Source: Minisyncoccota bacterium (GTDB lineage Bacteria > Patescibacteriota > Minisyncoccia > Phycocordibacterales > SBAW01). Taken from it: a DNA stretch of 64,000 bases. Where the stretch lies: positions 1 through 64,000 of the forward strand of contig DASZWM010000007.1 of the NCBI GenBank assembly GCA_035546615.1, given 5' to 3'. The notes under the pieces were generated by a model. It was given only the letters and a program-made list of their open reading frames with translations. It was not told the DNA's origin and ran no database searches. Of this stretch, positions 1-64,000 are shown piece by piece (positions within the stretch are counted from its first letter, which is position 1; every line of letters starts with the position of its first letter). Made by a program: the position numbers and the translations under genes.

Positions 1-3000
1 GTTAATGGTCGAGATGGCGGTAATGCCGCTGGTCCTTGCAGCCTGGAGCGCCTCGGCCGGAACGTTCGTGCCGATACCGACATTACCCGCGATATATGCA
101 TTGCCGGTGGTCGTTGCGCCTCCATATATAGTGAGTCCCCCAGCCTGCGTTCCGTTGCCGATGGTTGAGGAAGCGTTTACTTGGATGCCGATGGTCGTGG
201 TCGGCGTAAGCGCGCCTGCCACGATCTTCCAGTCGCGGAACGCGTTGGCGTAGTAATTTTCTGAGGTAGTGCTGAAAGCAAGACCCTGCGACGCCCAGTA
301 GTTGGCGCTCGTGGTGGAGAAGAAGTTGTTTTGAGACTGCCAGTAGTTTGCAGAAGTGGTGCTGAAGGAATTCGCGAGGTAGAACGAGCCTTCGTTGCCG
401 TCGAGGGTGCCGGTCCAGTCGCCGGTGCGGTCCAGCGTGAGCGCGCCCCCGACGTTGGTGAGGCCGCTGCCGGTGAGGTCGGAGAAGTACTCGCTGTTGA
501 GGCCAAGGATGGACGTATATATAGAAGAGGAGGTGGCATTTGTGAGGGTAGTGTTGCCGTTAAAGCGGTTGGTGCCGCTGAAGGTGTTGTTGTCGGCAAG
601 GAGGGTCGACGAGGCGAACGTCCAGGTAGAGGTGGAGAAGGTGTAGAGCGTGCCGTTGGATGTGACGCCGAGGGCGCCATTTGCGTAGTTGGAGAGCTGC
701 ACCGTTCCGGTGGCAGTAAGGCTGCCGCCGAGGTACGTGTTGCCGCCGACCGAGAGCCGGGCGAACGGGCTGGTGGTGCCGATGCCGAGGTTGCCATTTC
801 CGTCCACGCGAGCGCGCTCAATGTTATTGGTACCGATCACGAACGGCTGCGCCGTAAGGGTGCCCACGTAGTAGCCGAGGTTCGAAGCGCCGTCGGCGAA
901 CATGAACAAGCGGTCCGCGCGCGGCGCGCCGAAGAGGCTGCCGAGGCTGCTTGAGGAACCGCCATAGAGGAAACCGCCGTACGATGCGAATGAACCGCGA
1001 TCGTTCTCAAGGTAGAACGACGCCTGATTGCTTGCGCTCGTGCCCTGGAAGTACGCGTTGTAATAGCCGGGATTCTTAACGCTGAGCGGGAATCCGGTCG
1101 TGGTATAAGAAGCCTGGATATCGAGCCGGGCGCTCGGCGACTGCGTGCCGATGCCGACGTTGCCCGCGATATACGCGTTCCCCGTCGTCGTCGCCGAGCC
1201 ATTTACCGTAAGGCCGAGCGTGCCGTTGCCGATGGTCGAGCTTGCATTAACGATGATGCCGAGCGTCGTGGTCGGCACGAGCGCGCCGTTGACTATCTTC
1301 CAGTCGCGGAAGGCATTGGCGTAGTAATTCTCAGACGTGGTCGAGAAGGCGAGGCCCTGAGATGAGAAGTAGGAAGCGGACGTGGTCGAGAAGAAGTTGT
1401 TCTGCGTCTTCCAGTAGTCGGCGCTAGTCGTGGAGAAGAAGTAGCCCTTATCGAAGAGGCTAAGGAAGTAGGTAGCCGATGTGGTCGAGAACGCGTTGCC
1501 CTGGTTCTGGCTCAAGAAGTAGACGGCCGAGGTAGTACTGAAGCTGTTGGCAAGATAGTACGAGCCTTCCTGTCCATCGAAGGTACCGGTCCAGTCGCCG
1601 GTGCGGTCCAAAGTGAGAACGCCACCAACGTTGGACAAGCCCGAGCCAGTTAGGTCGGTAAAGGTCTCGTTGTTGATGCCGAAGGAAGTGGTGGTTGCGT
1701 TAGTGGAGAGCAGGTTCGGGAGGACGTTCTGTGCCGAGGTGGTGGCAATATAGTTTGCCGCAACTACCTGGCCGACTACCGAGAGCTTGCTGTACGGCGA
1801 GGTGGTGCCGATGCCGAAGTTGCCGGCAGGTGCGATGACGTTATTAGAAGAGCCGACGGCGAGGTAGAGGTCATTAAGGCCGCCCGGGGTATAGATACCG
1901 GCATCGCTTGAACCGTCGACGTTGGTAGTGACGTGCGCGTCGCGGTTAAGCGTGATGCCGGAGGTGAAGTAACCATATCCGCCGCTTACTTGCAGGGCGG
2001 CAAGCGGATTGCTGGTGCCGATGCCAACGTTGCCGCTAAAATATGCGCGGCCAGTTGTGGTCGCCGGGCCGTTGACCGTAAGGCCGAGCGTGCCGTTGCC
2101 GATGGTCGAAGAAGCATTTACCTGGATGCCGAGAGTTGTTGTAGGCGTGAGCGCGCCTGCAACTATCTTCCAGTCGCGGAACGTGTTGGCATAGTAGTTC
2201 TGTGAAGTAGTGCTGAACGCGTTGCCCTGGTTGACAGAGAGGAAGTATGCGGCCGAAGTAGTAGAGAACGCCTGGCCCTGATTTTGCGCGAGGAAGTACA
2301 AAGCGCTGGTGGTCGAGAAGAAGTAGCCCTTGTCGAAGAGGCCGAGCGTCGTGGTGGAGAGGCGCGAGTTGAACGAGTTCCAATCGCTTGATGAGAGGTA
2401 GCCGTCGGTAGAAGCGCCCGACTGGCTGATGGTAAACACGCCGGTCGACGGGTTGTACGAGAGCGGGCCGGTTGCCGAGAGCGAGGTCGAGGAGATCTTG
2501 TTGTTGAAGGTGGTCCAGTCAGTGCTTGAGAGATAGCCGTTCTGCGCGCCGTTGGCCTGCTGGATGGACAAGGTATTGCCGGAGAAGGAGAGCGGACTCG
2601 AGACCGTGGTCGAGATGACGGAACCGTTTGCATTTGTGGAGAGAAGAGTGTTCAGGAGGCTGGTGATGGCGAGATTGGTCGTTGTCGCCTGCTGGGTCGT
2701 AAAATTGCCGCTCGCGTCGATCCTGGTCAAGACCGTGCCGGCGTTATTGAGGAACTGCGCCAAGTCCGCGGTCTGGGCCGAAGCGCCCTGTACCGTAAAG
2801 ACCTTCTTCGCGGCGCTTGAGTTAATGAGGCCGAAGAGCGATATAGGCACCGTCGTATTGGTCCAATTGAGGTCGGTTATCTGGGTCGAAGACGCATTGA
2901 ACTGCAGGCGGTTGAGCTGGGTGTCCGCGCCGTAGGTGCCGCCCATGAAGGTCGCGTTATTGTTGCTCGCGTTCGTTATCTGGAAGTACGTGGTCGAGGT

Positions 3001-6000
3001 CGCCGTGGCGCCGCCGCCCGTCCAGCCCCCGCTGTTATACACAACGCGCAGTTGGCCGCCGCCGCCCACGACATTGTCGCCCTTGAGGATGACGCCGTTG
3101 CCGGAGGTCTGGTTGTAGATGGTCGGGTTCGCGCCGACGGAGTTAAGCGTAAGCGTGTTGTTTGTAGAGTCGAATGCAAAGTCGGAATCATCGGTTATCT
3201 GGCTGCCTGCGCCGATAAAAGGCACGCGGCCGGCAGTGAGGCTCGTAACCCGCAGATTAGTGGTTGTCGCGGTGCCGTTTACCGTTAGGCCGCCGCCCGC
3301 CGCGCCGTTGCCAATCGTTGAGCTTCCGAAGACGCCGATGGATTGCACCGTCGAGCTTGGCGTGAGGAAGGCTGTAGCGCCGGAACCAACGATCTTCCAG
3401 TCACGGAACGCGTTGGCGTAGTAGTCCTGGGATGTGGTCGAGAATGCGCCGCCGGTCGAGGCCCAGTAATTTGCGGATGTGGTCGAGAAGAAGTAGCCCT
3501 TGTCGAAGAGAGCGAGCGTCGAAGTGGAGAGGCGCGAGTTGAAGGTGTTCCAGTCGGTCGACGAGAGATAGCCGTCGGTCGAGCCGCCGGACTGGCTGAT
3601 AGAGAACACGCCGGTTGAGACATTGTACGAAAGCGGGCCGGTCGCGGAGATAGAGGTGGAGCCGAGCAGGCCCAGCGTGTTGGTTGCAGTAAGGCTGTAG
3701 CCGCCGGTGCTGTTGCCTACCAGAATATTTCCGTACGAAGGAGCGGCCGAAAGTCCGGTGCCGCCGTACATGACGCCGAGCGATGAGGTTGCAACCACCG
3801 AGCCCTGCGCGTTGGTGGTAAGGAGCGCGGAGCGCACGCCGAGGATAGCCAGGCCGGTGGTCGTGGCGGTCGTCGTGGTGGAGTAGCGGCCGACGAAGTC
3901 GGTGAGCGTCGTGGTGCCCAAGACCGCGAGGCCGCCGCGGGAGAAGATGCCCGAGATGCCGACATTAATGCCCCCCTGCGCGTATATGTCGCCGCCGACA
4001 TTGAGGTTGTCGGCAATGTTCGCAACGCCGACCTCAAGCGAGCCGATGTTGGCGGCCGGGAGCTTCGCGCCGTTTATATCGACCACCTTCACCGTACTGC
4101 TGTTGCTGGTGACGTAGGCGTATTTGCCCGAGAGGCTCAGGCCGCGCGGGTTGCCGCCGGTCGCGAACGTGCCGACCGAAGTGATGCTCGCGAGGTTGTG
4201 CACGTCGAGCACGACGAGGTTGCCGGACGTGTCGGTAACGTACGCGTAGTCGCCGGCCGCCTCAACCGTGTAGTAGCCGGTGCCGGTCTTGGAGCCCGCC
4301 AGGCTGATGGAGGCCGGGTTGCTTATGTCGAGCACGTAGAGGCCGCCGGAAGCGTCCGCAACATAGAGGTAGCGGCCGGACGCGTACAAGGTCGCCGGAA
4401 CGCTCAGGCCGGTGTAGCTGTATACGGCCGTCGGGCTTGCCGGGTTGCTGATGTCGACGGAAGTGACGGAGCCGTTGTAGATGGAGCCCACGTACAGGTA
4501 CTTGCCCTGCACCGCGACCGAAGACCCCGAGCCGATAGGCGTGCCGGGGGACGAGTACTGGCCCACGATAACGGGCGCCGCCGGGTTGGCGATGTCGACG
4601 ATGTTGACCATGCCGGTGTCGAGGTTCGGCGCGTAGAGGTAGCGGCCGGAGAGCGCGAGCGAAATAGGATGGCCCGCGCCGGAGAGCGTGGAAACGAGGG
4701 TCGGTACCGCCGGGTTGGAGACGTCGATGATAACGAGACCCGCGGACGCGTCGCCGACGTACGCGTACTTGCCGGAGACTACGATGCTCTGCGCTTGGGT
4801 GGTGCCCGTGTAGGAGCCGACGAGCTTGGGGTTGCCCGGCTGGGTGATGTCGAGGATGCGCACGTTTCCGGCGGCAACGTAGGAGTAATGGCCGGAAGTG
4901 TTGATGCCGTATGAAGTCCCGCCGACTAAGGTCGAGGTCGCCAGGGTCGGCGTGCCGCTTGCCACCTGGAGTATATTGCCGCCCGCGACGGTGAGCTTCT
5001 GGGAAGGCGACGTGGTGCCGAAGCCGGCGAGACCGCCGAAGGACGCGATGCCCGAGTTGTAGAAGCCGGTCGTGGTGGCGTTGTCGATGGTCGCGCCTCC
5101 GACCACTTCGAGCTTGGAGAGCGTCGAGGTCGAGGTAAAGCCGATGAGCACCTGGTCGGTCGCGGTCGTCAGGCGGATGCCCGAGCCGTTGAAGTGGGTC
5201 CAGTTGACGTCCGAGCCGGACGCGCCCGCGTCGGTGCCGCACTGGAATTGTCCGGTCGCGGAGTTCCATAGGAGCTTGTCGACCGAGCCGGAGCAGGAAG
5301 AGAGGTTGGCGCCGGTTATCCTGCCGTTTATGTACAGGTTCGTCGTGGTCGAAGTGCCGCTCGTAATGACATCGCCCGGGAAGGTATACACGCTCGAGGA
5401 ATTGCCGCCGAAGGTTCCCGCCTGCGTGGTGATGACGCCGGTGGATGAGGTGTACGAGATGACCGACTGGCCCGAGAGGCTGGTCGAGGAGATCTTGTTG
5501 TTGAAGACGCTCCAGTCGGTATTTGTCAGGAAGCCCGGCTGGGAAGCGTTGGCCTTTTGAGCGCCGGCGTAGTCGATGGAGATAAGGCCGGCGCCGTTAT
5601 CGTTGAAGTCGGACGAAGCGAAGGATGCGGCGCCCTTAGTGCTGCCGTCTGCCTTCGCGTCCTGAATGGAGAACGTGCCGGAGCTTGGGTTGTAGAACAG
5701 CGGCGCGGTGGCGTTGAGCGAGCCGGTCGTAACGAGGCCGAGGCTCGAGGTCGAGGTAAGCGTGTACGTACCATTGCTGTTGCCCACCAAAAGGTTTCCG
5801 TAGCTCGGAGGGGTCGAGAGTCCCGTGCCGCCGTAGATGACCGAGAGCGTCGACGTTGCCGACACGGCGCCGTTAATGGCCTGCAGGGGTCCGGTGATGT
5901 TGGAGATGGTTACGCCGCCGTTGAATGTGTTGCTGTTCGTAAACGTATTGCTGGAGTAGGTCTTCGGAATCGTGCTTGATGCGTCGACGAAATGGATAGC

Positions 6001-9000
6001 CGACGTGGTTGAGAAGAAATTGTTCTGCGTCTTCCAGTAGTCGGCCGAACTGGTCGAGAAGCCGACGAGCGTCTGCTGGGAGAGGAAGTAAAGGGCTGAT
6101 GTCGTGGAGAACGCCTGACCCTGATTGACAGAGAGGAAATATGAAGCAGAAGTCGTGGAGAAGAAATTATTCTGCGTCTTCCAGTAATCGGCCGAGGTGG
6201 TGGAGAACGAGTTCGCGAGGTAGTACGAGCCTTCCTGGCCGTCCAGCGTGCCCGTCCAGTCGCCCGCGCGGTCGAGCGTCAATGCGCCGCCGACATTCAG
6301 GAGGCCGGAGCCGGTGAGGTCGGTGAAGTACTCGGAGTTGAGACCCAGTATCGCGGAGTACAGCGAGGTAGAGGTCGCGTTGGTGGTGGTGCCGAAGGTA
6401 ACGGTGAGAGCGGAAATGGTCGACGACGAGTATGCGGTGAGGCCTGCGCCGAACTGCTGCAAGGCGGCCCAGGTATTCGAGTTCGAGAGGTTAAGGCCCC
6501 AATCGCTTATCCCCGCGCTGCCGTCATAGCTTGAGCCGGCGAGCGTCGCGTTGTGGGAAAGCGCGCTGAGGCTGGTGCCGAGCTGCTTGCCGCTGATGGT
6601 CGAGTTAGTAAGTCCCGCGTTATCGAGCGTGCCGGAAAGCGTAGGGGCGAACGTGAATGCGCCGCCCGTGTTCGTTATCCTGATGCCGAGAGTCTGCCCG
6701 TTCTGCGTGAGCGTCGAGGTGGAAAGCGTAAGCGCGCCCGTCTGCGCCGTGCCGCCGCCGGTCTGCGAAAGCGACAGGACGCCGGTGTTTGAGATGACGC
6801 CCGTTGCGGGAACATAGCTGATGCCCGTACCCGCCGAGAGAGAAGTGGAGCCGAGCAGGCCCAGTGTGTTCGTGGCGGAGAGCGCGTAGCCGCCGGTGCC
6901 GTTCCCTACCAGAATGTTTCCGTACGACGGCGCTGCGGTCAGCCCCGTGCCTCCGTACAGGACGCCGACGGAAGAGGTTGCGGAAACTACGCCATTGATC
7001 GCCTGGAGCGGGCCGGTGAGGTTGGAGATAGTTACGCCGCCGTTGAAGGTATTGGAATTCGTGAACGTGTTGGCGGTGTAGGTCTTCGGGATGGTCGTGG
7101 AAGACGTAACGAACCACATAGCGGAAGTGGTGGAGAAGAAGTTATTCTGCGTCTTCCAATAGTCTGCAGAGGTAGTCGAGAACGCAAGATTCTGGTTATT
7201 TGCTAGGAAGTAGAGGGCGGAGGTGGTGCTGAAGGCATTGCCCTGGTTCTGCGAGAGGAAGTATGCGGCGCTGGTGGTCGAGAAGAAATAGCCCTTGTCG
7301 AAGAGGCCGAGGGTGGAGGTGGAAAGGCGGCTGTTGAAGGAATTCCAGTCCGTGCTTGAGAGATAGCCGTCGGTCGAGCCGCCGGACTGGCTGATAGTGA
7401 AAATACCGGTCGAAGAGTTATAGGCGAGCGGCGCAAGTGCCGAGAGGCTGGCCGGGGTAAGGAAGCCGAGGCTGGATGTCGGCGCAAGGTCGTAGCCGCC
7501 TGCGCTGTTGCCCAGGAGCACCTGGCCGTAGGCCGGAGCGAGCGTGAGGCCGGTGCCGCCGTACACGACACCGATGCTCGTAGTTGCCGACACGAGGCCG
7601 TTAATAGCCTGCAGCGGCCCGGTGAGATTGGAAACGTACAGCGAGTCGATGGTTGCGAGCGTTGTCGACGAAGTAAGGACGCGCGTGCTGGTGGCGAAGA
7701 AGCTGCTTGAGGTCGCGTTGGTAAACTTTGCCGTTGAGGGGGTCGTGGCGCCGATAGGCGTGCTGTTTATCGTGCCGTTCGAAATAGTGAGGTTGTCGGC
7801 TACGTACGCGTCGGCTACGATGCTGCCGTGCCAAACGCCGGTCGAGACGGTTCCGACGTTGGAGGAGCCGAGCACCGTCAGCGTGGTGAAGACCGCGCCC
7901 GGCGCGTTGAGCGTCGTGCCGTCGAAGGTGAAGGTATTGTCCCCGACGACCGCGTCTTCCGCCTGGTTGGTGAAGAATATCTGTCCTGCAACGTACGTAT
8001 CCGGCGCATCAGTGAGCCCGAGGAACGTGGTTGAGCCGCCTCCGCCGCCGGTGCCGCAGTCGCTGCCGGTGCCCGACACCACGCCCGCCGCGTTGACGCG
8101 CAAGCACTGCGTCGTACCGGTAATGGAGCCGAGCGTAAGTCCGCCCCCGAGCGTGAGCGCGCCGGTCGATGAGAACGTCGAGGTCGCCGTCGCGCCGAAG
8201 GAGGCCGACTGGTAGACCGAGAGCTTCGACGTGGAAGCCGCGTTGAACTGCTGGAGCTGGGACCAGGCGTTTGCGGTAGTGGTGCCGAAGGCGAGGCTGA
8301 ACTGTCCGGTGGTCTGGTTGTACTGGACCGGGTACGAACCGGAGATGCTGGTGGTGCCGAGCTTGCCGTTGAAAAGGGTCCAATCGCTCGAGGAAAGATA
8401 TCCGTTCGTTGAGCCGTTAGCCTGCGCGATGGAGAACACGCCGGTGTTCCCGTCGTACGAAAGCGGCGCGAGCGCGGAAAGCGACGATGTGGAGAGCAGG
8501 CCGTTGGCGGCGGCAAAGTAGCTTGCGGAAGTCGTGGAGAAGAAATTGCTGACCGACTTCCAGTACTCCGCGGAGGTGGTGCTGAAGGCATTGCCCTGGT
8601 TCTGCGAGAGGAAATACGCGGCCGAAGTTGTCGAGAACGCGTTGCCCTGGTTCTGGGCGAGGAAGTATGCGACGCTGGTGGTTGAGAAGAAATTATTCTG
8701 CGTCTTCCAGTAGTCAGTCGAGGTGGTCGAGAAGAAATTGCTGACAGACTTCCAGTACTCAGCGGATGTCGTGGAGAAGCCGGTCGAGGTGCCGCCGAAC
8801 ATGATGCCGAGGCTGGAGGTCGAGACGAGGTCGTAGCCGCCGGTTGCGTTTCCGACAAGCACCTGGCCGTAGGCCGGCGCGGTCGTCGTGCCGGTGCCGC
8901 CGTTTGCAACGCCGAGCGTGCCGCCGAGCACCAAAGTACCCGAGGACGTGATGGGGCCGCCCGTGAAGGAGAGCCCGGTGGTGCCGCCGTTGGCTGCAAC

Positions 9001-10629
9001 CGATGTTACCGAGCCGCCGCCCGAGCCGCCCAGGCCCAGAGTCGAGGTTGAGGTTACAGCCCACTTCACGCCGTCCCACACCAGCACGTCGCCGAACGCG
9101 CCGCCGCCGATGTGCGGCACCGTTGAGGAAGCGGAGATGTACGCGCCGACAGCATAGTTGCTGGAAGTGGTGGAGAAGAAGTCGCGAGCCGTCTTCCAGT
9201 AGTCGGCGGAGGTGGTGGAAAATCCGCTAAGGCTCTGAAGCGAGAGGAAGTATGCCGCTGAGGTTGTAGAAAATGCCTGGCCCTGATTTTGGCTGAGGAA
9301 GTACGCGGCGGAGCTGGTCGAGAAGAAGTAGCCCTTGCCGATGGAGTCGAGATACGCCTGCGCGTTCTGCGGCGTGAAGTACAGGTTGGTGGCGCCTTCG
9401 TCGAGGCCGTCGGTCGTGGTCGCGTACCACGCGGAGAGCGACAGCTTCGAGTCAAGCGCGTTCTGGAGATCGGTTTGGTTGGAAAGCGTGCCGACGATAT
9501 TGCCCCACGACGGATTGCCGCCCGCGGCGATGCCGAGCGTCGAGGTGGAAACCAGGTCGTAGCCGCCCATGGAATTGCCGAGAAGGAGCTGGCCGTAGGT
9601 CGGGGCAGTGGAAGTGCCGGTGCCGCCGTTTATCGCATTGAGCACGCCGGAGAGCGTGAACGTGCCGGTCGACGTGATAGGCCCGCCGAGGAAGGAGAGG
9701 CCGGTCGTGCCGCCGCTTGCGTCAACCGACGTTACCGAGCCGTTCCCGCCGCCCGAATTGCCGCCGCCGTTGTGGCTGTGCGAAGGGTTCGGCGAAAGCG
9801 CCGCGGCCTCTATTTTCGGGAGAAGGAAATTCTGCAGCGCGAGCAGGCGGAGGTTGAGTATGTCTTCGGTGACGCCGGAACCCTGCACCAGACGCTCGGT
9901 AACCGGATAGGTGTTGTAGACCGGGTACGAGTTCTGGACGATCGTCGTGGTCGCGGTGCCTGCGGCGACCGGAGCAGACGGGCCGTACGCCGGCGAGGTC
10001 TGCGTGCCCGCCGCATACTGCGCGGGAACGCGCGGGCCGAAGAGGAACGAAAATACCTGCGAGAAGACATCGGACGCGACAGACGGCGATGACTTCGCCG
10101 GAAGGGAGAATCCGAACTGGAGCGGATGCGCCCCGAAGAACGGCGACTCCACCTGCGCGAGCGACGCCGCAAGCGTGGTCTGGTTCTGCATCGCGACCTC
10201 GCGCTGGTGCATCGCGCCGGCGTACGCTACGGCGCCGAAGAGCAGCATGCCCCCCAGCGCCATCACCGCGTTGCGCGCCAGAAGCGAAGAGAAGCGCGAG
10301 GCGACGCCGTTCGCGGAAGGAACGGCGTCGGCCTCAACCGCCTTCTTCGCAGGCAGGCCGTTTGCCTTGCGGTACGTCTCGTTCTCAAGCTTGCGCTCCT
10401 TCGCTAACGCAGACGCGCGCTCAAGCTTTGCCTGAGCGCGCGCCGCCTCGAATTCTCCAAGGGACTTCTCCTCGACGAACCATGCGCCGTTTATCTGCGA
10501 GCCGCGCAGCTTGCCGTCGCGCAAAAGGCGGCCGACATAGTCCTGAGCGCAGTTCATCCGCTTGGCGGCAGAACGGGCCGAGAGCATCGGTTCGCCTGAA
10601 TTTGAGATGATTTGTTTAGCGGGTGACAT
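1..10629 (-). CDS. Giant repetitive cell-surface protein, 3' partial (at least 3543 aa in window; stop lies beyond window start). N-terminal HTH_17-like domain, coiled segment, single TM helix, then Gly/Ser/Thr-rich repeats, FSTTSA-type 16-aa tandem repeats and a 7-blade LVIVD beta-propeller. Alternative start ATG 10587.
   Basis: Revcomp of 1-60 gives ...GIGTNVPAEALQAARTSGITAISTIN, revcomp of 4981-5040 gives ...SFGGLAGFGTTSPSQKLTVAGG, and the ATG at 10629 is in frame with the codon ending at nt 1 (10629 = 3 x 3543). No listed ORF on either strand in 1-10600 carries the FSTTSA repeats, so the true frame is uninterrupted and lacks an in-window stop. All listed ORFs here are Ser/Thr/Pro/Arg-rich alternative-frame artefacts. 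Confidence 0.8.
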   Translation of the reverse strand, partial: MSPAKQIISNSGEPMLSARSAAKRMNCAQDYVGRLLRDGKLRGSQINGAWFVEEKSLGEFEAARAQAKLERASALAKERKLENETYRKANGLPAKKAVEADAVPSANGVASRFSSLLARNAVMALGGMLLFGAVAYAGAMHQREVAMQNQTTLAASLAQVESPFFGAHPLQFGFSLPAKSSPSVASDVFSQVFSFLFGPRVPAQYAAGTQTSPAYGPSAPVAAGTATTTIVQNSYPVYNTYPVTERLVQGSGVTEDILNLRLLALQNFLLPKIEAAALSPNPSHSHNGGGNSGGGNGSVTSVDASGGTTGLSFLGGPITSTGTFTLSGVLNAINGGTGTSTAPTYGQLLLGNSMGGYDLVSTSTLGIAAGGNPSWGNIVGTLSNQTDLQNALDSKLSLSAWYATTTDGLDEGATNLYFTPQNAQAYLDSIGKGYFFSTSSAAYFLSQNQGQAFSTTSAAYFLSLQSLSGFSTTSADYWKTARDFFSTTSSNYAVGAYISASSTVPHIGGGAFGDVLVWDGVKWAVTSTSTLGLGGSGGGSVTSVAANGGTTGLSFTGGPITSSGTLVLGGTLGVANGGTGTTTAPAYGQVLVGNATGGYDLVSTSSLGIMFGGTSTGFSTTSAEYWKSVSNFFSTTSTDYWKTQNNFFSTTSVAYFLAQNQGNAFSTTSAAYFLSQNQGNAFSTTSAEYWKSVSNFFSTTSASYFAAANGLLSTSSLSALAPLSYDGNTGVFSIAQANGSTNGYLSSSDWTLFNGKLGTTSISGSYPVQYNQTTGQFSLAFGTTTANAWSQLQQFNAASTSKLSVYQSASFGATATSTFSSTGALTLGGGLTLGSITGTTQCLRVNAAGVVSGTGSDCGTGGGGGSTTFLGLTDAPDTYVAGQIFFTNQAEDAVVGDNTFTFDGTTLNAPGAVFTTLTVLGSSNVGTVSTGVWHGSIVADAYVADNLTISNGTINSTPIGATTPSTAKFTNATSSSFFATSTRVLTSSTTLATIDSLYVSNLTGPLQAINGLVSATTSIGVVYGGTGLTLAPAYGQVLLGNSAGGYDLAPTSSLGFLTPASLSALAPLAYNSSTGIFTISQSGGSTDGYLSSTDWNSFNSRLSTSTLGLFDKGYFFSTTSAAYFLSQNQGNAFSTTSALYFLANNQNLAFSTTSADYWKTQNNFFSTTSAMWFVTSSTTIPKTYTANTFTNSNTFNGGVTISNLTGPLQAINGVVSATSSVGVLYGGTGLTAAPSYGNILVGNGTGGYALSATNTLGLLGSTSLSAGTGISYVPATGVISNTGVLSLSQTGGGTAQTGALTLSTSTLTQNGQTLGIRITNTGGAFTFAPTLSGTLDNAGLTNSTISGKQLGTSLSALSHNATLAGSSYDGSAGISDWGLNLSNSNTWAALQQFGAGLTAYSSSTISALTVTFGTTTNATSTSLYSAILGLNSEYFTDLTGSGLLNVGGALTLDRAGDWTGTLDGQEGSYYLANSFSTTSADYWKTQNNFFSTTSASYFLSVNQGQAFSTTSALYFLSQQTLVGFSTSSADYWKTQNNFFSTTSAIHFVDASSTIPKTYSSNTFTNSNTFNGGVTISNITGPLQAINGAVSATSTLSVIYGGTGLSTPPSYGNLLVGNSNGTYTLTSTSSLGLVTTGSLNATAPLFYNPSSGTFSIQDAKADGSTKGAASFASSDFNDNGAGLISIDYAGAQKANASQPGFLTNTDWSVFNNKISSTSLSGQSVISYTSSTGVITTQAGTFGGNSSSVYTFPGDVITSGTSTTTNLYINGRITGANLSSCSGSVDKLLWNSATGQFQCGTDAGASGSDVNWTHFNGSGIRLTTATDQVLIGFTSTSTLSKLEVVGGATIDNATTTGFYNSGIASFGGLAGFGTTSPSQKLTVAGGNILQVASGTPTLATSTLVGGTSYGINTSGHYSYVAAGNVRILDITQPGNPKLVGSYTGTTQAQSIVVSGKYAYVGDASAGLVIIDVSNPAVPTLVSTLSGAGHPISLALSGRYLYAPNLDTGMVNIVDIANPAAPVIVGQYSSPGTPIGSGSSVAVQGKYLYVGSIYNGSVTSVDISNPASPTAVYSYTGLSVPATLYASGRYLYVADASGGLYVLDISNPASISLAGSKTGTGYYTVEAAGDYAYVTDTSGNLVVLDVHNLASITSVGTFATGGNPRGLSLSGKYAYVTSNSSTVKVVDINGAKLPAANIGSLEVGVANIADNLNVGGDIYAQGGINVGISGIFSRGGLAVLGTTTLTDFVGRYSTTTTATTTGLAILGVRSALLTTNAQGSVVATSSLGVMYGGTGLSAAPSYGNILVGNSTGGYSLTATNTLGLLGSTSISATGPLSYNVSTGVFSISQSGGSTDGYLSSTDWNTFNSRLSTSTLALFDKGYFFSTTSANYWASTGGAFSTTSQDYYANAFRDWKIVGSGATAFLTPSSTVQSIGVFGSSTIGNGAAGGGLTVNGTATTTNLRVTSLTAGRVPFIGAGSQITDDSDFAFDSTNNTLTLNSVGANPTIYNQTSGNGVILKGDNVVGGGGQLRVVYNSGGWTGGGATATSTTYFQITNASNNNATFMGGTYGADTQLNRLQFNASSTQITDLNWTNTTVPISLFGLINSSAAKKVFTVQGASAQTADLAQFLNNAGTVLTRIDASGNFTTQQATTTNLAITSLLNTLLSTNANGSVISTTVSSPLSFSGNTLSIQQANGAQNGYLSSTDWTTFNNKISSTSLSATGPLSYNPSTGVFTISQSGASTDGYLSSSDWNSFNSRLSTTTLGLFDKGYFFSTTSALYFLAQNQGQAFSTTSAAYFLSVNQGNAFSTTSQNYYANTFRDWKIVAGALTPTTTLGIQVNASSTIGNGTLGLTVNGPATTTGRAYFSGNVGIGTSNPLAALQVSGGYGYFTSGITLNRDAHVTTNVDGSSDAGIYTPGGLNDLYLAVGSSNNVIAPAGNFGIGTTSPYSKLSVVGQVVAANYIATTSAQNVLPNLLSTNATTTSFGINNETFTDLTGSGLSNVGGVLTLDRTGDWTGTFDGQEGSYYLANSFSTTSAVYFLSQNQGNAFSTTSATYFLSLFDKGYFFSTTSADYWKTQNNFFSTTSASYFSSQGLAFSTTSENYYANAFRDWKIVNGALVPTTTLGIIVNASSTIGNGTLGLTVNGSATTTGNAYIAGNVGIGTQSPSARLDIQASYTTTGFPLSVKNPGYYNAYFQGTSASNQASFYLENDRGSFASYGGFLYGGSSSSLGSLFGAPRADRLFMFADGASNLGYYVGTLTAQPFVIGTNNIERARVDGNGNLGIGTTSPFARLSVGGNTYLGGSLTATGTVQLSNYANGALGVTSNGTLYTFSTSTWTFASSTLLADNNTFSGTNRFNGNTTLTNATSSSIYTSILGLNSEYFSDLTGSGLTNVGGALTLDRTGDWTGTLDGNEGSFYLANSFSTTSANYWQSQNNFFSTTSANYWASQGLAFSTTSENYYANAFRDWKIVAGALTPTTTIGIQVNASSTIGNGTQAGGLTIYGGATTTGNAYIAGNVGIGTNVPAEALQAARTSGITAISTIN

Positions 10630-10966
10630 GTTGCCGAAAAAACTTTTGTTTGTGCGGAGAGTTCGGGTATTTCGTGTTTCAACAGAAGAGGTAGCGACCC
10701 GCCGATGTGCCGCTACCCTGTTACTAATTATTTTACGCGAGTGTCGCGCTTTTTCCGTCTATAATATGCGAAGAAAAATGTGGATATCTTATTGCACTGC
10801 AACGGAATTTTGAAAATTTATTTTCAAAAAATAATCAGCTTAAAATGAGTTTGCTGTTTAAAATTCCATGAAAAAATATTCGGCTTACATACCCTTTTCT
10901 CGTCTTAAAAATTGTATAGGAGAGATATGTTGTAATCAAAAGCTACATCGGCTCTCCCATACGATA

Positions 10967-10997
10967 TCTCGGATAACTTCTCGGCTAATCTCGGATA
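10967..10997 (-). promoter_or_regulatory. Three direct repeats TCTCGG(A/C)TA spaced 12 and 10 bp (one helical turn), in the AT-rich region upstream of the giant gene; candidate transcription-factor binding sites
   Basis: tctcggata (10967), tctcggcta (10979), tctcggata (10989), read directly from sequence; sits in the 500-bp low-GC intergenic region 10630-11138. Confidence 0.3.
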
Positions 10998-11065
10998 GCT
11001 TCATAATGCTATTTTACCTCCTAAGTATGCCGGAGGGGCAAAAAACCAAGTTCTAGTATTAAAAA

Positions 11066-11099
11066 CGGCGTCTTTTGACAAGTTGTCAAACTGACGCCG
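11066..11099 (-). terminator. Rho-independent terminator of the 11139-11978 gene. Imperfect 16/17-bp stem cggcgtcttttgacaa / ttgtcaaactgacgccg with a TTGACAA-G-TTGTCAA core, followed on the minus strand by TTTTT
   Basis: Inverted repeat read from sequence; T-run is the revcomp of aaaaa at 11061-11065; located 40 nt after the stop at 11139. Confidence 0.55.
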
Positions 11100-11138
11100 A
11101 ATACTAAATAAAATATGAATTCGAAAATCTGACGCGAT

Positions 11139-11978
11139 CTAATGCAAAGAGTAGCCGACGCTTGCGGTCTTCCCCGCTTCTATGACCGTCGTTGAATTGA
11201 CGAGCAGTGAGCTCAGCGCGACGACCGCGAACACGACGGCGCCGAGCGTCATGATGCTGAATGCCGGCATGAGCATGCCGACGGAATATTTTTTTGACGG
11301 CGCGTATTCCGTTATTGTCACTTCCTCGTCCGCGTCCTCTTCTGCCGCTTTCGGCATGACCGACGCTTTCGCTTTTTTGCTTGCGGGCTTCTGTATTTCC
11401 GGCAGCGAAGGCGCCGCGTCTTCTATATAGCGCAGGCCCGTCTTTTTCTTTGTCTCCGCAAGGCGTATCGGGATATGTATAGATTCGCGCGCCGCTTCGG
11501 GCTCTATCTCCACAAAAACTTTTTCTTCCGCCTCTTCAACTTTTATTTCTTCAGGCGCGAAGTCTGCTATCAGCTCTTCCACTTGGATCGGGCGGCGGAA
11601 ACTTTGTATCGGTTCCGGAATGACGGGAGCAGTCGCCTCAGCTTCGGTCTCCTCTTCTTCAGCTGTCTCTTCTTCTTTTTCCGCAGCCGGCTCCGGCTTC
11701 TCTTCCTCGGTCTCAGCGGGTTCCGGAACTTCTTCAGCCGCTTCGGCACGCACGACGGGCGCTACCGAAAGTATCTTCTTCGGCTCCTCCGCCGGCTTCG
11801 GGTTCTTGAGGTAGTCAGCCAGAAACTCGGCATCCACATACCAGGAGCGGCCCACTTTCTGGCCCACTATCTTTTTGGCGCGTATGAGCTGGCCGATATA
11901 GTCGGCATGGTATTTATACTGCTTTGCGGCAAGCCGAGTCGAGATATACCGCTTGCCCGAGATTTCCAGTTCGTCCAT
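11139..11978 (-). CDS. Membrane-tethered HTH_17 (excisionase/MerR-like) domain protein, 279 aa. N-terminal HTH, about 170-aa Glu-rich acidic linker, C-terminal TM helix
   Basis: N-term ISTRLAAKQYKYHADYIGQLIRAKKIVGQKVGRSWYVDAEFL fits the HTH_17 pattern (AAxxLxVSxxTVYRLIxxGxLPAxRIGRxWRI). C-term MLMPAFSIMTLGAVVFAVVALSSLLV is hydrophobic. N-term is paralogous to the giant gene N-term LSARSAAKRMNCAQDYVGRLLRDGKLRGSQINGAWFVEEKSL. Confidence 0.7.
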   Translation of the reverse strand: MDELEISGKRYISTRLAAKQYKYHADYIGQLIRAKKIVGQKVGRSWYVDAEFLADYLKNPKPAEEPKKILSVAPVVRAEAAEEVPEPAETEEEKPEPAAEKEEETAEEEETEAEATAPVIPEPIQSFRRPIQVEELIADFAPEEIKVEEAEEKVFVEIEPEAARESIHIPIRLAETKKKTGLRYIEDAAPSLPEIQKPASKKAKASVMPKAAEEDADEEVTITEYAPSKKYSVGMLMPAFSIMTLGAVVFAVVALSSLLVNSTTVIEAGKTASVGYSLH

Positions 11979-12032
11979 GCACTTAGAATATACCTCTGGC
12001 CGAGGTACGCAAGCAAGGGGCGGAAAATGAGC

Positions 12033-13442
12033 CTAGCCGAGAATCTTTATGAAAACCTCGCGAAGGACGCCGGGATTGCCTGCGCCCTTTGTTTCCTTCA
12101 TTCCCTGCCCTATCAGGAATTGGAGCGATGCGGTCTTCCCCGCTTTGTAGTCGGCCGCAACCTGTGGATAAGCGTCGATGATCTTCTGAGCGACGGCCTC
12201 AAGCGCGCCGGCATCAGACTGCTGAATATATTTCTTTGAAACCTCCGCAAGATCGCCGCCGTTCGCGAACACGTCCGCAATAGCGTCTTTGGCGCCGCGC
12301 GAAGATATGTCATTTTTTGAAAGCATGGCCATGAGCGCGCTCAGGCCTTCCGGCGTTATGTGCGCGAGCCCTGCCTCCCCCGCTTTCGCCGCGAGCCCGA
12401 CAATGTCGGAGCCGATATAATTCGCCAGCAGTTTTTTAGCTTCCGGCGCAAGCGCGGACGCTTTTTCAAAAAGGTTTCCCAGCCGCTCGTCGGCGACGAA
12501 CATTTCCGCATATTCCGGATTGATGCCTTCAGCAACGTACCTTTCACGCTTGGCCCACGGCAGCTCCGGCAGCTCTCTTTTCAGCGTCTCAAGCGAGTAT
12601 TCGGGGAGTTCCGAGAGCTTGAGCTTCGGCAGGTCCGGGTCCGGGAAGTAACGGTAGTCGTGGGAGGACTCCTTCTTGCGCTGGGAAAATGTTTCCTGCT
12701 TCGCCTCGTCCCAGCCGCGGGTTTCCTGCACCACCTTCTCTCCCCTTTCGAGGAGCTGGGCTTGGCGCTTGGCCTCAAAAGCGATGGCTCGCTCGACCGA
12801 GCGGAACGAGTTGAGGTTCTTTACCTCTACCTTCGTGCCGAGATTCTCGTCAGAACTTATGGAAATGTTGGCTTCAACACGCATCTCCCCCTTCTCCATA
12901 TTCGCCTCCCCTGCCCCGAGCGTGCGAAGAAGGAGCTGCAATTCCCGGGCAAAGCGGCCGGCCGTCTCGGCATCATGGATGACCGGCTCGGTAACGAGCT
13001 CCATAAGGGGCACCCCGGCGCGGTTATAGTCCACTAGGCTTTTCTCGCCTTCGTGCTGGGAGCGGGCGGTGTCTTCCTCAAGGTGTATGCGGGTAAGCTC
13101 CACCCCGGCGAGATTCCCCCCCGAGACGAGCGGATACTGGTATTGGCTTATCTGGTAGCCCTTGGGAATGTCGGGGTAGAAGTAATTCTTGCGGTCGAAC
13201 TCGGTAAAGTCGGCGAGATTGCCGCCAACAGCGGTGCCCATAAGCAGTACCTTATGCACGGCGTCCTTGTTTATGACCGGCAAAGTTCCCGGATGCGCCA
13301 TGCACACCGGGCAGATATTGAGGTTGGGCGTCTTCTCGTCAGGATCGTTGAGGCACGCGCAGAACATCTTGGTCTGGGTCTTGAGCTCTGCGTGCACCTC
13401 GAGCCCTACGGTCAGTCGATACTCGGCCATATATAGAGGCAA
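12033..13442 (-). CDS. gatB: Aspartyl/glutamyl-tRNA(Asn/Gln) amidotransferase subunit B (likely true start MAEYRLT at 13430)
   Basis: MAEYRLTVGLEVHAELKTQTKMFCAC...FDRKNYFYPDIPKGYQISQYQYP, canonical GatB N-terminal and core motifs. Confidence 0.9.
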   Translation of the reverse strand: MPLYMAEYRLTVGLEVHAELKTQTKMFCACLNDPDEKTPNLNICPVCMAHPGTLPVINKDAVHKVLLMGTAVGGNLADFTEFDRKNYFYPDIPKGYQISQYQYPLVSGGNLAGVELTRIHLEEDTARSQHEGEKSLVDYNRAGVPLMELVTEPVIHDAETAGRFARELQLLLRTLGAGEANMEKGEMRVEANISISSDENLGTKVEVKNLNSFRSVERAIAFEAKRQAQLLERGEKVVQETRGWDEAKQETFSQRKKESSHDYRYFPDPDLPKLKLSELPEYSLETLKRELPELPWAKRERYVAEGINPEYAEMFVADERLGNLFEKASALAPEAKKLLANYIGSDIVGLAAKAGEAGLAHITPEGLSALMAMLSKNDISSRGAKDAIADVFANGGDLAEVSKKYIQQSDAGALEAVAQKIIDAYPQVAADYKAGKTASLQFLIGQGMKETKGAGNPGVLREVFIKILG

Positions 13443-13501
13443 ATATAGCAGAAGCGGCCTCTTTATAGAAGCTACCTATTCTGGACTTCGTAAGTCCAGA
13501 A

Positions 13502-15601
13502 TTACTGCCCCAGCAGATAGAGCTGCCTGACCTCCGCAGCCGGGAGCGCGCGGTTGTAGACGCGCACATCGTCGAGCTTGCCGTTGAAGGTATACATAGC
13601 CCCGCTTCCGTTTCCCATGCTGCCGATATATGTATTAAAAGAAGCGGGCGTACCGGGATCGGTGGTCTGCGCGGAGGAAGCATCGAGGGAGCCGTTGATG
13701 TATATTTTCTTTGTCGCCCCGTCGTAGGTAAAGACGACATGCGTCCATGTAGAAGTCGCTATCGTAGCGGCGGATACGATCTGGCTCAGCGAACTGTTCC
13801 AAATGCCTCCCGAGACCTTTCCTGCTTGTATGTACATATCTATGCCTTTGTACGTGCCGCAGCAGTCCCGGGCGTTGCTGTACACGTAGTTGTATAGATA
13901 GGTCTGAGGAGTATTGTCGTATATCCATGCGGAAATAGTAAATCGGCTCGGGGTCAGCGAATTGCTGCTGCCCACATTTATTCCGCCGGTATTCATCCCG
14001 CTAAAACTGAACCCCTGTCCCATCCTGCCTATCGTCTTGCGGCTCGAAGTGGCGTTGTTGGTACCGACTAAGTATCCATTAAAACCACTCCCCGAACGGT
14101 CGTACACCTTGTCGGTTACGTCCGGCCCGTCGAAGGTCCAGAGGCCGACCAGCCCGCTTGAGAGGCTGCTGTCGGAAGACAAGTCGGGTGAAGGCGTATT
14201 TATCTGTGCGGTACCCTGCCTATATAAGGCCGCTATTTCCGCCGCCGAGAGCGCGCGGTCGTAGATGCGCACATCGTCCATGAGGCCGCCGAAGAACGAG
14301 GCGGAAGGATTGATATTGGCGTCCTTGCCGATAAAGAGGACGCTCGGTGCTGTGAGCGACTGGGTCCCCCCGGTACCCGTGTTGTCAAGAACCCCGTTCA
14401 CGTACACTGTCATGGCGCCGGTCGATTTGACGCGGGTCGCGGTTACGAGCACCCAATTGCCTGTGTTAACATCGGCATTCGAGAATACGGTCGTATCAGA
14501 GTTACCGACGCCGAAAGCAAGTTTGCCGTTATAAACCGTCATGCCGAAGTCGTTCGTTACGCCCCCGACTTCGCCGTCTACTATCCCCTGCCCGCAGTAC
14601 CATTGCCCTGCGCAGCCCGCGGTATTCTGCGTCGTCTTTATCCATGCGGAGAGCGTGAAGTCGTCCGATACGGTGCGATTGACGGGTATATAGCTGGTGC
14701 TCCCGTCGAACAAGAGCGCCTTGCCGTGCTTTCCGCTTGCCCAGGCCGGAAGCGTCGAGCCGGAGAGCGTCCCGTCGTTGCTATTGCCGCTTGAGTCCCC
14801 CGCAATAGTACCCGTACCCTCGTTGAAGTCCCACGAGCCGACGAGGCCGACGTTGTTAGGCGCGCGCACCTGCGCCGCCCCGCCCCTGTACAGAGCGACG
14901 ATTTCCGCATCCGACAACGCGCGATTGTAGAAACGGAAATCATCAATCGTCCCGACGGTAGGCTCGCCGCCCGAATACTTTCCCAATATCCAGGAAGACT
15001 TCGCAATGCTGGTGGTGTCTGTCTGGGCGCTTCCCAGTGACGCGCCATTCACAAAAACGGACACATTCGAGCCGCTTCTCTTTGCAACAATGTTGTACCA
15101 AACGCCTGCCGCGGGGGTAAACGGCCAGCTGAGCGTATGAGGCCCGGAAGGCGTTCCCCGTATGTATAGCATCACCACATGCGCCGTATTATCGAACTCG
15201 ATCAATACTCCGGCGGTTCCCGCATATCCGCCGTCAAATGTCGTCTGGTAGCGCGCGGGGAAGCCGTCGAACCTGATCCAATGAGAAATAGTAAAATCTC
15301 CCGTTCCTATCTGGAATGCGTCGCTGACCGGGATGCTTACGTAATTGTCGCTGTTCGTGAATGAAAGGCCCTTGCTGAACCTGCCCGTAACCCATGTTGG
15401 CAGCGTGGTGCCCGAGAGCGTGCCTATGTGGCCGTTCCCGCTCAAATCGCCCAGCTTAGTTCCCGAGGCGTCGTTGAAGCTCCAGTACGCTATGAGCCCT
15501 AAATTATTCGCGGGTTTGGCAAGCGCGGCGGCCTGCGCGGCGGCGGGCAGAAAAAATGCCGCGAATATGAAACATATCGCGATGCCGGGAAATACCCTCA
15601 T
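13502..15601 (-). CDS. Secreted protein with signal peptide and three tandem LamG-like (concanavalin A-like lectin/glucanase, Laminin_G_3) domains
   Basis: Signal peptide MRVFPGIAICFIFAAFFLPAAAQAAA. Three repeats begin with LxxxWxFxxxxGxxxxDxSGxGxxGTL and end with IDDFRFYNRALSDAEIVALY / MDDVRIYDRALSAAEIAALY / LDDVRVYNRALPAAEVRQLY. Confidence 0.7.
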   Translation of the reverse strand: MRVFPGIAICFIFAAFFLPAAAQAAALAKPANNLGLIAYWSFNDASGTKLGDLSGNGHIGTLSGTTLPTWVTGRFSKGLSFTNSDNYVSIPVSDAFQIGTGDFTISHWIRFDGFPARYQTTFDGGYAGTAGVLIEFDNTAHVVMLYIRGTPSGPHTLSWPFTPAAGVWYNIVAKRSGSNVSVFVNGASLGSAQTDTTSIAKSSWILGKYSGGEPTVGTIDDFRFYNRALSDAEIVALYRGGAAQVRAPNNVGLVGSWDFNEGTGTIAGDSSGNSNDGTLSGSTLPAWASGKHGKALLFDGSTSYIPVNRTVSDDFTLSAWIKTTQNTAGCAGQWYCGQGIVDGEVGGVTNDFGMTVYNGKLAFGVGNSDTTVFSNADVNTGNWVLVTATRVKSTGAMTVYVNGVLDNTGTGGTQSLTAPSVLFIGKDANINPSASFFGGLMDDVRIYDRALSAAEIAALYRQGTAQINTPSPDLSSDSSLSSGLVGLWTFDGPDVTDKVYDRSGSGFNGYLVGTNNATSSRKTIGRMGQGFSFSGMNTGGINVGSSNSLTPSRFTISAWIYDNTPQTYLYNYVYSNARDCCGTYKGIDMYIQAGKVSGGIWNSSLSQIVSAATIATSTWTHVVFTYDGATKKIYINGSLDASSAQTTDPGTPASFNTYIGSMGNGSGAMYTFNGKLDDVRVYNRALPAAEVRQLYLLGQ

Positions 15602-15610
15602 GCCTCTATA

Positions 15611-16582
15611 TTAGCGCAAGTGCGAGACAAGCCTCTGCCTGAGCGTTTCCACGGCCGCGTCGTCCAAAACCGAAACGACGGCCGTTTCTTTCTTGAATTC
15701 CTTGGTGAAAGACTTTCGCACCTTCTCTATATATGCCGTGTCGCGGGTGTCGGACTTGGTAAACAGCACCAGCTCGGGCTTGCCCGCAAGCGCGCCGCCT
15801 TCGAATGCGTCTATTTCCCCCCGTACCGCGCGATAGTCCGCTACCGGGTCTTCGGATTCCAGCGACACGCAATGTATGAGCAATTTTGTCCGGGCGATAT
15901 GGCGCAGGAATTTGGAGCCGAGGCCCTTTCCGCCCGACGCGCCCTCGATAAGTCCCGGGATATCCGCCAGCACGTAGCCGTAGAGCATGCCGAGGTTGGG
16001 GTCGAGCGTCGTGAACGCGTACGAGCCGACCTTGGCCGCCGCGCCTGTGAGAGCATTGAGAAGCGACGATTTCCCCGCGTTGGGCAAGCCGATAAGCCCC
16101 GCGTCGGCAATGAGCCTGAGCTCGATCTTCAGCTGAGCCTCCTCGCCCGGCGCCCCCGGCGTGCTTTCCTCCGGCGTCTGGTTGACCGACGATTTGAAGA
16201 CCGCGTTCCCCGCGCCGCCGCGCCCGCCCTTGAGTATCAGGATGCGCTGGCCTTCCTCCATAAGCTCGTGCACTTCGCGCGTCTCCTTGTTCGTCACGAC
16301 CGAGCCTATCGGAAGGTCGACGACCATGTCCTTGCCGCTCTTGCCCGCCTTGTTCTGGTTTTCCCCGTCGTTGCCCGCCTCCGCTTCGAAGCGCTTCTCG
16401 CCGCGGTAGCGCGACAGCAGGTTCACGTCGCGCACGCCGCGTATGTACACGTTGCCGCCGTTGCCGCCGTTGCCGCCGGCCGCGCCTGAATATTCCTTGC
16501 CCTTGAGGTGCAGCCAGCGCACGACGCCGTCGCCCCCCTTCCCCGCGCGGGCGAGTATCGTAAGTTCATCAACGAATGCCAT
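15611..16582 (-). CDS. obg: GTPase Obg/CgtA
   Basis: Obg fold N-term (GGNGGNGGNV glycine-rich) plus G domain GLIGLPNAGKSSLLNALT ... DIPGLIEGAS ... FTKSD. Confidence 0.9.
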   Translation of the reverse strand: MAFVDELTILARAGKGGDGVVRWLHLKGKEYSGAAGGNGGNGGNVYIRGVRDVNLLSRYRGEKRFEAEAGNDGENQNKAGKSGKDMVVDLPIGSVVTNKETREVHELMEEGQRILILKGGRGGAGNAVFKSSVNQTPEESTPGAPGEEAQLKIELRLIADAGLIGLPNAGKSSLLNALTGAAAKVGSYAFTTLDPNLGMLYGYVLADIPGLIEGASGGKGLGSKFLRHIARTKLLIHCVSLESEDPVADYRAVRGEIDAFEGGALAGKPELVLFTKSDTRDTAYIEKVRKSFTKEFKKETAVVSVLDDAAVETLRQRLVSHLR

Positions 16583-16584
16583 GT

Positions 16585-16920
16585 CTAAAGTGCGGCGTTG
16601 AGCGCCCAGGCGACTATCGTGAGTATGACCGAGCCTTCAAGCGCGGGAATGAATCCGGCCACGCTGAAGCCCGGCACGAATGCCGCAAGCAGCCAGAACA
16701 TCAAGGCGTTCAGGATGAAAGAGAACAGCCCGAACGTAATGAGGTTTATAGGAAGGGTCAGGAGCCCCAGTATCGGGCGGATAGTGAGCCCCATAAGGCC
16801 CCATACTATCGCCGCGATAAGCGCGGTCGTGAAGCTCGCCACCGCGATGCCGGGGATGAAATTAGCGATAAGGAGTATGGCCGCCGCCGTTGCAAGCACC
16901 TTGAGCAGGATTTTTATCAT
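16585..16920 (-). CDS. Small 4-TM membrane protein, DUF360 / phage holin family IV-like
   Basis: 111 aa, entirely hydrophobic helices; pattern GLFSFILNALMFWLLAAFVPGFSV typical of DUF360; 3 nt after obg stop. Confidence 0.55.
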   Translation of the reverse strand: MIKILLKVLATAAAILLIANFIPGIAVASFTTALIAAIVWGLMGLTIRPILGLLTLPINLITFGLFSFILNALMFWLLAAFVPGFSVAGFIPALEGSVILTIVAWALNAAL

Positions 16921-16937
16921 ATGCCTATAGTAGTTGA

Positions 16938-17663
16938 TTACAGGTGCTCAAGCAATCGCCCGTAGCCGAGGCCTCCGAAGAGGCCGTAGCCCCATTGTAT
17001 GAGAAGCCCCATGTCGCCGAGCAGCATCAGGACCCCGATCGCTATGAGAATCGCGCCGCCTATCTTTGAAAGAACGCTCACGAACCCGCTCCAGTGCCCG
17101 AATGTCTCATGGAGCTTCTCAAGAAATATCGCCGTCAGCAGGAACGGGATGCCGAGCCCCAGCGAAAAGGCCGCGAGCAGAAGTGCTCCCACCGCCGCGG
17201 TCGAAGAGGTCGAGGCGATGAGCAGGACAGTGCCGAGAATAGGCCCGATGCACGGGCTCCAGCCCAGCGCGAACAGGGCGCCTATCAAAAACGAGCTTTG
17301 CGGATGCCCGACCGCAAGGAATTTCGGCAGTCGTATATGGTGCTCGCCGCCGAGCCCCGGTACGCGAAGAAGCCCTAGCATCGTGAGGCCGAACAATATG
17401 ATAACTGCGCCGGCGAGCCTGCCCAGAAGATCTTTCCAGGGAGCGAGAAACTCGCCGAAGAATCCGGCGAACGTGCCGAGCAGGATGAAAACGACGGAAA
17501 AGCCCAGCACGAACGCGATAGCGTTGCGCACCACGCGCCCGCGGCCTCCGGCGATGAACGCTAAATACCCGGGCACTATGGGAAGCGTGCAGGGCGCCAG
17601 GAACATCAGAACGCCCGCCAGAAATGCTGCAGGCAGGAGCACAAGCGGGTCAAGCGGCGTCAT
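16938..17663 (-). CDS. ccdA: Cytochrome c-type biogenesis / thiol-disulfide transporter CcdA (DsbD transmembrane domain family)
   Basis: Six-plus TM helices, MFLAPCTLPIVPGYLAFIAGG and WSPCIGPILG motifs (paired Cys in TM1 and TM4). Confidence 0.8.
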   Translation of the reverse strand: MTPLDPLVLLPAAFLAGVLMFLAPCTLPIVPGYLAFIAGGRGRVVRNAIAFVLGFSVVFILLGTFAGFFGEFLAPWKDLLGRLAGAVIILFGLTMLGLLRVPGLGGEHHIRLPKFLAVGHPQSSFLIGALFALGWSPCIGPILGTVLLIASTSSTAAVGALLLAAFSLGLGIPFLLTAIFLEKLHETFGHWSGFVSVLSKIGGAILIAIGVLMLLGDMGLLIQWGYGLFGGLGYGRLLEHL

Positions 17664-17687
17664 TTCGCTATTGTAGCGTATCTAAGC

Positions 17688-18173
17688 CTAATGCCTTCCC
17701 CACTCCGTCTTTATTCCCTTCCTCTGGTTGTCGGCCATGACAAGCTCGTCGTAGATGCCGTCGATAAGCTGGTAGTTCTTCGCTTCCTCCAGGCTCACCC
17801 ACGCGAATTCGTCGCACTCTTCCTTCTGGAGCGTTACCTCGCCGCTCTTGTAATCTGCCAGGCAGGAGATGACGAGCGACGGGTCCTTGCCTTCGTGCAC
17901 GGCGGCCAGGCTTGTGACGTATGCGATGTTCTCTATCTCAAGCCCCACTTCTTCCCGTACTTCGCGGCGGAGCACTTTCTCAAGCACGTTGTACCAGTAA
18001 TCGGTCGTGTCTTTCGGCAGGCTTATATAGTCGTCGGTCTCGAGCTTGCCGCCCGGCACCGTCCACATGTTGGGAAAGCGCTTCTTCTGGGCCGAGCGCT
18101 TCGTTATCAAATACTTCCCGTCCCTGATGATAATGGCGGTGATGGCGACCTCATGGAGATACTTGTTTTCCAT
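17688..18173 (-). CDS. NUDIX hydrolase (161 aa). The ORF-track entry 17688-18590 is an Arg-rich 5' over-extension
   Basis: MENKYLHEVAITAIIIRDGKYLITKRS...GGKLETDD...REVREEVGLEIE Nudix box; ATG at 18173 verified in sequence. Confidence 0.75.
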   Translation of the reverse strand: MENKYLHEVAITAIIIRDGKYLITKRSAQKKRFPNMWTVPGGKLETDDYISLPKDTTDYWYNVLEKVLRREVREEVGLEIENIAYVTSLAAVHEGKDPSLVISCLADYKSGEVTLQKEECDEFAWVSLEEAKNYQLIDGIYDELVMADNQRKGIKTEWGRH

Positions 18174-18592
18174 GCTGTTAATACTACAATACAAACGCTG
18201 TTTGAGCCGCTTGTCCTCATAAGACACCGGCGAAAGGACGGTCAGGTGCCGGCCCCGCGCACATGTGTGCGCCCTCGGCAAGTATCTGAAGTAGCGGAGT
18301 TTTCGGGAGGTTTTTGAGGCTTCACTGAAAAATCTCTCCCTGGGTCTCATCTGGGATACAAAATGAGCGCGGACTTGTTGACCTGCGATAGTGGTCGAGA
18401 TAAGACCCCGGATAGGTGGACCGGCTCCCGACCTCGAGGCGGAACAACTCGTTAAAAAGCCTTTCGGGACTGTGCATGGCAGTATATCCCGTAAAGACTG
18501 CCTAGGGTGTAAGCGGGACCACCGACCAAAGAAAAGCCCGCGACGTATCCAAGAAAAGAGATATAGCTTGAGGCTCGAATGCCTCCACACTG

Positions 18593-18622
18593 CCCGGCCT
18601 CATGGTCGGGTATTTTTTATTT
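18593..18622 (+). terminator. Plus-strand intrinsic terminator-like hairpin CCCGGCC-TCAT-GGTCGGG followed by TATTTTTTATTT; overlaps the secA stop codon
   Basis: Stem/loop/T-run read from sequence. Both flanking genes are minus-strand, so it implies a plus-strand transcript (candidate ncRNA 18360-18620), or it is a fortuitous structure. Confidence 0.4.
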
Positions 18623-21115
18623 CTTCGCTGCCATCAAGCGCTGATGTTCTTCCGTGTTCTTCATGCCGCAGTTCTTCCACTTCTTGCCTGAGCCGCAGGG
18701 GCATAGGTCATTGCGCCCGATGCCCTCCTCCGCGGCCATGGCCGCAAGATTAATGGTGGGCGTGGCCGCGGTCGGTGTTGCGGCGAGCGAAGAAGAATTC
18801 TGCGCGGCCTGCGGGGTCACCTTTTCGAGCATCTCGAACACCTGGTTCTTGAGCACCATTTCCATCTCCTTGTACATCTGGGTGCCTTCCCTGCGGTATT
18901 CGACAAGCGGGTCGCGCTGGCCGTAGGCGCGCAGGTTCACGGAGCCGCGCAGGTATTCCATGCTCTCCAAGTGCTCTACCCATAGCATGTCGAGCGTCTG
19001 AAGCACGATGTTGCGCGCGCTGGTAAGCAGCGCTTCGCGGCCGAGCTCCTCTTCTTTCTTCTTCAAAAGCTCCTGCGCTTCCGGGCTTCCCTCGGACAGC
19101 TCCGCAAGCACCGCGGCGACCTCCTCCGGCGTGCCTACGAGCACCGCGCGGCGCTTCTGGTATACGGCGCGGCGCTGGCGGTCGAGCACGTTGTCGAACT
19201 CAAGCACGTGCTTGCGGGCGTCGAAGTTGAATCCTTCTATCTTGGTCTGCGCGCTCTCAAGAGCGCGTGACACGAGCCTGTTCTGTATGGGCTCGTCCTC
19301 GGGAATGCCGAAGCGGCCCATCATCGTCTTGATGGTATCGGAGGCGAAAACGCGCATAAGGGTGTCCTCGAGCGACACGAGGAACTGCGTCTCGCCCGGG
19401 TCGCCCTGGCGGCCGGAGCGGCCGCGCAGCTGGTTGTCGATGCGGCGCGCCTCGTGGCGCTCGGTACCCACGACAAAGAGCCCGCCGAGCGAGCGCACTT
19501 CGTCGGCCTCTTCGGGGCTGGCCATGGCGCCGCCCAACTTGATGTCGACGCCGCGGCCCGCCATGTTGGTGGCGACGGTAACGCGGCCCTTCTTGCCGGC
19601 TTCGGCGACTATCTCGCCTTCGCGCTCGTGGTTCTTGGCGTTGAGTACTTCGTGCGGAATGCCTTCGCGCTTGAGGTACGCCGACAGAAGCTCGTTCTTT
19701 TCTATTGATACGGTGCCCACCAGGACCGGCTGGCCCTTTTCGTGCATGAGCTTTATCTGCTTGGAGAGCGCGCTGAACTTGCCGTTCTCGGTCTGAAAGA
19801 TGAGGTCGTTGTGGTCTTTGCGCACGACCGGCTGGTTGGTCGGCACTTCGGCGACCTCAAGGCCGTATACCTTATAGAATTCCTCGCTCGACGTGGCGGC
19901 GGTGCCGGTCATGCCCGCGAGCTTCCCGTACAGCTTGAAATAGTTCTGATAGGTTATCGAGGCGAACGTGCGCGATTCCTTCTGCACGACCACTCCTTCC
20001 TTGGCCTCTATGGCCTGGTGCAGGCCCTCGCTCCAGCGGCGGCCCGGCTGCATGCGGCCGGTCGACTCGTCTACGATGATGACCTCGCCGTCCTTCACGA
20101 CATACGCGATATCACGCTTGTAGAGGGCGCGTGCGCGCACGGCGGTCTCCAGGTGATGCACGTACTTGATGCCCTTTTCGGTGTAGAGGTCGTCGATGCC
20201 CAGGAGCTTCTCCGCATGGGTGATGCCTTCGTCCGTCATCTGTATCGCCTTGCGCTTCTCGTCCACGGTGTAGTCGGTCTCCGGAGAAAGCGCCGCGGAG
20301 ATGCGCGCGAAGGTGCGGTACAGGTCCTCCGAATCCGCGCCGGGGGCGGAGATGATGAGCGGCGTGCGCGCCTCGTCGATGAGGATGGAGTCAATCTCGT
20401 CCACTATCGCGAAGCTGTGGCCGCGCTGGCGCAGGTCGGACGCCTTGTACGCGATGTTGTCGCGCAGATAATCGAACCCGAATTCGGAATTGGTGCCGTA
20501 CGTGATGTCGGCGGCGTACGCCTGCGCGCGCGAGCACGGGCGCAGAAAATCATGAAAGACGCGGAAGCTCCCTTCCTGGTCGCGCATCGCGTCCTCTTCC
20601 TTCTTCACGTGCGAAGAATCGTACAGGTAGGAGGAGTCGTGATTGATGACGCCGACGGAAAGCCCGAGCGCCGCGTACACCTGGCCCATCCATACGGCGT
20701 CGCGGCGGGCGAGATAGTCGTTGACGGTGATGACATGCACGCCCTTGTTCTCAAGCGCGTTCAAGTACGCGGGCAGGGTGGCGACCAGTGTCTTGCCTTC
20801 GCCGGTCTTCATCTCGGCGATGCCGCCGCGGTGGAGCACCAGGCCGCCGATGAGCTGCACGTCGAAGTGCCGCAGCTTCATTGTGCGCTTTGCCGCCTCG
20901 CGCACGGCGGCGAACGCCTCCGGCAGGATGTCGTCCAGCGTGGCGCCGGCGGCGAGCCGGTTGCGGAAGGCATGCGTCTTTTCCCTCAGCGCCTCCGGGG
21001 AAAGCGCCTGCATATCGGCCTCCAGGCCGTTTACGGCCTCTACCGCCGCCGAAGCTCCTTTCAGGGCCTGGGCGGGGGCGGAGCCGAAGAGATTCTTGAG
21101 CGAAAACATGAGCAA
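18617..21115 (-). CDS. secA: Preprotein translocase ATPase SecA (TTG start per track at 21115; in-frame ATG at 21109 more likely)
   Basis: MFSLKNLFGS..., DEAD-like motor motifs, C-terminal zinc-binding CPCGSGKKWKNCG. Confidence 0.95.
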   Translation of the reverse strand: MLMFSLKNLFGSAPAQALKGASAAVEAVNGLEADMQALSPEALREKTHAFRNRLAAGATLDDILPEAFAAVREAAKRTMKLRHFDVQLIGGLVLHRGGIAEMKTGEGKTLVATLPAYLNALENKGVHVITVNDYLARRDAVWMGQVYAALGLSVGVINHDSSYLYDSSHVKKEEDAMRDQEGSFRVFHDFLRPCSRAQAYAADITYGTNSEFGFDYLRDNIAYKASDLRQRGHSFAIVDEIDSILIDEARTPLIISAPGADSEDLYRTFARISAALSPETDYTVDEKRKAIQMTDEGITHAEKLLGIDDLYTEKGIKYVHHLETAVRARALYKRDIAYVVKDGEVIIVDESTGRMQPGRRWSEGLHQAIEAKEGVVVQKESRTFASITYQNYFKLYGKLAGMTGTAATSSEEFYKVYGLEVAEVPTNQPVVRKDHNDLIFQTENGKFSALSKQIKLMHEKGQPVLVGTVSIEKNELLSAYLKREGIPHEVLNAKNHEREGEIVAEAGKKGRVTVATNMAGRGVDIKLGGAMASPEEADEVRSLGGLFVVGTERHEARRIDNQLRGRSGRQGDPGETQFLVSLEDTLMRVFASDTIKTMMGRFGIPEDEPIQNRLVSRALESAQTKIEGFNFDARKHVLEFDNVLDRQRRAVYQKRRAVLVGTPEEVAAVLAELSEGSPEAQELLKKKEEELGREALLTSARNIVLQTLDMLWVEHLESMEYLRGSVNLRAYGQRDPLVEYRREGTQMYKEMEMVLKNQVFEMLEKVTPQAAQNSSSLAATPTAATPTINLAAMAAEEGIGRNDLCPCGSGKKWKNCGMKNTEEHQRLMAAKK

Positions 21116-21182
21116 ATACTATACCACGAAAGGCTTCATACCGTCAGGGAGCGCTTTGCCGGGCGGCATAGGAAACGGAAAA

Positions 21183-21205
21183 GGCGTCTGCCCAGGACAG
21201 ACGCC
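21183..21205. terminator. Bidirectional intrinsic terminator: perfect hairpin aaaaGGCGTCTG-cccagga-CAGACGCCtttt
   Basis: 12-bp stem including A/T extensions, T-runs on both strands; between murB and the secA promoter region. Confidence 0.55.
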
Positions 21206-21472
21206 TTTTCCTTCGAGAGGATATTCTCGCTCTTCTACAGGAAGAAGAGCGAGTCGCGCATTATCTGCGCTTCTTTGCGGCCTTCTTTGCCTTCTTTTTC
21301 TTTGCCATAATTTTTGTGCGATACGTATCGCAAATTTAAGTGTTGCACCGATCGACCTTGTTTTTTGCGCGCTCGCGAGGGACGTCGCAAGAACAATGCT
21401 CGATGCCCTACATACCAGTATTGTTCATTGCGTATCGATGCACAATGAAAAAAAGATTTCTAGTGTGGATAA

Positions 21473-22471
21473 CTATACGATGCGAACTTCGGGTTCTATT
21501 TCAATCTTAAATGATCGCCGTATTTTTTCTTGCACAAATTCGGCGAGGGTGCGGACATCTTCAGCGGTAGCGCCGCGATCCGCGACAATAACAAGCGGCT
21601 GCCGTTCGAACAGGCGAGCTGTTCCCATGCGGTAACCGCGCAGGTTAAGCGCATGATCTAGAAGCCACGCGAGAGGCACCTTCACTTCTTTTGACTCCGG
21701 CAGATCAAACAGGGGCATTCCCGGGTGGTGCGCCTGGAGTTTAAGAGCGTCTTCCCGAGGCAAAAGCGGGTTCTTGAAGAACGAGCCGGCAGTTCCCTCT
21801 TTGCTGATGTCAGGAAACTTCGCCGCACGTATCTTGAGCACCGCGCTGCGTATCGCGGGCAGAGCCGGCTCCCTGCCGGCGAACCGCTGTGCAAGGTCTT
21901 TGTATGAAATGTTCGGCGAGGGCGCGTCCGAAAGCGCGAAAGCCGCGCGCAAAATGGCGTACCGGCCTTCGTGATGCTTGAAAATGCTCTCGCGGTAGCC
22001 GGATGCGTATTCTTCTTTGCTTATTCTCTTTACCCGCGCGTCTGTCGTATCAAACACTTCGGCCCACTGAAATGTCTGCGACAGCGCCGCGCCGTACGCG
22101 CCGATATTCTGCACGACCGCGCCGCCGACGGTTCCCGGAATGCCGGAAAGATTCTCGATGCCCCACAGCTTACTTTCCACTGCTTGCCCGACAAGCGCGT
22201 CCCAGTTCTCCCCCGCCCCGACGATGAACGCAGTCCTATCGCGCTCGACGCCTTCTATCGCGACCTGCACGACGAGCCCGTCGAAGCCCGCATCATCGAA
22301 CAGCACGTTCGAGCCGCCGCCCAATATAAAAATCTTCCGTTCCTTTTCTTTCGCGAACGCCAACGCCTTGCGCACATCCTCCACGGTCCGCGCAAGCGCG
22401 AGATACCGCGCGGGCCCGCCTATCTTAAAAGTCGTCAGCGGCGCGAGCGAGACGTTTTCCCGTATATCCAT
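21473..22471 (-). CDS. murB: UDP-N-acetylenolpyruvoylglucosamine reductase MurB
   Basis: FAD-binding PCMH domain LAPLTTFKIGGPARY...ILGGGSNVLF and MurB C-terminal domain. Confidence 0.9.
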   Translation of the reverse strand: MDIRENVSLAPLTTFKIGGPARYLALARTVEDVRKALAFAKEKERKIFILGGGSNVLFDDAGFDGLVVQVAIEGVERDRTAFIVGAGENWDALVGQAVESKLWGIENLSGIPGTVGGAVVQNIGAYGAALSQTFQWAEVFDTTDARVKRISKEEYASGYRESIFKHHEGRYAILRAAFALSDAPSPNISYKDLAQRFAGREPALPAIRSAVLKIRAAKFPDISKEGTAGSFFKNPLLPREDALKLQAHHPGMPLFDLPESKEVKVPLAWLLDHALNLRGYRMGTARLFERQPLVIVADRGATAEDVRTLAEFVQEKIRRSFKIEIEPEVRIV

Positions 22472-22591
22472 CGTCGTAAGGTGTGCTCTGTGTGGGAAGC
22501 GGATGCGAGCTCCAAAACATTGTCATGATGTGAGTGCAGACGCTCCCCACGCAAAGCGCACTCCTTGAGTATAACAGGTGTGAGAGGCTCG

Positions 22592-22740
22592 TCAGATTCA
22601 CTAGGCCGGATGGAGCGCGAGGCGTCGAGGAGCGAAAAAGTGAGGCATAGGTTGCTATGGCGAGCTTTTTCGCGACAAAGGCAACGATGCGATACGCCGG
22701 CCTAGTGAATCTGAAAACGAAAATCCCCCATTGCTGGGGG
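22592..22740. repeat. 18-bp perfect inverted repeat (tcagattcactaggccgg / ccggcctagtgaatctga) flanking 87 nt that contain a nested 9-bp IR (gcgaaaaag / ctttttcgc). Followed by hairpin CCCCCA-ttgc-TGGGGG 22725-22740 with a minus-strand T-run
   Basis: Repeats read directly; arms at 22592-22609 and 22697-22714. Confidence 0.45.
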
Positions 22741-23039
22741 CTTTCGTTGACAATGTTTCTGAAGAGCCGGCGCATCCCGGCACTCACATATAATAAGTAT
22801 AGCAAAACTCACTACTATGTCCATAAATGCGCGGGACGTCGATGAGATGCGAGGCGCAGATGAGGATCGGACTGAGCAATAGGCCGCCTATTGTGAAGGT
22901 GAGAACGTGCGGGGCACGTTCGCAAGACCTTTTGAGATAGTTTGTTCCTTTCTGAAGGGATCGAACTATCCAAAAGGTGTACTGCTCCTGTAAGGAGAAC
23001 CGGAATCCGCAACAAAGCAGATCGCGGCGTCCAGCGCGT

Positions 23040-25319
23040 TTATTGTCCAGGTTTTAGAGTGCCGTTCTTTATATTCGTGATAAGCCCCTGCACCTGTCCC
23101 GCCGCCGCGGGATTGAGCCTGATGACCTCTTCGAGCTCGGCGATGGTCTCGGCGGTCTTCCCTGCGGTGAAGTACGCGGAGGCGAGCTGCACGTGCATAT
23201 TGGCGTCGTTCGGATTCTTCGCGACCCGAGCCTGCCAGACGGCGACGATGCGGCCGTACTGCTTGGTGTCGGTATATATCTGGAGGAGCTGGTCGTTATC
23301 GACCGCCGTGGTGCCGTACGCCTGCATAAGCAGCGCATCGGCTGCGGCGTTCTGGCCGGCGTAGTACAGGGCGCCGGCGTAGGCGATGCGCGCCTGCTCG
23401 TAATCGGGCGATAGGTCGAAGGCTTTCTTGAAGGCGGCCAGGCCGTTGCTCAAATCGCCCTTCTGTATATAGGTCTGGCCCTCTTGGAAGAGGATCTGCT
23501 GCTTGCCCGGCGAGAGCTTCGCGGCCGTAGCCAAATGCTTAAGCGCATCGTCGTACTGGCCGTACTGGGTCAGGAACAGGCTGTCGAACAACTCAAGGCG
23601 CGCGTCATTCTTACGCTGAGCAAGCATCGCGTCTCCCGCGGCGCGCGTATAGGCGTATACGGTTTGGGTCAGCTCCGGGCTCGCGCCGGAAGAAGCCTGC
23701 CGCAGGCCGTTTGCGAACTGGAAGAGCTGTTCCGTGGTTTCCTGCCGGCCGAGCTCGGCCCCGTCGTCGAGTGCCGCCTTGAAGGAGGCGAACCGCTTGT
23801 CCGGCGTGCGCGGCGCGCCCGTGGGCTCGTTCGTCTGCAGGCCGTCGATAATGGTCTGCGCGCGCGCCATGCCGCCGGCGTTGAGCATCCACGCTCCGCC
23901 GAGCACCAGCACGGCCACAAGCGGCGCGACTATGGCGACCGTATGGTCATTAACGGGCCTGAGCCAGAACATCCACCGCGGCAGCGCCTTCCACGAAAGC
24001 ACGTGGAGGTACGCCAGCAGCAGGAAGAAGTACGCGATGCTCAAAAGGTTGTCGAACACGAACAGGTTGTTGAAGGCGTAGGCCGCCAGAAGGCCCAGCA
24101 ATACGGCCTGCTCGGGGCTGGTAAGCTCAGCCGAGCGGAGTATCGCCCACACGCCAAGCCCGAACAGCGATATGTACAAAAGGAGCGCCGGAACGCCGCC
24201 GGCGACGAACCAGTCGAGAAATTCGTTGTGCGCGCGGTCGAACCACTGCTCCTGCGCCCACATGGCCGGATTGTAATGCTCGTTGAATATGTAGCTGAAG
24301 TTCTCCTGGCCCCAGCCGGTAACCGGCTTCTCGAGCGCGCCCTGCACGGCCATAGGCCATATATAGAAGAGGCGGGCCTTGGTCGTGCCGTCCTCAAGCG
24401 ATATAGACGCGAGGCGTCCGAGGCCGGGAGAGTTGCGGACGAAGTCCGTATCCTTCACCGCGATGAAGAGCGCCGCGCATATCGCGATGACGCCAAGCGC
24501 TCCCCATGACGCGCGGCGAAGCGTCCTGTACTGCTCTTCCCTGGCGCGCAGCGCCACGTATACGGCGGCCACGATAAGCCCGCCCACAAAGCCCAAAAGC
24601 GCGCCGCGGGTCTCGGTAAAGTAGAGCGCCGGCAACTCGAGCAGGAGCGCGATGCCGTAGAGCGTCAATGCGGTCGGCGACCTGCGGTCGCGCACCATCA
24701 TATAGAGCGTCAGGAAGAGGTTGAGCAGCATGAACACGGCCAGGTACGTCGCGTTGCCGAAGCTGGTATCGGCGCGCACGCCGGACTGGGTCGAGGGCGA
24801 CAGGCCGAACAGGTGGAACACCTGGAAAAGCGCGTAGATGCCTTGCGTTGCTGCTACCGCTATAGAGATGCGGAAGAACGCGTCCCACCAGCGCGACGCG
24901 TTGAATACTGCGCCGGCCACCACGAACAGCGCGAACAGGTGTATGACGGTAATGTAGCCGTCCATGCGCTCGAAGTTGCTCCAGAAGCTCTTTATCGGGT
25001 CGACGCTCAGCGCGGTCGCAAGAGCCATCCACAGCACGAACGCGCCGGCGGCCCACATAAGGTACGAGGCCTTGGGGCGGTATGCCGGCTCCTTTATCGC
25101 GAGTATGGCGTACAGCAGGACGATAAGCTCGACGAGCAGGCGGAACACGAAGTTCTTGCCCGTAATGTACGGGAAGTACATGGCCGGCACCCAGCCGCTG
25201 CCGGCGACGATAAAGGAGATGCACGGGACGGCGCACAGCCCGCCGATAATAGCCCAGCGCAGATAGGTGGTATACGACATACGCGACACTATACCACAAC
25301 ACAGGCCGCCGATCCCCAA
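23040..25319 (-). CDS. O-antigen ligase family (Wzy_C-like) polytopic membrane protein with C-terminal TPR repeats
   Basis: About 12 TM helices in the first 450 aa, then TPR-like repeats (LAAFKKAFDLSPDYEQARIAYAGALYYAGQ...). Start may be internal (MSYTTYL). Confidence 0.7.
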   Translation of the reverse strand: MGIGGLCCGIVSRMSYTTYLRWAIIGGLCAVPCISFIVAGSGWVPAMYFPYITGKNFVFRLLVELIVLLYAILAIKEPAYRPKASYLMWAAGAFVLWMALATALSVDPIKSFWSNFERMDGYITVIHLFALFVVAGAVFNASRWWDAFFRISIAVAATQGIYALFQVFHLFGLSPSTQSGVRADTSFGNATYLAVFMLLNLFLTLYMMVRDRRSPTALTLYGIALLLELPALYFTETRGALLGFVGGLIVAAVYVALRAREEQYRTLRRASWGALGVIAICAALFIAVKDTDFVRNSPGLGRLASISLEDGTTKARLFYIWPMAVQGALEKPVTGWGQENFSYIFNEHYNPAMWAQEQWFDRAHNEFLDWFVAGGVPALLLYISLFGLGVWAILRSAELTSPEQAVLLGLLAAYAFNNLFVFDNLLSIAYFFLLLAYLHVLSWKALPRWMFWLRPVNDHTVAIVAPLVAVLVLGGAWMLNAGGMARAQTIIDGLQTNEPTGAPRTPDKRFASFKAALDDGAELGRQETTEQLFQFANGLRQASSGASPELTQTVYAYTRAAGDAMLAQRKNDARLELFDSLFLTQYGQYDDALKHLATAAKLSPGKQQILFQEGQTYIQKGDLSNGLAAFKKAFDLSPDYEQARIAYAGALYYAGQNAAADALLMQAYGTTAVDNDQLLQIYTDTKQYGRIVAVWQARVAKNPNDANMHVQLASAYFTAGKTAETIAELEEVIRLNPAAAGQVQGLITNIKNGTLKPGQ

Positions 25320-25323
25320 GGCG

Positions 25324-25647
25324 CTAGCTAACCGTGCCCCACGACGGCGTCATAAGGTCGCCTATCTGCCAATCCGCTATCTCGCGCAATATCTCGTTGT
25401 GCTCCCGGTGCTTGGGATGGTTGCGATATGTCTGCAGGGCCTCGTTGTCCCGGAATAGCCCGATGACGACGAGATGCACATTCTTGCGCATGTCGAGATT
25501 GTGCCCCGCCTGGAAGTACAAAATGCCCGCCTCCTTGCCGCCGCATTCCTCGGCGAGCGTCTGGAACCGGTCGTACACCTCCTTCTTCTTTTCCTCCGGA
25601 GCACTGTCGTAGAACGATATCAATACGATGTGCGAGAGGTATTCCAT
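25324..25647 (-). CDS. Stress-responsive alpha/beta-barrel (Dabb) domain protein
   Basis: 107 aa, HIVLISFYDSAPEEKKKEVYDRFQTL...HLVVIGLFRDNEALQTYRNHPKH. Confidence 0.65.
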   Translation of the reverse strand: MEYLSHIVLISFYDSAPEEKKKEVYDRFQTLAEECGGKEAGILYFQAGHNLDMRKNVHLVVIGLFRDNEALQTYRNHPKHREHNEILREIADWQIGDLMTPSWGTVS

Positions 25648-25667
25648 ATGAAAAATATACTACGGCT

Positions 25668-27032
25668 TCACTGCCGCAGTTTAGCGGCCGCCGCCCGGCG
25701 GCCATGCGCCACGTACATCACGTGCTTCGGGAGCGCACGCGCGTCGAACATTCCCCACGGGTCTATGACGACCGTGCGCTTCTTCGCCTTTGCAAGCAGC
25801 GCGGGAAGTTCGCTGAAAAGCGGATCGGGATTGGATACGAATATGACTGAGCTCTGGCGCGCCAAGTCAGCAAGCGTCGGCACATGCAGAACCGACGTGC
25901 CCAGCAGGGTTTGTGCTTCCGCGCTGCCTAAAGGCTCGAACACCGCGACGCGGTAGCGATTGCGCAGCATGCGCTCCACGAGCGCCAGCGCCTGCGAGGC
26001 TTCGCCGTGCGTGGTCTTGGGCTTGTAGGAAATGCCGAGGAATCCGACGACGTCGCGCTTGCTCCCGGCATGCTCCTCCAAAAGCGCATACATGCTCTCT
26101 TCCATCGTTTGGTTGAGGATGTCGGTGGAGCGCGCCAGGTGCGCGGTGAAACCGCGCCGCTTTGCCATCGCATAGAACGCGCGGTTGTCGCGCGGGAAGC
26201 AGGGGCCGCCGAAGCCGAGCCCAGCCTTCAGGAACTTGCGCCCGATGCGCGAGTCCTTCCCTATCGCATTGGTTATCTCGTCGACATCGGCGTTCGGGAT
26301 GCGCGAGGCGATGGCGGCCAGGCCGTTGGCGAACGATATCTTCATCGTCAAGAACGAATTGAGCGCAATCTTGGCAAGCTCCGCGCTCTCCACGCTCATG
26401 CGCTCTATGGCCTGCGACCCCGGATACAGGGTCGTAAAGATCCCCTCCACCGCGTCGCCCGCGCGCCCGTCGTGCGCGCCGAGGAACACGAAGTCGGGGC
26501 GCTCGAGGTTGTTAAGAATGTCGCCGATGGCGATGAGGCTCGGGCTGTAGACGTAGCCGAAGTCGCGGCCGCAGACCTTGCCCGACGCGCGTTCGAATTC
26601 GGGTATGATGCGCTCGCGCGAGTCCCCCGGCAATACGGTGCTCACCAGCACGAACGTGTGCCATCCCTTCTTGCGCCTGAGCGCCGGGCCCATCGTGCGC
26701 GCCGCGGCGGCCACGTAGTCGACCGAGAACAGCCCGCTCTTTTCGCTCGGCGTGGGCACGATGATAAACGTGATGTCGGTCTCGGCTATGAGCCGGTCCA
26801 TGTCGGTTGTTGCCGAAAGGCGGCCCCTCGCCGCGGTTATGTAGTCCTGGAGGCCCGGCTCGGGCACGGGCGCCTTGCCCGCCTCGATGCTCGCGACCTT
26901 ATGCTCATCAACGTCGAACCCGAGCACCTCGAATCCGGAGCGCGTAAGGAACGCCGCATAGCACGCGCCGAGCTTCCCGAGCCCCACCACCGAAAGGCGC
27001 GGGAGTTTTTTCTTTGTGGTTTTTGTTTTCAT
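25668..27032 (-). CDS. Nucleotide-sugar dehydrogenase (UDP-glucose/GDP-mannose dehydrogenase family)
   Basis: N-terminal Rossmann VVGLGKLGACYAAFL, catalytic GFGGPCFPRD, C-terminal UDPG_MGDP_dh domain. Confidence 0.85.
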   Translation of the reverse strand: MKTKTTKKKLPRLSVVGLGKLGACYAAFLTRSGFEVLGFDVDEHKVASIEAGKAPVPEPGLQDYITAARGRLSATTDMDRLIAETDITFIIVPTPSEKSGLFSVDYVAAAARTMGPALRRKKGWHTFVLVSTVLPGDSRERIIPEFERASGKVCGRDFGYVYSPSLIAIGDILNNLERPDFVFLGAHDGRAGDAVEGIFTTLYPGSQAIERMSVESAELAKIALNSFLTMKISFANGLAAIASRIPNADVDEITNAIGKDSRIGRKFLKAGLGFGGPCFPRDNRAFYAMAKRRGFTAHLARSTDILNQTMEESMYALLEEHAGSKRDVVGFLGISYKPKTTHGEASQALALVERMLRNRYRVAVFEPLGSAEAQTLLGTSVLHVPTLADLARQSSVIFVSNPDPLFSELPALLAKAKKRTVVIDPWGMFDARALPKHVMYVAHGRRAAAAKLRQ

Positions 27033-27134
27033 GACAGCAGACGGTCGCTGGTATTCGCCTAATCCTACAGAACGCTTACTGATAAATCAATTTCAAAGGT
27101 GTTACGGCGGGGATACGCGAAGCGCAATAAAGAT

Positions 27135-27163
27135 ATTGACAAAAAGTCATAAGGTGATACAAT
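27135..27163 (+). promoter_or_regulatory. Sigma70-like promoter TTGACA-17-TACAAT for the NUDIX gene
   Basis: ttgacaaaaagtcataaggtgatacaat read from sequence; 29 nt upstream of ATG 27192. Confidence 0.5.
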
Positions 27164-27191
27164 TATAAAGAACGTACCGACGCGCAACAGT

Positions 27192-27692
27192 ATGGAAAGG
27201 AAACGTTACGTGGGAAGACTGACCAATGAAGACTACGCACGGATATTCGACCGGACGACGGGACTCGGCATTGTCCGCGCCGCATGGGACCTCCTCATTC
27301 TCGACGAGGACAAGCGGGTCGCGCTCGTGCAGCGGGACATCCCGCCGGAGCTGGGCACCTGGCATTTGCCGGGCGGCAAGATAAACGGCGGCGAAAGCTT
27401 CCAGGAGTTTGCTTCGCGGGTCGCGAAGCACGATCTCGGCATCGGCGTCGAGTTCGTTGACGCGGTAGGCGGCCTCAACTTCCCTGCAGAGGTATCGACG
27501 ATGGAAGTAGAGGGCGAAGAGCGCGAGCTCACCATCCATACCGTCTCGACTATCCTGCTGTGCAAGCCGCTGTCAGCCGGTTTGCGCGGCAGCGCCGAAG
27601 GCAAGAATGTCGGATGGTTCGCAACGGCGCCGAAGCCTGCGCACAGCGTCCATATTCCGTGGCTCCTGAAGCACGGCTACCTGCAGGCCTAA
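27192..27692 (+). CDS. NUDIX hydrolase
   Basis: GGKINGGESFQEFASRVAKHDLGIGVE Nudix box-like; 166 aa. Confidence 0.75.
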   Translation: MERKRYVGRLTNEDYARIFDRTTGLGIVRAAWDLLILDEDKRVALVQRDIPPELGTWHLPGGKINGGESFQEFASRVAKHDLGIGVEFVDAVGGLNFPAEVSTMEVEGEERELTIHTVSTILLCKPLSAGLRGSAEGKNVGWFATAPKPAHSVHIPWLLKHGYLQA

Positions 27693-27715
27693 CGGCCGGC
27701 GGAACAACAGAAAAG

Positions 27716-27744
27716 AGGGCGGGGAAATATCCCCGCCCTTTTTA
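27716..27744 (+). terminator. Intrinsic terminator AGGGCGGGG-aaatat-CCCCGCCCT + TTTTT
   Basis: Read from sequence directly after NUDIX stop. Confidence 0.6.
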
Positions 27745-27787
27745 TATAAAAAAGATATAGAAGTTACCGTGCGAGCCTTATAGTGAT

Positions 27788-27816
27788 ATTGACATATAGT
27801 ATCAAAAGTGCTATAA
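27788..27816 (+). promoter_or_regulatory. Consensus sigma70-like promoter TTGACA-17-TATAAT
   Basis: ttgacatatagtatcaaaagtgctataat. The -10 ends 10 nt before the annotated GTG start at 27827. Confidence 0.55.
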
Positions 27817-27826
27817 TAGAGAATAG

Positions 27827-28669
27827 GTGACCGGATGCATTTCTGCAACCAGCACGAACACGGAGGTCATTGATTTGTCTACGTTCAAAACGTATTTGGA
27901 GACGCTGCAGGCGCAGCTCATCCCCTCTTACACGCCGCCGGCCACACCCGGCGGCTACGACGTCAACCACGTCCTCGAGATGGCGGCCCTGGGTCCGAGC
28001 ATCAAGGCGCTTCCGCGCTATAAGACCCTCGACATGGAGGAGTTCGTCACGGCGGTCTGGCTGCACAACAGCGACCGACCCGACAGCATGGTGAACTTCC
28101 TGCACAACAAGGACTACCCGCGCGGGGACGACGGCTGGAAGAACGACAACTGGAAGCCATACCTCCAGAAGCTGCTCGCCGACAGCCCCTTCGACGATGA
28201 GGCACGGAACCGCATCATTGACGCTGTGCTCGAGCACTCCAAGAAGGACGATGAGGAAGGCGATTCAGTCCTTCTCACCGCGCTGCGCATCGCCGACAAG
28301 GTGGTTCGCTTCGGGCCGCTTGGCATGATGGGCCAGCCCGCCAATCGCGGGCGCACCCAGATGTTCTACGACCCCGAGGAACCGTTCGTCTACGGCTCGA
28401 CGGCGGAGGACAAGCTGCGCGCGGTATGGAACGACTACTTCCGCGTGCTCGAGTGGCTTACGATGCTTCTCAAGCGCGCGCTGACCGAAGACGAGCTGTG
28501 GTCGCTGGTGGACAAGGCGGACATCGCCGACGAAGTCCACTACATCCGCGGCGTCGGCCGGCAGATCGCCCGCGTCACCGGGGGCGAGAACAAGGTCGAA
28601 GAGTGCGTGCAGAAGGCGCTCGGCGATCTCTACAAGCAGTTCCCGCCGATGCAGCTCGTGCCCGCCTAG
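27827..28669 (+). CDS. Hypothetical protein, possibly HD-superfamily phosphohydrolase-like. GTG start per track; alternative TTG at 27875 preceded by GGAGGT
   Basis: 280 aa; weak HD-like motifs (VNHVLEMAAL, WLHNSDRPD, LLTALRIADKV); own promoter and terminator. Confidence 0.5.
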   Translation: MTGCISATSTNTEVIDLSTFKTYLETLQAQLIPSYTPPATPGGYDVNHVLEMAALGPSIKALPRYKTLDMEEFVTAVWLHNSDRPDSMVNFLHNKDYPRGDDGWKNDNWKPYLQKLLADSPFDDEARNRIIDAVLEHSKKDDEEGDSVLLTALRIADKVVRFGPLGMMGQPANRGRTQMFYDPEEPFVYGSTAEDKLRAVWNDYFRVLEWLTMLLKRALTEDELWSLVDKADIADEVHYIRGVGRQIARVTGGENKVEECVQKALGDLYKQFPPMQLVPA

Positions 28670-28698
28670 CGGACACCGGCTAAGGCCGAAAAAGTAAA

Positions 28699-28726
28699 GG
28701 GCGGACCCGGTGGGTCCGCCCTTTTT
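28699..28726 (+). terminator. Intrinsic terminator GGGCGGACCC-ggt-GGGTCCGCCC + TTTTT
   Basis: Read from sequence after stop at 28669. Confidence 0.6.
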
Positions 28727-28847
28727 ATATGTTTAGTGTGCCATTAGGAAACTTTTCTGCCACACGAGGTGTTTACAAAGGATCCGCAGCGGGCGGTCCG
28801 TTTTTTATTTGCGGGCATAAGGGAAAAATGCTACCACTATCCTACCT

Positions 28848-29843
28848 ATGTACCAGAATCGGGAGATAAAAACGGCCCTTGTCCTGGGCGCCGGCGGCTT
28901 TATCGGCAGCCACCTGGTTCGCCGCCTCAAGAAAGAGGGCTTCTGGGTCCGCGGCGTCGACCTCAAATACCCTCAGTTCAGCATCCCCGAGGCCGACGAG
29001 TTCGTCCTGGGCGACCTGCGCGACCAGGCGGTGTGCCTCGGCGTGTTCGACCGGCCGTTTGATGAGGTGTATCAGCTGGCAGCGGACATGGGCGGCGCCG
29101 GCTATATCTTTACCGGCGAGCATGATGCCGACGTCATGCACAATTCCGCGACCATCAACCTCAACGCGGCGTACTACGGCCGCCAGGCGGGCGTGAAGAA
29201 GTTCTTCTACTCGTCCTCCGCATGCATGTACCCCGCCTACAACCAGGTGGACCCGGACAACCCCAATTGCGCGGAAGACTCCGCGTATCCGGCAGCCCCC
29301 GACAGCGAGTACGGCTGGGAGAAGCTTTTCAGCGAGCGCCTGTACCTCGCCTTCAAGCGCAACTACGGCCTCAACGTGCGCATCGCCCGCTTCCACAATA
29401 TCTTCGGCCCCGAAGGCACCTGGCAGGGCGGCAAGGAAAAGGCGCCGGCCGCGATATGCCGCAAGGTCGCTGAAGCGCCTCAGGGCAGCAGCATAGAGAT
29501 ATGGGGCGACGGCGAGCAGACCCGCTCCTTCCTATATATAGATGAGTGCCTCGAGGGCATGCGTCGCCTCATGGACTCCGAGTTCGAGGGCCCGGTCAAC
29601 ATCGGCTCCGACGAAATGGTAACCATCAACCAGCTGGCGCAGATGGCCATGGATGCCGCCGGAAAACAGCTTTCCATAAAGCACATTGACGGTCCGCTCG
29701 GCGTGCGCGGCCGCAACTCGGACAACACGCTCATACGGCAAATGCTCGGCTGGGCACCGTCTGCACCGCTGCGTGAGGGTGTCGAGAAGACGTATCGCTG
29801 GATAGAACAGCAGCGCCTGCTCAATTCGATACGTCCCCGGTAA
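28848..29843 (+). CDS. NAD-dependent epimerase/dehydratase (extended SDR) family sugar-nucleotide enzyme
   Basis: ALVLGAGGFIGSHLVRRL Rossmann motif, YSSSACMYP catalytic region, YxxxK. Confidence 0.85.
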   Translation: MYQNREIKTALVLGAGGFIGSHLVRRLKKEGFWVRGVDLKYPQFSIPEADEFVLGDLRDQAVCLGVFDRPFDEVYQLAADMGGAGYIFTGEHDADVMHNSATINLNAAYYGRQAGVKKFFYSSSACMYPAYNQVDPDNPNCAEDSAYPAAPDSEYGWEKLFSERLYLAFKRNYGLNVRIARFHNIFGPEGTWQGGKEKAPAAICRKVAEAPQGSSIEIWGDGEQTRSFLYIDECLEGMRRLMDSEFEGPVNIGSDEMVTINQLAQMAMDAAGKQLSIKHIDGPLGVRGRNSDNTLIRQMLGWAPSAPLREGVEKTYRWIEQQRLLNSIRPR

Positions 29844-29866
29844 GCGCGGGCGGTATACTAAAGGGA

Positions 29867-30688
29867 ATGCAAACCACGACCATCATCCAGCCCCGCAAGA
29901 AGCTGGGGCTCGCCGACCTGGCAGAGCTCTGGCGCTACCGCGAGCTGCTTTTTTTCTTTTCCTGGCGCGACCTTAAGGTGCGCTACAAGCAGACCGCTAT
30001 CGGGGTGGCGTGGGCGGTGTTCCAGCCGCTGGCTACTATGCTTATCTTTACCCTGTTCTTCGGGACGCTCCTCAAGGTCCCGTCCGACGGCATTCCCTAC
30101 CCGATCTTCGTCTATACCGGCCTTCTGTTCTGGCAATTCTTTTCCTCGTCGCTTGGCGACGTCAGCGGCAGTCTGGTGTCCAACCAGTCCATCATCACCA
30201 AGGTCTACTTTCCCCGCCTCATACTGCCGCTTGCGGTCGTGGCGACCAACTTCATCGACTTCTGCGTCGCCTCGGGCGTCCTGGTCGCGCTGATGGTCTA
30301 TTACGGGTTCCTGCCCAACCTCATGGGCCTCTTCATACTGCCCGTCTTGCTGCTTATGACCTACTTCGCGGCGCTCGGCGGCGGCCTATTCCTTTCCGCG
30401 CTCAACGTGAAATACCGCGACGTGCGCTATATCCTTCCCTACTTCATGCAGATGCTCCTCTTCATCACGCCGGTCATCTACCCGGCCAGCATCGCGGGAA
30501 AGTACTCCTGGCTACTCGCCATAAACCCGATGACCGGCATCATCAAGGCCGCGCGCGGCGCTTTGCTCGGCACGGAGCCGGTCAACTGGGCGCTTTTGGG
30601 AATTTCTTCGCTCGCCATCCTCGTGCTCTTTGCCGTGGGACTTGTCGTGTTCAAGAAGACCGAGCGTTACTTTGCCGATATCGTATAA
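29867..30688 (+). CDS. wzm: ABC-2 type polysaccharide/O-antigen export permease
   Basis: 273 aa, 6 TM helices, ABC2_membrane signature LWRYRELLFFFSWRDLKVRYKQTAIGVAWAVFQP. Confidence 0.85.
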   Translation: MQTTTIIQPRKKLGLADLAELWRYRELLFFFSWRDLKVRYKQTAIGVAWAVFQPLATMLIFTLFFGTLLKVPSDGIPYPIFVYTGLLFWQFFSSSLGDVSGSLVSNQSIITKVYFPRLILPLAVVATNFIDFCVASGVLVALMVYYGFLPNLMGLFILPVLLLMTYFAALGGGLFLSALNVKYRDVRYILPYFMQMLLFITPVIYPASIAGKYSWLLAINPMTGIIKAARGALLGTEPVNWALLGISSLAILVLFAVGLVVFKKTERYFADIV

Positions 30689-30759
30689 ACAAAAAGTTGA
30701 AAGTCAATTATGTCCATAAAGTCAAAAGTCTTTAATGCCTGTACAGTGAGAGAAGGGAT

Positions 30760-31104
30760 ATGACCATAGAACGATTCGAGGACATACTTGCATGGCAGAA
30801 AGCAAAAGAGTTGACGCTTTTGGTATATGCGGCATTCAAGGATAATAAGGATTACGGCTTCAGGGACCAGATACAAAGGGCCTGCGTTTCAATAATGAAT
30901 AATATCGCTGAAGGTTTTGAAAGAAAGGGCGATAAGGAATTCAAACAATTCTTATACATTGCCAAAGGGTCCTGCGGAGAAGTCAGATCTATGTTGGACA
31001 TCGCCCTGGGCTTGGCGTATGTAGATCAAGAGCACTATACGCGCTACCGCGATCTATCCGTCGACACTTCTAAATTGCTGTCGGGATTCATCAAGACGCT
31101 TTAG
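30760..31104 (+). CDS. Four-helix-bundle protein (23S rRNA intervening-sequence protein family), inserted between wzm and wzt
   Basis: AWQKAKELTLLVYAAFKD...IAEGFERKGDKEFKQFLYIAKGSCGEVRSML signature; local GC clearly lower than flanks. Confidence 0.85.
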   Translation: MTIERFEDILAWQKAKELTLLVYAAFKDNKDYGFRDQIQRACVSIMNNIAEGFERKGDKEFKQFLYIAKGSCGEVRSMLDIALGLAYVDQEHYTRYRDLSVDTSKLLSGFIKTL

Positions 31105-31124
31105 ACATTCAACATTCTGACTTT

Positions 31125-32381
31125 ATGGACAATTTACCCATCATCGAGATACAGGGCATCGGAAAGAAGTATGACATCAACCACCAGCGCGGCGGCTATA
31201 TCGCCCTGCGCGATGTGCTTGCGTACATGCTCAAGCGGCCGTTCAGCTTCTTCAAGGCAAAGGCCAAGCGCGCCGTCGGGTTCGATAAAAAGGAGGAGTT
31301 CTGGGCCCTGCGCGACGTATCGTTCTCGGTCGGAAAAGGCGAGGTAGTGGGCGTCATCGGCCGCAACGGCGCGGGCAAGTCGACGCTTCTCAAGATCCTG
31401 ACCGGCATCACGCCGCCCACCGAAGGCCGGGCCGTCATGCGCGGACGCGTGGCGTCGCTGCTTGAGGTCGGGACCGGCTTTCATCCGGAGCTGACCGGCC
31501 GCGAGAACATCTTCCTCAACGGAGCCATCATCGGCATGACGCGCCGCGAGATAGCGCGCAAGTTCGACGATATCGTCGCGTTCTCCGGCATCGAAAAGTT
31601 TCTCGATACGCCGGTGAAGCATTACTCAAGCGGCATGTACGTGCGGCTCGCCTTTTCGGTGGCCGCGCATATGGAGCCGGACGTCCTTATCGTGGACGAA
31701 GTGCTCGCGGTCGGCGACGCGGAGTTCCAGAAAAAGTGCCTCGGCAAGATGGAGGAGGTGACCCGCTCCGATGGCCGCACGATACTCTTCGTGAGCCACA
31801 ACATGGCGGCGGTCGCGGCCCTATGCAAGAAGGTTGTCGTACTCGAGCACGGTACGGTAGCTTTTTACGGGCCGACGCACGAGGCTATAGACTTTTATAT
31901 GAATCGGTTTACATCCGCCGCCGGCGGCGCTCCTGCCAGCTTCTCGCTCGGACCCGTACGCTTGGACAATTTTACCCTCAACGGCGCTCCGGCGAACGCA
32001 ATACCGCAGATTGCCTCCGGCGAGCCTCTTTCGATAGGTGTCCGCGTTGAGAGCACGGATCCCACTGGCAGGCTCAATATCGGCTATGGCATCCGCCGGC
32101 GCAGCGACGCATCGCTCATGGTGTTCTCGCACGCAGACCTCGAAAGTGCTAAATTACCTTCTGCCTCCGGCATCATAGAAGCCCGGTTCGATATGCCGCG
32201 GCTCGCGCCCGGCGACTACATCGTGGAATTCCAGGCCAAATACAATGACGCGGCGGGCATCCCGGAAAAAGAGATAGGCGGGTTCACGGTGCCTGAAACG
32301 CGGGCCTTCAAGGCCGAGCAGACGTTTAGGGACTTTCCCTCCGCCGTATTGGCCAACTCGAACTGGAACCATATTCGATAA
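31125..32381 (+). CDS. wzt: ABC transporter ATP-binding protein Wzt/TagH-like with C-terminal glycan-binding (Wzt_C-like) domain
   Basis: Walker A GRNGAGKST, signature YSSGMYVRL, Walker B LIVDEVLAVGD; about 170-aa C-terminal beta-rich extension. Confidence 0.85.
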   Translation: MDNLPIIEIQGIGKKYDINHQRGGYIALRDVLAYMLKRPFSFFKAKAKRAVGFDKKEEFWALRDVSFSVGKGEVVGVIGRNGAGKSTLLKILTGITPPTEGRAVMRGRVASLLEVGTGFHPELTGRENIFLNGAIIGMTRREIARKFDDIVAFSGIEKFLDTPVKHYSSGMYVRLAFSVAAHMEPDVLIVDEVLAVGDAEFQKKCLGKMEEVTRSDGRTILFVSHNMAAVAALCKKVVVLEHGTVAFYGPTHEAIDFYMNRFTSAAGGAPASFSLGPVRLDNFTLNGAPANAIPQIASGEPLSIGVRVESTDPTGRLNIGYGIRRRSDASLMVFSHADLESAKLPSASGIIEARFDMPRLAPGDYIVEFQAKYNDAAGIPEKEIGGFTVPETRAFKAEQTFRDFPSAVLANSNWNHIR

Positions 32382-32440
32382 ACAATGATGAAGAAAAAAC
32401 TTGTTACAGGTTCAGGTGTCATGCTGAGCCCACTAGAAAA

Positions 32441-34969
32441 ATGAAAAAGGCTCTTCTTTCTTTCTCGAAAAAGCATTTCGATCCTTCTGGTGAGGAGCAA
32501 GTCTTTTATGCTTCGAGCATGAGCATTATGATTGAGGGATTATACAATGCTCTCCGGAAAGCCGATTATGCGGTCGACTACATAGACTCCTGTGAAAATC
32601 CCAAGGGTCCGGGTCCCTATGATTTGTTTGTCGGTAATCTTACACGATGGATGGATATCGCTTCGCAAAGCGAGGCGACTGTAAAGATCATCTTTATGGA
32701 AACCAGCCATCCGGTTAATCGCAACGAGCGCATGAAAGCATTGCGTGCAAGGTGGAACGTGCCACGAGACGAGGAATTGCTCGACACATCGTATACCGCA
32801 CTACGCGCGTTCGAGCTTGCGGATTACGTTATACAGGTGGGCAACGGAGTCAATATGGACGCTCTTGTTGCTAATGGAGTGCCCCGGGACAAAATTATCC
32901 CTCTCCACTATGGTCTTCCGTTAGCATGGAACAAACACGACATTCTTGCGCGCGGCGCGCTGAATAGATATGTTCATACGGCTGCGGAAATGGGATTACG
33001 CAAGGGGCTTCAGGAACTGATAGGGGCGTTCGGCTCCCCTACGTTCAAGAATATGTATCTGACTCTTATCGGGAACGTACGCAAAAAGGAGAACTACGCT
33101 TTTTGGAACTCTCGACTGGAGACTCTTAAGAAGGAAAATCCTGGTGTTGTGCACCTAGGATTTATCGACGCATCGTCGAGAAGATACTCCGAAATTTTGG
33201 CCGAACACGCATGGTATCTGTTCCCGTCGGCAGAAGAAGGCGAACCGGGAACCGTACTGGAAGCGATGACTCTTGGTTTAGTGCCAATCCTGACGCGAGA
33301 TAGTGGGATAGATTTCGCGCTCGATGGGAACTTTGAGGCTACGTTCAAGGAATCTCTTGATAAAACGCTTGCCATATCGAAAGAACAGTGGAGCATTCTC
33401 TCAGAAAAGGCCCGGCACTATATAATATTATTCCACGATCACGCCCTTTTTGAGAATCGGCTGGCCGAATTGTTCGGCAAGATAGCCGGTGGCGCGCGCG
33501 ATTTGCGTCCTACCGCGAGCATTATACTGACTGTCCACGACAAAGAAAAACATATCGTACGGCTGCTACAGACCCTTCTTACGAATACTCGCTCCTATCC
33601 TCACTGGGACCTACATATTATCTATGATGGCTGCAGCGACGCGTCGCGGCAAGTAGCGCAGGAAACCCTGAAGGACTTCCCTGTTACGGTATACGAGTAT
33701 GAAACGCCTGACGTATGGGAAGTAAAAGCAAACAATTACGGTCTCAAGCGGGCGCAAGGTAAATATTGCGTCATTCTACAGGACGACAACTTCATATATG
33801 AAGAAGGGTGGCTCGAAAAGATGCTCTCTTGGCTCGAGGAGCACCCGAAGGTCGGCATATTAGGAGGCTTGGCAGGCGTAAACTTCTTCCATCTCGACTC
33901 CTCCGATCCGAAGGGCCCGGGGGTGAACCGCTCCGCATTCGAGCTTCACCAGCGACTCGACCCAGCAGTACAGATTGAACTGCGGGATTTCATCTTCGAA
34001 GTTGACGCGGTCATGCGCGGGCCAATCATCCTTCGGAAAGCTCTGCTTGAGAAGCACGGTTACTTCGACGAAACGTACGCCCCGCTCTACAACGACGACA
34101 TGGACTACTGCTTCCGAATGCGGAGCCTTGGCTATGGGGTATTCTGCTACCCCATCAATGTGGTGAACGAGAGCCTTACGGTGGCACAGTATAAGAACCC
34201 GGTAAAGGACAAATTCTGGAAAGATACGGCGGAAAAGAACCAGAAACTATTATATAGGCGCTGGAGCGGAGATATAGAGAAATATCATGCGATCCAGATA
34301 AAAGTACCGAAACCCACCCTTGCAGCAGTCGGGGCTTTCCGGAAACAGCATACGGCGCGTCTGCCCAGGCTCAACATGTATGATATTCGCGTGCGGTCCC
34401 GCGCCGCAGCCCGCGCGATGTTCCTGCGCCTGCCCGCTTCTTTGGTGCGCGGCCTGATTCAAACGCTAAGATACGCGGGAGGTCGCGGAATCGCGGAGAA
34501 GCTCCGCGTGCACTATTTCGAGGGTAAGACTATTCCGTGGCGGCTCGCAAACGGCGATGCGAACCTGCGGGTCGAGTACCCACTCGCTTCCTCCTCGCTC
34601 ATATACAGCATCGGCGAGAAAAACGCGCAATGGGCGGAAGTTATGCGGCGCCGGTACGGATGTATGGTGCGTACACTTGCCTCCTGGCCTGCCGTGACGG
34701 ATGTGGGAAAAGACCTCGAAGCGCGCATACGAGGGCAGGGGGATATAGATCTGCTGAGTCTCTACATGGATGGTGGAGAATACGAGCTCCTGGAAATGCT
34801 GCTTGATAGCGGCACGGTGCAGAGTATTAGGAATATCCAGATAAAATTCGACGACAGCGCCCCCGACGCCATATCGCGCGTGCGTGCTATCCGCAAGCGG
34901 CTACGCGAGACGCACGCACCGACCTACCAATATGATTTCGTGTGGGAGAATTGGGAAAGAAAGAAGTAA
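32441..34969 (+). CDS. Tri-domain glycosyltransferase: GT4-like, GT2 (DxD QDD), and a C-terminal FkbM-methyltransferase-like region
   Basis: GT4 E-x7-E EEGEPGTVLEAM; GT2 ILTVHDKEKHIVRLL...IYDGCSDAS...ILQDDNF; C-term DLLSLYMDGGEYELL resembles the FkbM IDLLKxDIEGAE motif. Confidence 0.75.
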   Translation: MKKALLSFSKKHFDPSGEEQVFYASSMSIMIEGLYNALRKADYAVDYIDSCENPKGPGPYDLFVGNLTRWMDIASQSEATVKIIFMETSHPVNRNERMKALRARWNVPRDEELLDTSYTALRAFELADYVIQVGNGVNMDALVANGVPRDKIIPLHYGLPLAWNKHDILARGALNRYVHTAAEMGLRKGLQELIGAFGSPTFKNMYLTLIGNVRKKENYAFWNSRLETLKKENPGVVHLGFIDASSRRYSEILAEHAWYLFPSAEEGEPGTVLEAMTLGLVPILTRDSGIDFALDGNFEATFKESLDKTLAISKEQWSILSEKARHYIILFHDHALFENRLAELFGKIAGGARDLRPTASIILTVHDKEKHIVRLLQTLLTNTRSYPHWDLHIIYDGCSDASRQVAQETLKDFPVTVYEYETPDVWEVKANNYGLKRAQGKYCVILQDDNFIYEEGWLEKMLSWLEEHPKVGILGGLAGVNFFHLDSSDPKGPGVNRSAFELHQRLDPAVQIELRDFIFEVDAVMRGPIILRKALLEKHGYFDETYAPLYNDDMDYCFRMRSLGYGVFCYPINVVNESLTVAQYKNPVKDKFWKDTAEKNQKLLYRRWSGDIEKYHAIQIKVPKPTLAAVGAFRKQHTARLPRLNMYDIRVRSRAAARAMFLRLPASLVRGLIQTLRYAGGRGIAEKLRVHYFEGKTIPWRLANGDANLRVEYPLASSSLIYSIGEKNAQWAEVMRRRYGCMVRTLASWPAVTDVGKDLEARIRGQGDIDLLSLYMDGGEYELLEMLLDSGTVQSIRNIQIKFDDSAPDAISRVRAIRKRLRETHAPTYQYDFVWENWERKK

Positions 34970-34990
34970 TGCAATACAGAATTATCCTGG

Positions 34991-36500
34991 TATGCGCAAA
35001 TATCTATCTCCAAAAACATATCTACGCTTTATACGATACAAAATTCGCAAACTGAAAAAGGAACCCCTGCCTTCCTCGTCACGGCCCGTGTTCTGGATAG
35101 GTATCGGCGCTTGCGGTTTCTTGCGCACCTACAACTTGCTCACGTACAGCGGACAAACATCGGTATATTTTAAAAGCCGCAATAAACTTCAGAACCATAA
35201 CGTGCATCTGCATCCCGAGCGGGAACTCATGTGGGAGCGCGGCGAGGACGAGGGCGAACGGGTGCGCGCGTATTTCAAGCACGAAGGCGTATACGACCAC
35301 CACATAGCGCCCTACACCATCCGGTACGCCGAAGAAATACTCGCACACTTCAGCGGCGAGGCCGTGTTCCTCTGCCTTCGCTCGCGGAAGTCCGTCCGCT
35401 CGCTCTGGCTGCAGTGGGGATACCGCAACCCGCTCATGGCCGACCGCGCGCGCAAGAACCGCTATCCGGTCGAGTTCTATCCGGACTTGTCCGGTACCGC
35501 CAAAGACGGCAGGGAGGCGGTCGAGCGGTACAATGCTATTTATGACGAGCTTGCGGACTCGCTCGCAGCGGCTCACCCCGATACTTTTTACGTCGTAGAT
35601 GCGGACCGGTTCTTTAGCGATGAGGAATATTTCAACTCGATCAACGGGCGGTTCGGCTTGAGGCTGGCGTTCAAAGCCCAGGCGCCGGATTGCGATAGCG
35701 GCGGCGTAACGACAACGCTCGACGGAGGGCTGGGCAACAACCTGTTCCAAATGGCGGAGCCGGTTGCCTTCTGCGCCGAGCACGGCCTCCCCGCCCCGCA
35801 ATTTTCAACATGGCAGATGCCGGACTTTCCGCCCTCCTACCGCAGTGATCGTTTTTTGGGCGGGCATACGGGGTCGCAGGAAGAACTGAAGCGCACCTTC
35901 CCGGGAGTTGCATGGCTTCCGCCTTCCATAGCCTCTTTCGACCATAAATTCATGGTAACGGATATGTTCTCCTTCGAGGATGCGCATCCGCAGCGCGAAG
36001 CCATACTCAAGCATCTCGGCCCCTCTGAAGAGATGAGGCAGGAACTCGCGCAAAAGTATCCCGCTCTGGTCAAAGAAAATACGGTTTCCCTCCACTACCG
36101 GACCGGAGGCCTCAAGGCGGATACGCGCTCTTTCAGCGGGCTGAGTACCGAGTGGTATAAAAAGGTATTCGCTGACTATTTCCCGAAAGGGTACGACTGT
36201 TTCGTGTTCTCCGACAATAACGAGGCCGCCAAGAAGCTTATTGCGGAACTGGCAGGCAACAGCGAGAATACGTACCACCTTATAGAAGAAGGCGTCTTTC
36301 CGTCGCTCATTATGATGAGCATGTGCAGGAACCACATACTCAGCAACTCAACGCTCAGCTTTTGGGGAGCATATCTCGACCCCCGCCAGCCTGCCGGTAA
36401 GACCATCCTCCATCCCAGCTTTGAGACCTACCATTCCGAGCCCCATATCGAGTGCCGCATGATTCCGTATCCGGAATGGATACGGTACGATACGGCGTAA
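34991..36500 (+). CDS. Fusion protein: uncharacterised N-terminal domain plus C-terminal GT11-like (alpha-1,2-fucosyltransferase family) domain. The track ORF 34884 start is a 5' over-extension overlapping the upstream gene
   Basis: C-term HYRTGGLKAD ... HILSNSTLSFWGAYL matches GT11 HxRRGD and SNSTFSWW motifs; ATG at 34991 follows the upstream stop. Confidence 0.65.
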
Positions 36501-36503
36501 GCT

Positions 36504-37223
36504 ATGGAGCGCTTCAAAAAATATTTGGTTCCGAGAAACTACCTGCACCGCCTGCGGCTTATACTGGGGATGGATTACAAGGCAAGCTATGCGCAAAATG
36601 GCGAGGACCTGCTTATAGACTTTATCTTCCGCGCTCTCAAGATAGACTGCCCTTCATATATTGATATCGGCGCACACGATCCCCTACATAAGAGCAATAC
36701 TGTTCGCCTGTATAAACAAGGGTCCAGGGGCATCAACATCGAGGCAAATCCCGTCTTGTATAAGTGCTTCCCGCGCAAACGCCCAGGAGACATTAATCTC
36801 AATATCGGCATTGCTCCTCATGCCGGCACGCTGGATTTTTACGTCATGAACAATCCCGGATTAAGCACCTTTTCAAAAGAAGAGGCCGAACGCCTGGTCC
36901 GGGACCATGGGTTTGCGATCGCCAGCGTGTATCCGGTCCGGGTGCGGACGGTTGCGGACGTGATAGAGGAATATTGCGGCGGCACGTGCCTGGACCTGCT
37001 CACTATAGACACGGAAGGGCTGGACGAGGATATTCTGCGATCCGTCGATTTCTCCAAATATCGGCCCAAGGTCATATGCGTTGAAACGATATCCTTTTCC
37101 AAAACGCGCGGCGGCGTTAAGGACGAAAGACTTATAAGCTTCCTGAAAGAACAGGGATACCTGCTGTTGGCGGATACGTATATAAATTCCCTTTTCGTCG
37201 ATGCAAGCGTATGGAAAGAATAG
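36504..37223 (+). CDS. FkbM family methyltransferase
   Basis: YIDIGAHDPLHKSNTVRLYKQGSRGINIEANP ... LDLLTIDTEGLDEDIL. Confidence 0.8.
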   Translation: MERFKKYLVPRNYLHRLRLILGMDYKASYAQNGEDLLIDFIFRALKIDCPSYIDIGAHDPLHKSNTVRLYKQGSRGINIEANPVLYKCFPRKRPGDINLNIGIAPHAGTLDFYVMNNPGLSTFSKEEAERLVRDHGFAIASVYPVRVRTVADVIEEYCGGTCLDLLTIDTEGLDEDILRSVDFSKYRPKVICVETISFSKTRGGVKDERLISFLKEQGYLLLADTYINSLFVDASVWKE

Positions 37224-38209
37224 ACGCGCGCTACGAAGCTCAGGTATATCGCGGGCCGCGCATCGCGGGGCTTTTGCACGCCATGCTCGGGAATGCGCCA
37301 TTCGCATGGTACCGCCGCGCGCGCAACGCGGCGATCGCCCCGTTCCTTAGGAAGCCGGCCCTTGCCACGGCCGTGTACAAGAACGGCCTGCGCTTCTGGG
37401 ACGCCCGCTCCTACCGAAAGGCCCTGGCCTACTATCTCGCCAAACGCCAGACGTTTGAGGAATACAGCGAGGACCGGTCGAATGAGCCGAAGGAATATCT
37501 CGATCTCGATTTCTGCGCGTACTTCCAATGCTACAAGAACAGACGCGCCACCCGCGAAGCGCTGCGTTCGTTCCGGCGGCAGTACCCTGCAGTACCCGTG
37601 CTGCTCCTCTCCGACGGCGGCGACGACTTCAGCGAACTGGCGCGCGAATTCGGCTGCGAATACGAGCACGACCCTAAAAATATCGGTTACTGGCCGTGCA
37701 AGGACATGCTGCTATGGTTCAAGCGGCTTGCGCTCGCCTGCGAGCGGTTCGGCAAAGAGTGGGTGCTTATTCTTGAGGACGACGTGCGTACGCGCGACAG
37801 GATAAGCAAGTACCCGCACGCGCACCTTTCCGGCCAAGGCGGCAGCCGGGGCGCGCGGATAACGAAACAGCTGTCGCCTGCGGCGGTGGCGTATATACAA
37901 GAGAAATATCCGGATGCCGGAGCATTCGGCATCTCGGGCTGCGGCGGCTCCATATTCCATCGCGCGTCTTTTATGGACTGCTACGCAAAGCTGACGCCGG
38001 AGGATCTTGCGCGATGGTCCATGCTCGATCCCGGCTCTGAAGGAGCCACTGATATCGCGCTTACATTCCTGTTCCTCGCGAACGGATACACGGTGCGCCG
38101 CTGGCTGGACTTAAGCCACGACAGTATCGGCAATTGGGGGCCGGGCAGCGCGTTCGATCATCAGTTCAAGGAGTTTTACGGGCCAAAATCGGAGGGATCG
38201 CCGGTATGA
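37211..38209 (+). CDS. Hypothetical protein (putative glycosyltransferase-associated); overlaps neighbours by 13 nt and by ATGA
   Basis: 332 aa, no motif recognised with confidence; operonic overlaps support it being coding. Confidence 0.5.
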   Translation: MERIDARYEAQVYRGPRIAGLLHAMLGNAPFAWYRRARNAAIAPFLRKPALATAVYKNGLRFWDARSYRKALAYYLAKRQTFEEYSEDRSNEPKEYLDLDFCAYFQCYKNRRATREALRSFRRQYPAVPVLLLSDGGDDFSELAREFGCEYEHDPKNIGYWPCKDMLLWFKRLALACERFGKEWVLILEDDVRTRDRISKYPHAHLSGQGGSRGARITKQLSPAAVAYIQEKYPDAGAFGISGCGGSIFHRASFMDCYAKLTPEDLARWSMLDPGSEGATDIALTFLFLANGYTVRRWLDLSHDSIGNWGPGSAFDHQFKEFYGPKSEGSPV

Positions 38210-39108
38210 TCATCGTCAAGATACACGGCGGCCTCGGCAATCAGCTGTTCCAATACGCGCTTGGAAAGGCGGTGGCGGATCGCAACAATATGCCGCTCAT
38301 GCTCGACATCTCGGGCTACGGCCGCGTGGCCGACCGCTCCTACGGACTCTCCCCATTTTCCGTTTCCGCCGCAATCGCGTCGCCCGGTGATATTGCCACC
38401 CTCCTGCCGCCCGCGGATGGGAGCTTTCTCTCCCGCGTACGCAGAAAAGCATTCTACGGGGTGCAGCAGCTCCTGCCGATTGAGAAGCGGGCATACGTGC
38501 GAGAGCCGCATTTCCATTTTGCGCCGGAGATATTGCGCGCCGGCAAGAATGCCTATCTGGACGGCTATTGGCAGTCGCAAAAGTACTTCGCGGACATCGG
38601 GCCCGAGATCCGCAAACAGTTCGCTCTGGCTGCGCCGTTTGGCCCCGCCGCGGCAGCCATCGCTAGCGATATCGCAAAAGACGCACGGCTGGGCCGCGCC
38701 GTGTCGGTGCATGTGCGGCGCGGCGATTACGTGACGAATCCCAACGTAACCGCAATGAACGGCGTGTGTCCGCCGGAATATTACCGCGCTGCGGCGCACG
38801 CCATGGCGAACCGCCTGGGGCAGCCGCCCGTATATTACGTATTTTCCGACGACATCGAGTGGGTGCGCGAGCATATGCCCTTTCTCTCGCCGGCCGTGTT
38901 CGTATCCCGCCCCGGCATAGCTCCGCACGAGGACATTGCGCTCATGAGCCGCTGCTCGGCGCATATCCTTGCCAACAGCACCTTCAGCTGGTGGGGCGCG
39001 TGGCTTGATCCGAATCCTGCTAAGATAGTCATTGCGCCCAAAGAATGGTTCCGGGACCGGAGCGTCAATACCAAGGACGTGCTGCCGCCTGAGTGGATAC
39101 AGCTATAG
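38206..39108 (+). CDS. GT11 family alpha-1,2-fucosyltransferase-like glycosyltransferase (paralog 1)
   Basis: MIIVKIHGGLGNQLFQYALGK ... VHVRRGDYV ... ANSTFSWWGAWL. Confidence 0.8.
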   Translation: MIIVKIHGGLGNQLFQYALGKAVADRNNMPLMLDISGYGRVADRSYGLSPFSVSAAIASPGDIATLLPPADGSFLSRVRRKAFYGVQQLLPIEKRAYVREPHFHFAPEILRAGKNAYLDGYWQSQKYFADIGPEIRKQFALAAPFGPAAAAIASDIAKDARLGRAVSVHVRRGDYVTNPNVTAMNGVCPPEYYRAAAHAMANRLGQPPVYYVFSDDIEWVREHMPFLSPAVFVSRPGIAPHEDIALMSRCSAHILANSTFSWWGAWLDPNPAKIVIAPKEWFRDRSVNTKDVLPPEWIQL

Positions 39109-39119
39109 GCGCAAACGAC

Positions 39120-40019
39120 ATGATAATCATCAAATTACAGCACGGCCTCGGCAATCAGCTGTTCCAGTATGCGCTCGGCAAAAAGCTCGCGCTTCTGCAC
39201 GGCACCGAACTGAAGCTCGACATATCGACCTACACGCAGCGCATCGGCTATCGCCATTTCGGGCTCGAGCCTTTTGCGATTACCGCGCCCGTCGCGGCAC
39301 CGGAGGACTTCAGGCGCATACGCGTGCCCCCTCCTACCCAGGACCTGCTGTCGCGCATCAGGCGCAAGGCGCTGCGCATGCGGGAGCAGGGCACACCACT
39401 CAATGAGAGGCGTTTTATTACGGAACCCCGGCCGACATTCATCCCCGAAGTGCTTCAGGCGCGCGATAATGCATACCTCGTAGGCGATTGGCAGAGCGAA
39501 AAGTACTTCAAGGACATCGCGCCCGTCATACGCCGCGAATTCGCGCTTAAAGAGCCCTTGCAGGGCGCCGCTCTGCGCGTGGCCGAGCAGATCAGGCAAT
39601 CGCACGGCACGCCGGTGTCGCTTCATGTGCGGCGCGGTGACAGCGTGAGCAACCCGAAGTCCATACAGAAGTTCGGCACGATGCCGCTCTCCTATTATCT
39701 TGAGGCGGCGCGGATGATGCGGCAGAAGGTGCCCGACGCCGTGTTTTTCGTATTCTCGGACGACATTCTCTGGGCGCACGAACATCTGGCAGAGCTTGCC
39801 CCCATAGTGTTCGCGTCAGATCCCGAGATAAAGGATTACGAGGACCTGACGCTCATGAGCCTATGCGCCCACCATATCCTTCCCAACAGCACGTTCAGCT
39901 GGTGGAGCGCCTGGCTCAATCCCAGCCCTCATAAGCTGGTTATCGCTCCCAAGAAGTATTTCCAAGACCCGTCCATGGACACCAGCGACCTTATGCCGCC
40001 TGAGTGGATACGGCTGTAA
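39120..40019 (+). CDS. GT11 family alpha-1,2-fucosyltransferase-like glycosyltransferase (paralog 2, tandem duplicate)
   Basis: MIIIKLQHGLGNQLFQYALGK ... LHVRRGDSV ... PNSTFSWWSAWL. Confidence 0.8.
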   Translation: MIIIKLQHGLGNQLFQYALGKKLALLHGTELKLDISTYTQRIGYRHFGLEPFAITAPVAAPEDFRRIRVPPPTQDLLSRIRRKALRMREQGTPLNERRFITEPRPTFIPEVLQARDNAYLVGDWQSEKYFKDIAPVIRREFALKEPLQGAALRVAEQIRQSHGTPVSLHVRRGDSVSNPKSIQKFGTMPLSYYLEAARMMRQKVPDAVFFVFSDDILWAHEHLAELAPIVFASDPEIKDYEDLTLMSLCAHHILPNSTFSWWSAWLNPSPHKLVIAPKKYFQDPSMDTSDLMPPEWIRL

Positions 40020-40049
40020 CAGCGCGGGCGGATATGCTACTGTAATCGA

Positions 40050-40847
40050 ATGCAATCATCATTTGCCCAAGTCCCCGTCGATGCCGTCCGCGATTTCTGG
40101 AACCGCCGTCCGTGCAACATCCGCCACTCCCCCAGCCCCGTCGGTACAAAAGCCTATTTTGACGAGGTGGAGGCACGCAAATACAAAGTCGAGCCGCACA
40201 TTCCCGGTTTTGCGGACTTTCCGCGCTGGAAGGGGAAAAAAGTGCTCGAAATAGGGGGCGGCATCGGGACCGACTCCGTCAATTTCGCGCGAGCCGGAGC
40301 GAAGCTTACCGTGACCGAGCTGTCGGAGGAAAGCCTCAAGATATGCCAGGAGCGCTTCAAGGTATTCGGCCTGCAGGCATCGTTCTATACCGGCGACGCG
40401 GAGCGCCTTTCGGACATTGTCCCGGTCGAGAAGTACGACCTCGTATACTCCTTCGGCGTCATTCATCACTCGCCGCATCCGGAGCGCATCATCGAGGAAA
40501 TAAAGAAGTACATGGGTCCGGACTCGGAGCTGCGCATCATGCTCTACGCCAAATACTCCACCAAGAACCTGCTTATTCTCCTAGGCCTGATGCAGCCGGA
40601 GGCCCAGACGGGGTGCCCAATCGCCTACACCTACAGCGGCCGCGACGTGCGCAAGCTTCTGAAGGGCTTCGACGTCGTCTCCATCAAGAAAGACCATATA
40701 TTCTCCTACCAGATAGAGCCGTACAAGCGCTACGAGTACAAGAAGTCGTTCCCCTGGAACCTCACTCCTGAGCCGATATTCCACATGTTCGAGCGGCTCT
40801 TCGGCTGGCACCTTCTCATCACCGCGAAGCTGCCGAAGCATGGCTAA
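40050..40847 (+). CDS. Class I SAM-dependent methyltransferase
   Basis: [31 protein letters not shown] ... [12 protein letters not shown]. Confidence 0.8.
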
Positions 40848-41760
40848 GAAGAGAGGCTGTATCGTATATCTCGTACGCACATCGCAGGAGGATCTGGACA
40901 TGCTCAATAAGTCCCTTGGACTCGTTGAGCGCAACCTCCTGCCCTCAATGCAGGAGAAGCCGGACATACTTCTTTTCCATGAACCGTCGTTCGGTCCGGA
41001 ATTCAAGAGCAAGGTCCGTCCGGTGACGGCGGGCGCCGTCCTGTTTCAGGAGATCGAGTTCCGCCTCCCTCCGTATCCGCCGCGCATAGCGGACGCCATA
41101 CCGGAGTACGTTCCCCACCCCACACACGGTAACGGTCCGCTTGGATGGGGGCACCCGGGATTCGGCATGGGATACCGGTTCATGTGCGACTTTTTCGCCG
41201 GCTCCATGTACGACCAGGCCGTCTTGCAGGGCTACGAATACTATTTGCGCCTCGATACCGACTCGTTCATCCTATCGCCCGTCAGGTACGACATGTTCGA
41301 GCGCATGCAGTCATCCGGATGCGAATACGGCTTCATAGAAACGGCCCTGCAGCAGGACGAGCCTGCGGTCATTGAAGGCCTTTGGAGCGAGACGAAGCGC
41401 TGGATCGACAGCAACGCAATACGCACGCAGGTGCCGATAGCGGCGCTGCCGGAGGGCCGGATGTTCTATACCAATTTCGAGCTTGGGAAGGTCGCTTCGT
41501 TCTCGCCGGGTTCCGACTATTACCGCTTCTATTCGTTCATACGGGAAACCGGCAATATATTCATCCGCCGCTGGGGCGACGCGCCCATCAAGTATCTCGG
41601 CGTGAACCTGTTCATACGGCCCGAAGCCGTACAGGGCGCGCGCGGCTTCCGATACCAGCACGGCGCCATATTCGATCTGCCCGGCTACCACAAGCCGTTT
41701 CCCTGGAAAGATCCAAGGCCCCGGCGCATCGCGGGCTGGCTCAAGAGCCTGCTCTCGTAG
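40840..41760 (+). CDS. Putative glycosyltransferase (nucleotide-diphospho-sugar transferase fold, GT15/Kre2-like [10 protein letters not shown] motif)
   Basis: 306 aa; DxD-like LDTDS; operonic overlap with upstream methyltransferase. Confidence 0.45.
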
Positions 41761-41773
41761 CTACGCAAAGCGC

Positions 41774-42400
41774 TTACTTCTTTAAAAAAACAAAGTAGCC
41801 GCTCGTTTGCTTGGAGGAGTGTTTTTTGAAAAGCAGGTCGAGCAGAAAGCCGAGGTCTTCGAACACGCGCCAGCGTCCCAATGGGCTCAGCCGCACCAGC
41901 GTTTCCAAAGGGCCTCGTACCGGCTGCATGGCAATGCTGCCGAACGGCTTGAAGATATGCCTTAGCGAATCTTCGGTAAAGCGCCAATAATCGCCGTAGT
42001 ACCCCTTCTCGGCATGATAATAGTAGAGAAAAGGAACGTAGACGAAGCAGTATCCCCCGGGCTTCAGCACGCGGTGCATTTCGCTCGCCGCCTTGATCGG
42101 GTTCTCGACGTGTTCAAGCACGGCATTGCATACGACAGCCTCCTGCGTGTCGCTGCCGAACGGCAGGTCCTGAACGTCACCCACGATATCCGGATTGAAG
42201 TCCGGCACGTAATCCAATATCTTATACGATGTCTTTTGCTCCTCCATCAGCGCGCGTATCCACTTATGCGATGCATCAAGGCGGTTGGAACGGTCGCGCG
42301 CGATGCGCAGGCCTCCGCCGATATCGACGACTTCATGTTTCTCCCGAAGGATGCGCCCTATGCTTTCCTTATAAAAGACGTCCCAAGGGCGTGTAAGCAT
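41774..42400 (-). CDS. Class I SAM-dependent methyltransferase (start at MLTRPWDV; the track 42637 start is an over-extension)
   Basis: VVDIGGGLRIARD ... AVVCNAVLEHVENP ... LKPGGYCFV; ATG 42400 abuts upstream stop as TAAcATG. Confidence 0.75.
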   Translation of the reverse strand: MLTRPWDVFYKESIGRILREKHEVVDIGGGLRIARDRSNRLDASHKWIRALMEEQKTSYKILDYVPDFNPDIVGDVQDLPFGSDTQEAVVCNAVLEHVENPIKAASEMHRVLKPGGYCFVYVPFLYYYHAEKGYYGDYWRFTEDSLRHIFKPFGSIAMQPVRGPLETLVRLSPLGRWRVFEDLGFLLDLLFKKHSSKQTSGYFVFLKK

Positions 42401-42401
42401 G

Positions 42402-43109
42402 TTACTTTTGTAGCACGTATACCTTCTCGTGCGCCAGGCCGGGCGCAACAGGCAGCATACACGCCTCAGCGAGCCGTTGAAGAACGCGCGCCAGGGCCGG
42501 GAATCTCCATATGAACGGGACGAAAAATCCGCACGGTACCGTTTGCACGATCGTGAACAAGGAGCGCATATACTCTTCATACTCCCGGTACGAAAGCATG
42601 TTCTCAAATCCTTCCTCCCCACCCCGCATCCGCGCATGGAGCGATCCCTGCCCGGCTATGGAACAGATGTACACGCCGCCCGGCCGCAAGGCGCCGTGCG
42701 CAGCCTTGAGGTCTTCCTGCCACGGCGCATAGTTGAGCACGCCCACCTCAAGCACCACGTCAAAGCCCCCGTGCAGAAGGGCGCCTTCGCGCACGAAGTA
42801 CGCAATGGGGCGGGCGCCGTTTGCCGCCTTCGCCGCCGCAACCATGTCGGGCGCGATGTCGTTCCCTTCCACCCGGCCGAGCTTCGCGCTAAAAGCGTCA
42901 TATGCCGCCCGGAGAACGACCCCATCAGCGATCCCCACTTCCAGAAGCGCCGCAGGCGCGGGGCGATTCTTGAGAAATCTTCCAAGCATGCCGAGGACGA
43001 GCTTCAGGCGGCGTTTGAAGAAATACTGCACGTAATCGGTCTCCCGTTCGGGATACCGCTTGCGCGAGTAATTGACGCTTTCTTGGTTGTAATAGTCGGT
43101 GTCTTTCAT
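42402..43109 (-). CDS. Class I SAM-dependent methyltransferase (start MKDTDYY; ATGA overlap with upstream GT4 stop)
   Basis: LEVGIADGVVLRAAY ... FDVVLEVGVLNYAP ... LRPGGVYICS; tcat at 43106-43109 verified. Confidence 0.75.
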   Translation of the reverse strand: MKDTDYYNQESVNYSRKRYPERETDYVQYFFKRRLKLVLGMLGRFLKNRPAPAALLEVGIADGVVLRAAYDAFSAKLGRVEGNDIAPDMVAAAKAANGARPIAYFVREGALLHGGFDVVLEVGVLNYAPWQEDLKAAHGALRPGGVYICSIAGQGSLHARMRGGEEGFENMLSYREYEEYMRSLFTIVQTVPCGFFVPFIWRFPALARVLQRLAEACMLPVAPGLAHEKVYVLQK

Positions 43110-44209
43110 ACTGCTTTGAGTACTGAGGCCGCCCTTTCCGCCCATGAAAATCCTTTCGCTTTTTCCTGCGCCGCCGAGGCGCGTTCGCGCGCGCCGGCGC
43201 GATCCGCAAGCGCCCTTGCTATCGCCTCCGCCAGCGCCTCCGGGTCGTCGGGCGCGGCAAAGTACGCCGTCTCGCCGTCAAGCACTTCGCGGATGCTCGG
43301 GAGATCAGAAGCCACTATCGGCTTCCCCGCCGCCATGTATTCGAACATCTTGAGCGGCGACGTATACAATCGCGAAATATCCTCCTGGGCGCTATTGGGC
43401 AGTACAAGAACGTCAGCCGTGCTCAAATGCCCGGGCAACTCCGCATGCGGCCGCCAGCCCACGATACGCACGTTCTTTTGCGCGCCGTAGGCGGCCTTGA
43501 ATCGTCCCAGCTCCTGGTCCGTACCTCCTATGAATACGAAAAATGCGTCGGGCAGATACGAGGCCGCTTGCGCCAGCGCGTTGGCGCCCTTCCATGCATA
43601 CAAATGGCCCGTATACATGATGAGCGGCACGTCCGCATGGATGCCGAGCTCCTGCCTGAGCATGCTCGGCGGAGCCCCCGCAAACAGGGCGTAATCGGCC
43701 GCATCAGGAAGAAGCAGGAGCTTGTTCTCCGGAACGCCCCGCTCCCTGAAAAAGTCCGCCAGCCCCTGTGAAATAACAGCCAGGAACCGGCAGACGCGGG
43801 AGGCCCGCCGAACGGCGAAATTCCAGCGACCCTCATGCGCTTCGAAAACCATAGGCAGTCTCAGGAAGAAGCTCAAAAGCCAGATTGCCAGCTCATCGCG
43901 GCTGTACAGCAGTCCCTCCTTTTCGTGGCGCAAGCGCCATGCGCATGCAACGCTGAAGGTCAGGCGGTGCAGCCAGAAGCCCGCCTTTCCCTGCACGCTC
44001 GTATCAAGCGATGGAAGCGCTTGTATCCTGAAACTCGGTTCGACTCCGTAATACGCGAAGGGGTCTGCCGTAATGCTGTTCGGGCGCCTGGGGACCAGCA
44101 GTTCTACGTCCGCGCCCTGCGCGGCGAGCGCCTCGCACATCTTCATGACCTGGAGCCCGTGGGCTTTTTCCGTCGGCAGGCGGATGGCGGCGATATAGAA
44201 GAGTTTCAT
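43106..44209 (-). CDS. Glycosyltransferase family 4
   Basis: MKLFYIAAIRLPTEKAHG ... GKPIVASDLPSIREVL (GT4 E-x7-E region). Confidence 0.8.
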   Translation of the reverse strand: MKLFYIAAIRLPTEKAHGLQVMKMCEALAAQGADVELLVPRRPNSITADPFAYYGVEPSFRIQALPSLDTSVQGKAGFWLHRLTFSVACAWRLRHEKEGLLYSRDELAIWLLSFFLRLPMVFEAHEGRWNFAVRRASRVCRFLAVISQGLADFFRERGVPENKLLLLPDAADYALFAGAPPSMLRQELGIHADVPLIMYTGHLYAWKGANALAQAASYLPDAFFVFIGGTDQELGRFKAAYGAQKNVRIVGWRPHAELPGHLSTADVLVLPNSAQEDISRLYTSPLKMFEYMAAGKPIVASDLPSIREVLDGETAYFAAPDDPEALAEAIARALADRAGARERASAAQEKAKGFSWAERAASVLKAV

Positions 44210-44272
44210 ACGGCAGTAACAGGACCCCAACTCATCGGACGCGCGGTCATGGCCAGAATATAGCACGGAAGG

Positions 44273-45340
44273 CTACATCAGCGCCTTCCACAGCGCGATA
44301 TGCTTTTGCGCGGCGCTCTCCCACGTATGCGGGGCTATGGAGGCCGCTACGGCCTCCTGAGACGGCACGGGCAAGCCGGGAAGCGCCCGCAGCAAGGCAC
44401 CAAGATCCTGCACGTCCCTGAAGACGTATCCGTTGCGCCCGTGGCGGACCTGCTCCGCGCCCGGAATATCGCGCGCAATGACCGGAAGCCCGAGCGAAAG
44501 GGAAAGCTGTATCGAGCCGGACGTCAATTCCGAATCATCGAAATAAAAGACGGCGTAGTCGGCGCACGCCGCGTACGAAGCCATGCGGTCGTCGGGAATG
44601 AAGGCGTCGCCGAACACGGTGCCCGGCACATCGGCCGCCAGGGCCTTGAGCTTTTGCAGATATCCTTCATCCCCACCCCCCGCAATCCACAGCCTGATTC
44701 GGGGATCCAGATCCGCGCCGGCCGCGCGCATGGCTTCAAAGATGCGCTCTATCTTTTTATACGGCCGTACCGCGCCAAGCGCCGCAAGCACGATGTCCCC
44801 GGACGCGAAGCCGAGCCGCTCGCGCAGTGCCGGGTCCCGCTGCGCGAGCGGTCCGAAGAAAGAGCCGTAATTGCTGTGCGGTATATATGCTACCTTTTTG
44901 CGGGGATACAGGATTTCGCAAGTCTTTGCGGTAGATGCCTGCTGCGCGACCAGGCCGTCGGCCGCAAGCGCGACGAGGAAGCGGCCCAGCCGGTCTATGC
45001 GCGGATGCGGGTAGTCATGCTCGCGCGCGTTATGGAGCACCCACACTATCTTGAAGCCGAACAGCGCCTTAAGCGCGAAGAGCGTCGGAATATTCACGCA
45101 CAGCCGGAGGATGGAGCGCAGGGCGTACCTGCTGCCATAGAGCACGGTCGGCCAGTGGATGCACAGGATGCGCCGAGGGCTTGTCCAGGGGTGCTGTAAG
45201 AGAAGGAGGAACACGCTCTGCCGCGGCACCTCCCGGAGGACGGCTTCGCCTCTATGCGCCTCAAGCGCGCGGCGCCACAGCAGGAAATACGGGTTCCCGC
45301 GGGCGTTATAGGGCATGGAAAACACCTCGATCTCAGCCAT
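44273..45340 (-). CDS. Glycosyltransferase (GT4/GT1-like)
   Basis: C-terminal GT-B domain LSLGLPVIARDIPGAEQVRHGRNGYVF. Confidence 0.7.
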   Translation of the reverse strand: MAEIEVFSMPYNARGNPYFLLWRRALEAHRGEAVLREVPRQSVFLLLLQHPWTSPRRILCIHWPTVLYGSRYALRSILRLCVNIPTLFALKALFGFKIVWVLHNAREHDYPHPRIDRLGRFLVALAADGLVAQQASTAKTCEILYPRKKVAYIPHSNYGSFFGPLAQRDPALRERLGFASGDIVLAALGAVRPYKKIERIFEAMRAAGADLDPRIRLWIAGGGDEGYLQKLKALAADVPGTVFGDAFIPDDRMASYAACADYAVFYFDDSELTSGSIQLSLSLGLPVIARDIPGAEQVRHGRNGYVFRDVQDLGALLRALPGLPVPSQEAVAASIAPHTWESAAQKHIALWKALM

Positions 45341-46094
45341 GCGGAGTGAAGATGAAATTATTCACGTACGAAGGGCTCTTGAAATCCTCCGGACGCTGGT
45401 TGTGACCCGCGCTGAAATCCGACAGCGGCCGGAGCACCTGCGAGGCGCGGTCCCAGAAGGATCCTTCGTACCCGCGCGCGAGTATCCACGCGAAGATATC
45501 CTCTATCGGCTCGGTGTGGTGGCGCTGCTCTATCTCGACGATAAGAGCGGGACGATCTTCGGCGAGGGTCTTCTGCGCGCCAAGCAGTACGTCTTTCTCA
45601 TGGCCCTCGACATCTATCTTGATGCACCCGACCGGCCCGCAATGGGCGGCGGCTTTTGCCTCATCGAGCGTCAGGGTGGCAACCGTCTCTACCTGCGCGG
45701 CCTCCTCCCCGTCCTCTTTAAAATCTTCAAGGGTCCCGCGCGTCGGGTATTCCCGCCCGCGTATCGTGGGCACCTTGAACCGCGCCTCTCCGGCGCGCGA
45801 GGAAAGGGCCGCCTGCGCGATATGCGCGCCCGGAAACAGCTGCTTGAGTTGGGAAACGTACTGCGCCTGCGGCTCGAAGGCGTATATGCGGGAAAGGGGC
45901 AGGTGCGCGCTTGCCGCGTATACGTACGCTCCTACGTTGGCGCCTACGTCGAAGAACGCTTTATTCGGATCGATCAGGTCCCCGAGCAGGAACAGCTCGG
46001 GTTCCGCGCTCGTGCGCGCGATATCGCCGGGGCGCATAGGGCCGAGGTGGCGGAATTGCCGGTACCGCAGGATGGCCGCTATAAGGGTGTTCAT
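45333..46094 (-). CDS. FkbM family methyltransferase
   Basis: FFDVGANVGAYVYAASAHLP ... IYAFEPQ ... IKIDVEGHEKDVL. Confidence 0.8.
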   Translation of the reverse strand: MNTLIAAILRYRQFRHLGPMRPGDIARTSAEPELFLLGDLIDPNKAFFDVGANVGAYVYAASAHLPLSRIYAFEPQAQYVSQLKQLFPGAHIAQAALSSRAGEARFKVPTIRGREYPTRGTLEDFKEDGEEAAQVETVATLTLDEAKAAAHCGPVGCIKIDVEGHEKDVLLGAQKTLAEDRPALIVEIEQRHHTEPIEDIFAWILARGYEGSFWDRASQVLRPLSDFSAGHNQRPEDFKSPSYVNNFIFTPHG

Positions 46095-46119
46095 ACTACG
46101 GATCAGGATGCCTGCGAGG

Positions 46120-47184
46120 CTACGAGGACAGGATGTCGTAGAAGCGCTCGATGAGGCGGTCGAGATTGTGCGACTTCACTACGACGTCCCGAAGCTCCCG
46201 GTTCTTCCCCCGCACATCCATGAAGGAGAGGATGCCGCGCGCTATGACATCGGGCTCGTTGCTCTCCAGAAAGTGGTTGGGAGGCAGCAGCTCCTTGAAC
46301 GTCCGGTTGCTGGTCAGTATGTTGAGGCCGCAGGCCATGGCTTCGAGCCCCGCCTTGTCGAGGCCCGTATTGCCCGCAAGATTGAGAAAGAGGTCGTGCG
46401 CGTTGTATACGGCTGGCATATCCTGGTTCTCCGCCCGTCCGCCGAAGCGCACGTATCCCTCAAGCTTTTCCCGGGCGATATAGTCTTCGATCTCCTTGTA
46501 GTACGCTTTGTCGCTCTCGAGGAACGGCTGGCCGTATATGTCGAGCTGAAGCTTGGTATGGCCCTGCCCCACCAGCAGGCTGACCGCCCGGCACATCAGG
46601 AGCTGGTTCTTGGTCGGCGTAATGCGCCCTGTCGACAACAGGCGCAGTTTCGGGGACGGGCTTCCTTCGGGCTCCGGACTGTAGAAATCGGTGTCTATTC
46701 CGTGCCCGGTATATATCCGCTTCGCCGTCTCGTATGGAAATGTCGTAGGCGAGGCGGTGACGACAGCGTTGACCAGCGCGACGGCAAGCTTTACGTCCCA
46801 CGTTATCGTCCGATGGTTGTACCAAAGAACGCGCTTTTTGCCGAACAGCGCATACAAGGGCCATCCAAGGATGGCGTATATCTGGTTCATGTGGATGAAC
46901 ACGCCGCCTACGCGAGGAACGAACTTCCACAGGTAGTAGTACAGATTCAGAGCCTCCCGAAGGCGCGAGTAGCCCTTTTCCTTGCCCAGGCTCACCACTT
47001 CCACATTCCCAGGAAGCGGCGCGTACGTGCCTTCAAAAAGGCATACCACTTTTACCTCGTCGAAGTGCTTTGCGAACGTGCGTATCCAGTTGGTGAAGAA
47101 CCACAGGTCAAAGTCGGTCTCGTCGACCTTCTGGGTCAGGATAAGTATCGAGCGCGGCTGGTCGGAATGGTTCATGCGATACAA
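46120..47184 (-). CDS. Glycosyltransferase family 4
   Basis: GRITPTKNQ ... GLDKAGLEAMACGLNILTSN. Confidence 0.8.
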   Translation of the reverse strand: MYRMNHSDQPRSILILTQKVDETDFDLWFFTNWIRTFAKHFDEVKVVCLFEGTYAPLPGNVEVVSLGKEKGYSRLREALNLYYYLWKFVPRVGGVFIHMNQIYAILGWPLYALFGKKRVLWYNHRTITWDVKLAVALVNAVVTASPTTFPYETAKRIYTGHGIDTDFYSPEPEGSPSPKLRLLSTGRITPTKNQLLMCRAVSLLVGQGHTKLQLDIYGQPFLESDKAYYKEIEDYIAREKLEGYVRFGGRAENQDMPAVYNAHDLFLNLAGNTGLDKAGLEAMACGLNILTSNRTFKELLPPNHFLESNEPDVIARGILSFMDVRGKNRELRDVVVKSHNLDRLIERFYDILSS

Positions 47185-47245
47185 TAAACTATTTCATTAA
47201 AAGGGCGTCCGGGCAAATCGTTTCTACAAAGACGTTGGAACGGAT

Positions 47246-48163
47246 TCACAGCGTCTGTTGCCATGCCTCTGCCCATGCTACTTCTGATAGAACCGGGATC
47301 TTCAATTCCCCTCGCGCTCCGGTCTGGAATACCTCAACGACCGCATCAGCGAGCCTGCCGCGGGAGGCGATGCGCGCGCCGGCCTCGCGCGCAATGCCGA
47401 CATCATACGATACTACCGGAACGCCCGCGGCAAGCGCCTCCACGATGGAGGCGCCGTAGCTTTCGTGGGGCGAAGTAGACAGCACCACATCCGCCATAGC
47501 CAGATAGGGAGCCGGATCCTGCCAGCCGGCGAACTCCACATATCCCCCAAGCGGCTTGGCCTGCGCGCGCAAGGGCGCTTCCAGGCTGCCGCTTCCGAGG
47601 AATATAAGCCCCGCATCCGCGCCGCGCTTTCGTGCCTGCTCCAGCACCCCAAGCGCCTGCGCGGGGTCCTTCTCGCGCTCGAGCCGCCCTATCCAAAGAA
47701 TGGTTTTTGCGAATTTCGGGTGCCGTTTCTTCTCCAAGTTCCTGAACTTCGAAACATCAATAAAGACCGGCAGTACGTGAACGGGGGCAGAAATCCGCAT
47801 CCGTTCGATTTGTTTTTTTATTTTTTCCGATACCGCGCGTATCGAATCCGCCTGGCCAAGCACCATCTGCGCCAGCGCGTAACGAATGAATCCCTGCCCC
47901 ATCAGGTCCGCGTGCACCTGAATGTTGAGCCGGGCCTTCAGCCTGCGCGCCACAACCCAGGCGACAAGACCCCGCCAGAAGGGATCCTGCGCGGTAATGA
48001 CGTCATAGCTGCCTTCCGTAAGCAAAGGAGAAAAGATGGCGCCGCGGCCCCAGTATACGACATCAAGCGCCTCTATCTGTTTCTTCTGCAATTCCATGCG
48101 CGCATGCGCCGCCGTGCCCCGCTTAAGCACATTCCTGTCGCCGGTTACCATCAATACTTTCAT
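47246..48163 (-). CDS. Glycosyltransferase family 4-like
   Basis: ILWIGRLEREKDPAQALG ... HESYGASIVEALAAGVPVVSYDVG. Confidence 0.75.
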   Translation of the reverse strand: MKVLMVTGDRNVLKRGTAAHARMELQKKQIEALDVVYWGRGAIFSPLLTEGSYDVITAQDPFWRGLVAWVVARRLKARLNIQVHADLMGQGFIRYALAQMVLGQADSIRAVSEKIKKQIERMRISAPVHVLPVFIDVSKFRNLEKKRHPKFAKTILWIGRLEREKDPAQALGVLEQARKRGADAGLIFLGSGSLEAPLRAQAKPLGGYVEFAGWQDPAPYLAMADVVLSTSPHESYGASIVEALAAGVPVVSYDVGIAREAGARIASRGRLADAVVEVFQTGARGELKIPVLSEVAWAEAWQQTL

Positions 48164-49173
48164 GCAATGCTGTTTGCCGTGTCCAATACTTCGTCGGCTA
48201 TCTGCGCCCAGGAGTGCGTATAGGAGAACGCCCGGATGCGCCCGACGTACTGCTTATACTTCTCCGCATCAAGCAGTTCTTCCAGTCCCGCTTCCATCGC
48301 CTTTTTGTCGAGGGTATCCGCGAACACGCCAAGGCCCTGCAGCTTTTCGAACATGCCGCTGTCGCGGGGCGCCATGAACGGTTTTCCGTACTTGAGCGCT
48401 TCGATAATGTTGTTGGAGTTTACCTCGCTCACCGACGGCACGACGTATGCGTATATGCCGGCCAGGCGGGCCAAGTGCTCTTCCCGCGGAAGCGGCCGCG
48501 TATCAAGCTCGATATCGGGATGCCGTTTCGCCGCTTCGCTGAAAGCTTCCTCAAATCCGGCGATATTCTTATACGCGATGCCGCGGCCGGCGGCGAGAAA
48601 TATTTTCTTGCCGCGGGGTGCGGGCGTTTCATGCCGCTCGCCTGAATACTCGTTCTCAAGCAGGCGCATCCGGCCTATGTCGATGTTATAGGCTTTCCGC
48701 CATATCTCCATCTGCCAGAGCGTATTGAAAAGGAGCATACCGGCGTGCCGCGCCAAAAAGCCGGTCACCCCGTATATAACGCGCTCCTTAAGCGTAAAGT
48801 TGCGCTTTGTGGCGTAAAAGCCCGACAGCGGGACCATCTCTCCGGTGCGCTCTATATACCCTTCCCACAGAATGTCCCCGCCCACGCGCGCCAGGAACTT
48901 TTCCCCGCATAGCTTCGCCGCGCATAGCGCCGGGAAGCCGACGCTCCAGGTATCGAGCGCAAGCACCGCATCCGAACCTATAACGCGCGGCAGCAGCCTG
49001 AAGAAATACCATAGGTGCCGCGCGCCCCACGGCAGCAGCCGCTCGGCCCGGCCCCATACGACCAGCCGGGGCTTGAGCCCGCGGCGGTTCAGCTCGTCAA
49101 AAAGCTCTTTTGCGTACTTCGCCGGGCCGCCGATCTGCGGCGGAAAAAGAGGCGCCGCTATTGTTAATCTCAT
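48160..49173 (-). CDS. Glycosyltransferase (GT4-like)
   Basis: MRLTIAAPLFPPQIGGPAKYAKEL; GT-B C-terminal domain; 4-nt overlap with downstream gene. Confidence 0.7.
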   Translation of the reverse strand: MRLTIAAPLFPPQIGGPAKYAKELFDELNRRGLKPRLVVWGRAERLLPWGARHLWYFFRLLPRVIGSDAVLALDTWSVGFPALCAAKLCGEKFLARVGGDILWEGYIERTGEMVPLSGFYATKRNFTLKERVIYGVTGFLARHAGMLLFNTLWQMEIWRKAYNIDIGRMRLLENEYSGERHETPAPRGKKIFLAAGRGIAYKNIAGFEEAFSEAAKRHPDIELDTRPLPREEHLARLAGIYAYVVPSVSEVNSNNIIEALKYGKPFMAPRDSGMFEKLQGLGVFADTLDKKAMEAGLEELLDAEKYKQYVGRIRAFSYTHSWAQIADEVLDTANSIA

Positions 49174-49174
49174 A

Positions 49175-50182
49175 TCACTGCCACAGGGAGCGCTTGCGGG
49201 TCCCCCGCTCGCGTATCCATTTCGCTACCGGCTCAAGCCCTTCCTCGAGCCCGACCTTCGGCGACCAGCCAAGCTTCTCGCGTATCTTCGCGATATCGAC
49301 CTCGCGGCGCAGGGCCGTATCGGCTTGCGTATCGACGACCGCGTATTTAAAGGGCCGGTCGCCGCCGTATTTCTCCCAGATACGCTTGCCGAGCTCGAGA
49401 ATGGTGTAATGGGTGTCGTTTCCTATATTAAAGTCCTCGTTCTTCACCATATCTTCTGCCCGGGCGGCGCGCATCACCACCGCAACCGTCGCCTCAACGG
49501 CGTCGTCGATATATACGAACGGCCGGGTGGCTTCCGGGTTTCCGAGGAACTCAAGCGGATACTGGCCGCCCAGTACTTTCTGAAGGAGTGCCGGGATGAC
49601 ATGGATATCGCCCGGGGTGGAGCCTTTGGAATCCTCGCCGGGGCCGTAAATATTGTGATAACGGATGATCGTATACTCCAGGCCGAACTGGGCCGCATAC
49701 GAGCGGCAGAAGTATTCTCCCCCGAGCTTTGCGAAGCCGTACACGTTGGACGGCGGCCGGATGTCGCGGATATCCTTCTCGGTGTACGGAAATTGCGGCG
49801 GATATTGGAATACCGCCGAGCTTGAGGAATAGATGACCCACGGGATCTTGTTCGCGACAAGCGCCGGGTAGACGGCGGCGTCTATGGCCGAGTTGTTGGT
49901 GAGTATCTCGGCCTGGTGATCGTGCATGTACGTGAGCGAACCGATATCCGCCGCCAAGTGGAGCACGAGATCGGCGCCGGCAAGACCCTTCAGCGCCTCG
50001 CCCGGGATGCGCAGGTCGTGCCGGCGGAACTCGATGCCCGGCGAGAAGGTGATGCCGCGCTCCTCGGGGGTTGCGATGTCGACCACGAGAACCTTTTCTC
50101 CCGCCTTATTGAGCGCCTCGGCCACGCGGCTGCCGACGTAGCCGGTGCCGCCGGTGATGAGAATGGTTTTGCCCGTAGCCAT
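49175..50182 (-). CDS. NAD-dependent epimerase/dehydratase (SDR). Start MATGKTILITGG at 50182; the track start 50209 is a short over-extension
   Basis: ILITGGTGYVGSRV ... YSSSSAVF ... YGFAKLGGEY (YxxxK). Confidence 0.85.
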   Translation of the reverse strand: MATGKTILITGGTGYVGSRVAEALNKAGEKVLVVDIATPEERGITFSPGIEFRRHDLRIPGEALKGLAGADLVLHLAADIGSLTYMHDHQAEILTNNSAIDAAVYPALVANKIPWVIYSSSSAVFQYPPQFPYTEKDIRDIRPPSNVYGFAKLGGEYFCRSYAAQFGLEYTIIRYHNIYGPGEDSKGSTPGDIHVIPALLQKVLGGQYPLEFLGNPEATRPFVYIDDAVEATVAVVMRAARAEDMVKNEDFNIGNDTHYTILELGKRIWEKYGGDRPFKYAVVDTQADTALRREVDIAKIREKLGWSPKVGLEEGLEPVAKWIRERGTRKRSLWQ

Positions 50183-50225
50183 ATAGCCTATAACTATGCA
50201 TAATGGCATAAAATTGCAAAAAGAA

Positions 50226-50250
50226 AAGGGCGGCCCGTGGGGCCGCCCTT
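50226..50250 (-). terminator. Intrinsic terminator AAGGGCGGCCC-gtg-GGGCCGCCCTT with a minus-strand U-run (TTTCTTTTTGC)
   Basis: Perfect 11-bp stem read from sequence, 10 nt after stop of 50261-50743. Confidence 0.6.
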
Positions 50251-50260
50251 TCTGCGTCTT

Positions 50261-50743
50261 CTAGTCGTCTGTGTAGTACGAGCTACCGTTCCCGGAAAAG
50301 GAATTCCTTGGATGCTCGGATTGGAGGCGGAGATGGATCTTTACATGGAACTCCTGCGCGAGCAATTCCGCCAACTTCTTGAAAGACTCAAGACGTTCGC
50401 GCCCGTAGAGCTCCATCACCCACTCCTTGGGATTCGCGCCGTGTTCCTTGCTTGCGAACCACAGCATTGCAATAAGGGAGCGGGGCTTCTCGCCAAAAGC
50501 GTGCCGCAGGTACCATTTATTCCACCTGCGGCTCTTCTCGTTTTCCGCCACAAACCCGTACTGGTTTGTTTCGCGGGGACCGGAGTGACCCCAGCTTTCG
50601 TTAAGGGTTAACAATACCTCTGGGTGCGTGCCAGCGAGATACTTCTCGATGGATTCGCCGATGCTTTTGCTCTTTACTTGGAACGATTCCGCGAACGAGA
50701 CAGATTCCTTTTCGCTCTGCAATGAAGACATGAGATTCTCCAA
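50261..50743 (-). CDS. Hypothetical protein (160 aa), orphan with its own promoter and terminator inside the glycan locus
   Basis: ORF with AT-rich TATAAT-containing upstream region (50790-50830) and downstream terminator; no recognisable family. Confidence 0.45.
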   Translation of the reverse strand: MENLMSSLQSEKESVSFAESFQVKSKSIGESIEKYLAGTHPEVLLTLNESWGHSGPRETNQYGFVAENEKSRRWNKWYLRHAFGEKPRSLIAMLWFASKEHGANPKEWVMELYGRERLESFKKLAELLAQEFHVKIHLRLQSEHPRNSFSGNGSSYYTDD

Positions 50744-50874
50744 TGTGCTGCGTCATGGATCTCCCATGACGGTTGGCGGATCTCCGCTCAACAAATTATA
50801 TTATATACTATACAAGTAAACTTGTCAATAGAAGCCGACCGAGGCGTGGTTGAAGTGAGTGGTTCTCTAAAAGC

Positions 50875-51891
50875 TTAAAAGGCCAGGAGAAGAATAGCAT
50901 CGATAACGACTATGGCCGCCGCAAGCACCAAAAACGGCCGCCAGTAGCGCGCAAGAAACTCGCGCGGGTCGGAGATATTCTTATACAAAGAGAACCACAG
51001 CTCGCGCCATGCGACGAAGCCCGACATGTGCGGCGTCTGCCATGCGGAGAACCACTCCGGCAGCGCCGGATGCCGCACCGAAAGCGCCTCATGCGCCGCG
51101 TTGGACGCGTACACGCCGCGAAGAAGGTCGACGTTCTTCCCCTGCTCGCCGAACCACTTCACGAACGCCCGCGTATCCTTGGGAAGGCAGTGTCCACCGA
51201 ACGCGCGCCCGTAGCGGGTGTACCCTTCCCCGCCGAGCACGAAGTTAAGAACGCGGCTGATGGAATCGACATCCTGGGGAGTCGAGGGTTCCGCTATCGC
51301 GTCGCCGAACTCGTTGACGAAGGCGATGCGCGTCGCGTTCCAGAGATTTGAAAGATATTTCACGAAAGCGGCCTCCCGCGGAGTGCCGCCGAACTGGAGC
51401 GGCGTCGCGCGCTGCCACGCGTCGAAGAACGCCGGCCGCGAGGTTTTCGTGTCGCGGATACCGAGCACGAAGAAGTGCGGCGAGAGGCATTCCTCGACTG
51501 CCGTTTTCTCGTGCAGGAATTCCGGCATGTAGAAATCAAAGTTGAGGCTTTCGAGCAGGTCGGGGATGACCGTGGAGCGCAGCACCACAGCGCCCTTCGC
51601 ATCTTTCAGCGATTCAAGCGCCGCGCGTATGGCGCTTATGTCCTGCGTGCCGTCCTCCGCCACCTTGTCGCCGACGCATACGATGTACGCCGTGTCCGCC
51701 GCATCGCGCTCAAGAACACCCGAAAGCCGCGTAATGCGCCCGTACGCATCCGCGTACGTATCTGTATAGTGCAGCGACGGATTGCCCGGGTCAAAATAGG
51801 AAACATGGAATCCCATGCGCGAAAGCGCCAGGGCGTTCGCCTGCCCTACCCATCCGAAGCCCACTATCACAACCGTGCCGCCCGTTTGCAT
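50875..51891 (-). CDS. Divergent nucleotide-sugar dehydrogenase-like protein (UDPG/MGDP dehydrogenase N-terminal and catalytic region) with C-terminal TM helix
   Basis: VVIVGFGWVGQANALAL Rossmann, GGHCLPKD catalytic Cys motif, C-term FLVLAAAIVVIDAILLLAF hydrophobic. Confidence 0.65.
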   Translation of the reverse strand: MQTGGTVVIVGFGWVGQANALALSRMGFHVSYFDPGNPSLHYTDTYADAYGRITRLSGVLERDAADTAYIVCVGDKVAEDGTQDISAIRAALESLKDAKGAVVLRSTVIPDLLESLNFDFYMPEFLHEKTAVEECLSPHFFVLGIRDTKTSRPAFFDAWQRATPLQFGGTPREAAFVKYLSNLWNATRIAFVNEFGDAIAEPSTPQDVDSISRVLNFVLGGEGYTRYGRAFGGHCLPKDTRAFVKWFGEQGKNVDLLRGVYASNAAHEALSVRHPALPEWFSAWQTPHMSGFVAWRELWFSLYKNISDPREFLARYWRPFLVLAAAIVVIDAILLLAF

Positions 51892-51925
51892 AGGAGTTAC
51901 CGTACCATTTCGGGAAAATAAGTAA

Positions 51926-53038
51926 ATGCTATATGCTTGCAGTATGGATAACCGCGCTCCGTTGATATACGTTTCCCCCTATTACGACCCCAAGGTGCCT
52001 TCGGGAGCTAACCGCCGGTTCGACGAGATATGCCGGCGATACAGCCGCGACTACGGCGACCGCTTTACGCTCATTGTCGCCAAAGGAAAGGTCCCCCTAT
52101 GGTGGAACGGCAAGAACCTGGTCGAAGTCGACTACAAGTTCGACCACCCCAGCAAATTCACCGCGGCGCGGCAGATAGCGAAAGTGCTCGACGCCTTGCC
52201 CCCGTCCATCGTCGTTATCGAGTCGGTCCCGGTCCCCTACCGCGCGCTCAGGCGCCACATGCAGGTCCAGGTAGTGTACGATTTCCGCTACTTCACCGGC
52301 GACAGCAAAAGCTTCCTCTACCGCCTCATATTTACGCCGTACCTTAAGTGGCAATGGGGCCGCTCGCAATTCCTCCTTACCTGCAGCGACTTTTCGGTGG
52401 CTGAAGCGCGCAAGTACCTGCGCTACGACCCGGCCCGCGTCATAAAGAGCTACTTCGGCATCGACGAGAAAGTGCTCGACCTGGCGAACACGCCCGCGCC
52501 CGCCAAGGACGTCGACATCATATACGTCGCCCATTTCGAGAAGCGCAAGAATCACGAGCCGCTCATCCGCGCTATCGCGCGGCTTAATAAGGATTTGCGC
52601 GTGGTATTTAACGGCCGCGACAACGGCATGCAGGCGGAGCTCGAAGCCTTGTGCCGCGAGCTCGGGCTTACGAACGTTACCTTCAGCGGGGGCAAGTCTG
52701 ACGCGGAGCTGTGGAACATGTATCGCAGGAGCCGCGTCTTCGCCTACCCTTCTTTGTACGAAGGCTTCGGCATCCCGCTTATCGAGGGTCTGGCGCTCGG
52801 CGTGCCGGTAGCCGTCGCGGACACGGAAGTGTTCCATGAGGTCGGTAGCGATCTGGTATCGTATTTCGACGGCCGCGACCCAGAGGATATTGCCCGCGTA
52901 CTTAAAGGAATTCTGGATAACCCGCAGGTGCCGTCTCCCGAGAAGGTCCGCGCGCACTTGGAAAAATTCTTCTGGGAGAATATCTACAAAAAGATGGTGG
53001 AGGATACGGAGGCCGAGGCCGGGCCGCTTTTGCGCTAA
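51926..53038 (+). CDS. Glycosyltransferase family 4
   Basis: FEKRKNHEPLIRA ... YPSLYEGFGIPLIEGLALGVPVAVAD. Confidence 0.8.
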   Translation: MLYACSMDNRAPLIYVSPYYDPKVPSGANRRFDEICRRYSRDYGDRFTLIVAKGKVPLWWNGKNLVEVDYKFDHPSKFTAARQIAKVLDALPPSIVVIESVPVPYRALRRHMQVQVVYDFRYFTGDSKSFLYRLIFTPYLKWQWGRSQFLLTCSDFSVAEARKYLRYDPARVIKSYFGIDEKVLDLANTPAPAKDVDIIYVAHFEKRKNHEPLIRAIARLNKDLRVVFNGRDNGMQAELEALCRELGLTNVTFSGGKSDAELWNMYRRSRVFAYPSLYEGFGIPLIEGLALGVPVAVADTEVFHEVGSDLVSYFDGRDPEDIARVLKGILDNPQVPSPEKVRAHLEKFFWENIYKKMVEDTEAEAGPLLR

Positions 53039-53748
53039 GGCACTATCTCGAATTCGTCGCCGGGCTGCGGCTTTTGCGGCGTGAGCGCGCGCTTTTGCAT
53101 GCGGGCCCACAGCGCTCCGGCGGTACCCAGCGCCATGACAGCCGCCGCGCCCGCGCCCCACACCAGCAGGGGCGGAAGCTGCGCCGATCCGGCCGCGGCC
53201 GCAAGCTCTTCCGGTTCGGTATAGGAAAGCTCGCCCGGATTCGCTGCAGAACCGGCCGCTGGCGTCTTCGCTTTTGCGGTGGAAGTTTTTGAAGCGGCCG
53301 GCTTTTTTGCGGCAGGCGCGGGCTTCGGCTTGGGTGCTGCGGTATACGACATGGAGTACTCAGTTTTCCCGGAGGCATTCACAAGGGCGAGCGTCTCCCC
53401 TTCGTTTGAAAGCGAGAACGAGCTCTTGAATACGCTGCGGGTCTCCCCGGGATGCTCGCTCAAGTAGGTCGTCGGATCTTCCGCGATTACCGCCGACGCC
53501 CCGGGCGAGAGCGTGGCGCTTCCGGCAGCCGCGGTCAGCTTGTGATTGACGCCTCCTTCGAGGAACTTGTATTTTGAAATATCGACGCTGTCCTTCCCTT
53601 TGTTGGCTATCTCGACCCACTCGCGCCCGTCGTCGCTGCCCGGCAGGTCGTACTCGACATGCGTGATTTCAACGGCCGCAAAGGCGCTCGCAGGGAGCGC
53701 TAGAAATGCGAATAGAAGAAAAAGGCGGAGGCTAGTGTTTGCGCGCAT
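53035..53748 (-). CDS. Lamin-tail-domain (LTD) surface protein: signal peptide, LTD, Ala/Pro/Lys-rich linker, C-terminal TM anchor
   Basis: MRANTSLRLFLLFAFLALPASAFA; VEITHVEYDLPGSDDGREWVEIANKG...GETLALVNASG (LTD); C-term LPPLLVWGAGAAAVMALGTAGALWA. Confidence 0.7.
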   Translation of the reverse strand: MRANTSLRLFLLFAFLALPASAFAAVEITHVEYDLPGSDDGREWVEIANKGKDSVDISKYKFLEGGVNHKLTAAAGSATLSPGASAVIAEDPTTYLSEHPGETRSVFKSSFSLSNEGETLALVNASGKTEYSMSYTAAPKPKPAPAAKKPAASKTSTAKAKTPAAGSAANPGELSYTEPEELAAAAGSAQLPPLLVWGAGAAAVMALGTAGALWARMQKRALTPQKPQPGDEFEIVP

Positions 53749-55663
53749 CGGGGTCGTCTGACCCGTAGTCGGCGTCCGGCGCGAGGTCGGGGTCGACGGA
53801 AAGCATAGACCGCAACACGTCTTCTGGCAACCCGGCCGGCTCCTGCGCGGGCGTCGCCTGCGGTTTTGGCTTCGGAAGCTCTTCTGCGGCGGCGGGAGCC
53901 ACCTTCTTGAGAGCGTCTTTAAGAGCCGTACCGTATCCCTGGTCCTGGCGCGGCGGGGGTGCCGGAGGAGCGTCCGCCTTTCGCGCTACCACCTCGGCAA
54001 GCGCTTCCCGCAGGCTCTTGGCGCCGCTTAAAGGCGGGGTTTCAGGGACGGGCGGCGGAGTGGGGCGCGGGCGTTCAGCTCGCCTTTCGGGCTCGCGGCG
54101 AGGCTCGGGCGCCTTTGGCCGGGGCGGGCGGGGCGCTTCTTCGACGCGGGCCGCGGGTTCCGGAGCGGGAGCGGGCCTTTCAGCCGGCGGCGCAGGGCGT
54201 TCGGGAGCGCGCTCAGGAGCCGCTATCTCCACAAAAACGGGCGTTGGGGCCGGAGGCTGAGGTTTTGGCTCTGCCCTGGGCGCCGCCGGAGCAGGGCGCG
54301 GACGGGGCGCTGAAGATGCGGCAGGCTTGCGGTCCGGAACGAACTTCGGCTTCTGAAGCGGCTCCATTGGGTCCTCCTCGTGCCACTTGCGAATCGTTTC
54401 CTCGACTTCCGCGCGCGGCCGGCTGAACACCCGGCGGGAATTCTCGATGACCTGGTCGACGTACTTCTGGGGCGGCGGGTCAAACGGCGGCAGGGTCGTG
54501 GCGGAGAAGGGCGTCGAGCCTACGCCGTCTATCATGAGCGTCAGGTATATCTGCGCGAAGCCAAGGTTTACGAGGTCGGTCGCCTCGAACTGCGGGCTGA
54601 ACACGGTCTCGAGCACCTCGGCGTCGAACGGCCCCACGCGGAAGGTCACGGTCGTGCCTACGTTGCCGAACACGGCGTCCCGCACCTCCTCCTCCATCTG
54701 TTCTATATATTGGTGCGCGATGATGAGGTTCAGCTTATATTTGCGGGCCTCCGAGAGGATATCGGCGAAGGATTGGTTGGAAAAGCTCTGGAATTCGTCC
54801 ACGTAAAAGTAGAACTGCGGCAGGGTCGCCAGCACGTCGGCAGAAACATCGGCGCGCGACATCGCCGCCAGGTATATCTTCGTGACCAGCATGGAGCCGA
54901 GCAGCGTCGCGTTTACTTCCCCCACGCGGCCCTTGGAGAGGTTGATAATGAGTATCTTCTTGTCGTCCATCGCCTGCCGGAAGTCGAACGACGACTTCGC
55001 CTGCCCGACGATATTGCGAATGAGCGGGTTGCTGGTGAATTGCCCTATCTTGTTCTGAATAGCCGGTGTGGCCTCCTGCGTGTAGCGGTCGCTGTAGGCG
55101 GCGAACTCGTCCGCCCAGAAACTCTTCACGATTGGGTCGGTCACGTTGTCCACTACCTTCGCGCGGAACTTCTTGTTGACGAGCATCCGGTTGACGTCCA
55201 GGAGCGTCGAGCCCTCGTACTCCAGGAGGGCCAACAGGGTATTGGCGAGGATGTACTCCATGCGGGCGCTCCACGCGTCCACCCATATCTTGCGGAAGGC
55301 TGAGAGCAGCCCGGACACCACGAGATGCCGCTTGTCGTAGCCCACGTCCTCCATAACGTTGAAGGCGATGGGGTGCTCCATGTCGAACGGCGCGAAGTAC
55401 ACCACGTCCTTGATGCGGTGCTCGGGCACGTACTCCATGATGCGGTCGGCCGTGCCGCCGTGCGGGTCGATAAAGGCCATCCCCTCGCCGTTGCGGATAT
55501 CCTGTATCGCCATGTTCTCCAGCAGGGTCGATTTGCCCATACCGGTCTTGCCGATGATGTACATGTGGCGCACGCGGTCGCGGCGCTTTATCCCGAAAGC
55601 CTGGTCCTTGCCGCGGGAGTTCGTCTGGGCGAAATAGGTTATCTTCTGATCGTCGTCAGCCAT
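53732..55663 (-). CDS. FtsK/HerA/TraG-VirD4 superfamily P-loop ATPase (type IV coupling protein-like) with about 220-aa Pro/Ala/Arg/Glu-rich disordered C-terminal tail. Probable start MADDDQK at 55663; track start 55687
   Basis: HMYIIGKTGMGKSTLLENMAIQDIRNGEGMAFIDPHG (Walker A plus the DPKGE-like motif of TraG/VirD4), FYVDEFQSF (Walker B), KYKLNLIIAHQYIEQM (GIRLxLIxQS-like). No N-terminal TM. Confidence 0.6.
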   Translation of the reverse strand: MADDDQKITYFAQTNSRGKDQAFGIKRRDRVRHMYIIGKTGMGKSTLLENMAIQDIRNGEGMAFIDPHGGTADRIMEYVPEHRIKDVVYFAPFDMEHPIAFNVMEDVGYDKRHLVVSGLLSAFRKIWVDAWSARMEYILANTLLALLEYEGSTLLDVNRMLVNKKFRAKVVDNVTDPIVKSFWADEFAAYSDRYTQEATPAIQNKIGQFTSNPLIRNIVGQAKSSFDFRQAMDDKKILIINLSKGRVGEVNATLLGSMLVTKIYLAAMSRADVSADVLATLPQFYFYVDEFQSFSNQSFADILSEARKYKLNLIIAHQYIEQMEEEVRDAVFGNVGTTVTFRVGPFDAEVLETVFSPQFEATDLVNLGFAQIYLTLMIDGVGSTPFSATTLPPFDPPPQKYVDQVIENSRRVFSRPRAEVEETIRKWHEEDPMEPLQKPKFVPDRKPAASSAPRPRPAPAAPRAEPKPQPPAPTPVFVEIAAPERAPERPAPPAERPAPAPEPAARVEEAPRPPRPKAPEPRREPERRAERPRPTPPPVPETPPLSGAKSLREALAEVVARKADAPPAPPPRQDQGYGTALKDALKKVAPAAAEELPKPKPQATPAQEPAGLPEDVLRSMLSVDPDLAPDADYGSDDPDARKH

Positions 55664-55676
55664 TGGATAAAGTATA

Positions 55677-56714
55677 TCACTTGGCAAGTTCGAAAGAGCC
55701 CGTCGTGAGTATCGACTCCGATATATCCGCCGGCAGGTCGGGCGCTATAAGGTCCGCTAGCACCGCTTTTGTAGTCGTTGCATTCGCAATCGAAGCTTCT
55801 TTGAATGTATTCACGCCTGTAAGGCTGAAACGGATTTTATCGCTTGAGAACTCTATGCCGACGGCCAGCCCTCGCCGCACTTCGGGCTTCCACCCCTGAT
55901 CGAAGATAAAGTTGCCGAGCGAGTAAAATATTGCCTTGTTTTTGTAGATCTCCACAGGCTCCACGATATGCGGATGCGCGCCGATAACGACATCGACTCC
56001 CGCATCTATGAACATATGCGCCGCATTGCGCTGCGCCTGCGTGGGCTCATGCTGGTATTCTTCGCCCCAGTGCGCTACAAGCACTATGTGCGAACATTCC
56101 GGACGAATTCGCGCTATTTCCTCAAGCATCGAGGAGGGGTTCGGATCGTACAACTGATGAAAGCCGACCAGGCATAGTGTCTTGCCGTTTACCTGAAGTG
56201 CGGCCGAAATATTCTCGTTGTTAAGCGGCGACCCAAAGAAAGAAATTCCCTGCCCGCTCAGATATTGAGTAGTCTGCGCATAGCCGGACTTTCCGAAGTC
56301 AAGCGCGTGGTTATTCGCCAGGGAAACCGCATCGAATCCGGCGTCCTTCAGCACAGCCGCGTACTTCGGGTCGAACGTGAAGCGCAAAACAGTCGAGCTT
56401 GCCTGCGATAGGGAAGGGTTTGTCGTAATAGAACCTTCTAAATTCCCCACTCGCAGATCGTAGCCCTGAAACAATTCTCGAACGCCTGCAAAGAGCGCCT
56501 CGTCCCCCGCGGCTCGCGCATGCGTCGCCACCGTTCGGTCGAGCATGATGTCCCCCACGAAAAGAGCAGTGAAAGAAGGCTCGGGCAGCGATATATACGC
56601 AGTGCGGACTATCTGTACAAGCGCGTCATGCAGCCGCTCGGGCCATAACACAGCGGCGGCGCCTAATATGACGAGTACCGTCAAAAAGCATCGGAGAAGC
56701 CATGCATTCTTCAT
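55677..56714 (-). CDS. CapA/PGA_cap family metallophosphatase (poly-gamma-glutamate capsule biosynthesis protein CapA-like)
   Basis: N-terminal TM, FVGDIMLDR ... GNLEGSIT ... ANNHALDFG ... VAHWGEEY ... GAHPHIVEPVE. Confidence 0.8.
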   Translation of the reverse strand: MKNAWLLRCFLTVLVILGAAAVLWPERLHDALVQIVRTAYISLPEPSFTALFVGDIMLDRTVATHARAAGDEALFAGVRELFQGYDLRVGNLEGSITTNPSLSQASSTVLRFTFDPKYAAVLKDAGFDAVSLANNHALDFGKSGYAQTTQYLSGQGISFFGSPLNNENISAALQVNGKTLCLVGFHQLYDPNPSSMLEEIARIRPECSHIVLVAHWGEEYQHEPTQAQRNAAHMFIDAGVDVVIGAHPHIVEPVEIYKNKAIFYSLGNFIFDQGWKPEVRRGLAVGIEFSSDKIRFSLTGVNTFKEASIANATTTKAVLADLIAPDLPADISESILTTGSFELAK

Positions 56715-57865
56715 TATTGATACTGAATGTATATCGGCGCGGGCGTCAGCTCAAGCACCTGCGGCGGGGTCAGCATCGTCGTGCCGTCCAACACGTCGTT
56801 CTTGTAGAACAGCTTGAAGCCGGTGAATTGCACGGGCTCGGGAGCGATAACGTTGTTATATGTTCCCTGCTTCTTGGCCTGCCCGCCCCAGCCGTCCATA
56901 TCCACCACCACCTGCACTTCGGGTGTGGGCTTGATGCGCTGGTAGCCCGTGAGCATATCGTGCGTGAAGCGGTGGATAACCAGGATTTTCGGCGGCAGGT
57001 CATATTGCCGTACCAGCGCGGAGAGATACTGTATCGCCCAGTTGATGTCGTCAGCATCAAGCGAACCGATAACTTTGCCTGGCGGCGTGCCGTTGTGCAT
57101 TGCGAACTCGGGGTCCAGTCCCAGGTGCACGTTCGGGAGCTTCCAGAAATTCTCCAGCATCGGCACCTCCGTCTGCACGTCGGACAACGCCACCTGAATA
57201 TCGAGGAATACGACGCCGTCCACTTCCTTCGCGAGCGCGAGGGCCTGCTCCACTTGGCTGTCGGGCATGCGCGTACGGTATTTGCCGTCCTTGCCCGCGC
57301 TCCCCTGCGCCACGACCGCGATGTAGTGGATAGCGGGGATGACCGGCGTCGACGGGTCCGCAGTGCGCCACTGCGCCGCGGCGTTCTTCAGGCGGGTAAC
57401 CATCTCCTCCGGCGGATACTGGCCGAGCACCCCCATGCCCTTTGCGTAAAAATTGCCGTAGTACGCGACGATGCGGTTGAACGGCAGGAGCGCGCGGCTG
57501 TCGCGCGGATATGCGGCCGAGACGGGCCAGGGCTTTTTAGCCACATGCACCGAAGTGGTTGCGTTCGGAAGCGTTACGGTTGTCGTGCCCTGAAGGAACG
57601 CCGCGTACCACGGGCTCGAAGTCGCAACATGCGCGAGCGCGAGCAGCTTCAAGTTGTACGCGGTTGTATCAAGCGGCGGCGGAGGCGGCGGGCCCTTGGG
57701 TACGGCAGCCTGGGTCGAAGTCGCAGCGGTGCGCGAGTAGGACACCGACATAAGCTCCGGAAGCGCGCCGTATGCCAAGACGAAAGCGGCGCCCGCGACA
57801 AGTGCGGCCGCGCCGATCATGACGAATGCGTTCTTAGTTGAGGGAGTTGATGCCTTCTTGGTCAT
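56714..57865 (-). CDS. Membrane-anchored hypothetical protein (N-terminal TM, Pro-rich linker, about 300-aa extracytoplasmic domain, possibly glycosyl-hydrolase-like). Start MTKKAST at 57865; the track 58081 start is an Arg/Ser-rich over-extension
   Basis: VMIGAAALVAGAAFVLAYG TM; PPPPPP linker; 1-nt TAATG overlap with capA. Confidence 0.5.
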   Translation of the reverse strand: MTKKASTPSTKNAFVMIGAAALVAGAAFVLAYGALPELMSVSYSRTAATSTQAAVPKGPPPPPPLDTTAYNLKLLALAHVATSSPWYAAFLQGTTTVTLPNATTSVHVAKKPWPVSAAYPRDSRALLPFNRIVAYYGNFYAKGMGVLGQYPPEEMVTRLKNAAAQWRTADPSTPVIPAIHYIAVVAQGSAGKDGKYRTRMPDSQVEQALALAKEVDGVVFLDIQVALSDVQTEVPMLENFWKLPNVHLGLDPEFAMHNGTPPGKVIGSLDADDINWAIQYLSALVRQYDLPPKILVIHRFTHDMLTGYQRIKPTPEVQVVVDMDGWGGQAKKQGTYNNVIAPEPVQFTGFKLFYKNDVLDGTTMLTPPQVLELTPAPIYIQYQ

Positions 57866-58109
57866 AGCGTCTGTCCTGCGGGTGCCAAGGCATCTCGCGC
57901 TCCTCCTCCGGCATATTCTCGACGAACGGATGGTGGACCGAGCGCTTGCCGCTGCGGGCAAGGGACTCTGCGCGCAGCACGAATCCGAGCAGGGCGATCG
58001 CGAGGCCGGAAAAAATGAGAATGGTCGTGCGCCATGAGCCGGGGATGCCGAGGTATGGCACCGCCAGTATCCAGACGCCAAGGGCTATGACCGTCATCTC
58101 TTTGGACAT
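57834..58109 (-). CDS. Small membrane protein (91 aa, 2 TM)
   Basis: MTVIALGVWILAVPYLGIPGSWRTTILIFSGLAIALLGFVL; overlaps start of downstream gene by 32 nt. Confidence 0.4.
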   Translation of the reverse strand: MSKEMTVIALGVWILAVPYLGIPGSWRTTILIFSGLAIALLGFVLRAESLARSGKRSVHHPFVENMPEEEREMPWHPQDRRYDQEGINSLN

Positions 58110-58134
58110 GACCCGAGTGTATCACACGAGGCGT

Positions 58135-58190
58135 CACCCTGTTAACTCGCCGCCTTGCGGCGACTGTGCGGAGCACAGAGTTAACAGGGT
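58135..58190. repeat. 56-nt compound stem-loop: 13-bp perfect IR accctgttaactc / gagttaacagggt enclosing inner hairpin tcgccgc-cttg-cggcga
   Basis: Read from sequence between rsmI stop (58199) and small-membrane-protein start (58109). Confidence 0.4.
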
Positions 58191-58198
58191 TTCGGTCG

Positions 58199-58900
58199 CT
58201 ACGCTCCCTCCACTATCACTACGAATTCGCCGCGCTGTTTCTGCGGATCGCCCATAAGGCGGGCCCGGACTTCGCTGGCCGAGCCGATTATGGACTCTTC
58301 ATACATCTTGGTGAGCTCGCGAAAGATGCCGACGCGGCGCGCAGGCGGCAGGACCTTATTCAGCGCCTCAAGCGCCTTCATAATGCGATGCGGGGATTCG
58401 TAAAAAACGCTCGCGCGCTTGCTCTCGGCAATTTCCTTAAACAAAGTCTCGCGACCTTTCTTGAGAGGCAAGAAACCGTAGAAGGTGAATGACGCTGCGC
58501 GCAGGCCTGCGATAGAAAGTGCGGCGGCCAGCGCCGAAGCGCCCGGTATCGCTTCTATTGTGATATCCGCAATGCGCTCGCGAACAACCGAGACAAGTTC
58601 CAGCCCCGGATCTGACACGCCCGGCGTGCCGGCGTCGGAAACGAGCACGAGATGCTTGCCCTCCTCAAGCAGCTGGATTATTTTCTCAAATCCCTTGGCG
58701 CCGCTATTTGCGTGGAAGGCAACGGTAGGCGTATGAATGTCGTAGTGGCTGAGAAGCTTCTTCGTAACACGCGTATCCTCGCAGGCAATAACGTCCGCTT
58801 CCTTGAATACCTCAAGAGCCCGCAAGGTGATGTCCTTCAGGTTCCCGATAGGCGTGGCGACGACCGAAAGCTTTTGCATAACGTCTGTACCGTACCACAA
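58199..58900 (-). CDS. rsmI: 16S rRNA (cytidine1402-2'-O)-methyltransferase RsmI
   Basis: SVVATPIGNLKDITLRALEVFKEADVIACEDTRVTKKLL ... LVSDAGTPGVSDPG. Confidence 0.85.
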   Translation of the reverse strand: MWYGTDVMQKLSVVATPIGNLKDITLRALEVFKEADVIACEDTRVTKKLLSHYDIHTPTVAFHANSGAKGFEKIIQLLEEGKHLVLVSDAGTPGVSDPGLELVSVVRERIADITIEAIPGASALAAALSIAGLRAASFTFYGFLPLKKGRETLFKEIAESKRASVFYESPHRIMKALEALNKVLPPARRVGIFRELTKMYEESIIGSASEVRARLMGDPQKQRGEFVVIVEGA

Positions 58901-58904
58901 AATA

Positions 58905-58933
58905 TTGACTTTTTCAAGTAAGCCCAGTAGTAT
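58905..58933 (+). promoter_or_regulatory. Sigma70-like promoter TTGACT-17-TAGTAT. The -10 ends 2 nt before the track ATG 58936, implying the real start is downstream
   Basis: ttgactttttcaagtaagcccagtagtat read from sequence. Confidence 0.5.
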
Positions 58934-58974
58934 CCATGCGGATACGGACTTCTACACGCACCAGCGAGGTATTG

Positions 58975-59754
58975 ATGAGCAAGCATGTGAACCCCCGGAT
59001 GCAGGGCGTTACCTATAACCTGCTCCATAACGGGGTGAGCCTGACATACTACGGCGGCGAAGGGCTGATTCTACCGTCGGACTTCCATGACAACATGGCG
59101 GCGCATGAATCGGTGCTCCGCCAGATAACGAAAAACCATCGCATTACCCAAGCGGTTGTGCCTGACTTCCGCGGCGCGACTCGAAGAGCGACACTGGAAA
59201 AGGATCTGCGACCATTCGGGCCGAGTTCGACTTTCTTCGGCACGTCGCCGACTGACGCGGTAGTAACCGACTTGCCCGTGATATCAATCACTGCTGATTG
59301 CCACACCTTGGTCGTCAAAAACGCCAGGAACGGCATGCGCGCGGTAGTGCACGGCTCGCGTGACGCTCAGCATCCGATTGCCCGCGACGGGAAGACCAAA
59401 TCGGGAAATACCAACGTCTTCGAGGCGCTTAATCCGGCCCTGTTCGGCTCCGAAACCTACGCGTTCATCGCGTGCGGCATCGGCTCAAGCCACTTCGACA
59501 ACCGTACGGATTATGACGAGTTCCATGGAAGCCTCATCCGCTATCTTGTAAGGAAATGGGGCGGGGATATCGTGGACGGCGGCATCGAGATGGGGAGGCT
59601 CAATGTTCCTCTTCTCTTGCGAAGGCAACTTGAGGCCCGTGGCGTTCCCGGAGATAACATCGCCTGGGACGGCATCGACACCTATACTGACCCGCGGTTT
59701 AACAGTCGCCGGGCGGGCAGCAAGGCTAGCAACTGCCTAGTGATCGAGTGGTAA
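58975..59754 (+). CDS. pgeF: YfiH/PgeF (DUF152, purine-nucleoside phosphorylase / peptidoglycan editing factor) family protein. Start MSKHV preceded by GAGGT; the track 58936 start overlaps the promoter
   Basis: ADCHTLVVKNARNGMRAVVHGSRD and SHFDNR resemble the YfiH ADCxPVLL...AxVHAGWRG and His/Cys motifs. Confidence 0.6.
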   Translation: MSKHVNPRMQGVTYNLLHNGVSLTYYGGEGLILPSDFHDNMAAHESVLRQITKNHRITQAVVPDFRGATRRATLEKDLRPFGPSSTFFGTSPTDAVVTDLPVISITADCHTLVVKNARNGMRAVVHGSRDAQHPIARDGKTKSGNTNVFEALNPALFGSETYAFIACGIGSSHFDNRTDYDEFHGSLIRYLVRKWGGDIVDGGIEMGRLNVPLLLRRQLEARGVPGDNIAWDGIDTYTDPRFNSRRAGSKASNCLVIEW

Positions 59755-59825
59755 CCTTTCTACCTACAATGGGCGAGGCCGCGGATTCCCGCGGCCTCTT
59801 CGCTTTCATACAACAAGGCTGCTAT

Positions 59826-61118
59826 TTAATTGGTTTCAACCGCCTTCTCCCCCGCTTTGTAAATGTCTCCCGCGCCCATAGTAACCACTATATCGCCTTG
59901 TTTTGCCTCGTTTTTTATATAGTCCGTCACTTCGTCCAAAGATGCTGCCGCTCGCGCCGTCCTGCCCTCCTTTTCGATACGCTCGGCCAAGACAGCGCTT
60001 GATACGCTCGGATCAGGCTCTTCTCGTGCGGCAAATATGGGAGCCACGACGACTTCATCGGCATCCATGAAGGCTTTCGCAAATTCATCCATGAATATCC
60101 TGGTGCGGCTGTAGAGATGCGGGTGGAACGCAACCAAGATGCGTTTGTCGGGGAATTGCTGCCGCACGCTCTTAAGAGTGGTTGCTATTTCGGTCGGATG
60201 ATGTCCGTAATCGTCATATACCGCCGCTCCCCGTGCGGTCAGTCCCTTATATTCGAACCTGCGCCACGTTCCCGCAAAGTCTGCGAGCGCCTGCCTGGCG
60301 ACTACAAGGTCGATCTTCAGGATATCTGCAACAGCAAGTACCGCGGCCGCGTTTATGCGATGGAGCGGCAGTACCTTGAGCGCGAGCGCCGGATCAAAAT
60401 AGTTCCTATAATCGACGACCGTGCACGCGACACCTTCCACGACCGGACGCACGGTAACACTTTCCGTATCGCATACCACGAATCCATCAGCAGGGATCTT
60501 TTGTATCAGCTCGCGGAACGCTGATTGTATGTCAGCCAGGTCTTTGTAGTAATCGAGATGGTCCGCTTCGATGTTGGTAATAACAAGGATATGCGGCGCG
60601 AAGTTGAGGAAATGCCGGCGATATTCGTCTGCTTCAACGACAAAATACTCGCCCTTGCCCGCCCTGAAGTTGCTTTTGGTCTTCGCGCGAAGCGAGCCGA
60701 CTATGCCGGTCGGGTCCAGCCGTCCGGCTTCCGCGACATCTATCATCATCGCGGTCGTGGTCGTCTTGCCGTGGGCGCCCGAGATCGCAATAACCTTCTT
60801 GCCTTCGGTTACCTTGCCCAATGCCTCGAAATACGAAAGCTCCGGTATGCCGAGTTCGCGGGCGCGCAGGCGCTCGACATAGCCGTCGGAGCCTTCCAAT
60901 ATGGCGTCGCTGTATACGAGCAGATCCGCACCGGCAGGCACATGCGCCGCATCGTGTCCTATAAATATTTCTATTCCTTTTGACCGCAGAAGGTCGGTCG
61001 TTGGCGAATCTCCTCTGTCGGAACCTGAGACGGATGCGCCTTCATGCAGGTACAATTGCGCCAAAGCGGAAAGCCCGATACCGCCGATGCCGACTATATA
61101 TATCTTTTTTTCCTGCAT
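59826..61118 (-). CDS. murC: UDP-N-acetylmuramate--L-alanine ligase MurC (start MQEKKIYIVGIGGIG at 61118; track start 61169 overlaps murD)
   Basis: IVGIGGIGLSALA ... ISGAHGKTTTTAMM Mur ligase motifs. Confidence 0.9.
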   Translation of the reverse strand: MQEKKIYIVGIGGIGLSALAQLYLHEGASVSGSDRGDSPTTDLLRSKGIEIFIGHDAAHVPAGADLLVYSDAILEGSDGYVERLRARELGIPELSYFEALGKVTEGKKVIAISGAHGKTTTTAMMIDVAEAGRLDPTGIVGSLRAKTKSNFRAGKGEYFVVEADEYRRHFLNFAPHILVITNIEADHLDYYKDLADIQSAFRELIQKIPADGFVVCDTESVTVRPVVEGVACTVVDYRNYFDPALALKVLPLHRINAAAVLAVADILKIDLVVARQALADFAGTWRRFEYKGLTARGAAVYDDYGHHPTEIATTLKSVRQQFPDKRILVAFHPHLYSRTRIFMDEFAKAFMDADEVVVAPIFAAREEPDPSVSSAVLAERIEKEGRTARAAASLDEVTDYIKNEAKQGDIVVTMGAGDIYKAGEKAVETN

Positions 61119-61122
61119 AGGT

Positions 61123-62451
61123 TTATGTAACCTTCTCTGCGGCTTTATTGAACTGATCCCCGCGGTCATACTCGTTCTTGAACATGCCGAACGAGGCGAA
61201 AGCAGGGCTCATAAGCACAATGTCGCCATCCTCCGCGCCCTCTATGGCAAAGCCAACTGCTTCAGCCATAGTTCCATATATAGGACTGCCTGGTAACTCG
61301 CTTTTTACCCTCTCCGTACCGGTCCCCGCGAGCAGTAATACTTTCTTGCAGTACTTCGGGATCTCCGCAAGGAGCCCTTTCATTTCAAGGCCCTTATCCG
61401 CGCCGCCCATGATAAGCACGATGTTCTTTTTTGATTCATCTCCCAGCGCATACAGGGCGGCAATAGTAGCCTCCGGTACCGTTGCCGTCGTGTCGTTGTA
61501 GATCTTCACTCCTTTTATTTCCCGCAGGAACTGAAGCCGCCCCGGAACCCCGTCGAACGACTCAATCGCCTTCTGTATAACATTCTCTTCAACTCCAAGC
61601 GCGCGGACAGCTGCGGCAGCAAGAGCCGCGTCATAGCGATTATGCTCGCCGGGAATCTTCAAACGCCATTCGGCGGGGATATCTTGCGTCCGCGCAATAA
61701 CGGTACGAGCAAGGATCTGATCCTTAAACCCGTATTTTTTTGCATCCGGCATTACTTGCTCGCCGAGAATAAGCACATCCTCCGGCTTTTGGAACAAAAA
61801 GATATTCGCCTTATCGGCGAAGTAGGCCGCCATATCGTTCTTGTAATAGTTCATATGGTCGGGCATGAAGGTGGTAAATACCGCCACATGGGGGCTTATC
61901 TTCGCCTCCCCGAGGCCCTGGCACTGCCACGAATCGAGTTCGAGTACGGCAGCGCTATCCGCTTGTACCTGCGGTAAAAGCGCGAGCGTCGAGACACCCT
62001 GCACGTTTCCGCCCAGAAGTACGCTCTTCCCTGCCTCCTTCAGGATATGGGCGATAAGATGCGTGGTTGTCGATTTACCGCGCGTGCCGGTAATGCCTAC
62101 TGACGCGACACCCGAGAATTCCATAAAAAGGTCGGCGCTCATGCGCACGGGTACGCCGTTTTTCTTCGCCTCGGCGATAAACGGAGAATCGAGCGGCACG
62201 CCCGCCGCCTTGATAATAAGGTCGCGGTCTTTAAAATCTTCGAGACTGTGTCCGCCAAGGCGGAACGTTATGTTCGAAAACTGCTTCAGTTGCGCTAAAG
62301 AATCGGCAAGGTCCTCTTCTGATTTTAAATCGGTAACTACCAACTCCACCCCCTGTTCCGCTAGAAATCGCGCATCCCCCACCCCGCGGCCCAAAAGGCC
62401 GAGCCCCATGAGGGTTACCCGCTTGCCTTTGAAATAGTCTTTCCAATCCAT
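61123..62451 (-). CDS. murD: UDP-N-acetylmuramoylalanine--D-glutamate ligase MurD
   Basis: VTLMGLGLLGRG ... GITGTRGKSTTTHL. Confidence 0.9.
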   Translation of the reverse strand: MDWKDYFKGKRVTLMGLGLLGRGVGDARFLAEQGVELVVTDLKSEEDLADSLAQLKQFSNITFRLGGHSLEDFKDRDLIIKAAGVPLDSPFIAEAKKNGVPVRMSADLFMEFSGVASVGITGTRGKSTTTHLIAHILKEAGKSVLLGGNVQGVSTLALLPQVQADSAAVLELDSWQCQGLGEAKISPHVAVFTTFMPDHMNYYKNDMAAYFADKANIFLFQKPEDVLILGEQVMPDAKKYGFKDQILARTVIARTQDIPAEWRLKIPGEHNRYDAALAAAAVRALGVEENVIQKAIESFDGVPGRLQFLREIKGVKIYNDTTATVPEATIAALYALGDESKKNIVLIMGGADKGLEMKGLLAEIPKYCKKVLLLAGTGTERVKSELPGSPIYGTMAEAVGFAIEGAEDGDIVLMSPAFASFGMFKNEYDRGDQFNKAAEKVT

Positions 62452-62457
62452 ACTATT

Positions 62458-62543
62458 GGTGCCCAGGAGAGGACTTGAACCTCCATTCCCTTGCGGGAAC
62501 TACGACCTGAACGTAGCGCGTCTACCAATTTCGCCACCTGGGC
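62458..62543 (-). tRNA. tRNA-Leu(CAG), class II with long variable arm, CCA encoded
   Basis: Minus-strand cloverleaf folded by hand: acceptor GCCCAGG/CCTGGGC; D arm GCG-AAATTGGTAGA-CGC; anticodon stem CTACG/CGTAG with loop TTCAGGT; variable arm TCCC-GCAA-GGGA; T arm GGAGG-TTCAAGT-CCTCT; discriminator A + CCA. Confidence 0.85.
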
Positions 62544-63195
62544 ATGACCTGATTATACGCAAGGAATTCCTGATCTTGAGGTACTTCCTGCGCAAGTGAG
62601 GCAGTGGTGTAGTGTAATACATGCCCTGTGCGAGCACAATCGCTTCTTTCTTCGCGTACCTCAGTTGTACGTACGACTTGCCCGTATACCCTCCGACCGA
62701 ACCACGTATACGCAACAGTCGCGTTATCTTTGCGCGGAACCAATCGACGAAGATCGGGCTTGCCGAGGTAAATGATATGTAAAACCGATAACTGTTCTTA
62801 AAGACAGGATCGTAATAGGAATAACTGCATCCGTCCCCGTCGAAGTATCCTCGCGCAAAGTCCATAAAGTACACATCGGGCACCGCTACTGATTCAAGCG
62901 TTTTCGACTTTGCCGGCGTCAGGCCTATGCCCAGAAGGAACCGATACAAAAGCACATCGCCGAATTGGGTACAATACGCCATATCGCCGCTGCCCGAGTA
63001 CTTTTTCGCGGTCTTTGTCTTGATACCCAGGCATTTTTTAAAAAGAGAGATCTGTGCCTTGTCGGTCGAGGTCAGGCTGATATGCCGGCCGTCTTTTGAT
63101 AAGCAGCCGTCGGCGGTTAGCAAGCCTACCGCATATGCAAAATCTGAAGACCATCTGCGTTTTGCTTTGCCTACCGGCTTAGGACCCCTTTTCAT
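62500..63195 (-). CDS. LAGLIDADG-family homing endonuclease (two-motif, single-chain), lower-GC. Its 3' 44 nt overlap the 5' half of tRNA-Leu
   Basis: Motifs LLTADGCLS and YFDGDGCSY; C-terminal residues CPGGEIGRRATFRS are encoded by tRNA nucleotides. Confidence 0.75.
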   Translation of the reverse strand: MKRGPKPVGKAKRRWSSDFAYAVGLLTADGCLSKDGRHISLTSTDKAQISLFKKCLGIKTKTAKKYSGSGDMAYCTQFGDVLLYRFLLGIGLTPAKSKTLESVAVPDVYFMDFARGYFDGDGCSYSYYDPVFKNSYRFYISFTSASPIFVDWFRAKITRLLRIRGSVGGYTGKSYVQLRYAKKEAIVLAQGMYYTTPLPHLRRKYLKIRNSLRIIRSCPGGEIGRRATFRS

Positions 63196-63429
63196 GTATA
63201 CTCCCGCGAGTTCTTACTATACTGAAGCAATAATGTATACCATATCATTTTGCCAAAAATCGGGTATTTTTACAAAAAACATGGGGGAGCCGGCTGGGCT
63301 GCCGGACTCCCCCAATTCCGTCGCCCGGCCCCGGGCTACGGAAAAACTTTCTCGAATATCCACCTGAATGGCTTCGAGTAAAAACACTGTACAAGCAAAG
63401 CTTAGAAAATAAAAGATGTGGATAAAAAG

Positions 63430-63453
63430 GGGCCGGTCGTTTCCAACCGGCCC
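63430..63453 (-). terminator. Intrinsic terminator GGGCCGG-tcgtttccaa-CCGGCCC with minus-strand T-run (TTTTTATCCACATCTTTTATTTTC)
   Basis: Read from sequence 40 nt after the cold-shock gene stop. Confidence 0.5.
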
Positions 63454-63493
63454 TCATCCCAGTGATCCGCCCGCGTGGCGCCGGCGTGTTCCT

Positions 63494-64000
63494 TCACGCA
63501 CTGTCCAAGCGGACTTCCGCGGCCATAAGGCCCTTCGGACCGCTGCCGTAGCGCACAAGCACTGCCTGCCCGGTCTTGAGCTCGAGGAGCCCGAACCGGC
63601 GCAGCGTCTCCATGTGAACGAAGATGTCTCCGTCACCGCCGTCGCAGGTGAGAAAGCCGTAGCCGCGCACGCGGTTGAACCACTTCACCATTCCCCGCTT
63701 GGGGTCACCGACGTTCGAGATCTTGAAAGATCCCTGAATAACAGTAGAGCTGTCCATGCTGATAATGCGATGGGCGCTGAGACCCTTGTCGCGCTTCAGC
63801 ACTTCAACGACGACCCGCGCGCCTTCGTAGGCGGTCTCGAAGCCGCAGCGCCGAAGGCACTCCAGGTGCAGCATCACGTCCGACAGGCCGTTATCAGACA
63901 CGATAAAGCCGTAGCCCTTGCTTGGATTGAACCACTTTATGACGCCGGCGATCTCAACGATACCCTCGAGTGGCGCGGCATCCGGCTCCTCCCGAGAGAC
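63494..64000 (-). CDS. Two-domain cold-shock-domain protein, 5' partial (N-terminus beyond window end). The track start 63901 is internal
   Basis: Revcomp of 63902-64000 continues in frame: ...[25 protein letters not shown]. Second CSD is [27 protein letters not shown]. Confidence 0.8.

Follow-up and report, generated by a model that had tools for sequence, protein, structure and literature searches.

In regulators of the ToxR/TcpP/CadC type, an N-terminal cytoplasmic winged helix is followed by a single membrane helix and an outward C-terminus, and these proteins bind to repeats upstream of their target promoters. In Bacillus subtilis, the MerR-like winged helix of RacA recognizes short GC-rich inverted repeats (ram), and RacA fastens DNA to the cell envelope. 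Recombination directionality factors, lambda-type Xis among them, assemble into filaments where direct repeats follow each other at approximately one helical turn. BldC binds as head-to-tail multimers, cooperatively and along a single DNA face, to direct repeats whose number varies from target to target (PMC5859096).

Almost nothing is known about gene regulation in uncultured CPR/Patescibacteria, and the locus described here provides a concrete case that recurs across about 60 species. In the window (the whole stretch of 64,000 nucleotides that was analysed), a gene for a 279-aa protein with an HTH domain and one predicted membrane helix (HTH-TM) lies upstream of an intergenic gap. Downstream of the gap is a giant gene, whose translation exceeds 3543 aa before it runs off the window; in one relative (L002), the giant protein comprises 7968 aa. 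The search database contains an entry that is 100% identical to the 279-aa protein, which a look-up by exact sequence missed. A literature search on promoters or HTH-TM giant proteins in Patescibacteria found nothing relevant. Both flanking genes, as well as the terminator between them, are on the minus strand, which the sequence-only reading had left implicit. The reading that we favor, with a probability of approx. 0.6, is that the gap is the control region of the giant gene and carries a multi-site operator array, possibly bound by the flanking proteins. Its outer landmarks are as follows:

Stop codon at 11139 to ATG at 10629, minus strand: intergenic gap of 509 bp between the HTH-TM gene and the giant gene
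11061..11099, minus strand: intrinsic terminator of the 279-aa HTH-TM gene, composed of a hairpin (11099..11066) and a U-run (11065..11061)
10627..10629, minus strand: start codon of the giant gene, from the translation

The AT-rich island with a sharp drop in GC that had been proposed from the sequence is present: GC is 0.33-0.43 over 10600-11100 versus about 0.55-0.69 in the flanks. The same arrangement is found in about 60 related species of uncultured bacteria, and synteny of an HTH-TM gene, a 350-500-bp gap, and a gene with a paralogous HTH N-terminus holds at 57 of 58 loci. On the minus strand, the relatives share the order HTH-TM gene, terminator, repeat element of approx. 85 bp, AT-rich spacer, TATCCACA, -10 box, short leader motif, and ATG of the paralogous HTH gene; at this ATG starts a conserved peptide, M-(S/T)-P-x-K-K-I..G.PMLSAR. 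The proposed control region is conserved across Paceibacteria; the window itself belongs to a Candidatus Paceibacterota (CPR) genome.

The hairpin at 11066-11099 with its T-run, taken earlier as the end of the upstream gene, proved to be exact. Its minus-strand RNA reads CGGCGUC-AG-UUUGACA-ACU-UGUCAAA-A-GACGCCG followed by UUUUU, and folding gives a dG of -26.3 kcal/mol (z = -5.1). A GC-containing hairpin, a U-run, and a stop codon upstream on the same strand are all in place, as in Rho-independent terminators. In 53 of 61 orthologous loci, a hairpin with a T-run is located 40-120 nt past the stop codon; thus, the position is kept, and the stem sequences are unrelated.

Beyond the terminator lies the repeat element, hereafter element A, which consists of the following parts:

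10911..10997, minus strand: element A, an array of CGA(G/T)A / T(C/A)TCG half-sites, defined by an nhmmer profile and alignment
10989..10997, minus strand: repeat copy 1, TATCCGAGA, equivalent to the half-site that the whole family has 21-22 bp before the core
10979..10987, minus strand: repeat copy 2, TAGCCGAGA, an extra half-site found only in the window, L001, and L002
10962..10975, minus strand: repeat copy 3 with the core palindrome CGAGATATCG (core 10971..10962), the most conserved part of element A
10946..10950, minus strand: degenerate fourth half-site, CGATG (family sequence CGATA), at 21 bp downstream from the core
10919..10927, minus strand: degenerate inverted half-site, TATCTCTCC (family TATCTCGG), about 46 bp downstream of the core

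Three copies of TCTCGG(A/C)TA, or TA(T/G)CCGAGA on the minus strand, had been noticed at 10967, 10979, and 10989 with a spacing close to the helical turn, and they are indeed there, in steps of 12 and 10 bp. The window contains five matches to this motif versus 1.0 expected, a number reached by none of 100 shuffled sequences. The description of these copies as 11-bp-phased direct repeats stands in part. Helical phasing is found family-wide; however, the repeat unit is the half-site CGA(G/T)A or its complement, that is, the 5-6-bp half of a 10-bp palindrome, the family-wide half-sites lie on a 21-bp lattice around that palindrome, and the middle copy is clade-specific. On the alignment, the three repeats of the sequence-only reading correspond to the core, to a half-site lying 22 bp upstream, and to an additional copy particular to the window's clade, which accounts for the 10-12-bp spacing that was first seen. 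A pair of 15-nt copies located 22 bp apart with 93% identity suggests a local duplication.

The family consensus of element A is (CGAGAT N15) TAGCCGAGATATCG N11 CGATAT..CTTTATTTTgCAAC.TATCTCGG..ACAAT. The nhmmer profile detects the element in 41 of the 57 loci with room for it and, within the 64-kb window, at this place only (E 1.8e-14). Sites of the TCTCGG-ATAG-CCGAGA type are still present in loci that the profile misses. The invariant and near-invariant alignment columns fall in the core (10962..10975), which is the sole perfect CGAKATMTCG match in 64 kb. Of 60 orthologous gaps, 54 contain the half-site motif CCGAKAT/ATMTCGG; its density in the gaps is 4.15 per kb, compared with 1.05 per kb in the rest of these loci. 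The Obg and GatB genes further upstream show a motif background of approx. four times the uniform expectation. Conservation of the repeats in orthologous gaps, which had been proposed as a check, held where the flanking protein is only 30-77% identical. The motif is therefore both over-repeated and conserved in orthologous regions, as in an operator array.

Spacing follows the helical turn as well. Family-wide, distances between half-sites of the same orientation peak at 21-22 bp (41 pairs), 41-43 bp (40), and 10-12 bp (14), and direct-to-inverted distances peak at 5 bp (43), 25-27 bp (32), and 46-48 bp (25), counts that come from phylogenetically related sites and hence are not independent events. 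The columns between the half-sites are unconserved in the alignment. In the window, the D sites have the indices 22, 32, and 44; other clades have them at 32 and 53 or at 50 and 71. Clades also differ in half-site orientation, the window's clade having direct repeats and L004, L006, and L008 having CCGAGATCTCGG palindromes, which is the pattern expected if binding sites turn over. A metagenome scan with CCGAGATATCG-N10-12-CGATA returned 120 stretches, among which one is a true element (L168), with the same genes around it, and the others are chance matches. A pair of sites with one mismatch each at 25375-25396 in the window was considered as a second operator and rejected, as it lies in an ordinary GC-rich coding stretch (EILREIADW, minus strand).

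Half-sites of the same kind are also located at the beginning of the HTH-TM gene itself:

11940..11963, minus strand: two AT(C/A)TCG half-sites in the HTH-TM gene, at codons 6-7 (11963..11958) and 12-13 (11945..11940)
11985..12012, minus strand: promoter of the HTH-TM gene, TTGCGT...TATATT/TATTCT, ending 6-8 nt before the ATG (11978)

AT(C/A)TCG is under synonymous constraint at both positions. Ser7 is encoded by TCG in 51 of 52 HTH-TM genes and Ser13 in 45 of 51, versus only 21% TCG among the remaining serine codons of those genes. The isoleucine codon ATT is never used at the two half-site positions, and the codon of the paralogous serine in the giant gene is unconstrained. A listing of 52 loci, read by eye, reveals a TTGCAT-N16-TATACT pattern that ends 6-9 nt before the ATG. 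Since the promoter of the window ends so close to the start codon, a leaderless mRNA is implied. The promoter region (-120..-1) was also considered as a place of motif enrichment and rejected; its density is 3.85 per kb versus 3.16 per kb further upstream.

The coding-sequence half-sites bear on a different reading, in which the repeats act as RNA. Three CCGAGAU seeds, carried either by a read-through 3' UTR or by a separate small RNA, would pair with AU(C/A)UCG(G) at codons 6-8 and 12-13 of the HTH-TM mRNA and control its translation. The extreme synonymous constraint on the target codons fits such pairing, as do the exact 8-nt complementarities between element A and the 5' coding sequence (CCGAGAUU with AAUCUCGG and CGAGAUAU with AUAUCUCG); in an apparently leaderless mRNA, the first codons would be the ribosome-binding region. 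However, the strong terminator precedes element A in most loci, and the repeats have neither a conserved promoter before them nor a terminator after them. Together with a distance of approx. 190 bp to the conserved promoter block, this position past the terminator suggests that element A is probably not transcribed. Furthermore, the 21-bp helical lattice is meaningless for RNA pairing, and the flips of half-site orientation between clades would break complementarity on the sense strand while leaving recognition of double-stranded DNA intact. Nor does element A have a consensus fold: RNAalifold assigns it 0 pairs, and the stems P1 and P2 (CGAGATAT/ATATCTCG and ATATCG/CGATAT) pair at 72.4% versus 72.5% in shuffled controls and at 75.4% versus 75.1%, respectively, a covariation test that is blind to an RNA role in which the sequence is fixed for pairing in trans. 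At gathering thresholds, Rfam matches only a tRNA in the window, and matches in the gap at permissive E-values are at chance level. Thus, neither a family match nor covariation marks the gap as structured RNA, with the sole exception of a clade-specific leader hairpin at 10689-10718. On balance, an RNA function of the repeats is quite unlikely.

Alternatively, element A might be a second, distal promoter of the giant gene (-35, -10, and UP-like parts) without dedicated regulator sites, which would start transcription near 10904. The parts of the gap to be compared in this respect, from the terminator-distal end of element A to the ATG of the giant gene, are the following:

10911..10939, minus strand: possible distal promoter TTGATT-17-TACAAT, from a consensus scan only, overlapping the 3' part of element A
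10808..10829, no strand assigned: AT-only perfect palindrome TTTTGAAAAT-AA-ATTTTCAAAA, inside the unconserved AT-rich spacer
10792..10802, no strand assigned: palindrome TTGCAnTGCAA, in the window's clade only, just upstream of TATCCACA
10779..10786, minus strand: TATCCACA, an upstream promoter element that resembles a DnaA box; 39 of 46 gaps have a single copy
10730..10748, minus strand: proximal promoter with -10 box TAAAAT (10735..10730), from the alignment, and a small CGCG...CGCG hairpin before it (10748..10736)
10689..10718, minus strand: leader hairpin with a 12-bp stem, followed by CUCUUCUGUUG, in the window's clade only
10635..10665, minus strand: leader motif CGAACU..AAACAAAAG..UUUUCG, ending 2-6 nt before the ATG

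A distal promoter at 10911..10939 is possible, as the scan finds both hexamers there and the family sequence TTGCAA resembles the -35 element TTGCAT of the HTH-TM promoters across the family, located about 16-17 nt before an xAxxAT box. On the other hand, the best-conserved sequences, CGAGATATCG, CGATA, and TCTCGG, fall outside or between the putative hexamers; the -10 box, as read from the alignment, is good in the window's clade and poor elsewhere; and the single promoter-like match compares with 1.4 expected from shuffled sequences. Moreover, a promoter alone leaves the 21-bp lattice and the motif in the HTH-TM coding sequence unexplained. We regard it as improbable that element A is a promoter and nothing else.

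In the proximal promoter, TA(A/C)AAT is aligned in nearly all loci 20-22 nt before the leader motif, which would place the transcription start of the giant gene at about 10722-10725. Between element A and this promoter, the AT-rich spacer (about 10803-10910) is the least conserved stretch in a comparison of the window with L001; its length is kept though its sequence varies, as seen from the constant spacing between core and leader motif. TATCCACA is fixed 66-76 nt ahead of the leader motif, except in the window's clade, in which the distance of 117-120 nt is due to a leader insertion of approx. 47 nt that carries the hairpin. This hairpin (-19.6 kcal/mol, two compensatory pairs by RNAalifold in five sequences) could be a 5'-end stabilizer or an attenuator. 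The leader as a whole, the hairpin excepted, folds no better than shuffled sequences (z -0.34). The leader motif is found in about 45 loci with CGAA, AAAG, and TCG invariant; it has 0 pairs in the consensus fold, and the leader of the giant gene lacks a Shine-Dalgarno sequence.

The AT-rich stretch, the phased repeats, and the TATCCACA box could also be read as the DnaA box, iteron-like repeats, and unwinding region of a replication origin, or as a centromere-like or recombination site, and the RacA/Xis-like fold predicted for the flanking proteins is reminiscent of architectural proteins for DNA anchoring or recombination. Nevertheless, TATCCACA is the only DnaA-box-like site of the gap at up to one mismatch, so that there is no cluster, and the other near-matches of the window lie outside the gap. 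The box stands at a fixed distance from the -10 box and is found before two other genes of the window as well, one of them secA; it therefore behaves as a promoter element. The flanking genes are co-oriented, and GC skew changes near 10 kb, just where the giant gene begins, which points to that gene's own composition as the source of the skew. No integrase is found nearby, and synteny is stable across the class. An origin, centromere-like, or recombination function is very unlikely.

It is hardly credible that the repeats belong to a small minus-strand gene (11003..10935; 22-aa peptide MKLSEISREVIRDIVWESRCSF), since the open frame of 22-24 aa in the window, L001, and L002 and the strong Shine-Dalgarno-like AGGAGG 12 nt upstream in the window are outweighed by the finding that at least 30 of 44 loci have no ATG-initiated ORF spanning the core, by the lack of AGGAGG in L001 and L002, and by a codon pattern in three close relatives, compared by eye, in which conserved codons are fully identical and differing codons change the amino acid, the opposite of what is expected for a coding sequence. 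The 62-aa plus-strand ORF at 10868-11056 had looked spurious, and it is: stop codons break it up in L001, the closest relative.

As element A combines no RNA fold, covariation, Rfam match, or conserved ORF, the constraint on it looks to be at the DNA level, and the candidate binders are the proteins encoded on either side. Both had been described as HTH_17-like. Their N-termini are indeed paralogous (E 1e-10), but the Pfam HTH_17 assignment is sub-threshold, with scores of 19.4 and 19.1 bits versus a gathering value of 27 and an E-value of about 1e-3 for both. The full-length proteins have no Pfam match at E <= 0.01, the OmpR-type Trans_reg_C domain is undetected in them, and a PDB profile search by sequence finds no relative of the N-terminal domain. 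The AlphaFold2 model of this domain (pLDDT 80) has the order strand-strand-helix-helix-strand-strand-helix. Its invariant residues include Q30, R33, K36, and the wing K41-W46. Its top Foldseek matches are BldC, TraN, Pukovnik Xis, RacA (5i44), and RdfS, with TM 0.5-0.76, probability up to 0.99, and weak E-values of 0.2-0.7; the best structural match is BldC (6ama; TM 0.64/0.76, rmsd 2.2 A). The N-terminal domains are thus modeled, with weak E-values, as BldC/Xis/RacA-like winged helices. In the HTH-TM protein, the HTH domain is followed by a long acidic linker and the predicted membrane helix. Hydrophobic stretches are seen in the translations at residues approx. 237-262 of the 279-aa protein and approx. 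117-140 of the giant protein, which predicts that only about 17 residues of the former and thousands of the latter are outside the membrane. The giant protein is probably a surface protein that mediates attachment to host cells.

In the favored reading of element A as a multi-site operator, the half-sites would be arrayed around CGAGATATCG with the others 21, 42, and about 46 bp away on the same face of the helix, and a winged-helix protein would most likely occupy them cooperatively. The best candidates for binding appear to be the two flanking membrane-anchored proteins, through their cytoplasmic, BldC/Xis-like N-terminal domains; all loci carry both genes and the motif, a co-occurrence that has no negative set to be compared with. 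If the flanking domains bind, the two half-sites within the first 40 nt of the HTH-TM gene would provide for autoregulation. What the analysis shows is the conservation, the phasing, the lack of RNA or ORF signals, the constraint on synonymous sites, and the modeled fold class of the domain; binding by a protein, the identity of that protein, and the sign of its effect, activation or repression, are matters of inference. It is also conceivable, if rather doubtful, that the array is a membrane-docking site: both N-terminal domains would bind to the CGAGAT lattice, tether the giant gene, couple its transcription and translation with insertion, and feed back via the half-sites of the HTH-TM gene. 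Such a docking system would link the expression of a protein as large as about 8000 residues to its insertion into the membrane, and a self-docking gene-protein system of this kind would be without a described counterpart.

The design of the candidate binders, a minimal winged helix with a membrane anchor on a small as well as on a giant protein, is unusual. If the flanking proteins bind to the array, the BldC/Xis mode of DNA recognition would extend to membrane-tethered proteins. In addition, the locus yields two working promoter models for these bacteria: the apparently leaderless TTGCAT-N16-TATACT and the TATCCACA ... CGTAnAAT architecture. The second recalls the DnaA box (TTATCCACA), as 39 of 46 gaps have the 8-mer TATCCACA without change and many carry the full 9-mer (the box matches 8/9 here and 9/9 in many relatives). 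In contrast to regulation by DnaA boxes, there is a single box at a fixed distance from the -10 box, and it recurs before unrelated genes of the window; TATCCACA may thus be a general promoter element of these bacteria and not a DnaA target.

Among the described systems, ToxR-type regulators share the predicted topology of the flanking proteins; however, the ToxR domain is of the OmpR type, and the predicted extracellular part is reduced to approx. 17 residues in the HTH-TM protein and extends to thousands in the giant protein. RacA is soluble, contacts the membrane via DivIVA, and has many sites near the origin, whereas here there is one array and a built-in predicted anchor. Pukovnik Xis and RdfS belong to the same predicted fold class as the N-terminal domains; unlike Xis systems, the locus has no att site, integrase, or mobile element, and its synteny is stable in about 60 species. 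BldC of Streptomyces, a MerR-like/Xis-like soluble protein of 68 residues, recognizes the repeat AATTxxxx(C) at a spacing of approx. 9 bp with all copies head to tail, and it has no relationship to the flanking domains at the sequence level. Here, in contrast, the domain is joined in one protein to a long acidic linker with a predicted membrane helix and in the other to a giant extracellular part, and the sites combine the motif CGA(G/T)AT with a 21-bp lattice and a palindromic core. Nevertheless, the variable number of repeats in BldC targets has its parallel in the number and arrangement of half-sites, which differ between the clades of this family.

The 279-aa HTH-TM protein, which has an HTH-type N-terminal domain and one putative membrane helix, is 100% identical to a database entry named Candidatus Paceibacterota, and the window belongs to a metagenome-assembled genome of Candidatus Paceibacterota (CPR/Patescibacteria). 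On the strand of the genes, the 509-bp gap is 3' of this small gene and 5' of the giant gene. The main features are:

11978..11139, minus strand: the 279-aa HTH-TM gene (ORF translation)
start at 10629, minus strand: the giant ORF, more than 3543 codons, continuing beyond the window edge (ORF translation)
10971..10962, minus strand: core 10-bp palindrome CGAGATATCG, the sole perfect CGAKATMTCG match in 64 kb
11963..11958 and 11945..11940, minus strand: inverted half-sites AT(C/A)TCG at +16 and +34 of the HTH-TM coding sequence (codon conservation)
11979-12012, minus strand: HTH-TM promoter, TTGCAT-N16-TATACT-like, ending 6-9 nt before the ATG (52-locus listing)

The first ATG of the giant gene (10629) is its true start, since conservation of the peptide M-(S/T)-P-x-K-K-I...G-x-P-M-L-S-A-R begins there. 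As the sequence-only reading had it, GC content drops in the gap (0.33-0.43, versus about 0.55-0.69 outside), and a 62-aa plus-strand ORF within it is spurious, being broken in the orthologous locus L001. The hairpin at 11066-11099, taken in the same reading for a terminator, folds as a good intrinsic terminator on the minus strand (dG -26.3 kcal/mol, z -5.1), with a 7-bp stem, a bulge and a second 7-bp stem followed by UUUUU.

The closest relatives of the locus are L001 and a second orthologous locus, L002 (77% and 51% protein identity, respectively), which share the gene order of the window (Obg, LamG, GatB, HTH-TM, gap, giant gene). The comparative check proposed for the gap yielded DNA strikingly similar to that of the window in both, repeats included. 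Gene calls of L001 (GCA_037975565.1 contig) at this locus are unreliable because of apparent frameshifts; gatB is split into pieces of 96 and 323 aa, and an extra C immediately follows the ATG of the giant gene. Scanning one genome per species gave 63 further loci (Paceibacterota, Adlerbacteria, Nomurabacteria and related bins), and the genomes compared are carriers of the genes and motif. Of 58 loci long enough to judge, 57 have a paralogous-HTH gene that begins 350-500 bp after the HTH-TM gene, and the features inside the gap keep a fixed order: terminator, element A, AT-rich stretch, TATCCACA, -10 box and leader motif. A hairpin and T-run terminator lies 40-120 nt past the HTH-TM stop codon in 53/61 loci, with stems unrelated in sequence. 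Element A, a block of ~85 nt, was recovered with an iterated nucleotide profile in 41/57 loci, and the profile finds one copy in the 64-kb window (10984..10911, E 1.8e-14). The AT-rich stretch of about 150 nt that follows is the least conserved part, even between the window and L001.

The terminator region has features of its own. The k-mer GTCAAA (as TTGTCAAA) occurs in 31/46 gaps, usually in or beside the hairpin (about 11074-11090 in the window), a region that in many loci is the first 120 nt past the HTH-TM stop codon; TATTCGGCGTCA is common to the window, L001, L002 and L007, even where terminator stems differ. Together they may represent a further conserved motif. At two loci, L012 and L039, the hairpin is built from the half-site motif itself (GCCGAGAT-GAAA-ATCTCGGC and CCGAGAA-TTATTT-TCTCGG, a T-run after each), so that operator half-sites and terminator are merged.

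Element A has the consensus (CGAGAT-N15)-TAGCCGAGATATCG-N11-CGATAT-..CTTTATTTTgCAAC-.-TATCTCGG-..-ACAAT, and what recurs in it is a half-site of 5-6 bp, CGA(G/T)A(T) or its complement. Across 44 loci, which are phylogenetically related so that neither spacing nor motif-presence counts are independent events, half-sites in the same orientation are separated by 21-22 bp (41 pairs), 41-43 bp (40 pairs) or 10-12 bp (14 pairs), and direct-to-inverted pairs by 5 bp (43 pairs, the core palindrome itself), 25-27 bp (32) or 46-48 bp (25). These distances are sharply peaked, and the sites therefore lie on a two-helical-turn lattice, while the sequence between them varies. The three TCTCGG(A/C)TA repeats reported from the sequence are present, spaced 12 and 10 bp apart, and read TA(T/G)CCGAGA on the gene (minus) strand; the motif has 5 matches in the window against 1.0 expected (at least 5 in 0/100 shuffles). 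On the lattice, the copy at 10967 supplies the 5' half of the core palindrome, and the copy at 10989, 22 bp upstream of that palindrome, is a site shared family-wide. The remaining copy, at 10979, is an additional site confined to the window, L001 and L002, and the one-helical-turn spacing in the window arises because it adds to the two-turn lattice. A local duplication is suggested by a pair of 15-nt copies that are 93% identical and 22 bp apart. In other clades, palindromes such as CCGAGATCTCGG (L004, L006, L008) or everted pairs such as TCTCGG-ATAG-CCGAGA (L044, L048, L051, L053) take the place of the direct repeats. At least one CCGAKAT or ATMTCGG is found in 54/60 gaps, and these 7-mers reach 4.15/kb in gaps versus 1.05/kb in the rest of the loci, despite the AT-richness of the gaps.

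Half-site 6-mers also occur in the upstream obg, LamG and gatB genes at about 3x the uniform expectation, and the element A profile matches the C-terminal coding region of the Obg GTPase gene at two loci (L048:911-952, E 2e-4; L050:845-936, E 3e-7). A 14-nt inverted repeat specific to the clade of the window, ATCGTATGGGAGAG / CTCTCCTATACAAT (10911-10924 with 10952-10965), brackets the fourth half-site and overlaps a putative distal -10 box; by eye, one of its A-T pairs appears as C-G in L004, a compensatory change.

The half-site of element A is also fixed early in the HTH-TM gene, where the nucleotide sequence itself is conserved over the first 13 codons, CTA for Leu4 among them. TCG encodes Ser7 in 51/52 genes and Ser13 in 45/51, compared with 21% of the other serines of the same genes. 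The preceding codons are ATC or ATA in 50/52 (codon 6) and 44/51 (codon 12), and Leu or Val codons otherwise; ATT is never used there, versus 31% of Ile codons elsewhere. The corresponding Ser of the paralogous giant gene is unconstrained. A first impression of motif enrichment in the HTH-TM gene's own promoter was not upheld by counting. Judging from the promoter position, the HTH-TM mRNA appears leaderless. Half-sites at this position would suit autoregulation by the candidate bound protein. The main rival to a DNA-level role is that the AT(C/A)TCG codon sites could pair at the RNA level with the complementary CCGAGAU repeats. Element A, however, is probably untranscribed from either neighbour given its place beyond the terminator and some 190 bp ahead of the promoter block that is conserved.

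A conserved RNA fold and a conserved peptide were also looked for. RNAalifold predicted zero base pairs in the 44-sequence element A alignment, an Rfam scan of the gap gave no match, and in the candidate stems unpaired changes far outnumber compensated ones; the two stems implied by the palindromic motifs have 72.4% and 75.4% of cells paired, no different from column shuffles (72.5% and 75.1%). A 22-aa minus-strand ORF over the repeats is open in the three closest genomes only, and an ATG-initiated ORF across the core is absent in at least 30/44 loci. Helical phasing, turnover of orientation and the lack of a fold or a conserved ORF thus favour a constraint acting on double-stranded DNA, through protein binding.

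Downstream, TATCCACA occurs exactly once per gap in 39/46 gaps, 66-76 nt before the leader motif, and is followed at a fixed distance by a TA(A/C)AAT -10 box, usually with CG just before it. The leader motif, CGAAC..AAACAAAAG..TTTTCG, ends 2-6 nt before the ATG without a Shine-Dalgarno sequence. TATCCACA is the sole DnaA-box-like site in the gap, matching that box at 8/9 positions in the window and 9/9 in many relatives. It is best read as an element upstream of a promoter, not as a piece of an origin, because its distance to the -10 box is fixed and it recurs in the window before secA and before a LAGLIDADG-like gene. The GC-skew change near 10 kb coincides with the giant gene's own composition, and a replication origin here is very unlikely. 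A TTGATT-17-TACAAT match overlapping the 3' end of element A is plausible as a distal promoter in the window's clade and unconvincing elsewhere. That clade also has an insertion of about 47 nt that separates the leader motif from the predicted transcription start (about 10722-10725). It includes a 12-bp hairpin (10689-10718; two compensatory pairs among five sequences) which, with a U-rich stretch after it, could be a 5'-end stabiliser or an attenuator.

Upstream of secA (18617-21115), a second AT-richer gap (21116-21472, minus) has a perfect TTATCCACA at 21464-21472, then a T-run, and a 15-codon lysine-rich ORF, MAKKKKAKKAAKKRR, in the leader (about 21240), a candidate for a leader peptide or for a very small basic protein. 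Upstream of the LAGLIDADG-like gene (62500-63195), the interval 63196-63425 (minus) holds a terminator hairpin directly followed by TTATCCACA, a TACAGT -10-like box and a ~110-nt stretch with a strong GC hairpin, GGGGGAGUCCGGCAGCCCAGCCGGCUCCCCC, and a U-run at its end; this stretch may represent a small RNA or function as an attenuator. At permissive thresholds, Rfam returned a weak, chance-level match only (RgsA, 17 bits versus a gathering score of 88).

Paralogy between the N-termini of the two flanking proteins is clear, with 34% identity across 50 residues and E 1e-10. Pfam scans of both full-length proteins gave no matches; the HTH_17 likeness ascribed to them is recovered with the isolated N-terminal 70 residues of both, at 19 bits, below the gathering score of 27. 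An AlphaFold2 model of the domain (44-sequence alignment, pLDDT 80) has the order strand-strand-helix-helix-strand-strand-helix, and its best structural counterparts in the PDB, with TM up to 0.64/0.76, rmsd about 2 A and weak E-values of 0.2-0.7, are BldC, TraN, Pukovnik Xis, RacA and RdfS. All five are small MerR-like or Xis-like DNA-binding winged helices. A hydrophobic stretch follows the N-terminal domain in both translations, inspected by eye, and both look like membrane proteins with a cytoplasmic DNA-binding-type head. The giant protein (1-10629, minus) opens with the HTH-like domain and putative membrane helix that its small neighbour also has, and is built from many copies of short motifs of the FSTTSA(D/E/A)YWK and GGTG(L/T)...YG(Q/N)(V/L)L(V/L)GN types; its counterpart in L002 is 7968 residues long and carries LVIVD, RCC1 and surface Ig-like domains.

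In non-coding DNA with a terminator on one side and a conserved promoter on the other, the locus thus has a conserved, helix-phased lattice of at least four sites built from a palindromic half-site, flanked in every genome compared by two genes for predicted membrane-anchored BldC/Xis-like domains. Element A is probably a protein-binding operator array (roughly 0.6). A winged-helix protein would bind the lattice cooperatively and control the giant gene, either directly, through a putative distal promoter, or from afar across the AT-rich spacer of conserved length; autoregulation of the HTH-TM gene would come in addition. The two flanking proteins suggest themselves as this protein, and the locus would then sit at the membrane; the reading in which they do the binding takes up part of the probability of the array and is put tentatively, at perhaps a little under even odds.

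Literature searches found no description of element A, the HTH-TM family or these promoter features, and the gap appears to be a cis-regulatory region that is familiar in concept though not described before, and whose candidate regulators form an unusual pair. BldC forms head-to-tail multimers on variable numbers of direct repeats (PMC5859096), and the likeness to BldC/Xis-type proteins lies in the predicted multimerisation on repeats. Membership of that family is putative, given the sub-threshold Pfam HTH_17 score and weak fold-match E-values; the motif and lattice of BldC itself are unlike those described here. The arrangement also resembles ToxR-type membrane-bound regulators in its logic, but it differs from them in having no OmpR-type domain.

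Follow-up and report, generated by a model that had tools for sequence, protein, structure and literature searches.

The conspicuous spacer upstream of murB

Bacteria of the CPR/Patescibacteria have tiny genomes with short spacers, so that an intergenic gap of 570 bp is conspicuous, and to our knowledge almost nothing is known about RNA-based regulation in the group. Such a gap occurs upstream of murB in a 64,000-nucleotide stretch of DNA (here called the window) from a metagenome-assembled genome (MAG) of "Ca. Paceibacterota," an ultra-small CPR bacterium. What, then, does this spacer contain? A first-pass annotation, made from the letters of the window, had proposed a small RNA, a riboregulator of murB, or a miniature inverted-repeat transposable element (MITE)-like insertion. 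The spacer measures 568 nt and is bounded on both sides by minus-strand genes, those for a Wzy_C+TPR protein (23040-25319) and MurB (21473-22471); secA (18617-21115) and a gene for UDP-glucose dehydrogenase lie on the same strand in the same neighborhood. The order Wzy-MurB-SecA is kept in relatives whose MurB proteins are only 51 to 69% identical to that of the window and whose Wzy-MurB spacers span approximately 200 to 350 nt, which predicts that the longer spacer holds conserved content together with extra DNA. The closest relative, P0002 (69% identical), has an identical gene order and a spacer of 198 nt, while P0106 (70%) is missing the N terminus of MurB and hence provides no upstream DNA.

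No convincing open reading frame was found in the spacer, in agreement with the first-pass annotation. The open reading frames present are weak, no frame is kept across relatives, and conservation is seen at the nucleotide level, which together rule out coding DNA. Folding of the entire 568 nt gave a z-score of about −9.1 on both strands; the spacer is thus indeed too structured to be a plain one, as had been suspected. The Rfam check proposed earlier was also conducted. A search of the 64-kb window against Rfam 15 returned tRNA-Leu as the sole match, and a tRNA/tmRNA scan likewise detected only this gene, which is distant from the spacer. For the spacer itself, nothing was obtained at E ≤ 1 over 2.5 kb, and a search with 361 nt of it at E ≤ 10 yielded only noise of 14 to 25 bits; relatives L026, L035, and L038 gave no Rfam match either. 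Comparison of the locus with phage and plasmid collections by blastn returned nothing useful.

For comparative analysis, the spacer was read as the minus strand and aligned with those of seven relatives reached via MurB, and 29 metagenome loci retrieved with a 20-nt core of RNA2 (described below), ACAATGTTTTGGAGCTCGCA, were added. Promoter and pairing counts refer to a set of 33 distinct related Paceibacteria loci. From this alignment, the spacer is best explained as a compact minus-strand small-RNA locus comprising two units, RNA1 and RNA2, each present in all 33 of these loci, and also holding two lineage-specific structured insertions, designated hairpin A and stretch B. We assign a probability of roughly 0.6 to this explanation as a whole, including the propositions that RNA1 is a small-RNA gene with its own promoter and intrinsic terminator, that RNA1 and RNA2 base-pair, and that hairpin A is under selection. 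The explanation draws on sequence conservation and covariation, on the motifs of promoters and terminators, and on finding no other copies where these were searched for; transcript ends, expression, the strand of hairpin A, and all functional consequences are given as predictions throughout. The spacer thereby yields three candidate RNAs with comparative support, namely, a small RNA, a structured partner that doubles as murB leader, and an optional hairpin, none of which is represented in Rfam 15. A full-text survey of the literature on small or structured RNAs of the CPR returned no description of RNA1, RNA2, or hairpin A.

RNA1, a candidate small-RNA gene

RNA1 is a predicted small RNA of approximately 75 nt on the minus strand (~22789-22715), its ends being placed from the −10 box and the terminal T-run. 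It consists of seed a, AUGUGAGUGC (22789-22780); a short variable hairpin (22780-22767) that covaries among relatives (helix 2); seed b, AAACAUUGUCA (22758-22748); and an intrinsic terminator, AACGAAAGCCCCCagcaaUGGGGGAUUUUCGUU, followed by a U-run (22716-22748, terminator scan). A promoter scan placed a −35-like hexamer, TGGACA (22818-22823), 16 nt upstream of a −10 box, TATACT (22796-22801), which is extended by an upstream TG (TGcTATACT); together, the two hexamers match consensus at 10 of 12 positions. The −10 box is conserved in relatives, and the −35 hexamer is not. A TAnAnT hexamer was located 6 to 8 nt 5′ of the GTGAG of RNA1 in 31 of 33 loci, with the exact sequence TATACT in 21. RNA1 was seen in all seven relatives fetched by MurB and in every metagenome locus with upstream sequence. 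A different promoter, consisting of TTGACA (22747) and TATAAT (22790), had been suggested previously; these hexamers lie 37 nt apart, which is not a sigma-70-type spacing. Both are complementary to conserved parts of RNA1 and do not make up a promoter: TTGACA is the complement of seed b, and TATAAT is that of the sequence separating the −10 box of RNA1 from its start.

The terminator of RNA1 contains the palindrome CCCCCA-ttgc-TGGGGG (22725-22740), which the first-pass annotation had rightly identified as a minus-strand terminator. Its stem of 6 bp includes five G-C pairs and is followed on the minus strand by ATTTTCGTTTT. Although the hairpin scores as a terminator on both strands, the minus-strand T-run is the better one. 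The form ACGAAA-stem-UUUUCGU is kept wherever RNA1 is in view, and its symmetric A and T tracts potentially make the terminator bidirectional. The −10 boxes of RNA1 and RNA2 and the intrinsic terminator of RNA1 were found at the level of sequence motifs.

RNA2 and the start of murB

RNA2 is a predicted hairpin RNA of approximately 84 nt (~22563-22480, minus strand) that was present in 37 of 37 loci. Its −10 box, TATACT (22568-22573), is again extended (TGtTATACT), and a −35-like hexamer, CTGACG (22595-22590), shares 4 nt with the end of hairpin A. Of 33 loci, 32 have a −10 hexamer ahead of RNA2, which reads TATACT in 25. The apical region, approximately 45 nt in length, is near-invariant across loci, while the closing stem covaries, with 7 pairs changed on both sides. 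RNA2 carries two segments, a′ (GCACUCACAU, 22537-22528) and b′ (UGACAAUGUUU, 22525-22515), as well as an invariant stretch, UUUUGGAGCUCGCAUCCGCUUCCC (22517-22494). Two conserved, mutually complementary minus-strand RNAs had escaped the first-pass annotation; its mention of a small RNA or riboregulator of murB was right in spirit but applies to RNA1 and RNA2.

The start codon of murB was placed at 22469-22471 (minus strand) by N-terminal alignment with P0002, P0003, and P0007. Only 8 nt separate the closing stem of RNA2 from this ATG; a Shine-Dalgarno sequence is lacking, and the gap is too short for a separate promoter. In this genome, RNA2 therefore forms the physical 5′ leader of murB, in line with the suggestion that murB might be the regulated gene. 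The deposited NCBI start of MurB (343 amino acids, ATG at 22504), which would shorten the spacer, falls inside conserved RNA2, whereas the conserved N terminus begins at 22471. The deposited start, like those of some relatives (e.g., L001), is thus probably too far upstream.

In about 20 of 33 loci, murB is the gene immediately downstream of RNA2. At least nine loci have a terminator-like hairpin and T-run belonging to RNA2 itself, and six lack murB downstream, where a tiny-ORF/SecA unit follows instead. The location always directly upstream of the gene that would mark a murB leader or riboswitch is therefore not what is seen for RNA2. Like the 5′ leaders and riboswitch-like cis-regulators of cell wall genes, RNA2 is a conserved structured RNA right upstream of murB; unlike them, it is in some loci equipped with a terminator of its own or not accompanied by murB, it has another RNA as partner, and it displays no evident ligand pocket and belongs to no Rfam family. 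RNA1 and RNA2 are separate units: L006, L017, and L019 have a gene of the Trp_repressor family between the two, and L033 has an inverted RNA1.

Several identities were considered for RNA2 and rejected. No Rfam match was obtained, and the sequence did not fit the consensus motifs of signal recognition particle (SRP) RNA, 6S RNA, a piece of tmRNA, a T-loop, a C/D-box RNA, or a type I toxin. A motif that follows RNA2 in some loci, TTATCCACA, was set aside as a replication origin; it is a single box and in the window also follows murB, upstream of the tiny-ORF unit. A search of the 64-kb window for targets complementary to the invariant UUGGAGCUCGCAUCC of RNA2 revealed none beyond the locus itself.

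RNA1 and RNA2 are complementary, and the complementarity covaries

Seed a of RNA1 is complementary to a′ of RNA2 (helix a), and seed b is complementary to b′ (helix b). The two inverted-repeat pairs that this generates in the window are the footprints of RNA1/RNA2 complementarity, and the target in RNA2 is a contiguous GCACUCACAU-ca-UGACAAUGUUU in the apical part. Among 33 distinct RNA1-plus-RNA2 sequences, 90.6% of the cells at these positions were paired, compared to 33 to 54% when the partner columns were slid. The covariation score was 0.178 versus 0.117 for shuffles, and 0 of 500 shuffles reached the observed value.

The covariation resides in helix b. Of its cells, 95.9% are paired; three pairs are changed on both sides, and seven carry one-sided, G·U-compatible changes. 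The pairs changed on both sides are 44-138 (CG in 18 sequences, UA in 10, and UG in 4), 45-137 (CG in 22 and UA in 7), and 46-136, and the variants move in step (GUCA/UGAC, GUCCUA/UAGGAC, GUCUUA/UAAGAC, GUUCUA/UAGAAC, GUUCAA/UUGAAC, and GUCC/GGAC). The middle dinucleotide of helix b, which is UU, CC, AC, or AA in RNA1, faces an invariant AA in RNA2, with which it fails to pair in most lineages. Because helix a (GUGAGUG/CACUCAC) does not vary, it contributes no covariation evidence. Together, these data argue that RNA1 and RNA2 probably base-pair and that covariation maintains their complementarity. Covariation between two separate genes is a rare kind of evidence, and it makes the RNA1-RNA2 interaction directly testable.

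The order of the paired segments differs between the two RNAs; seeds a and b flank a hairpin in RNA1, and a′ and b′ are adjacent in RNA2. Given this permuted order, RNA1 amounts to an antisense of the RNA2 loop that has been circularly permuted. A duplex of approximately 21 to 25 bp would result, almost uninterrupted but nicked at the 5′ end of RNA1. This topology requires the RNA1 linker to span the whole duplex, which counts against the interaction. In free RNA2, GCACUCACA is predicted by RNAalifold to pair with UGUUUUGGAGC, the columns concerned being invariant. Binding of RNA1 would then open this apical helix and free the invariant UUGGAGCUCGCAUCC; alternatively, the RNA1-RNA2 duplex may serve as a substrate of RNase III. 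By either route, the activity of RNA2 would be tuned and, in this genome, the expression of murB with it. One could go further and regard RNA1 and RNA2 as an undescribed two-RNA switch present clade-wide in Paceibacteria (CPR), in which RNA1 invades the apical helix of the almost invariant RNA2, exposes an invariant effector segment of approximately 20 nt, and links a signal to cell envelope genes (Wzy-murB-secA), with hairpin A as an optional third RNA partner. We offer this model tentatively and consider it more apt to fail than to hold.

A lineage-specific hairpin between RNA1 and RNA2

Hairpin A, which may be read on either strand, occupies 123 nt (22592-22714), beginning right after the RNA1 terminator T-run and stopping 18 nt before the RNA2 −10 box. 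Its outer stem is formed by TCAGATTCACTAGGCCGG (22592-22609) and the exact reverse complement CCGGCCTAGTGAATCTGA (22697-22714), which are 87 nt apart, precisely as the first-pass annotation had described. Inside this perfect 18-bp stem are a loose middle, a 10-bp stem (GCGAAAAAGU/GCUUUUUCGC), and an apical CAUAG-loop-CUAUG; the nested hairpins reported earlier, including a 9-bp inverted repeat, were recovered as GCGAAAAAG/CTTTTTCGC and CATAG/CTATG. With up to three mismatches allowed, the 18-mer arm matched only these two sites in the window, against 0.07 expected by chance, and the arms constitute the longest perfect inverted repeat in the 64 kb (arms ≤ 300 nt apart). Other inverted repeats of like geometry, at 44.5 kb and at 49 to 50 kb, lie inside long open reading frames and were dismissed as chance. 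The folding test that had been recommended showed a 166-nt stretch with hairpin A to be far more stable than shuffled sequences, with z-scores of −8.6 (plus strand) and −7.5 (minus strand).

One homologue of hairpin A was identified, at positions 3261 to 3380 of L026, in the same place and orientation (blastn E value, 1e-7; nhmmer, 4e-8), in a genome whose MurB is only 54% identical to that of the window. The two copies retain all 43 predicted pairs; none is broken, and 11 differ on both sides, compared to at most 2 in slid controls. Two pairs are changed on one side, compatibly (C-G to U-G), and two are deleted on both sides together; this comparison has two members, and the structure assessed was derived from those same two sequences. 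The inner 10-bp stem has a very different sequence in L026 and is still complementary. The outer stems differ throughout, the perfect 18 bp of the window corresponding to an imperfect stem in L026. Two U·G pairs are conserved at equal positions. Unpaired blocks are conserved in both copies as well, namely, GGAUGRAG, GCGAGGCG, and AGGCAACGA, together with the apical GAGnCAUAG...CUAUGGCGAG. Insertions and deletions between the two (2, 1, and 2 nt) would break any reading frame. The combined lack of further copies, of a transcript, and of conservation had been named in advance as what would dispose of the element, and a homologue with compensatory changes speaks otherwise. These observations suggest that selection acts on hairpin A, both on the way it folds and on its internal-loop sequence.

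The element is missing from most relatives, among them L030, the nearest relative of the window by RNA1/RNA2 sequence, and L027, the nearest to L026 by RNA1 sequence. Absence from these nearest relatives indicates that hairpin A can be dispensed with and occurs patchily, a pattern also expected of a mobile or neutral insert. The spacer between the RNA1 terminator and the RNA2 promoter is 14 to 38 nt long in 21 of 32 loci, and at least 50 extra nucleotides are present in the other 11, which identifies this spacer as an insertion hotspot. Other inserts at the hotspot comprise unrelated closed hairpins (L001, L020, and L031) and the Trp_repressor-family gene; an extra terminator-like hairpin occupies the same spot in L004, L006, and L007.

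As to strand, the plus-sense fold is the more stable in both copies (−70.6 versus −53.1 kcal/mol in the window and −46.7 versus −35.5 kcal/mol in L026). This preference depends on four G·U positions, two of them shared, and at a P value of about 0.1 is not significant. The promoter scan revealed no convincing plus-strand promoter for hairpin A; the plus-sense −10 candidates, TATAAC in the window and TATAGA in L026, are missing the critical final T, and transcription from the L026 candidate would begin within the stem. Hairpin A paired with RNA1 or RNA2 no better than shuffled sequences did. Hairpin A may thus be pictured as an optional module, probably plus sense, that would possibly be ended by the bidirectional RNA1 terminator.

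Searches for further copies of hairpin A

A MITE would be expected to recur, as the first-pass annotation had pointed out. No second copy of hairpin A was found in the 64-kb window by arm scan, inverted-repeat scan, or covariance model, and the covariance model detected none in 309 kb of related Paceibacteria loci besides the syntenic copy in L026. The GTDB species representatives contained one single-arm chance match, IMG/VR contained three, and JGI metagenomes gave 0 matches to the two-arm pattern; the single-arm matches lie in coding-like DNA. Of the source genome, these searches cover the 64 kb of the window. Two long hairpins, recovered from IMG/VR with core motifs of hairpin A and then its covariance model, are probably chance matches: L087 scored 38 bits and is adjacent to a DUF3800 gene, and L046 scored 33 bits and stems from a P22-like phage contig. 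Both had been preselected by seed, and they scored z = 3.0 to 4.5 against the window and L026 and 0.6 against each other.

Target-site duplications were absent from the borders of hairpin A, which read ...TTTTCGTTT and CGAGCCTC..., and comparison with the empty sites of L030 and L027 likewise showed no duplication. Perfect 18-bp terminal inverted repeats are present, yet the whole element is a single hairpin, and such repeats are therefore not specific to a MITE. A multicopy mobile element is thus unsupported. Based on selection for fold and loops, the single syntenic copy, and the missing target-site duplication, we favor an accessory structured RNA over a MITE, and such an RNA is the most likely identity of hairpin A as judged from these sequence comparisons. 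Overall, the original observation is confirmed, and the interpretation attached to it is partly supported.

Alternative explanations

A serious rival to an accessory RNA is that hairpin A is a selfish or neutral palindromic insert, MITE-like or made and kept by template switching, that is of no use to the cell. Its patchy distribution, with both carriers' nearest relatives empty, would be expected of such an insert, as would its position in a spacer where 11 of 32 loci have gained 50 nt or more, including unrelated hairpins and a gene. The outer stem, perfect over 18 bp here and different and imperfect in L026, resembles a recent inverted copy. Moreover, template switching is reported to yield multibase "compensatory" changes in a single step (PMC8794818). 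Against this explanation stand the failure to find a second copy in the window, the 309 kb of relatives, the GTDB representatives, the JGI metagenomes, or IMG/VR; borders without target-site duplication; the two U·G pairs at the same positions; and unpaired loop sequence kept between genomes with 54% MurB identity, which neutral DNA should not keep. We consider a neutral insert unlikely on balance, if far from negligible; should it be correct, the locus would still show such inserts collecting at one permissive junction.

Hairpin A might instead act in cis in the minus sense, as an insulator or processing site (e.g., for RNase III) on read-through from RNA1 into RNA2-murB that keeps the complementary RNAs apart. 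It fits precisely between the T-run of the RNA1 terminator and the promoter of RNA2, a second terminator-like hairpin takes the same spot in L004, L006, and L007, and a perfect duplex of 18 to 20 bp is a plausible RNase III substrate. However, no T-run follows hairpin A in the minus sense, where the fold is weaker by 17.5 kcal/mol in the window and by approximately 11 kcal/mol in L026 and the conserved U·G pairs turn into A·C mismatches, and most genomes do without the hairpin; this role is quite improbable. A further explanation concerns RNA1 and RNA2 themselves, whose complementary segments also appear as inverted repeats in the DNA and could be the binding sites of one regulator in both units, leaving RNA2 as just a cis-acting leader of murB, right before which it stands in about 20 of 33 loci. 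The changes on both sides preserve Watson-Crick or G·U pairing, including G·U-specific variants, and not a fixed site sequence. In addition, both units have these segments in their transcribed parts, past the −10 boxes, and at least nine loci provide RNA2 with a terminator of its own and six lack murB. We therefore give DNA sites very little credence and retain pairing between RNA1 and RNA2 as the preferred explanation of the complementarity.

Comparison with known systems

In kind, the locus is ordinary, consisting of base-pairing small RNAs and a structured RNA element; what is new is the identity of the members, their permuted antisense arrangement, and their occurrence in the CPR. RNA1 resembles the short RNAs of CopA/CopT (plasmid R1), RNA I/RNA II (ColE1), and chromosomal small RNA-sponge pairs in having its own promoter and terminator. 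As in CopA/CopT and RNA I/RNA II, approximately 21 to 25 bp of complementarity are directed to an apical hairpin region, and the RNA1/RNA2 pairing coevolves. Unlike those pairs, RNA1 and RNA2 are arranged in tandem on one strand rather than on opposite strands, their segments are permuted (a-hairpin-b versus a′b′), and they are chromosomal and clade-wide in Paceibacteria, with no link to replication control.

Hairpin A is like ERIC/IRU and MITE-like repeats in being an imperfect intergenic palindrome of approximately 120 to 130 nt beside a terminator, and like ERIC/IRU in being conserved between distant genomes with its hairpin kept by paired changes. ERIC and MITE families are multicopy within a genome, whereas hairpin A was found as one copy here and one syntenic copy in a relative, and it has no sequence similarity to ERIC/IRU, nor any Rfam or blast match. 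With 6S RNA (RF00013) it shares, in shape only, a rod with a long closing stem, a loose conserved center, and an apical stem. However, 6S RNA measures roughly 160 to 200 nt compared to the 123 nt of hairpin A, no Rfam match was obtained at E ≤ 10, and hairpin A is missing from most relatives at this locus.

Stretch B

The remainder of the spacer, stretch B, is a closed multihairpin region of approximately 210 nt (22826-23039, strand unassigned) between the stop codon of the Wzy_C-TPR gene (23040) and the RNA1 promoter. It is specific to this genome, with no similar sequence in any other locus, and folds with z-scores of −6.1 and −5.3 on the two strands. Among relatives in which the junction is in view, the −10 box of RNA1 usually lies approximately 10 to 60 nt after the upstream stop codon, and a few of them carry a hairpin of their own there. 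Stretch B and hairpin A share short G+C-rich motifs; these occupy nonequivalent structural positions, and homology is not claimed.

Annotated start of MurB

Two gene calls place the start of MurB within RNA2, the downstream member of the pair of predicted minus-strand small RNA genes that precede murB. The deposited MurB of the source genome (P0001, 343 amino acids) begins at an ATG at 22504, inside conserved RNA2, and the call in the related locus L001 (L001:4001) likewise begins within conserved RNA2, at a TTG. The reading frame spanning RNA2 is not kept among relatives, and the alignment of MurB homologues begins at 22471 (MDIRENV...). The N-terminal extensions annotated for MurB in the window (22472-22504) and in L001 are probably wrong.

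A second conserved unit between murB and secA

The spacer between murB and secA (21116-21472, minus strand) contains a second conserved unit. Immediately past the stop of murB it has the motif TTATCCACA (21472-21464). The unit further comprises a structured leader within the spacer (GGGCAUCGAGC...GUCCCUCGCGAGCG...GGUCGAUCGGUGC), a Lys-rich open reading frame of 15 codons (21308-21261, MAKKKKAKKAAKKRR), and a strong terminator (21211-21177) followed by the secA promoter, all on the minus strand. In six loci without murB (L012, L025, L029, L033, L035, and L038), this unit lies directly 3' of RNA2; Rfam returned no match in two of them, L035 and L038.

Hairpins and inserted elements around the small RNA genes

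In RNA1, the upstream small RNA gene, the short internal hairpin has a stem that varies across loci, unlike its loop end, which is almost always AUG or GUG (GAUG, AUGAUG, GUGAUG, or GGUG; at most loci, as at 22776-22771 in the window). The near constancy of this loop end despite the varying stem argues that the RNA1 loop sequence is constrained.

A closed multi-hairpin stretch of about 210 nt (22826-23039) was found, among the loci compared, in this genome only. It carries the 8-mer GATGCGAG at 22846-22853, which recurs at 22502-22509 as the complement of an invariant RNA2 segment, CUCGCAUC, as well as motifs similar to the interior of hairpin A, the inverted-repeat hairpin between RNA1 and RNA2 (GCGCGGGACGTCGATGAG versus GCGCGAGGCGTCGAGGAG); matches of such length within 700 nt are expected by chance.

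In two lineages (L004, about 3895-3995, with an outer stem of 14 bp; and L031/L039), RNA2 and murB are separated by a member of a second family of closed hairpins, about 100 nt long. Its sequence, AAAAACGAAG...GCGGAAAAUUUCYUGCU...AAAUUUUCCUA, with a fold z of about -5.5, is unrelated to that of hairpin A. Two long hairpins (about 120-170 nt) in non-CPR contexts on IMG/VR contigs (L087:3790-3950 and L046:7802-7924) have short motifs in common with hairpin A and align over the full length of its model with 33-38 bits; because they were retrieved via seed motifs, their homology to it is doubtful. One is upstream of a DUF3800 gene, adjoining Kup and UmuC, and the other follows a P22-like "phage stabilisation" gene directly past its stop codon.

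Three relatives (L006, 3369-3788; L017; and L019) carry, inserted between RNA1 and RNA2, an opposite-strand gene of the Trp_repressor family (about 139 amino acids); the 18-bp palindrome found at either side of this gene (e.g., ACTATGATATATCATAGT) looks like its operator.

Follow-up and report, generated by a model that had tools for sequence, protein, structure and literature searches.

In every case studied, the carbohydrate-binding domain (CBD) of Wzt reads the cap that terminates the chain to be exported (PMC9445017, PMC2943079). In the slg cluster of Geobacillus, wzm-wzt is directly followed by the gene for WsaE, which joins a methyltransferase to two glycosyltransferase (GT) domains; the predictions for that cluster have Wzt reading a methyl cap and a Wzy_C oligosaccharyltransferase acting in the final step (PMC2943079). 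C-terminal TPR domains are carried by P. alvei WsfB and by PglL, which are protein O-oligosaccharyltransferases (PMC2943079). The locus described here (a Wzy_C+TPR putative ligase, wzm-wzt, and then a fused GT-GT-methyltransferase gene) is closer in its order to these Gram-positive S-layer protein O-glycan clusters than to the E. coli O8/O9a type, and the fused GT-GT-FkbM gene 3' of wzt parallels that for WsaE.

The window (the whole stretch of 64,000 nucleotides analyzed) comes from the MAG of an uncultured Candidatus Paceibacterota (CPR) bacterium, as shown by the 100% identity of its Wzt to a protein of such a MAG, and the closest loci are from Parcubacteria/Paceibacterota. Searches of Pfam, NCBIfam, and the PDB upheld the predicted coordinates of an island of ~30 kb with genes for building, methylating, and exporting sugars (Table 1). 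At least 12 GT genes and five methyltransferase genes fall within 27 kb, far above chance expectation, and the gene order is repeated in relatives L081, L082, and L083. A sequence-only reading had called this an ABC-transporter-dependent glycan locus, which is supported by the presence of Wzm and of a Wzt with a Wzt_C-fold domain. Our preferred reading, to which we give a probability of about 0.55, is a variable surface-glycan island whose ABC-transporter-dependent pathway makes a non-LPS cell-surface glycoconjugate. The product is most likely a methylated mannose/L-galactose surface glycan, joined to a cell-surface acceptor by a conserved ligase, and not a classical fucose-bearing O-antigen.

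Table 1. Features of the glycan island and its left flank, with the matches on which each assignment is based
Feature	Position	Strand	Evidence
Wzy_C (O-antigen-ligase-type) membrane enzyme with C-terminal TPR domain	23040..25319	-	Pfam Wzy_C E 5e-22; several TPR models
Dabb (stress-responsive A/B barrel) protein	25324..25647	-	Pfam Dabb E 1.5e-13
Nucleotide-sugar 6-dehydrogenase (uronic acid supply)	25668..27032	-	TIGR03026 296 bits (cut-off 190); 3/3 UDPG_MGDP_dh Pfam domains
NUDIX hydrolase	27192..27692	+	Pfam NUDIX E 1.3e-8
280-aa protein	27827..28669	+	No Pfam or NCBIfam match
GDP-mannose 3,5-epimerase (GME) orthologue, beside wzm	28848..29843	+	Arabidopsis GME 2c59 E 1e-97
Wzm, ABC-2 permease of glycan exporter	29867..30688	+	Pfam ABC2_membrane E 7e-17
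Low-GC insertion between wzm and wzt, 436 bp	30689..31124	+	GC 0.44
23S-rRNA-IVP (four-helix-bundle) ORF inside insertion	30760-31104	+	Pfam 23S_rRNA_IVP E 1e-32
Wzt, 418 aa: ABC ATPase (residues 1-261), CBD (residues ~262-418)	31125..32381	+	A. aeolicus Wzt 8dku E 4e-63
842-aa fusion: GT4, GT2, degenerate FkbM-derived C-terminal domain	32441..34969	+	Pfam GT4 residues 180-290, GT2 360-580
505-aa protein: ~250-aa N-terminal domain, divergent GT11-like domain	34983..36500	+	Pfam GT11 29.8 bits, limited to C-terminal half
FkbM-family methyltransferase 1	36504..37223	+	PF05050 E 4e-22; TIGR01444 44.9 bits
Conserved 332-aa protein, DxD-like motifs	37211..38209	+	No Pfam match
GT11 glycosyltransferase a	38206..39108	+	PF01531 124 bits; HVRRGD
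GT11 glycosyltransferase b	39120..40019	+	PF01531 101 bits; HVRRGD
Class I SAM methyltransferase	40050..40847	+	Methyltransf_25, _23, _12, _31, _11, E about 1e-13
GT15, Kre2/Mnt1-type alpha-1,2-mannosyltransferase-like (fungal-type)	40840..41760	+	PF01793 93 bits, E 2e-26
Class I SAM methyltransferase, 208 aa	41774..42400	-	Methyltransf_11 E 1.6e-13
Class I SAM methyltransferase, 235 aa	42402..43109	-	Methyltransf_11 28.7 bits (gathering score 21.2)
GT4 glycosyltransferase	43106..44209	-	Glycos_transf_1 E 5e-23
GT4 glycosyltransferase	44273..45340	-	Glyco_trans_1_4 E 2e-12
FkbM-family methyltransferase 2	45333..46094	-	PF05050 E 2e-18; TIGR01444 92.7 bits
Three successive GT4-type genes	46120-47184, 47246-48163, 48160-49173	-	Last is a weak match
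SDR nucleotide-sugar epimerase/dehydratase	49175..50209	-	Pfam Epimerase E 3e-42
Truncated nucleotide-sugar-dehydrogenase-like protein, hydrophobic C-terminus	50875..51891	-	UDPG_MGDP_dh central and N domains only
GT4 glycosyltransferase; island right edge	51926..53038	+	Glycos_transf_1 E 5e-29

Wzm is 97% identical to its L081 orthologue and 64-68% identical to those of other Parcubacteria. The C-terminal domain of Wzt (~160 aa) scores 29.6 bits (E 8e-7) against Pfam Wzt_C, slightly below the gathering score of 30.4. A profile of its family matches solved Wzt CBDs (A. aeolicus 8dky, E 7e-9; 5hno, E 3.5e-3), and a Foldseek search with an AlphaFold model of the domain (pLDDT 87, pTM 0.82) returned Wzt CBDs as all of the top 12 matches (TM 0.45-0.56). 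Together, profile and predicted structure support a genuine Wzt_C-fold CBD, as the C-terminal extension had been taken to be. The residues of the A. aeolicus methyl pocket (L300, T346, A348, and W362) are not conserved in the aligned window Wzt, which leaves a methyl cap as a prediction. Relative to the L081 orthologue, the nucleotide-binding domain is 96.5% identical, the CBD only 65%.

In the pathway that we propose, a lipid-phosphate-linked primer would be made by a phosphoglycosyltransferase encoded outside the window; no enzyme of this kind (Bac_transf or MraY/WecA type) was found in the 64 kb, and L082 has one in its locus. Chain extension, in the cytoplasm, would then fall to the fused GT4-GT2 enzyme together with six further GT4, two to three GT11, and one GT15 enzymes. 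The fused enzyme, a candidate for the chain-building role, belongs to a family with only 41 members among 5.8e9 proteins, and the named members are all Patescibacteria, barring one weak partial match. Its gene lies directly 3' of wzt in L081 and L083; in L082, one small FkbM gene intervenes. Distant members carry PF05050. In the clade of the window, a deletion has removed 48 residues from the C-terminal FkbM-like domain and the SAM loop is gone (VFDvGGYxGxW is replaced by IYSIGEKNAQW); the domain is undetected by Pfam. By its sequence, it is a truncated, degenerate remnant of an FkbM homologue. Thus, of the six methyltransferases counted previously, two FkbM and three class I SAM enzymes hold, and the sixth is this remnant.

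The count of GT genes also needed revision. Two of the three proposed GT11 genes are canonical; the third, the 505-aa protein, is divergent, with HYRTGG where HxRRxD is expected (74% identity to the L081 orthologue), and its N-terminus (~250 aa) matched no family. The eight or more GT4/GT2 genes claimed are seven proteins with eight domains, one of them weak. The GT15 gene is kept in L081 and L083. The minus-strand GT4 triad recurs, in the same order and beside a TraG-like gene, in L086; homologues of two of its members, and of GT4_386, occur upstream of wzm in L082. The 332-aa protein has counterparts, 52-82% identical and equivalently placed, in L081, L082, and L083, and its gene neighbors those for GT11 enzymes in relatives. 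The 280-aa protein had no tblastn match in any relative locus compared and is absent at that position in L081.

The donors would be mainly GDP-sugars, with GDP-mannose used by the GT4 and GT15 enzymes. The epimerase beside wzm (90% identical to the L081 orthologue) keeps all eight named catalytic and substrate-binding residues in alignment (S143, C145, Y174, K178, N203, K217, R243, and R306; roles from PMC8787198). As GME makes GDP-L-galactose/L-gulose and not 6-deoxy sugars, its presence points to L-galactose/L-gulose, which, made in situ, would probably replace GDP-fucose as the donor for the GT11 enzymes. The link between GT11 and GME is co-location in this lineage only, given that other GT11 loci have no GME within 10 kb, and vice versa. 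The fucose or 6-deoxyhexose branches foreseen from the sequence alone find no counterpart: There is no gmd, fcl, or rml orthologue in the window, where all NCBIfam models for these scored far below their cut-offs. Uronic acid would come from the nucleotide-sugar 6-dehydrogenase (87% identical to the L081 orthologue). The SDR protein has tied best PDB matches, GME and GalE (about E 1e-32), and reaches the cut-off of no NCBIfam model; the truncated dehydrogenase-like protein scores 111 bits with TIGR03026, under its cut-off of 190.

The five SAM methyltransferases would O-methylate sugars, and the non-reducing-end cap would consist of one such methyl group or of some other terminal modification. 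Once the CBD of Wzt had recognized this cap, Wzm/Wzt would carry the complete chain through the membrane. The family models indicate no substrate; because the methyltransferases are co-operonic with GTs, a capped, methylated polymer is a reasonable prediction. The plus-strand class I enzyme and the 208-aa enzyme are 95% and 86% identical to their L081 orthologues, respectively, and the 235-aa enzyme has 41% identity with a methyltransferase in L082.

On the outer side of the membrane, the Wzy_C enzyme would take the glycan en bloc off its lipid carrier and join it to an acceptor. By analogy with S-layer O-glycosylation in Gram-positive bacteria, this acceptor is most likely a protein of the cell surface (S-layer, pilin, or giant-adhesin type). 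The O-antigen-ligase-like/TPR protein noted upstream of the island does carry both domains. Its likely true start is at 25277 (745 aa). Hydropathy and the positive-inside rule predict ~13 TM helices and place both a large loop, at 289-375, and the TPR domain, at 480-759, on the extracytoplasmic side. There are at least 120 full-length homologue clusters (52-92% identity), and among these homologues, all but one of those named are Patescibacteria/Paceibacterota. The gene divergently adjoins wzm-wzt in the window and in L001, L002, L003, L004, L005, and L081. The protein is a candidate for the ligase or oligosaccharyltransferase that joins glycan to acceptor; its match is to generic Wzy_C only, a sequence signal that does not separate lipid ligases from protein O-oligosaccharyltransferases, and a search for a solved relative found none.

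With the same export, the product could instead be a secondary cell-wall polymer or lipoglycan, joined to peptidoglycan or a membrane glycolipid anchor by the Wzy_C+TPR protein or by an LCP enzyme encoded elsewhere. We consider this possible, if unlikely. After A. aeolicus O-antigen Wzt, the Wzt ATPase domain finds its next-best matches (NCBIfam, PDB) in TagH/TarH of teichoic acid and Wzt/RfbE of mycobacterial galactan; the ligase gene adjoins murB in several Parcubacteria, and WaaL-type Wzy_C enzymes ligate to glycolipids. However, LCP, TagF/TarL, CDP-glycerol, and CDP-ribitol genes are all absent from the window, a Wzt_C domain is not normally part of TagH-type exporters, and the C-terminal TPR is the arrangement of the protein O-oligosaccharyltransferases introduced above (PMC2943079). 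It is more doubtful that two adjacent pathways are present, the plus-strand wzm-wzt operon (~27.2-41.8 kb, with the convergent methyltransferases) and a separate GT4/FkbM/SDR operon on the minus strand (43.1-51.9 kb) for another glycoconjugate. The genes do lie on opposite strands and converge at 41.8 kb, L086 has its triad with no wzm-wzt within 10 kb, and conservation in L081 was verified for the plus-strand part only. Against this, homologues of three minus-strand GT4 genes (27-37% identity) directly precede wzm-wzt in L082, with the same orientation, and the window has no additional exporter, nor a flippase or polymerase (Wzx/Wzy, synthase). An LPS O-polysaccharide of E. coli O8/O9a type (methyl-capped, with fucose/6-deoxyhexose branches and a WaaL-type ligase attaching it to lipid A-core), the frame originally put forward, is highly improbable: Although the closest solved relatives of the Wzt_C-fold domain are O-antigen exporters, a Wzy_C protein adjoins wzm-wzt, and methyltransferase and GT4/GT11 genes are many, the host is a member of the Paceibacterota and lipid A/LPS genes are reported absent in Parcubacteria (PMC5220378), so the glycan should not be an LPS O-antigen, and, further, profile searches found no LPS-related gene in the 64 kb window, no WbdD-type kinase/methyltransferase terminator is present, and GME stands in place of the absent 4,6-dehydratase pathway.

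The island is mosaic, and relatives show this better than GC content does. L084 shares SecA (95%) and Wzy_C (92%) and has GtrA, GT2, and other genes instead, with no wzm-wzt; in L081, Wzy_C is only 70% identical, yet Wzm is 97%, one methyltransferase 95%, and GME 90%, and the two domains of Wzt differ in the same way (96.5% against 65%). As judged from these comparisons, the ligase and its neighbors SecA and MurB are a conserved anchor, and the adjoining glycan genes are swapped between lineages. The GC dips taken earlier as a sign of shuffling are real (0.44 in the IVP gene and 0.48 in the GT4 domain of the 842-aa gene, versus a window mean of 0.587). However, the orthologous genes of L081 are equally GC-poor, so the dips are not evidence of recent transfer, except for the IVP cassette, the only lineage-specific insertion. 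In L081 it is absent and wzm and wzt abut. A 17-nt inverted repeat flanks the insertion (30711-30727 / 31115-31131, 94% complementary), its right arm extending into wzt (to 31131).

A minus-strand ORF overlapping the NUDIX gene (27147-27539) found no support. The NUDIX and Dabb genes, with identities of 76% and 78% to their L081 counterparts, had been missed in the earlier gene list, as had those for the GT15 enzyme, the conserved 332-aa protein, and GME.

The genes at 23.0-53.0 kb confirm the gene content described from the sequence alone and support its interpretation in part. They are best read as an ABC transporter-dependent pathway of the slg/O-antigen type in a CPR bacterium, a known type of pathway that would here serve a new phylum and a new chemistry. 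Its distinguishing features are a family of fused enzymes hardly found outside Patescibacteria, the pairing of a GDP-mannose 3,5-epimerase (GME) with GT11 enzymes, and a TPR-bearing ligase anchor conserved across the phylum. Gene identification used Pfam, NCBIfam, and PDB searches, and these left the inventory of the sequence-only reading essentially unchanged. The window is gene-dense, with a GC content of 58.7%, and the genes flanking the island are housekeeping or CPR-typical. A lax Pfam scan gave nothing credible for the 280-aa, 332-aa, 160-aa, and 455-aa proteins or for the N terminus of the 505-aa protein. Scans for tRNA and Rfam families detected no RNA near the island that could mark an integration site, the sole match being a tRNA-Leu at 62.5 kb.

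Features of the glycan island and its flanks (positions on the forward strand of the window; cells are empty where no value applies)
Feature	Position	Strand	Remark
Giant LVIVD-repeat ORF	1-10758	-	left flank; >3586 aa, runs off the left window end
SecA, MurB, Obg, GatB, Laminin_G_3 protein			left flank
Wzy_C+TPR membrane protein	23040-25319	-	left end of island
Dabb protein	25324-25647	-	
Nucleotide-sugar dehydrogenase	25668-27032	-	TIGR03026, 296 bits
NUDIX hydrolase	27192-27692	+	
280-aa protein		+	no known family; between NUDIX hydrolase and SDR epimerase
SDR epimerase (predicted GME)	28848-29843	+	
Wzm	29867-30688	+	
IVP cassette	30689-31124		436 bp, 44% GC
Inverted repeat of cassette	30711-30727, 31115-31131		17 nt, 94% complementary
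23S-rRNA-IVP gene	30760-31104	+	small; between Wzm and Wzt
Wzt	31125-32381	+	
842-aa GT4+GT2 protein	32441-34969	+	starts 60 bp after wzt
505-aa protein	34983-36500	+	GT11-like C terminus
FkbM methyltransferase (FkbM1)	36504-37223	+	after 505-aa protein
332-aa protein		+	conserved, no known family; after FkbM1
GT11 pair	38206-39108, 39120-40019	+	
Class I methyltransferase		+	after GT11 pair
GT15	40840-41760	+	
Two class I methyltransferases, two GT4		-	right part
FkbM methyltransferase (FkbM2)	45333-46094	-	right part
Three GT4 (one weak), second SDR, 160-aa protein		-	right part, further along
GT4 genes with homologues in a distant relative	43106-44266, 46120-47184, 47246-48163, 48160-49173	-	four of the five minus-strand GT4 listed above
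Truncated dehydrogenase-like protein	50875-51891	-	right part
Last GT4 of island	51926-53038	+	
Lamin-tail-domain protein	53035-53748	-	right flank
TraG/VirD4-like ATPase, PGA_cap, Mur ligases			right flank
tRNA-Leu (CAG)	62457-62543		only tRNA gene of the window
LAGLIDADG_3-domain ORF	62500-63195	-	

The ATPase domain of Wzt is matched by ABC_tran (E 4e-22) and by the Aquifex aeolicus Wzt structure 8dku (E 4e-63), and Wzm is encoded upstream. Taken alone, the C-terminal domain scores 29.6 bits (E 8e-7), 0.8 bit under the gathering score of 30.4 for Pfam Wzt_C (PF14524), and the precomputed Pfam annotation of an NCBI protein identical to this Wzt lists PF14524. A profile built from the C-terminal 157 residues and 22 homologues matches the carbohydrate-binding domain (CBD) of A. 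aeolicus Wzt (8dky/6o14) at E 7e-9 and that of Raoultella O12 (5hno) at E 3.5e-3. The domain was also modelled with AlphaFold (pLDDT 87.2, pTM 0.82); in a Foldseek comparison of this model with the PDB, the best 12 matches were all Wzt CBDs (7k2t, 6o14, 8dky, 2r5o; E 3e-5 to 4e-4), with 5hno at rank 14 (query-normalised TM 0.64). Among these, 8dky is the A. aeolicus CBD with 3-O-methyl-mannose, and 2r5o is the CBD of E. coli O9a. Profile and structure searches thus agree that the domain has the Wzt_C fold, as had been proposed from the sequence.

An LPS O-polysaccharide setting of the O8/O9a type did not hold up for this exporter. The host is a member of the Paceibacterota (its Wzt is 100% identical to a protein of a Candidatus Paceibacterota MAG), the best related loci among GTDB genomes are from Parcubacteria/Paceibacterota, and no lpx, kds, waa, or lpt genes occur within the 64-kb window; therefore, an LPS frame does not suit this host. 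A curated genome paper also reports Parcubacteria to be without lipid A/LPS genes, and calls it unclear how the CPR envelope is formed and built (PMC5220378). CBD-dependent O-antigen export in E. coli O8/O9a, Raoultella terrigena O12, and A. aeolicus (PMC9445017) does share with the locus the Wzm/Wzt architecture and the C-terminal beta-sandwich fold of Wzt; methyltransferases are present in the locus, whose GT4 enzymes could plausibly work with GDP-sugars of the mannose type. The differences are the LPS-free host, a ligase that is a TPR fusion highly conserved across the phylum, and the lack of a WbdD-type terminator with its coiled-coil ruler: Pfam and NCBIfam scans detected no WbdD-like protein or kinase domain, and the methyltransferases are only stand-alone FkbM and class I enzymes. 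In addition, the residues of the A. aeolicus methyl pocket (L300, T346, A348, W362; PMC9445017) are not conserved in the Wzt alignments.

In architecture, the locus comes closest to the S-layer glycan (slg) clusters known from Paenibacillus alvei and from Geobacillus stearothermophilus NRS 2004/3a (PMC2943079). In Geobacillus, WsaE (a methyltransferase plus two GT domains) is encoded after wzm-wzt, and a 2-O-methyl cap, proposed to be read by Wzt, terminates the chain; the last step, transfer of the glycan, is ascribed to an enzyme with a Wzy_C domain, and the P. alvei one (WsfB) carries a C-terminal TPR (PMC2943079). The likeness extends to an LPS-free host, a fused two-GT/methyltransferase enzyme following wzm-wzt, a Wzy_C enzyme with TPR, and central GT genes that are GC-poorer than their surroundings. 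A WbaP-type initiator (a TIGR03025 phosphoglycosyltransferase) occurs in a relative, locus L082, and is missing from the window. However, the domain order is GT4-GT2-FkbM rather than methyltransferase-GT-GT, the domain families differ, the FkbM domain is degenerate in the window enzyme, and the sugars are proposed to be GDP-mannose/L-galactose-based instead of dTDP-rhamnose-based. The phylum differs as well (CPR), and the window has neither an initiator nor an identified S-layer/acceptor gene; searches for S-layer and Bac_transf genes in the window gave no match. Because the architecture matches the slg clusters, we propose that the glycan would be assembled in the cytoplasm on a lipid carrier, methylated, and capped, that the Wzt CBD would recognise the cap, and that after export by Wzm/Wzt the Wzy_C-TPR protein would transfer the glycan en bloc to an acceptor on the cell surface, which is most likely a protein.

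The counterpart of WsaE, the 842-aa protein, belongs to a family with only 41 clusters in 5.8 billion proteins, and all of its named close members are from Patescibacteria. The conserved N-terminal motif of the family (MKKALLS.S..HFDP) supports the 842-aa start; the NCBI annotation is of 816 aa. The fused GT4-GT2-FkbM gene also follows wzt in L081, L082, and L083 (three related loci). In family members at 38-45% identity (~890 aa), an FkbM domain (PF05050) is detected. Aligned with these, the window protein and its close relatives are missing 48 residues in the middle of the FkbM domain, and the SAM-binding loop VFDvGGYxGxW reads IYSIGEKNAQW in the window clade, although the flanks of the remnant are still strongly conserved (e.g., an invariant WENW end). 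The homology is visible solely through the distant members: Pfam gave no FkbM match at the C terminus, BLASTP of the C terminus against both FkbM genes of the window found nothing, and a PDB sequence search with the whole protein matched only the GT2 domain. The C-terminal domain is thus homologous to FkbM but degenerate, and the remnant probably keeps a noncatalytic role.

Given the deletion and the lost SAM loop, the six methyltransferases originally counted become five plausible enzymes (two FkbM and three class I SAM, all solidly identified) plus one degenerate domain. No substrate could be assigned by NCBIfam scans of these five, of the GT11 genes, or of two GT4 genes, and the family models do not separate sugar from small-molecule methyltransferase substrates; it is context that argues for sugar methylation, as the genes are operonic with GT genes and the combination recurs in L081, L082, and L083.

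The sugars themselves seem to differ from those first suggested. The SDR adjoining wzm matches Arabidopsis GME at E 1e-97 (next family, 1e-27), and all eight residues S143, C145, Y174, K178, N203, K217, R243, and R306 are identical to 2c59 in the alignment; they comprise a Ser/Tyr/Lys triad and a Cys-Lys acid/base pair, plus R243, R306, and N203 (PMC8787198). It is thus a GME orthologue with predicted epimerase activity, like the plant and Methylacidiphilum enzymes (PMC8787198, PMC6678494) in its orthologous sequence and complete catalytic set, and unlike them in its place inside a CPR glycan export locus, adjoining GT11 genes. The fucose/6-deoxyhexose branches of the sequence-only reading find no pathway in the 64-kb window, where 4,6-dehydratase, GDP-fucose, and dTDP-rhamnose enzymes are all missing (such NCBIfam models score far below cut-off), although other parts of the genome could encode fucose enzymes.

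The GT11 pair is canonical, with full-length PF01531 matches at 124 and 101 bits and the motif HVRRGD (HxRRxD). The third, divergent member, the 505-aa protein, matches at 29.8 bits over its C-terminal part only (HYRTGG), and its ~250-aa N-terminal domain falls in no family. L-galactose is 6-hydroxy-L-fucose. Because GME is present and no 6-deoxyhexose enzyme occurs in the 64 kb, the two canonical GT11 enzymes are, judging from co-location only, more likely to be L-galactosyl/L-gulosyl transferases than fucosyltransferases. The other loci do not combine GT11 with GME within 10 kb, and a search for gmd/fcl in GT11-bearing relatives gave no equivalog match for the SDR genes of L082 and L083. GT15, a family of Kre2/Mnt1-type alpha-1,2-mannosyltransferases best known from fungi, is represented by a 93-bit match and is kept in several Paceibacterota glycan loci, including L081 (16565-17530) and L083 (13566-13817). 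The GT15 and GT4 genes fit GDP-mannose chemistry. The nucleotide-sugar dehydrogenase, by its family match, implies a uronic acid. The truncated dehydrogenase-like protein is without the C-terminal UDP-binding domain and ends in a hydrophobic segment; it may be a paralogue of that dehydrogenase that has degenerated or been repurposed.

The proposed ligase, the Wzy_C+TPR protein (Wzy_C, E 5e-22), adjoins wzm-wzt in seven loci. It is unusually conserved for a ligase-type enzyme, with at least 120 clusters, nearly all from Patescibacteria, at 52%-92% full-length identity. From hydropathy and the positive-inside rule, ~13 TM helices are predicted, with the catalytic loop and the TPR outside the membrane. 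A PDB sequence search returned TPR proteins only, with no WaaL or PglL relative at the sequence level; Pfam found no PglL-specific domain, and searches of the literature for O-antigen ligases or teichoic acids in Patescibacteria turned up no work on this system. The PglL and PilO/TfpO systems use short Und-PP oligosaccharides flipped by Wzx/PglF-type flippases, whereas export here would be via Wzm/Wzt. They do resemble the locus in that a Wzy_C-domain membrane enzyme adjoins a variable glycan locus, and PglL has a TPR motif (PMC2943079).

As for the acceptor, the glycan may instead be attached to peptidoglycan or a glycolipid, but a protein is the most likely choice under the slg-like pathway. 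The lamin-tail-domain protein, which adjoins the last GT4 gene, has a signal peptide, an Ala/Pro/Lys/Ser/Thr-rich low-complexity linker, and a C-terminal TM anchor. Because linkers of this type are typical O-glycosylation sites, it is a speculative acceptor candidate. The giant LVIVD-repeat ORF (164 bits for the repeats, strong GC skew) belongs with the giant surface proteins typical of the CPR and, again speculatively, could be a glycosylation target.

Comparison with related loci separates a conserved anchor from a variable cassette. Four of them, from Parcubacteria (L001, L002, L003, and L005), keep the order SecA - MurB - Wzy_C/TPR - (sugar genes) - Wzm - Wzt, with 61%-67% identity to the window in SecA and 64%-68% in Wzm, and contain no homologues of its GT genes. 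Locus L084 (GCA_037975565.1 JBBCBH010012538.1, 1-9964), the nearest relative judged by these two proteins, is 95% identical in SecA and 92% in Wzy_C, and has GtrA, GT2, asparagine-synthase fragments, three other methyltransferases, and a 575-aa unknown protein beside Wzy_C. No wzm-wzt occurs within 10 kb, and many genes of the contig are fragmented, suggesting low assembly quality. In L084, the anchor is thus paired with another glycan cassette. Conversely, L081 (GCA_035546075.1) matches the plus-strand operon gene for gene, except for the IVP gene and the 280-aa ORF; its Wzy_C is only 70% identical to that of the window, yet identity is 97% for Wzm, 95% for one methyltransferase, 90% for GME, and 87% for the dehydrogenase, and falls to 50%-77% for the GT11 genes, GT15, and FkbM1. 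Even single genes are discordant, with 96.5% identity in the ATPase domain of Wzt but only 65% in the CBD, and 89% in the GT2 domain of the 842-aa enzyme but only 51%-59% in its GT4 domain. The module Wzm-Wzt-[GT4-GT2-FkbM]-FkbM/MT-unknown-GT11 recurs in L082 and L083, with GT15 also retained in L083. The discordant identities are what one sees at O-antigen loci, where the anchor stays conserved and the adjacent glycan cassette is exchangeable and recombines internally.

Mosaic content had been proposed earlier from swings in GC. The dips are real (0.44 in the IVP gene, 0.48 in the GT4 domain of the 842-aa gene, 0.50 in FkbM1), and the discordant identities back the mosaicism; however, GC is just as low in the L081 orthologues (0.55, 0.54, 0.51), so low GC is an old property of these genes and does not count as a sign that the 842-aa and FkbM genes were transferred recently.

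The minus-strand GT4 block could represent a separate pathway, but in L082 the wzm-wzt operon includes homologues of its GT4 genes, and the window has no second exporter. In a distant relative (L086; JACCDG012073149.1, 4793-17867), a TraG-like ATPase gene is followed by homologues of the GT4 genes at 48160, 47246, and 46120 and, further along, of that at 43106, which points to conservation of a GT4 module close to this ATPase gene. A metagenome scan with one GT4 found distant relatives only (no more than 38% identity).

There is also a tentative general model, to which we assign a probability of roughly 0.3: the highly conserved Wzy_C-TPR protein beside secA/murB would be a Paceibacterota-wide surface-glycan ligase/O-oligosaccharyltransferase, and the adjacent hypervariable, horizontally exchanged cassette would be the CPR counterpart of O-antigen serotype switching, building in this lineage a heavily O-methylated mannose/L-galactose glycan by way of fucosyltransferase-family (GT11) enzymes with GDP-L-galactose and the CPR-specific fused GT4-GT2-FkbM enzyme. 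If so, attachment to hosts and recognition by phages would depend in these episymbionts on the variable glycans. CPR bacteria spend their lives on the surface of other microbes, so that surface glycans are probably important to them in recognising hosts and in defence against phages. The CPR envelope is essentially uncharacterised, and the locus offers a testable handle on it, with a conserved putative ligase and exchangeable cassette, a putatively cap-reading exporter in an LPS-free organism, a predicted L-galactose-containing methylated glycan, and a fused enzyme found nearly only in Patescibacteria. No known principles are overturned. A bacterial GME paired with GT11 may be of some interest for L-sugar glycoengineering.

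The only lineage-specific insertion is the IVP cassette between wzm and wzt, which L081 lacks; there, wzm and wzt abut. Its ORF, for a 23S-rRNA-intervening-sequence protein, is flanked by the inverted repeat, the right arm of which includes the wzt start codon. The terminal stem is present in both the MFE and centroid folds, and the overall fold z-score is only -1.3. The cassette looks like an rRNA-IVS-type stem-plus-ORF element inside an mRNA, and could affect wzt translation or RNase III processing. Far from the island, the LAGLIDADG_3-domain ORF overlaps the 3' part of the tRNA-Leu gene.
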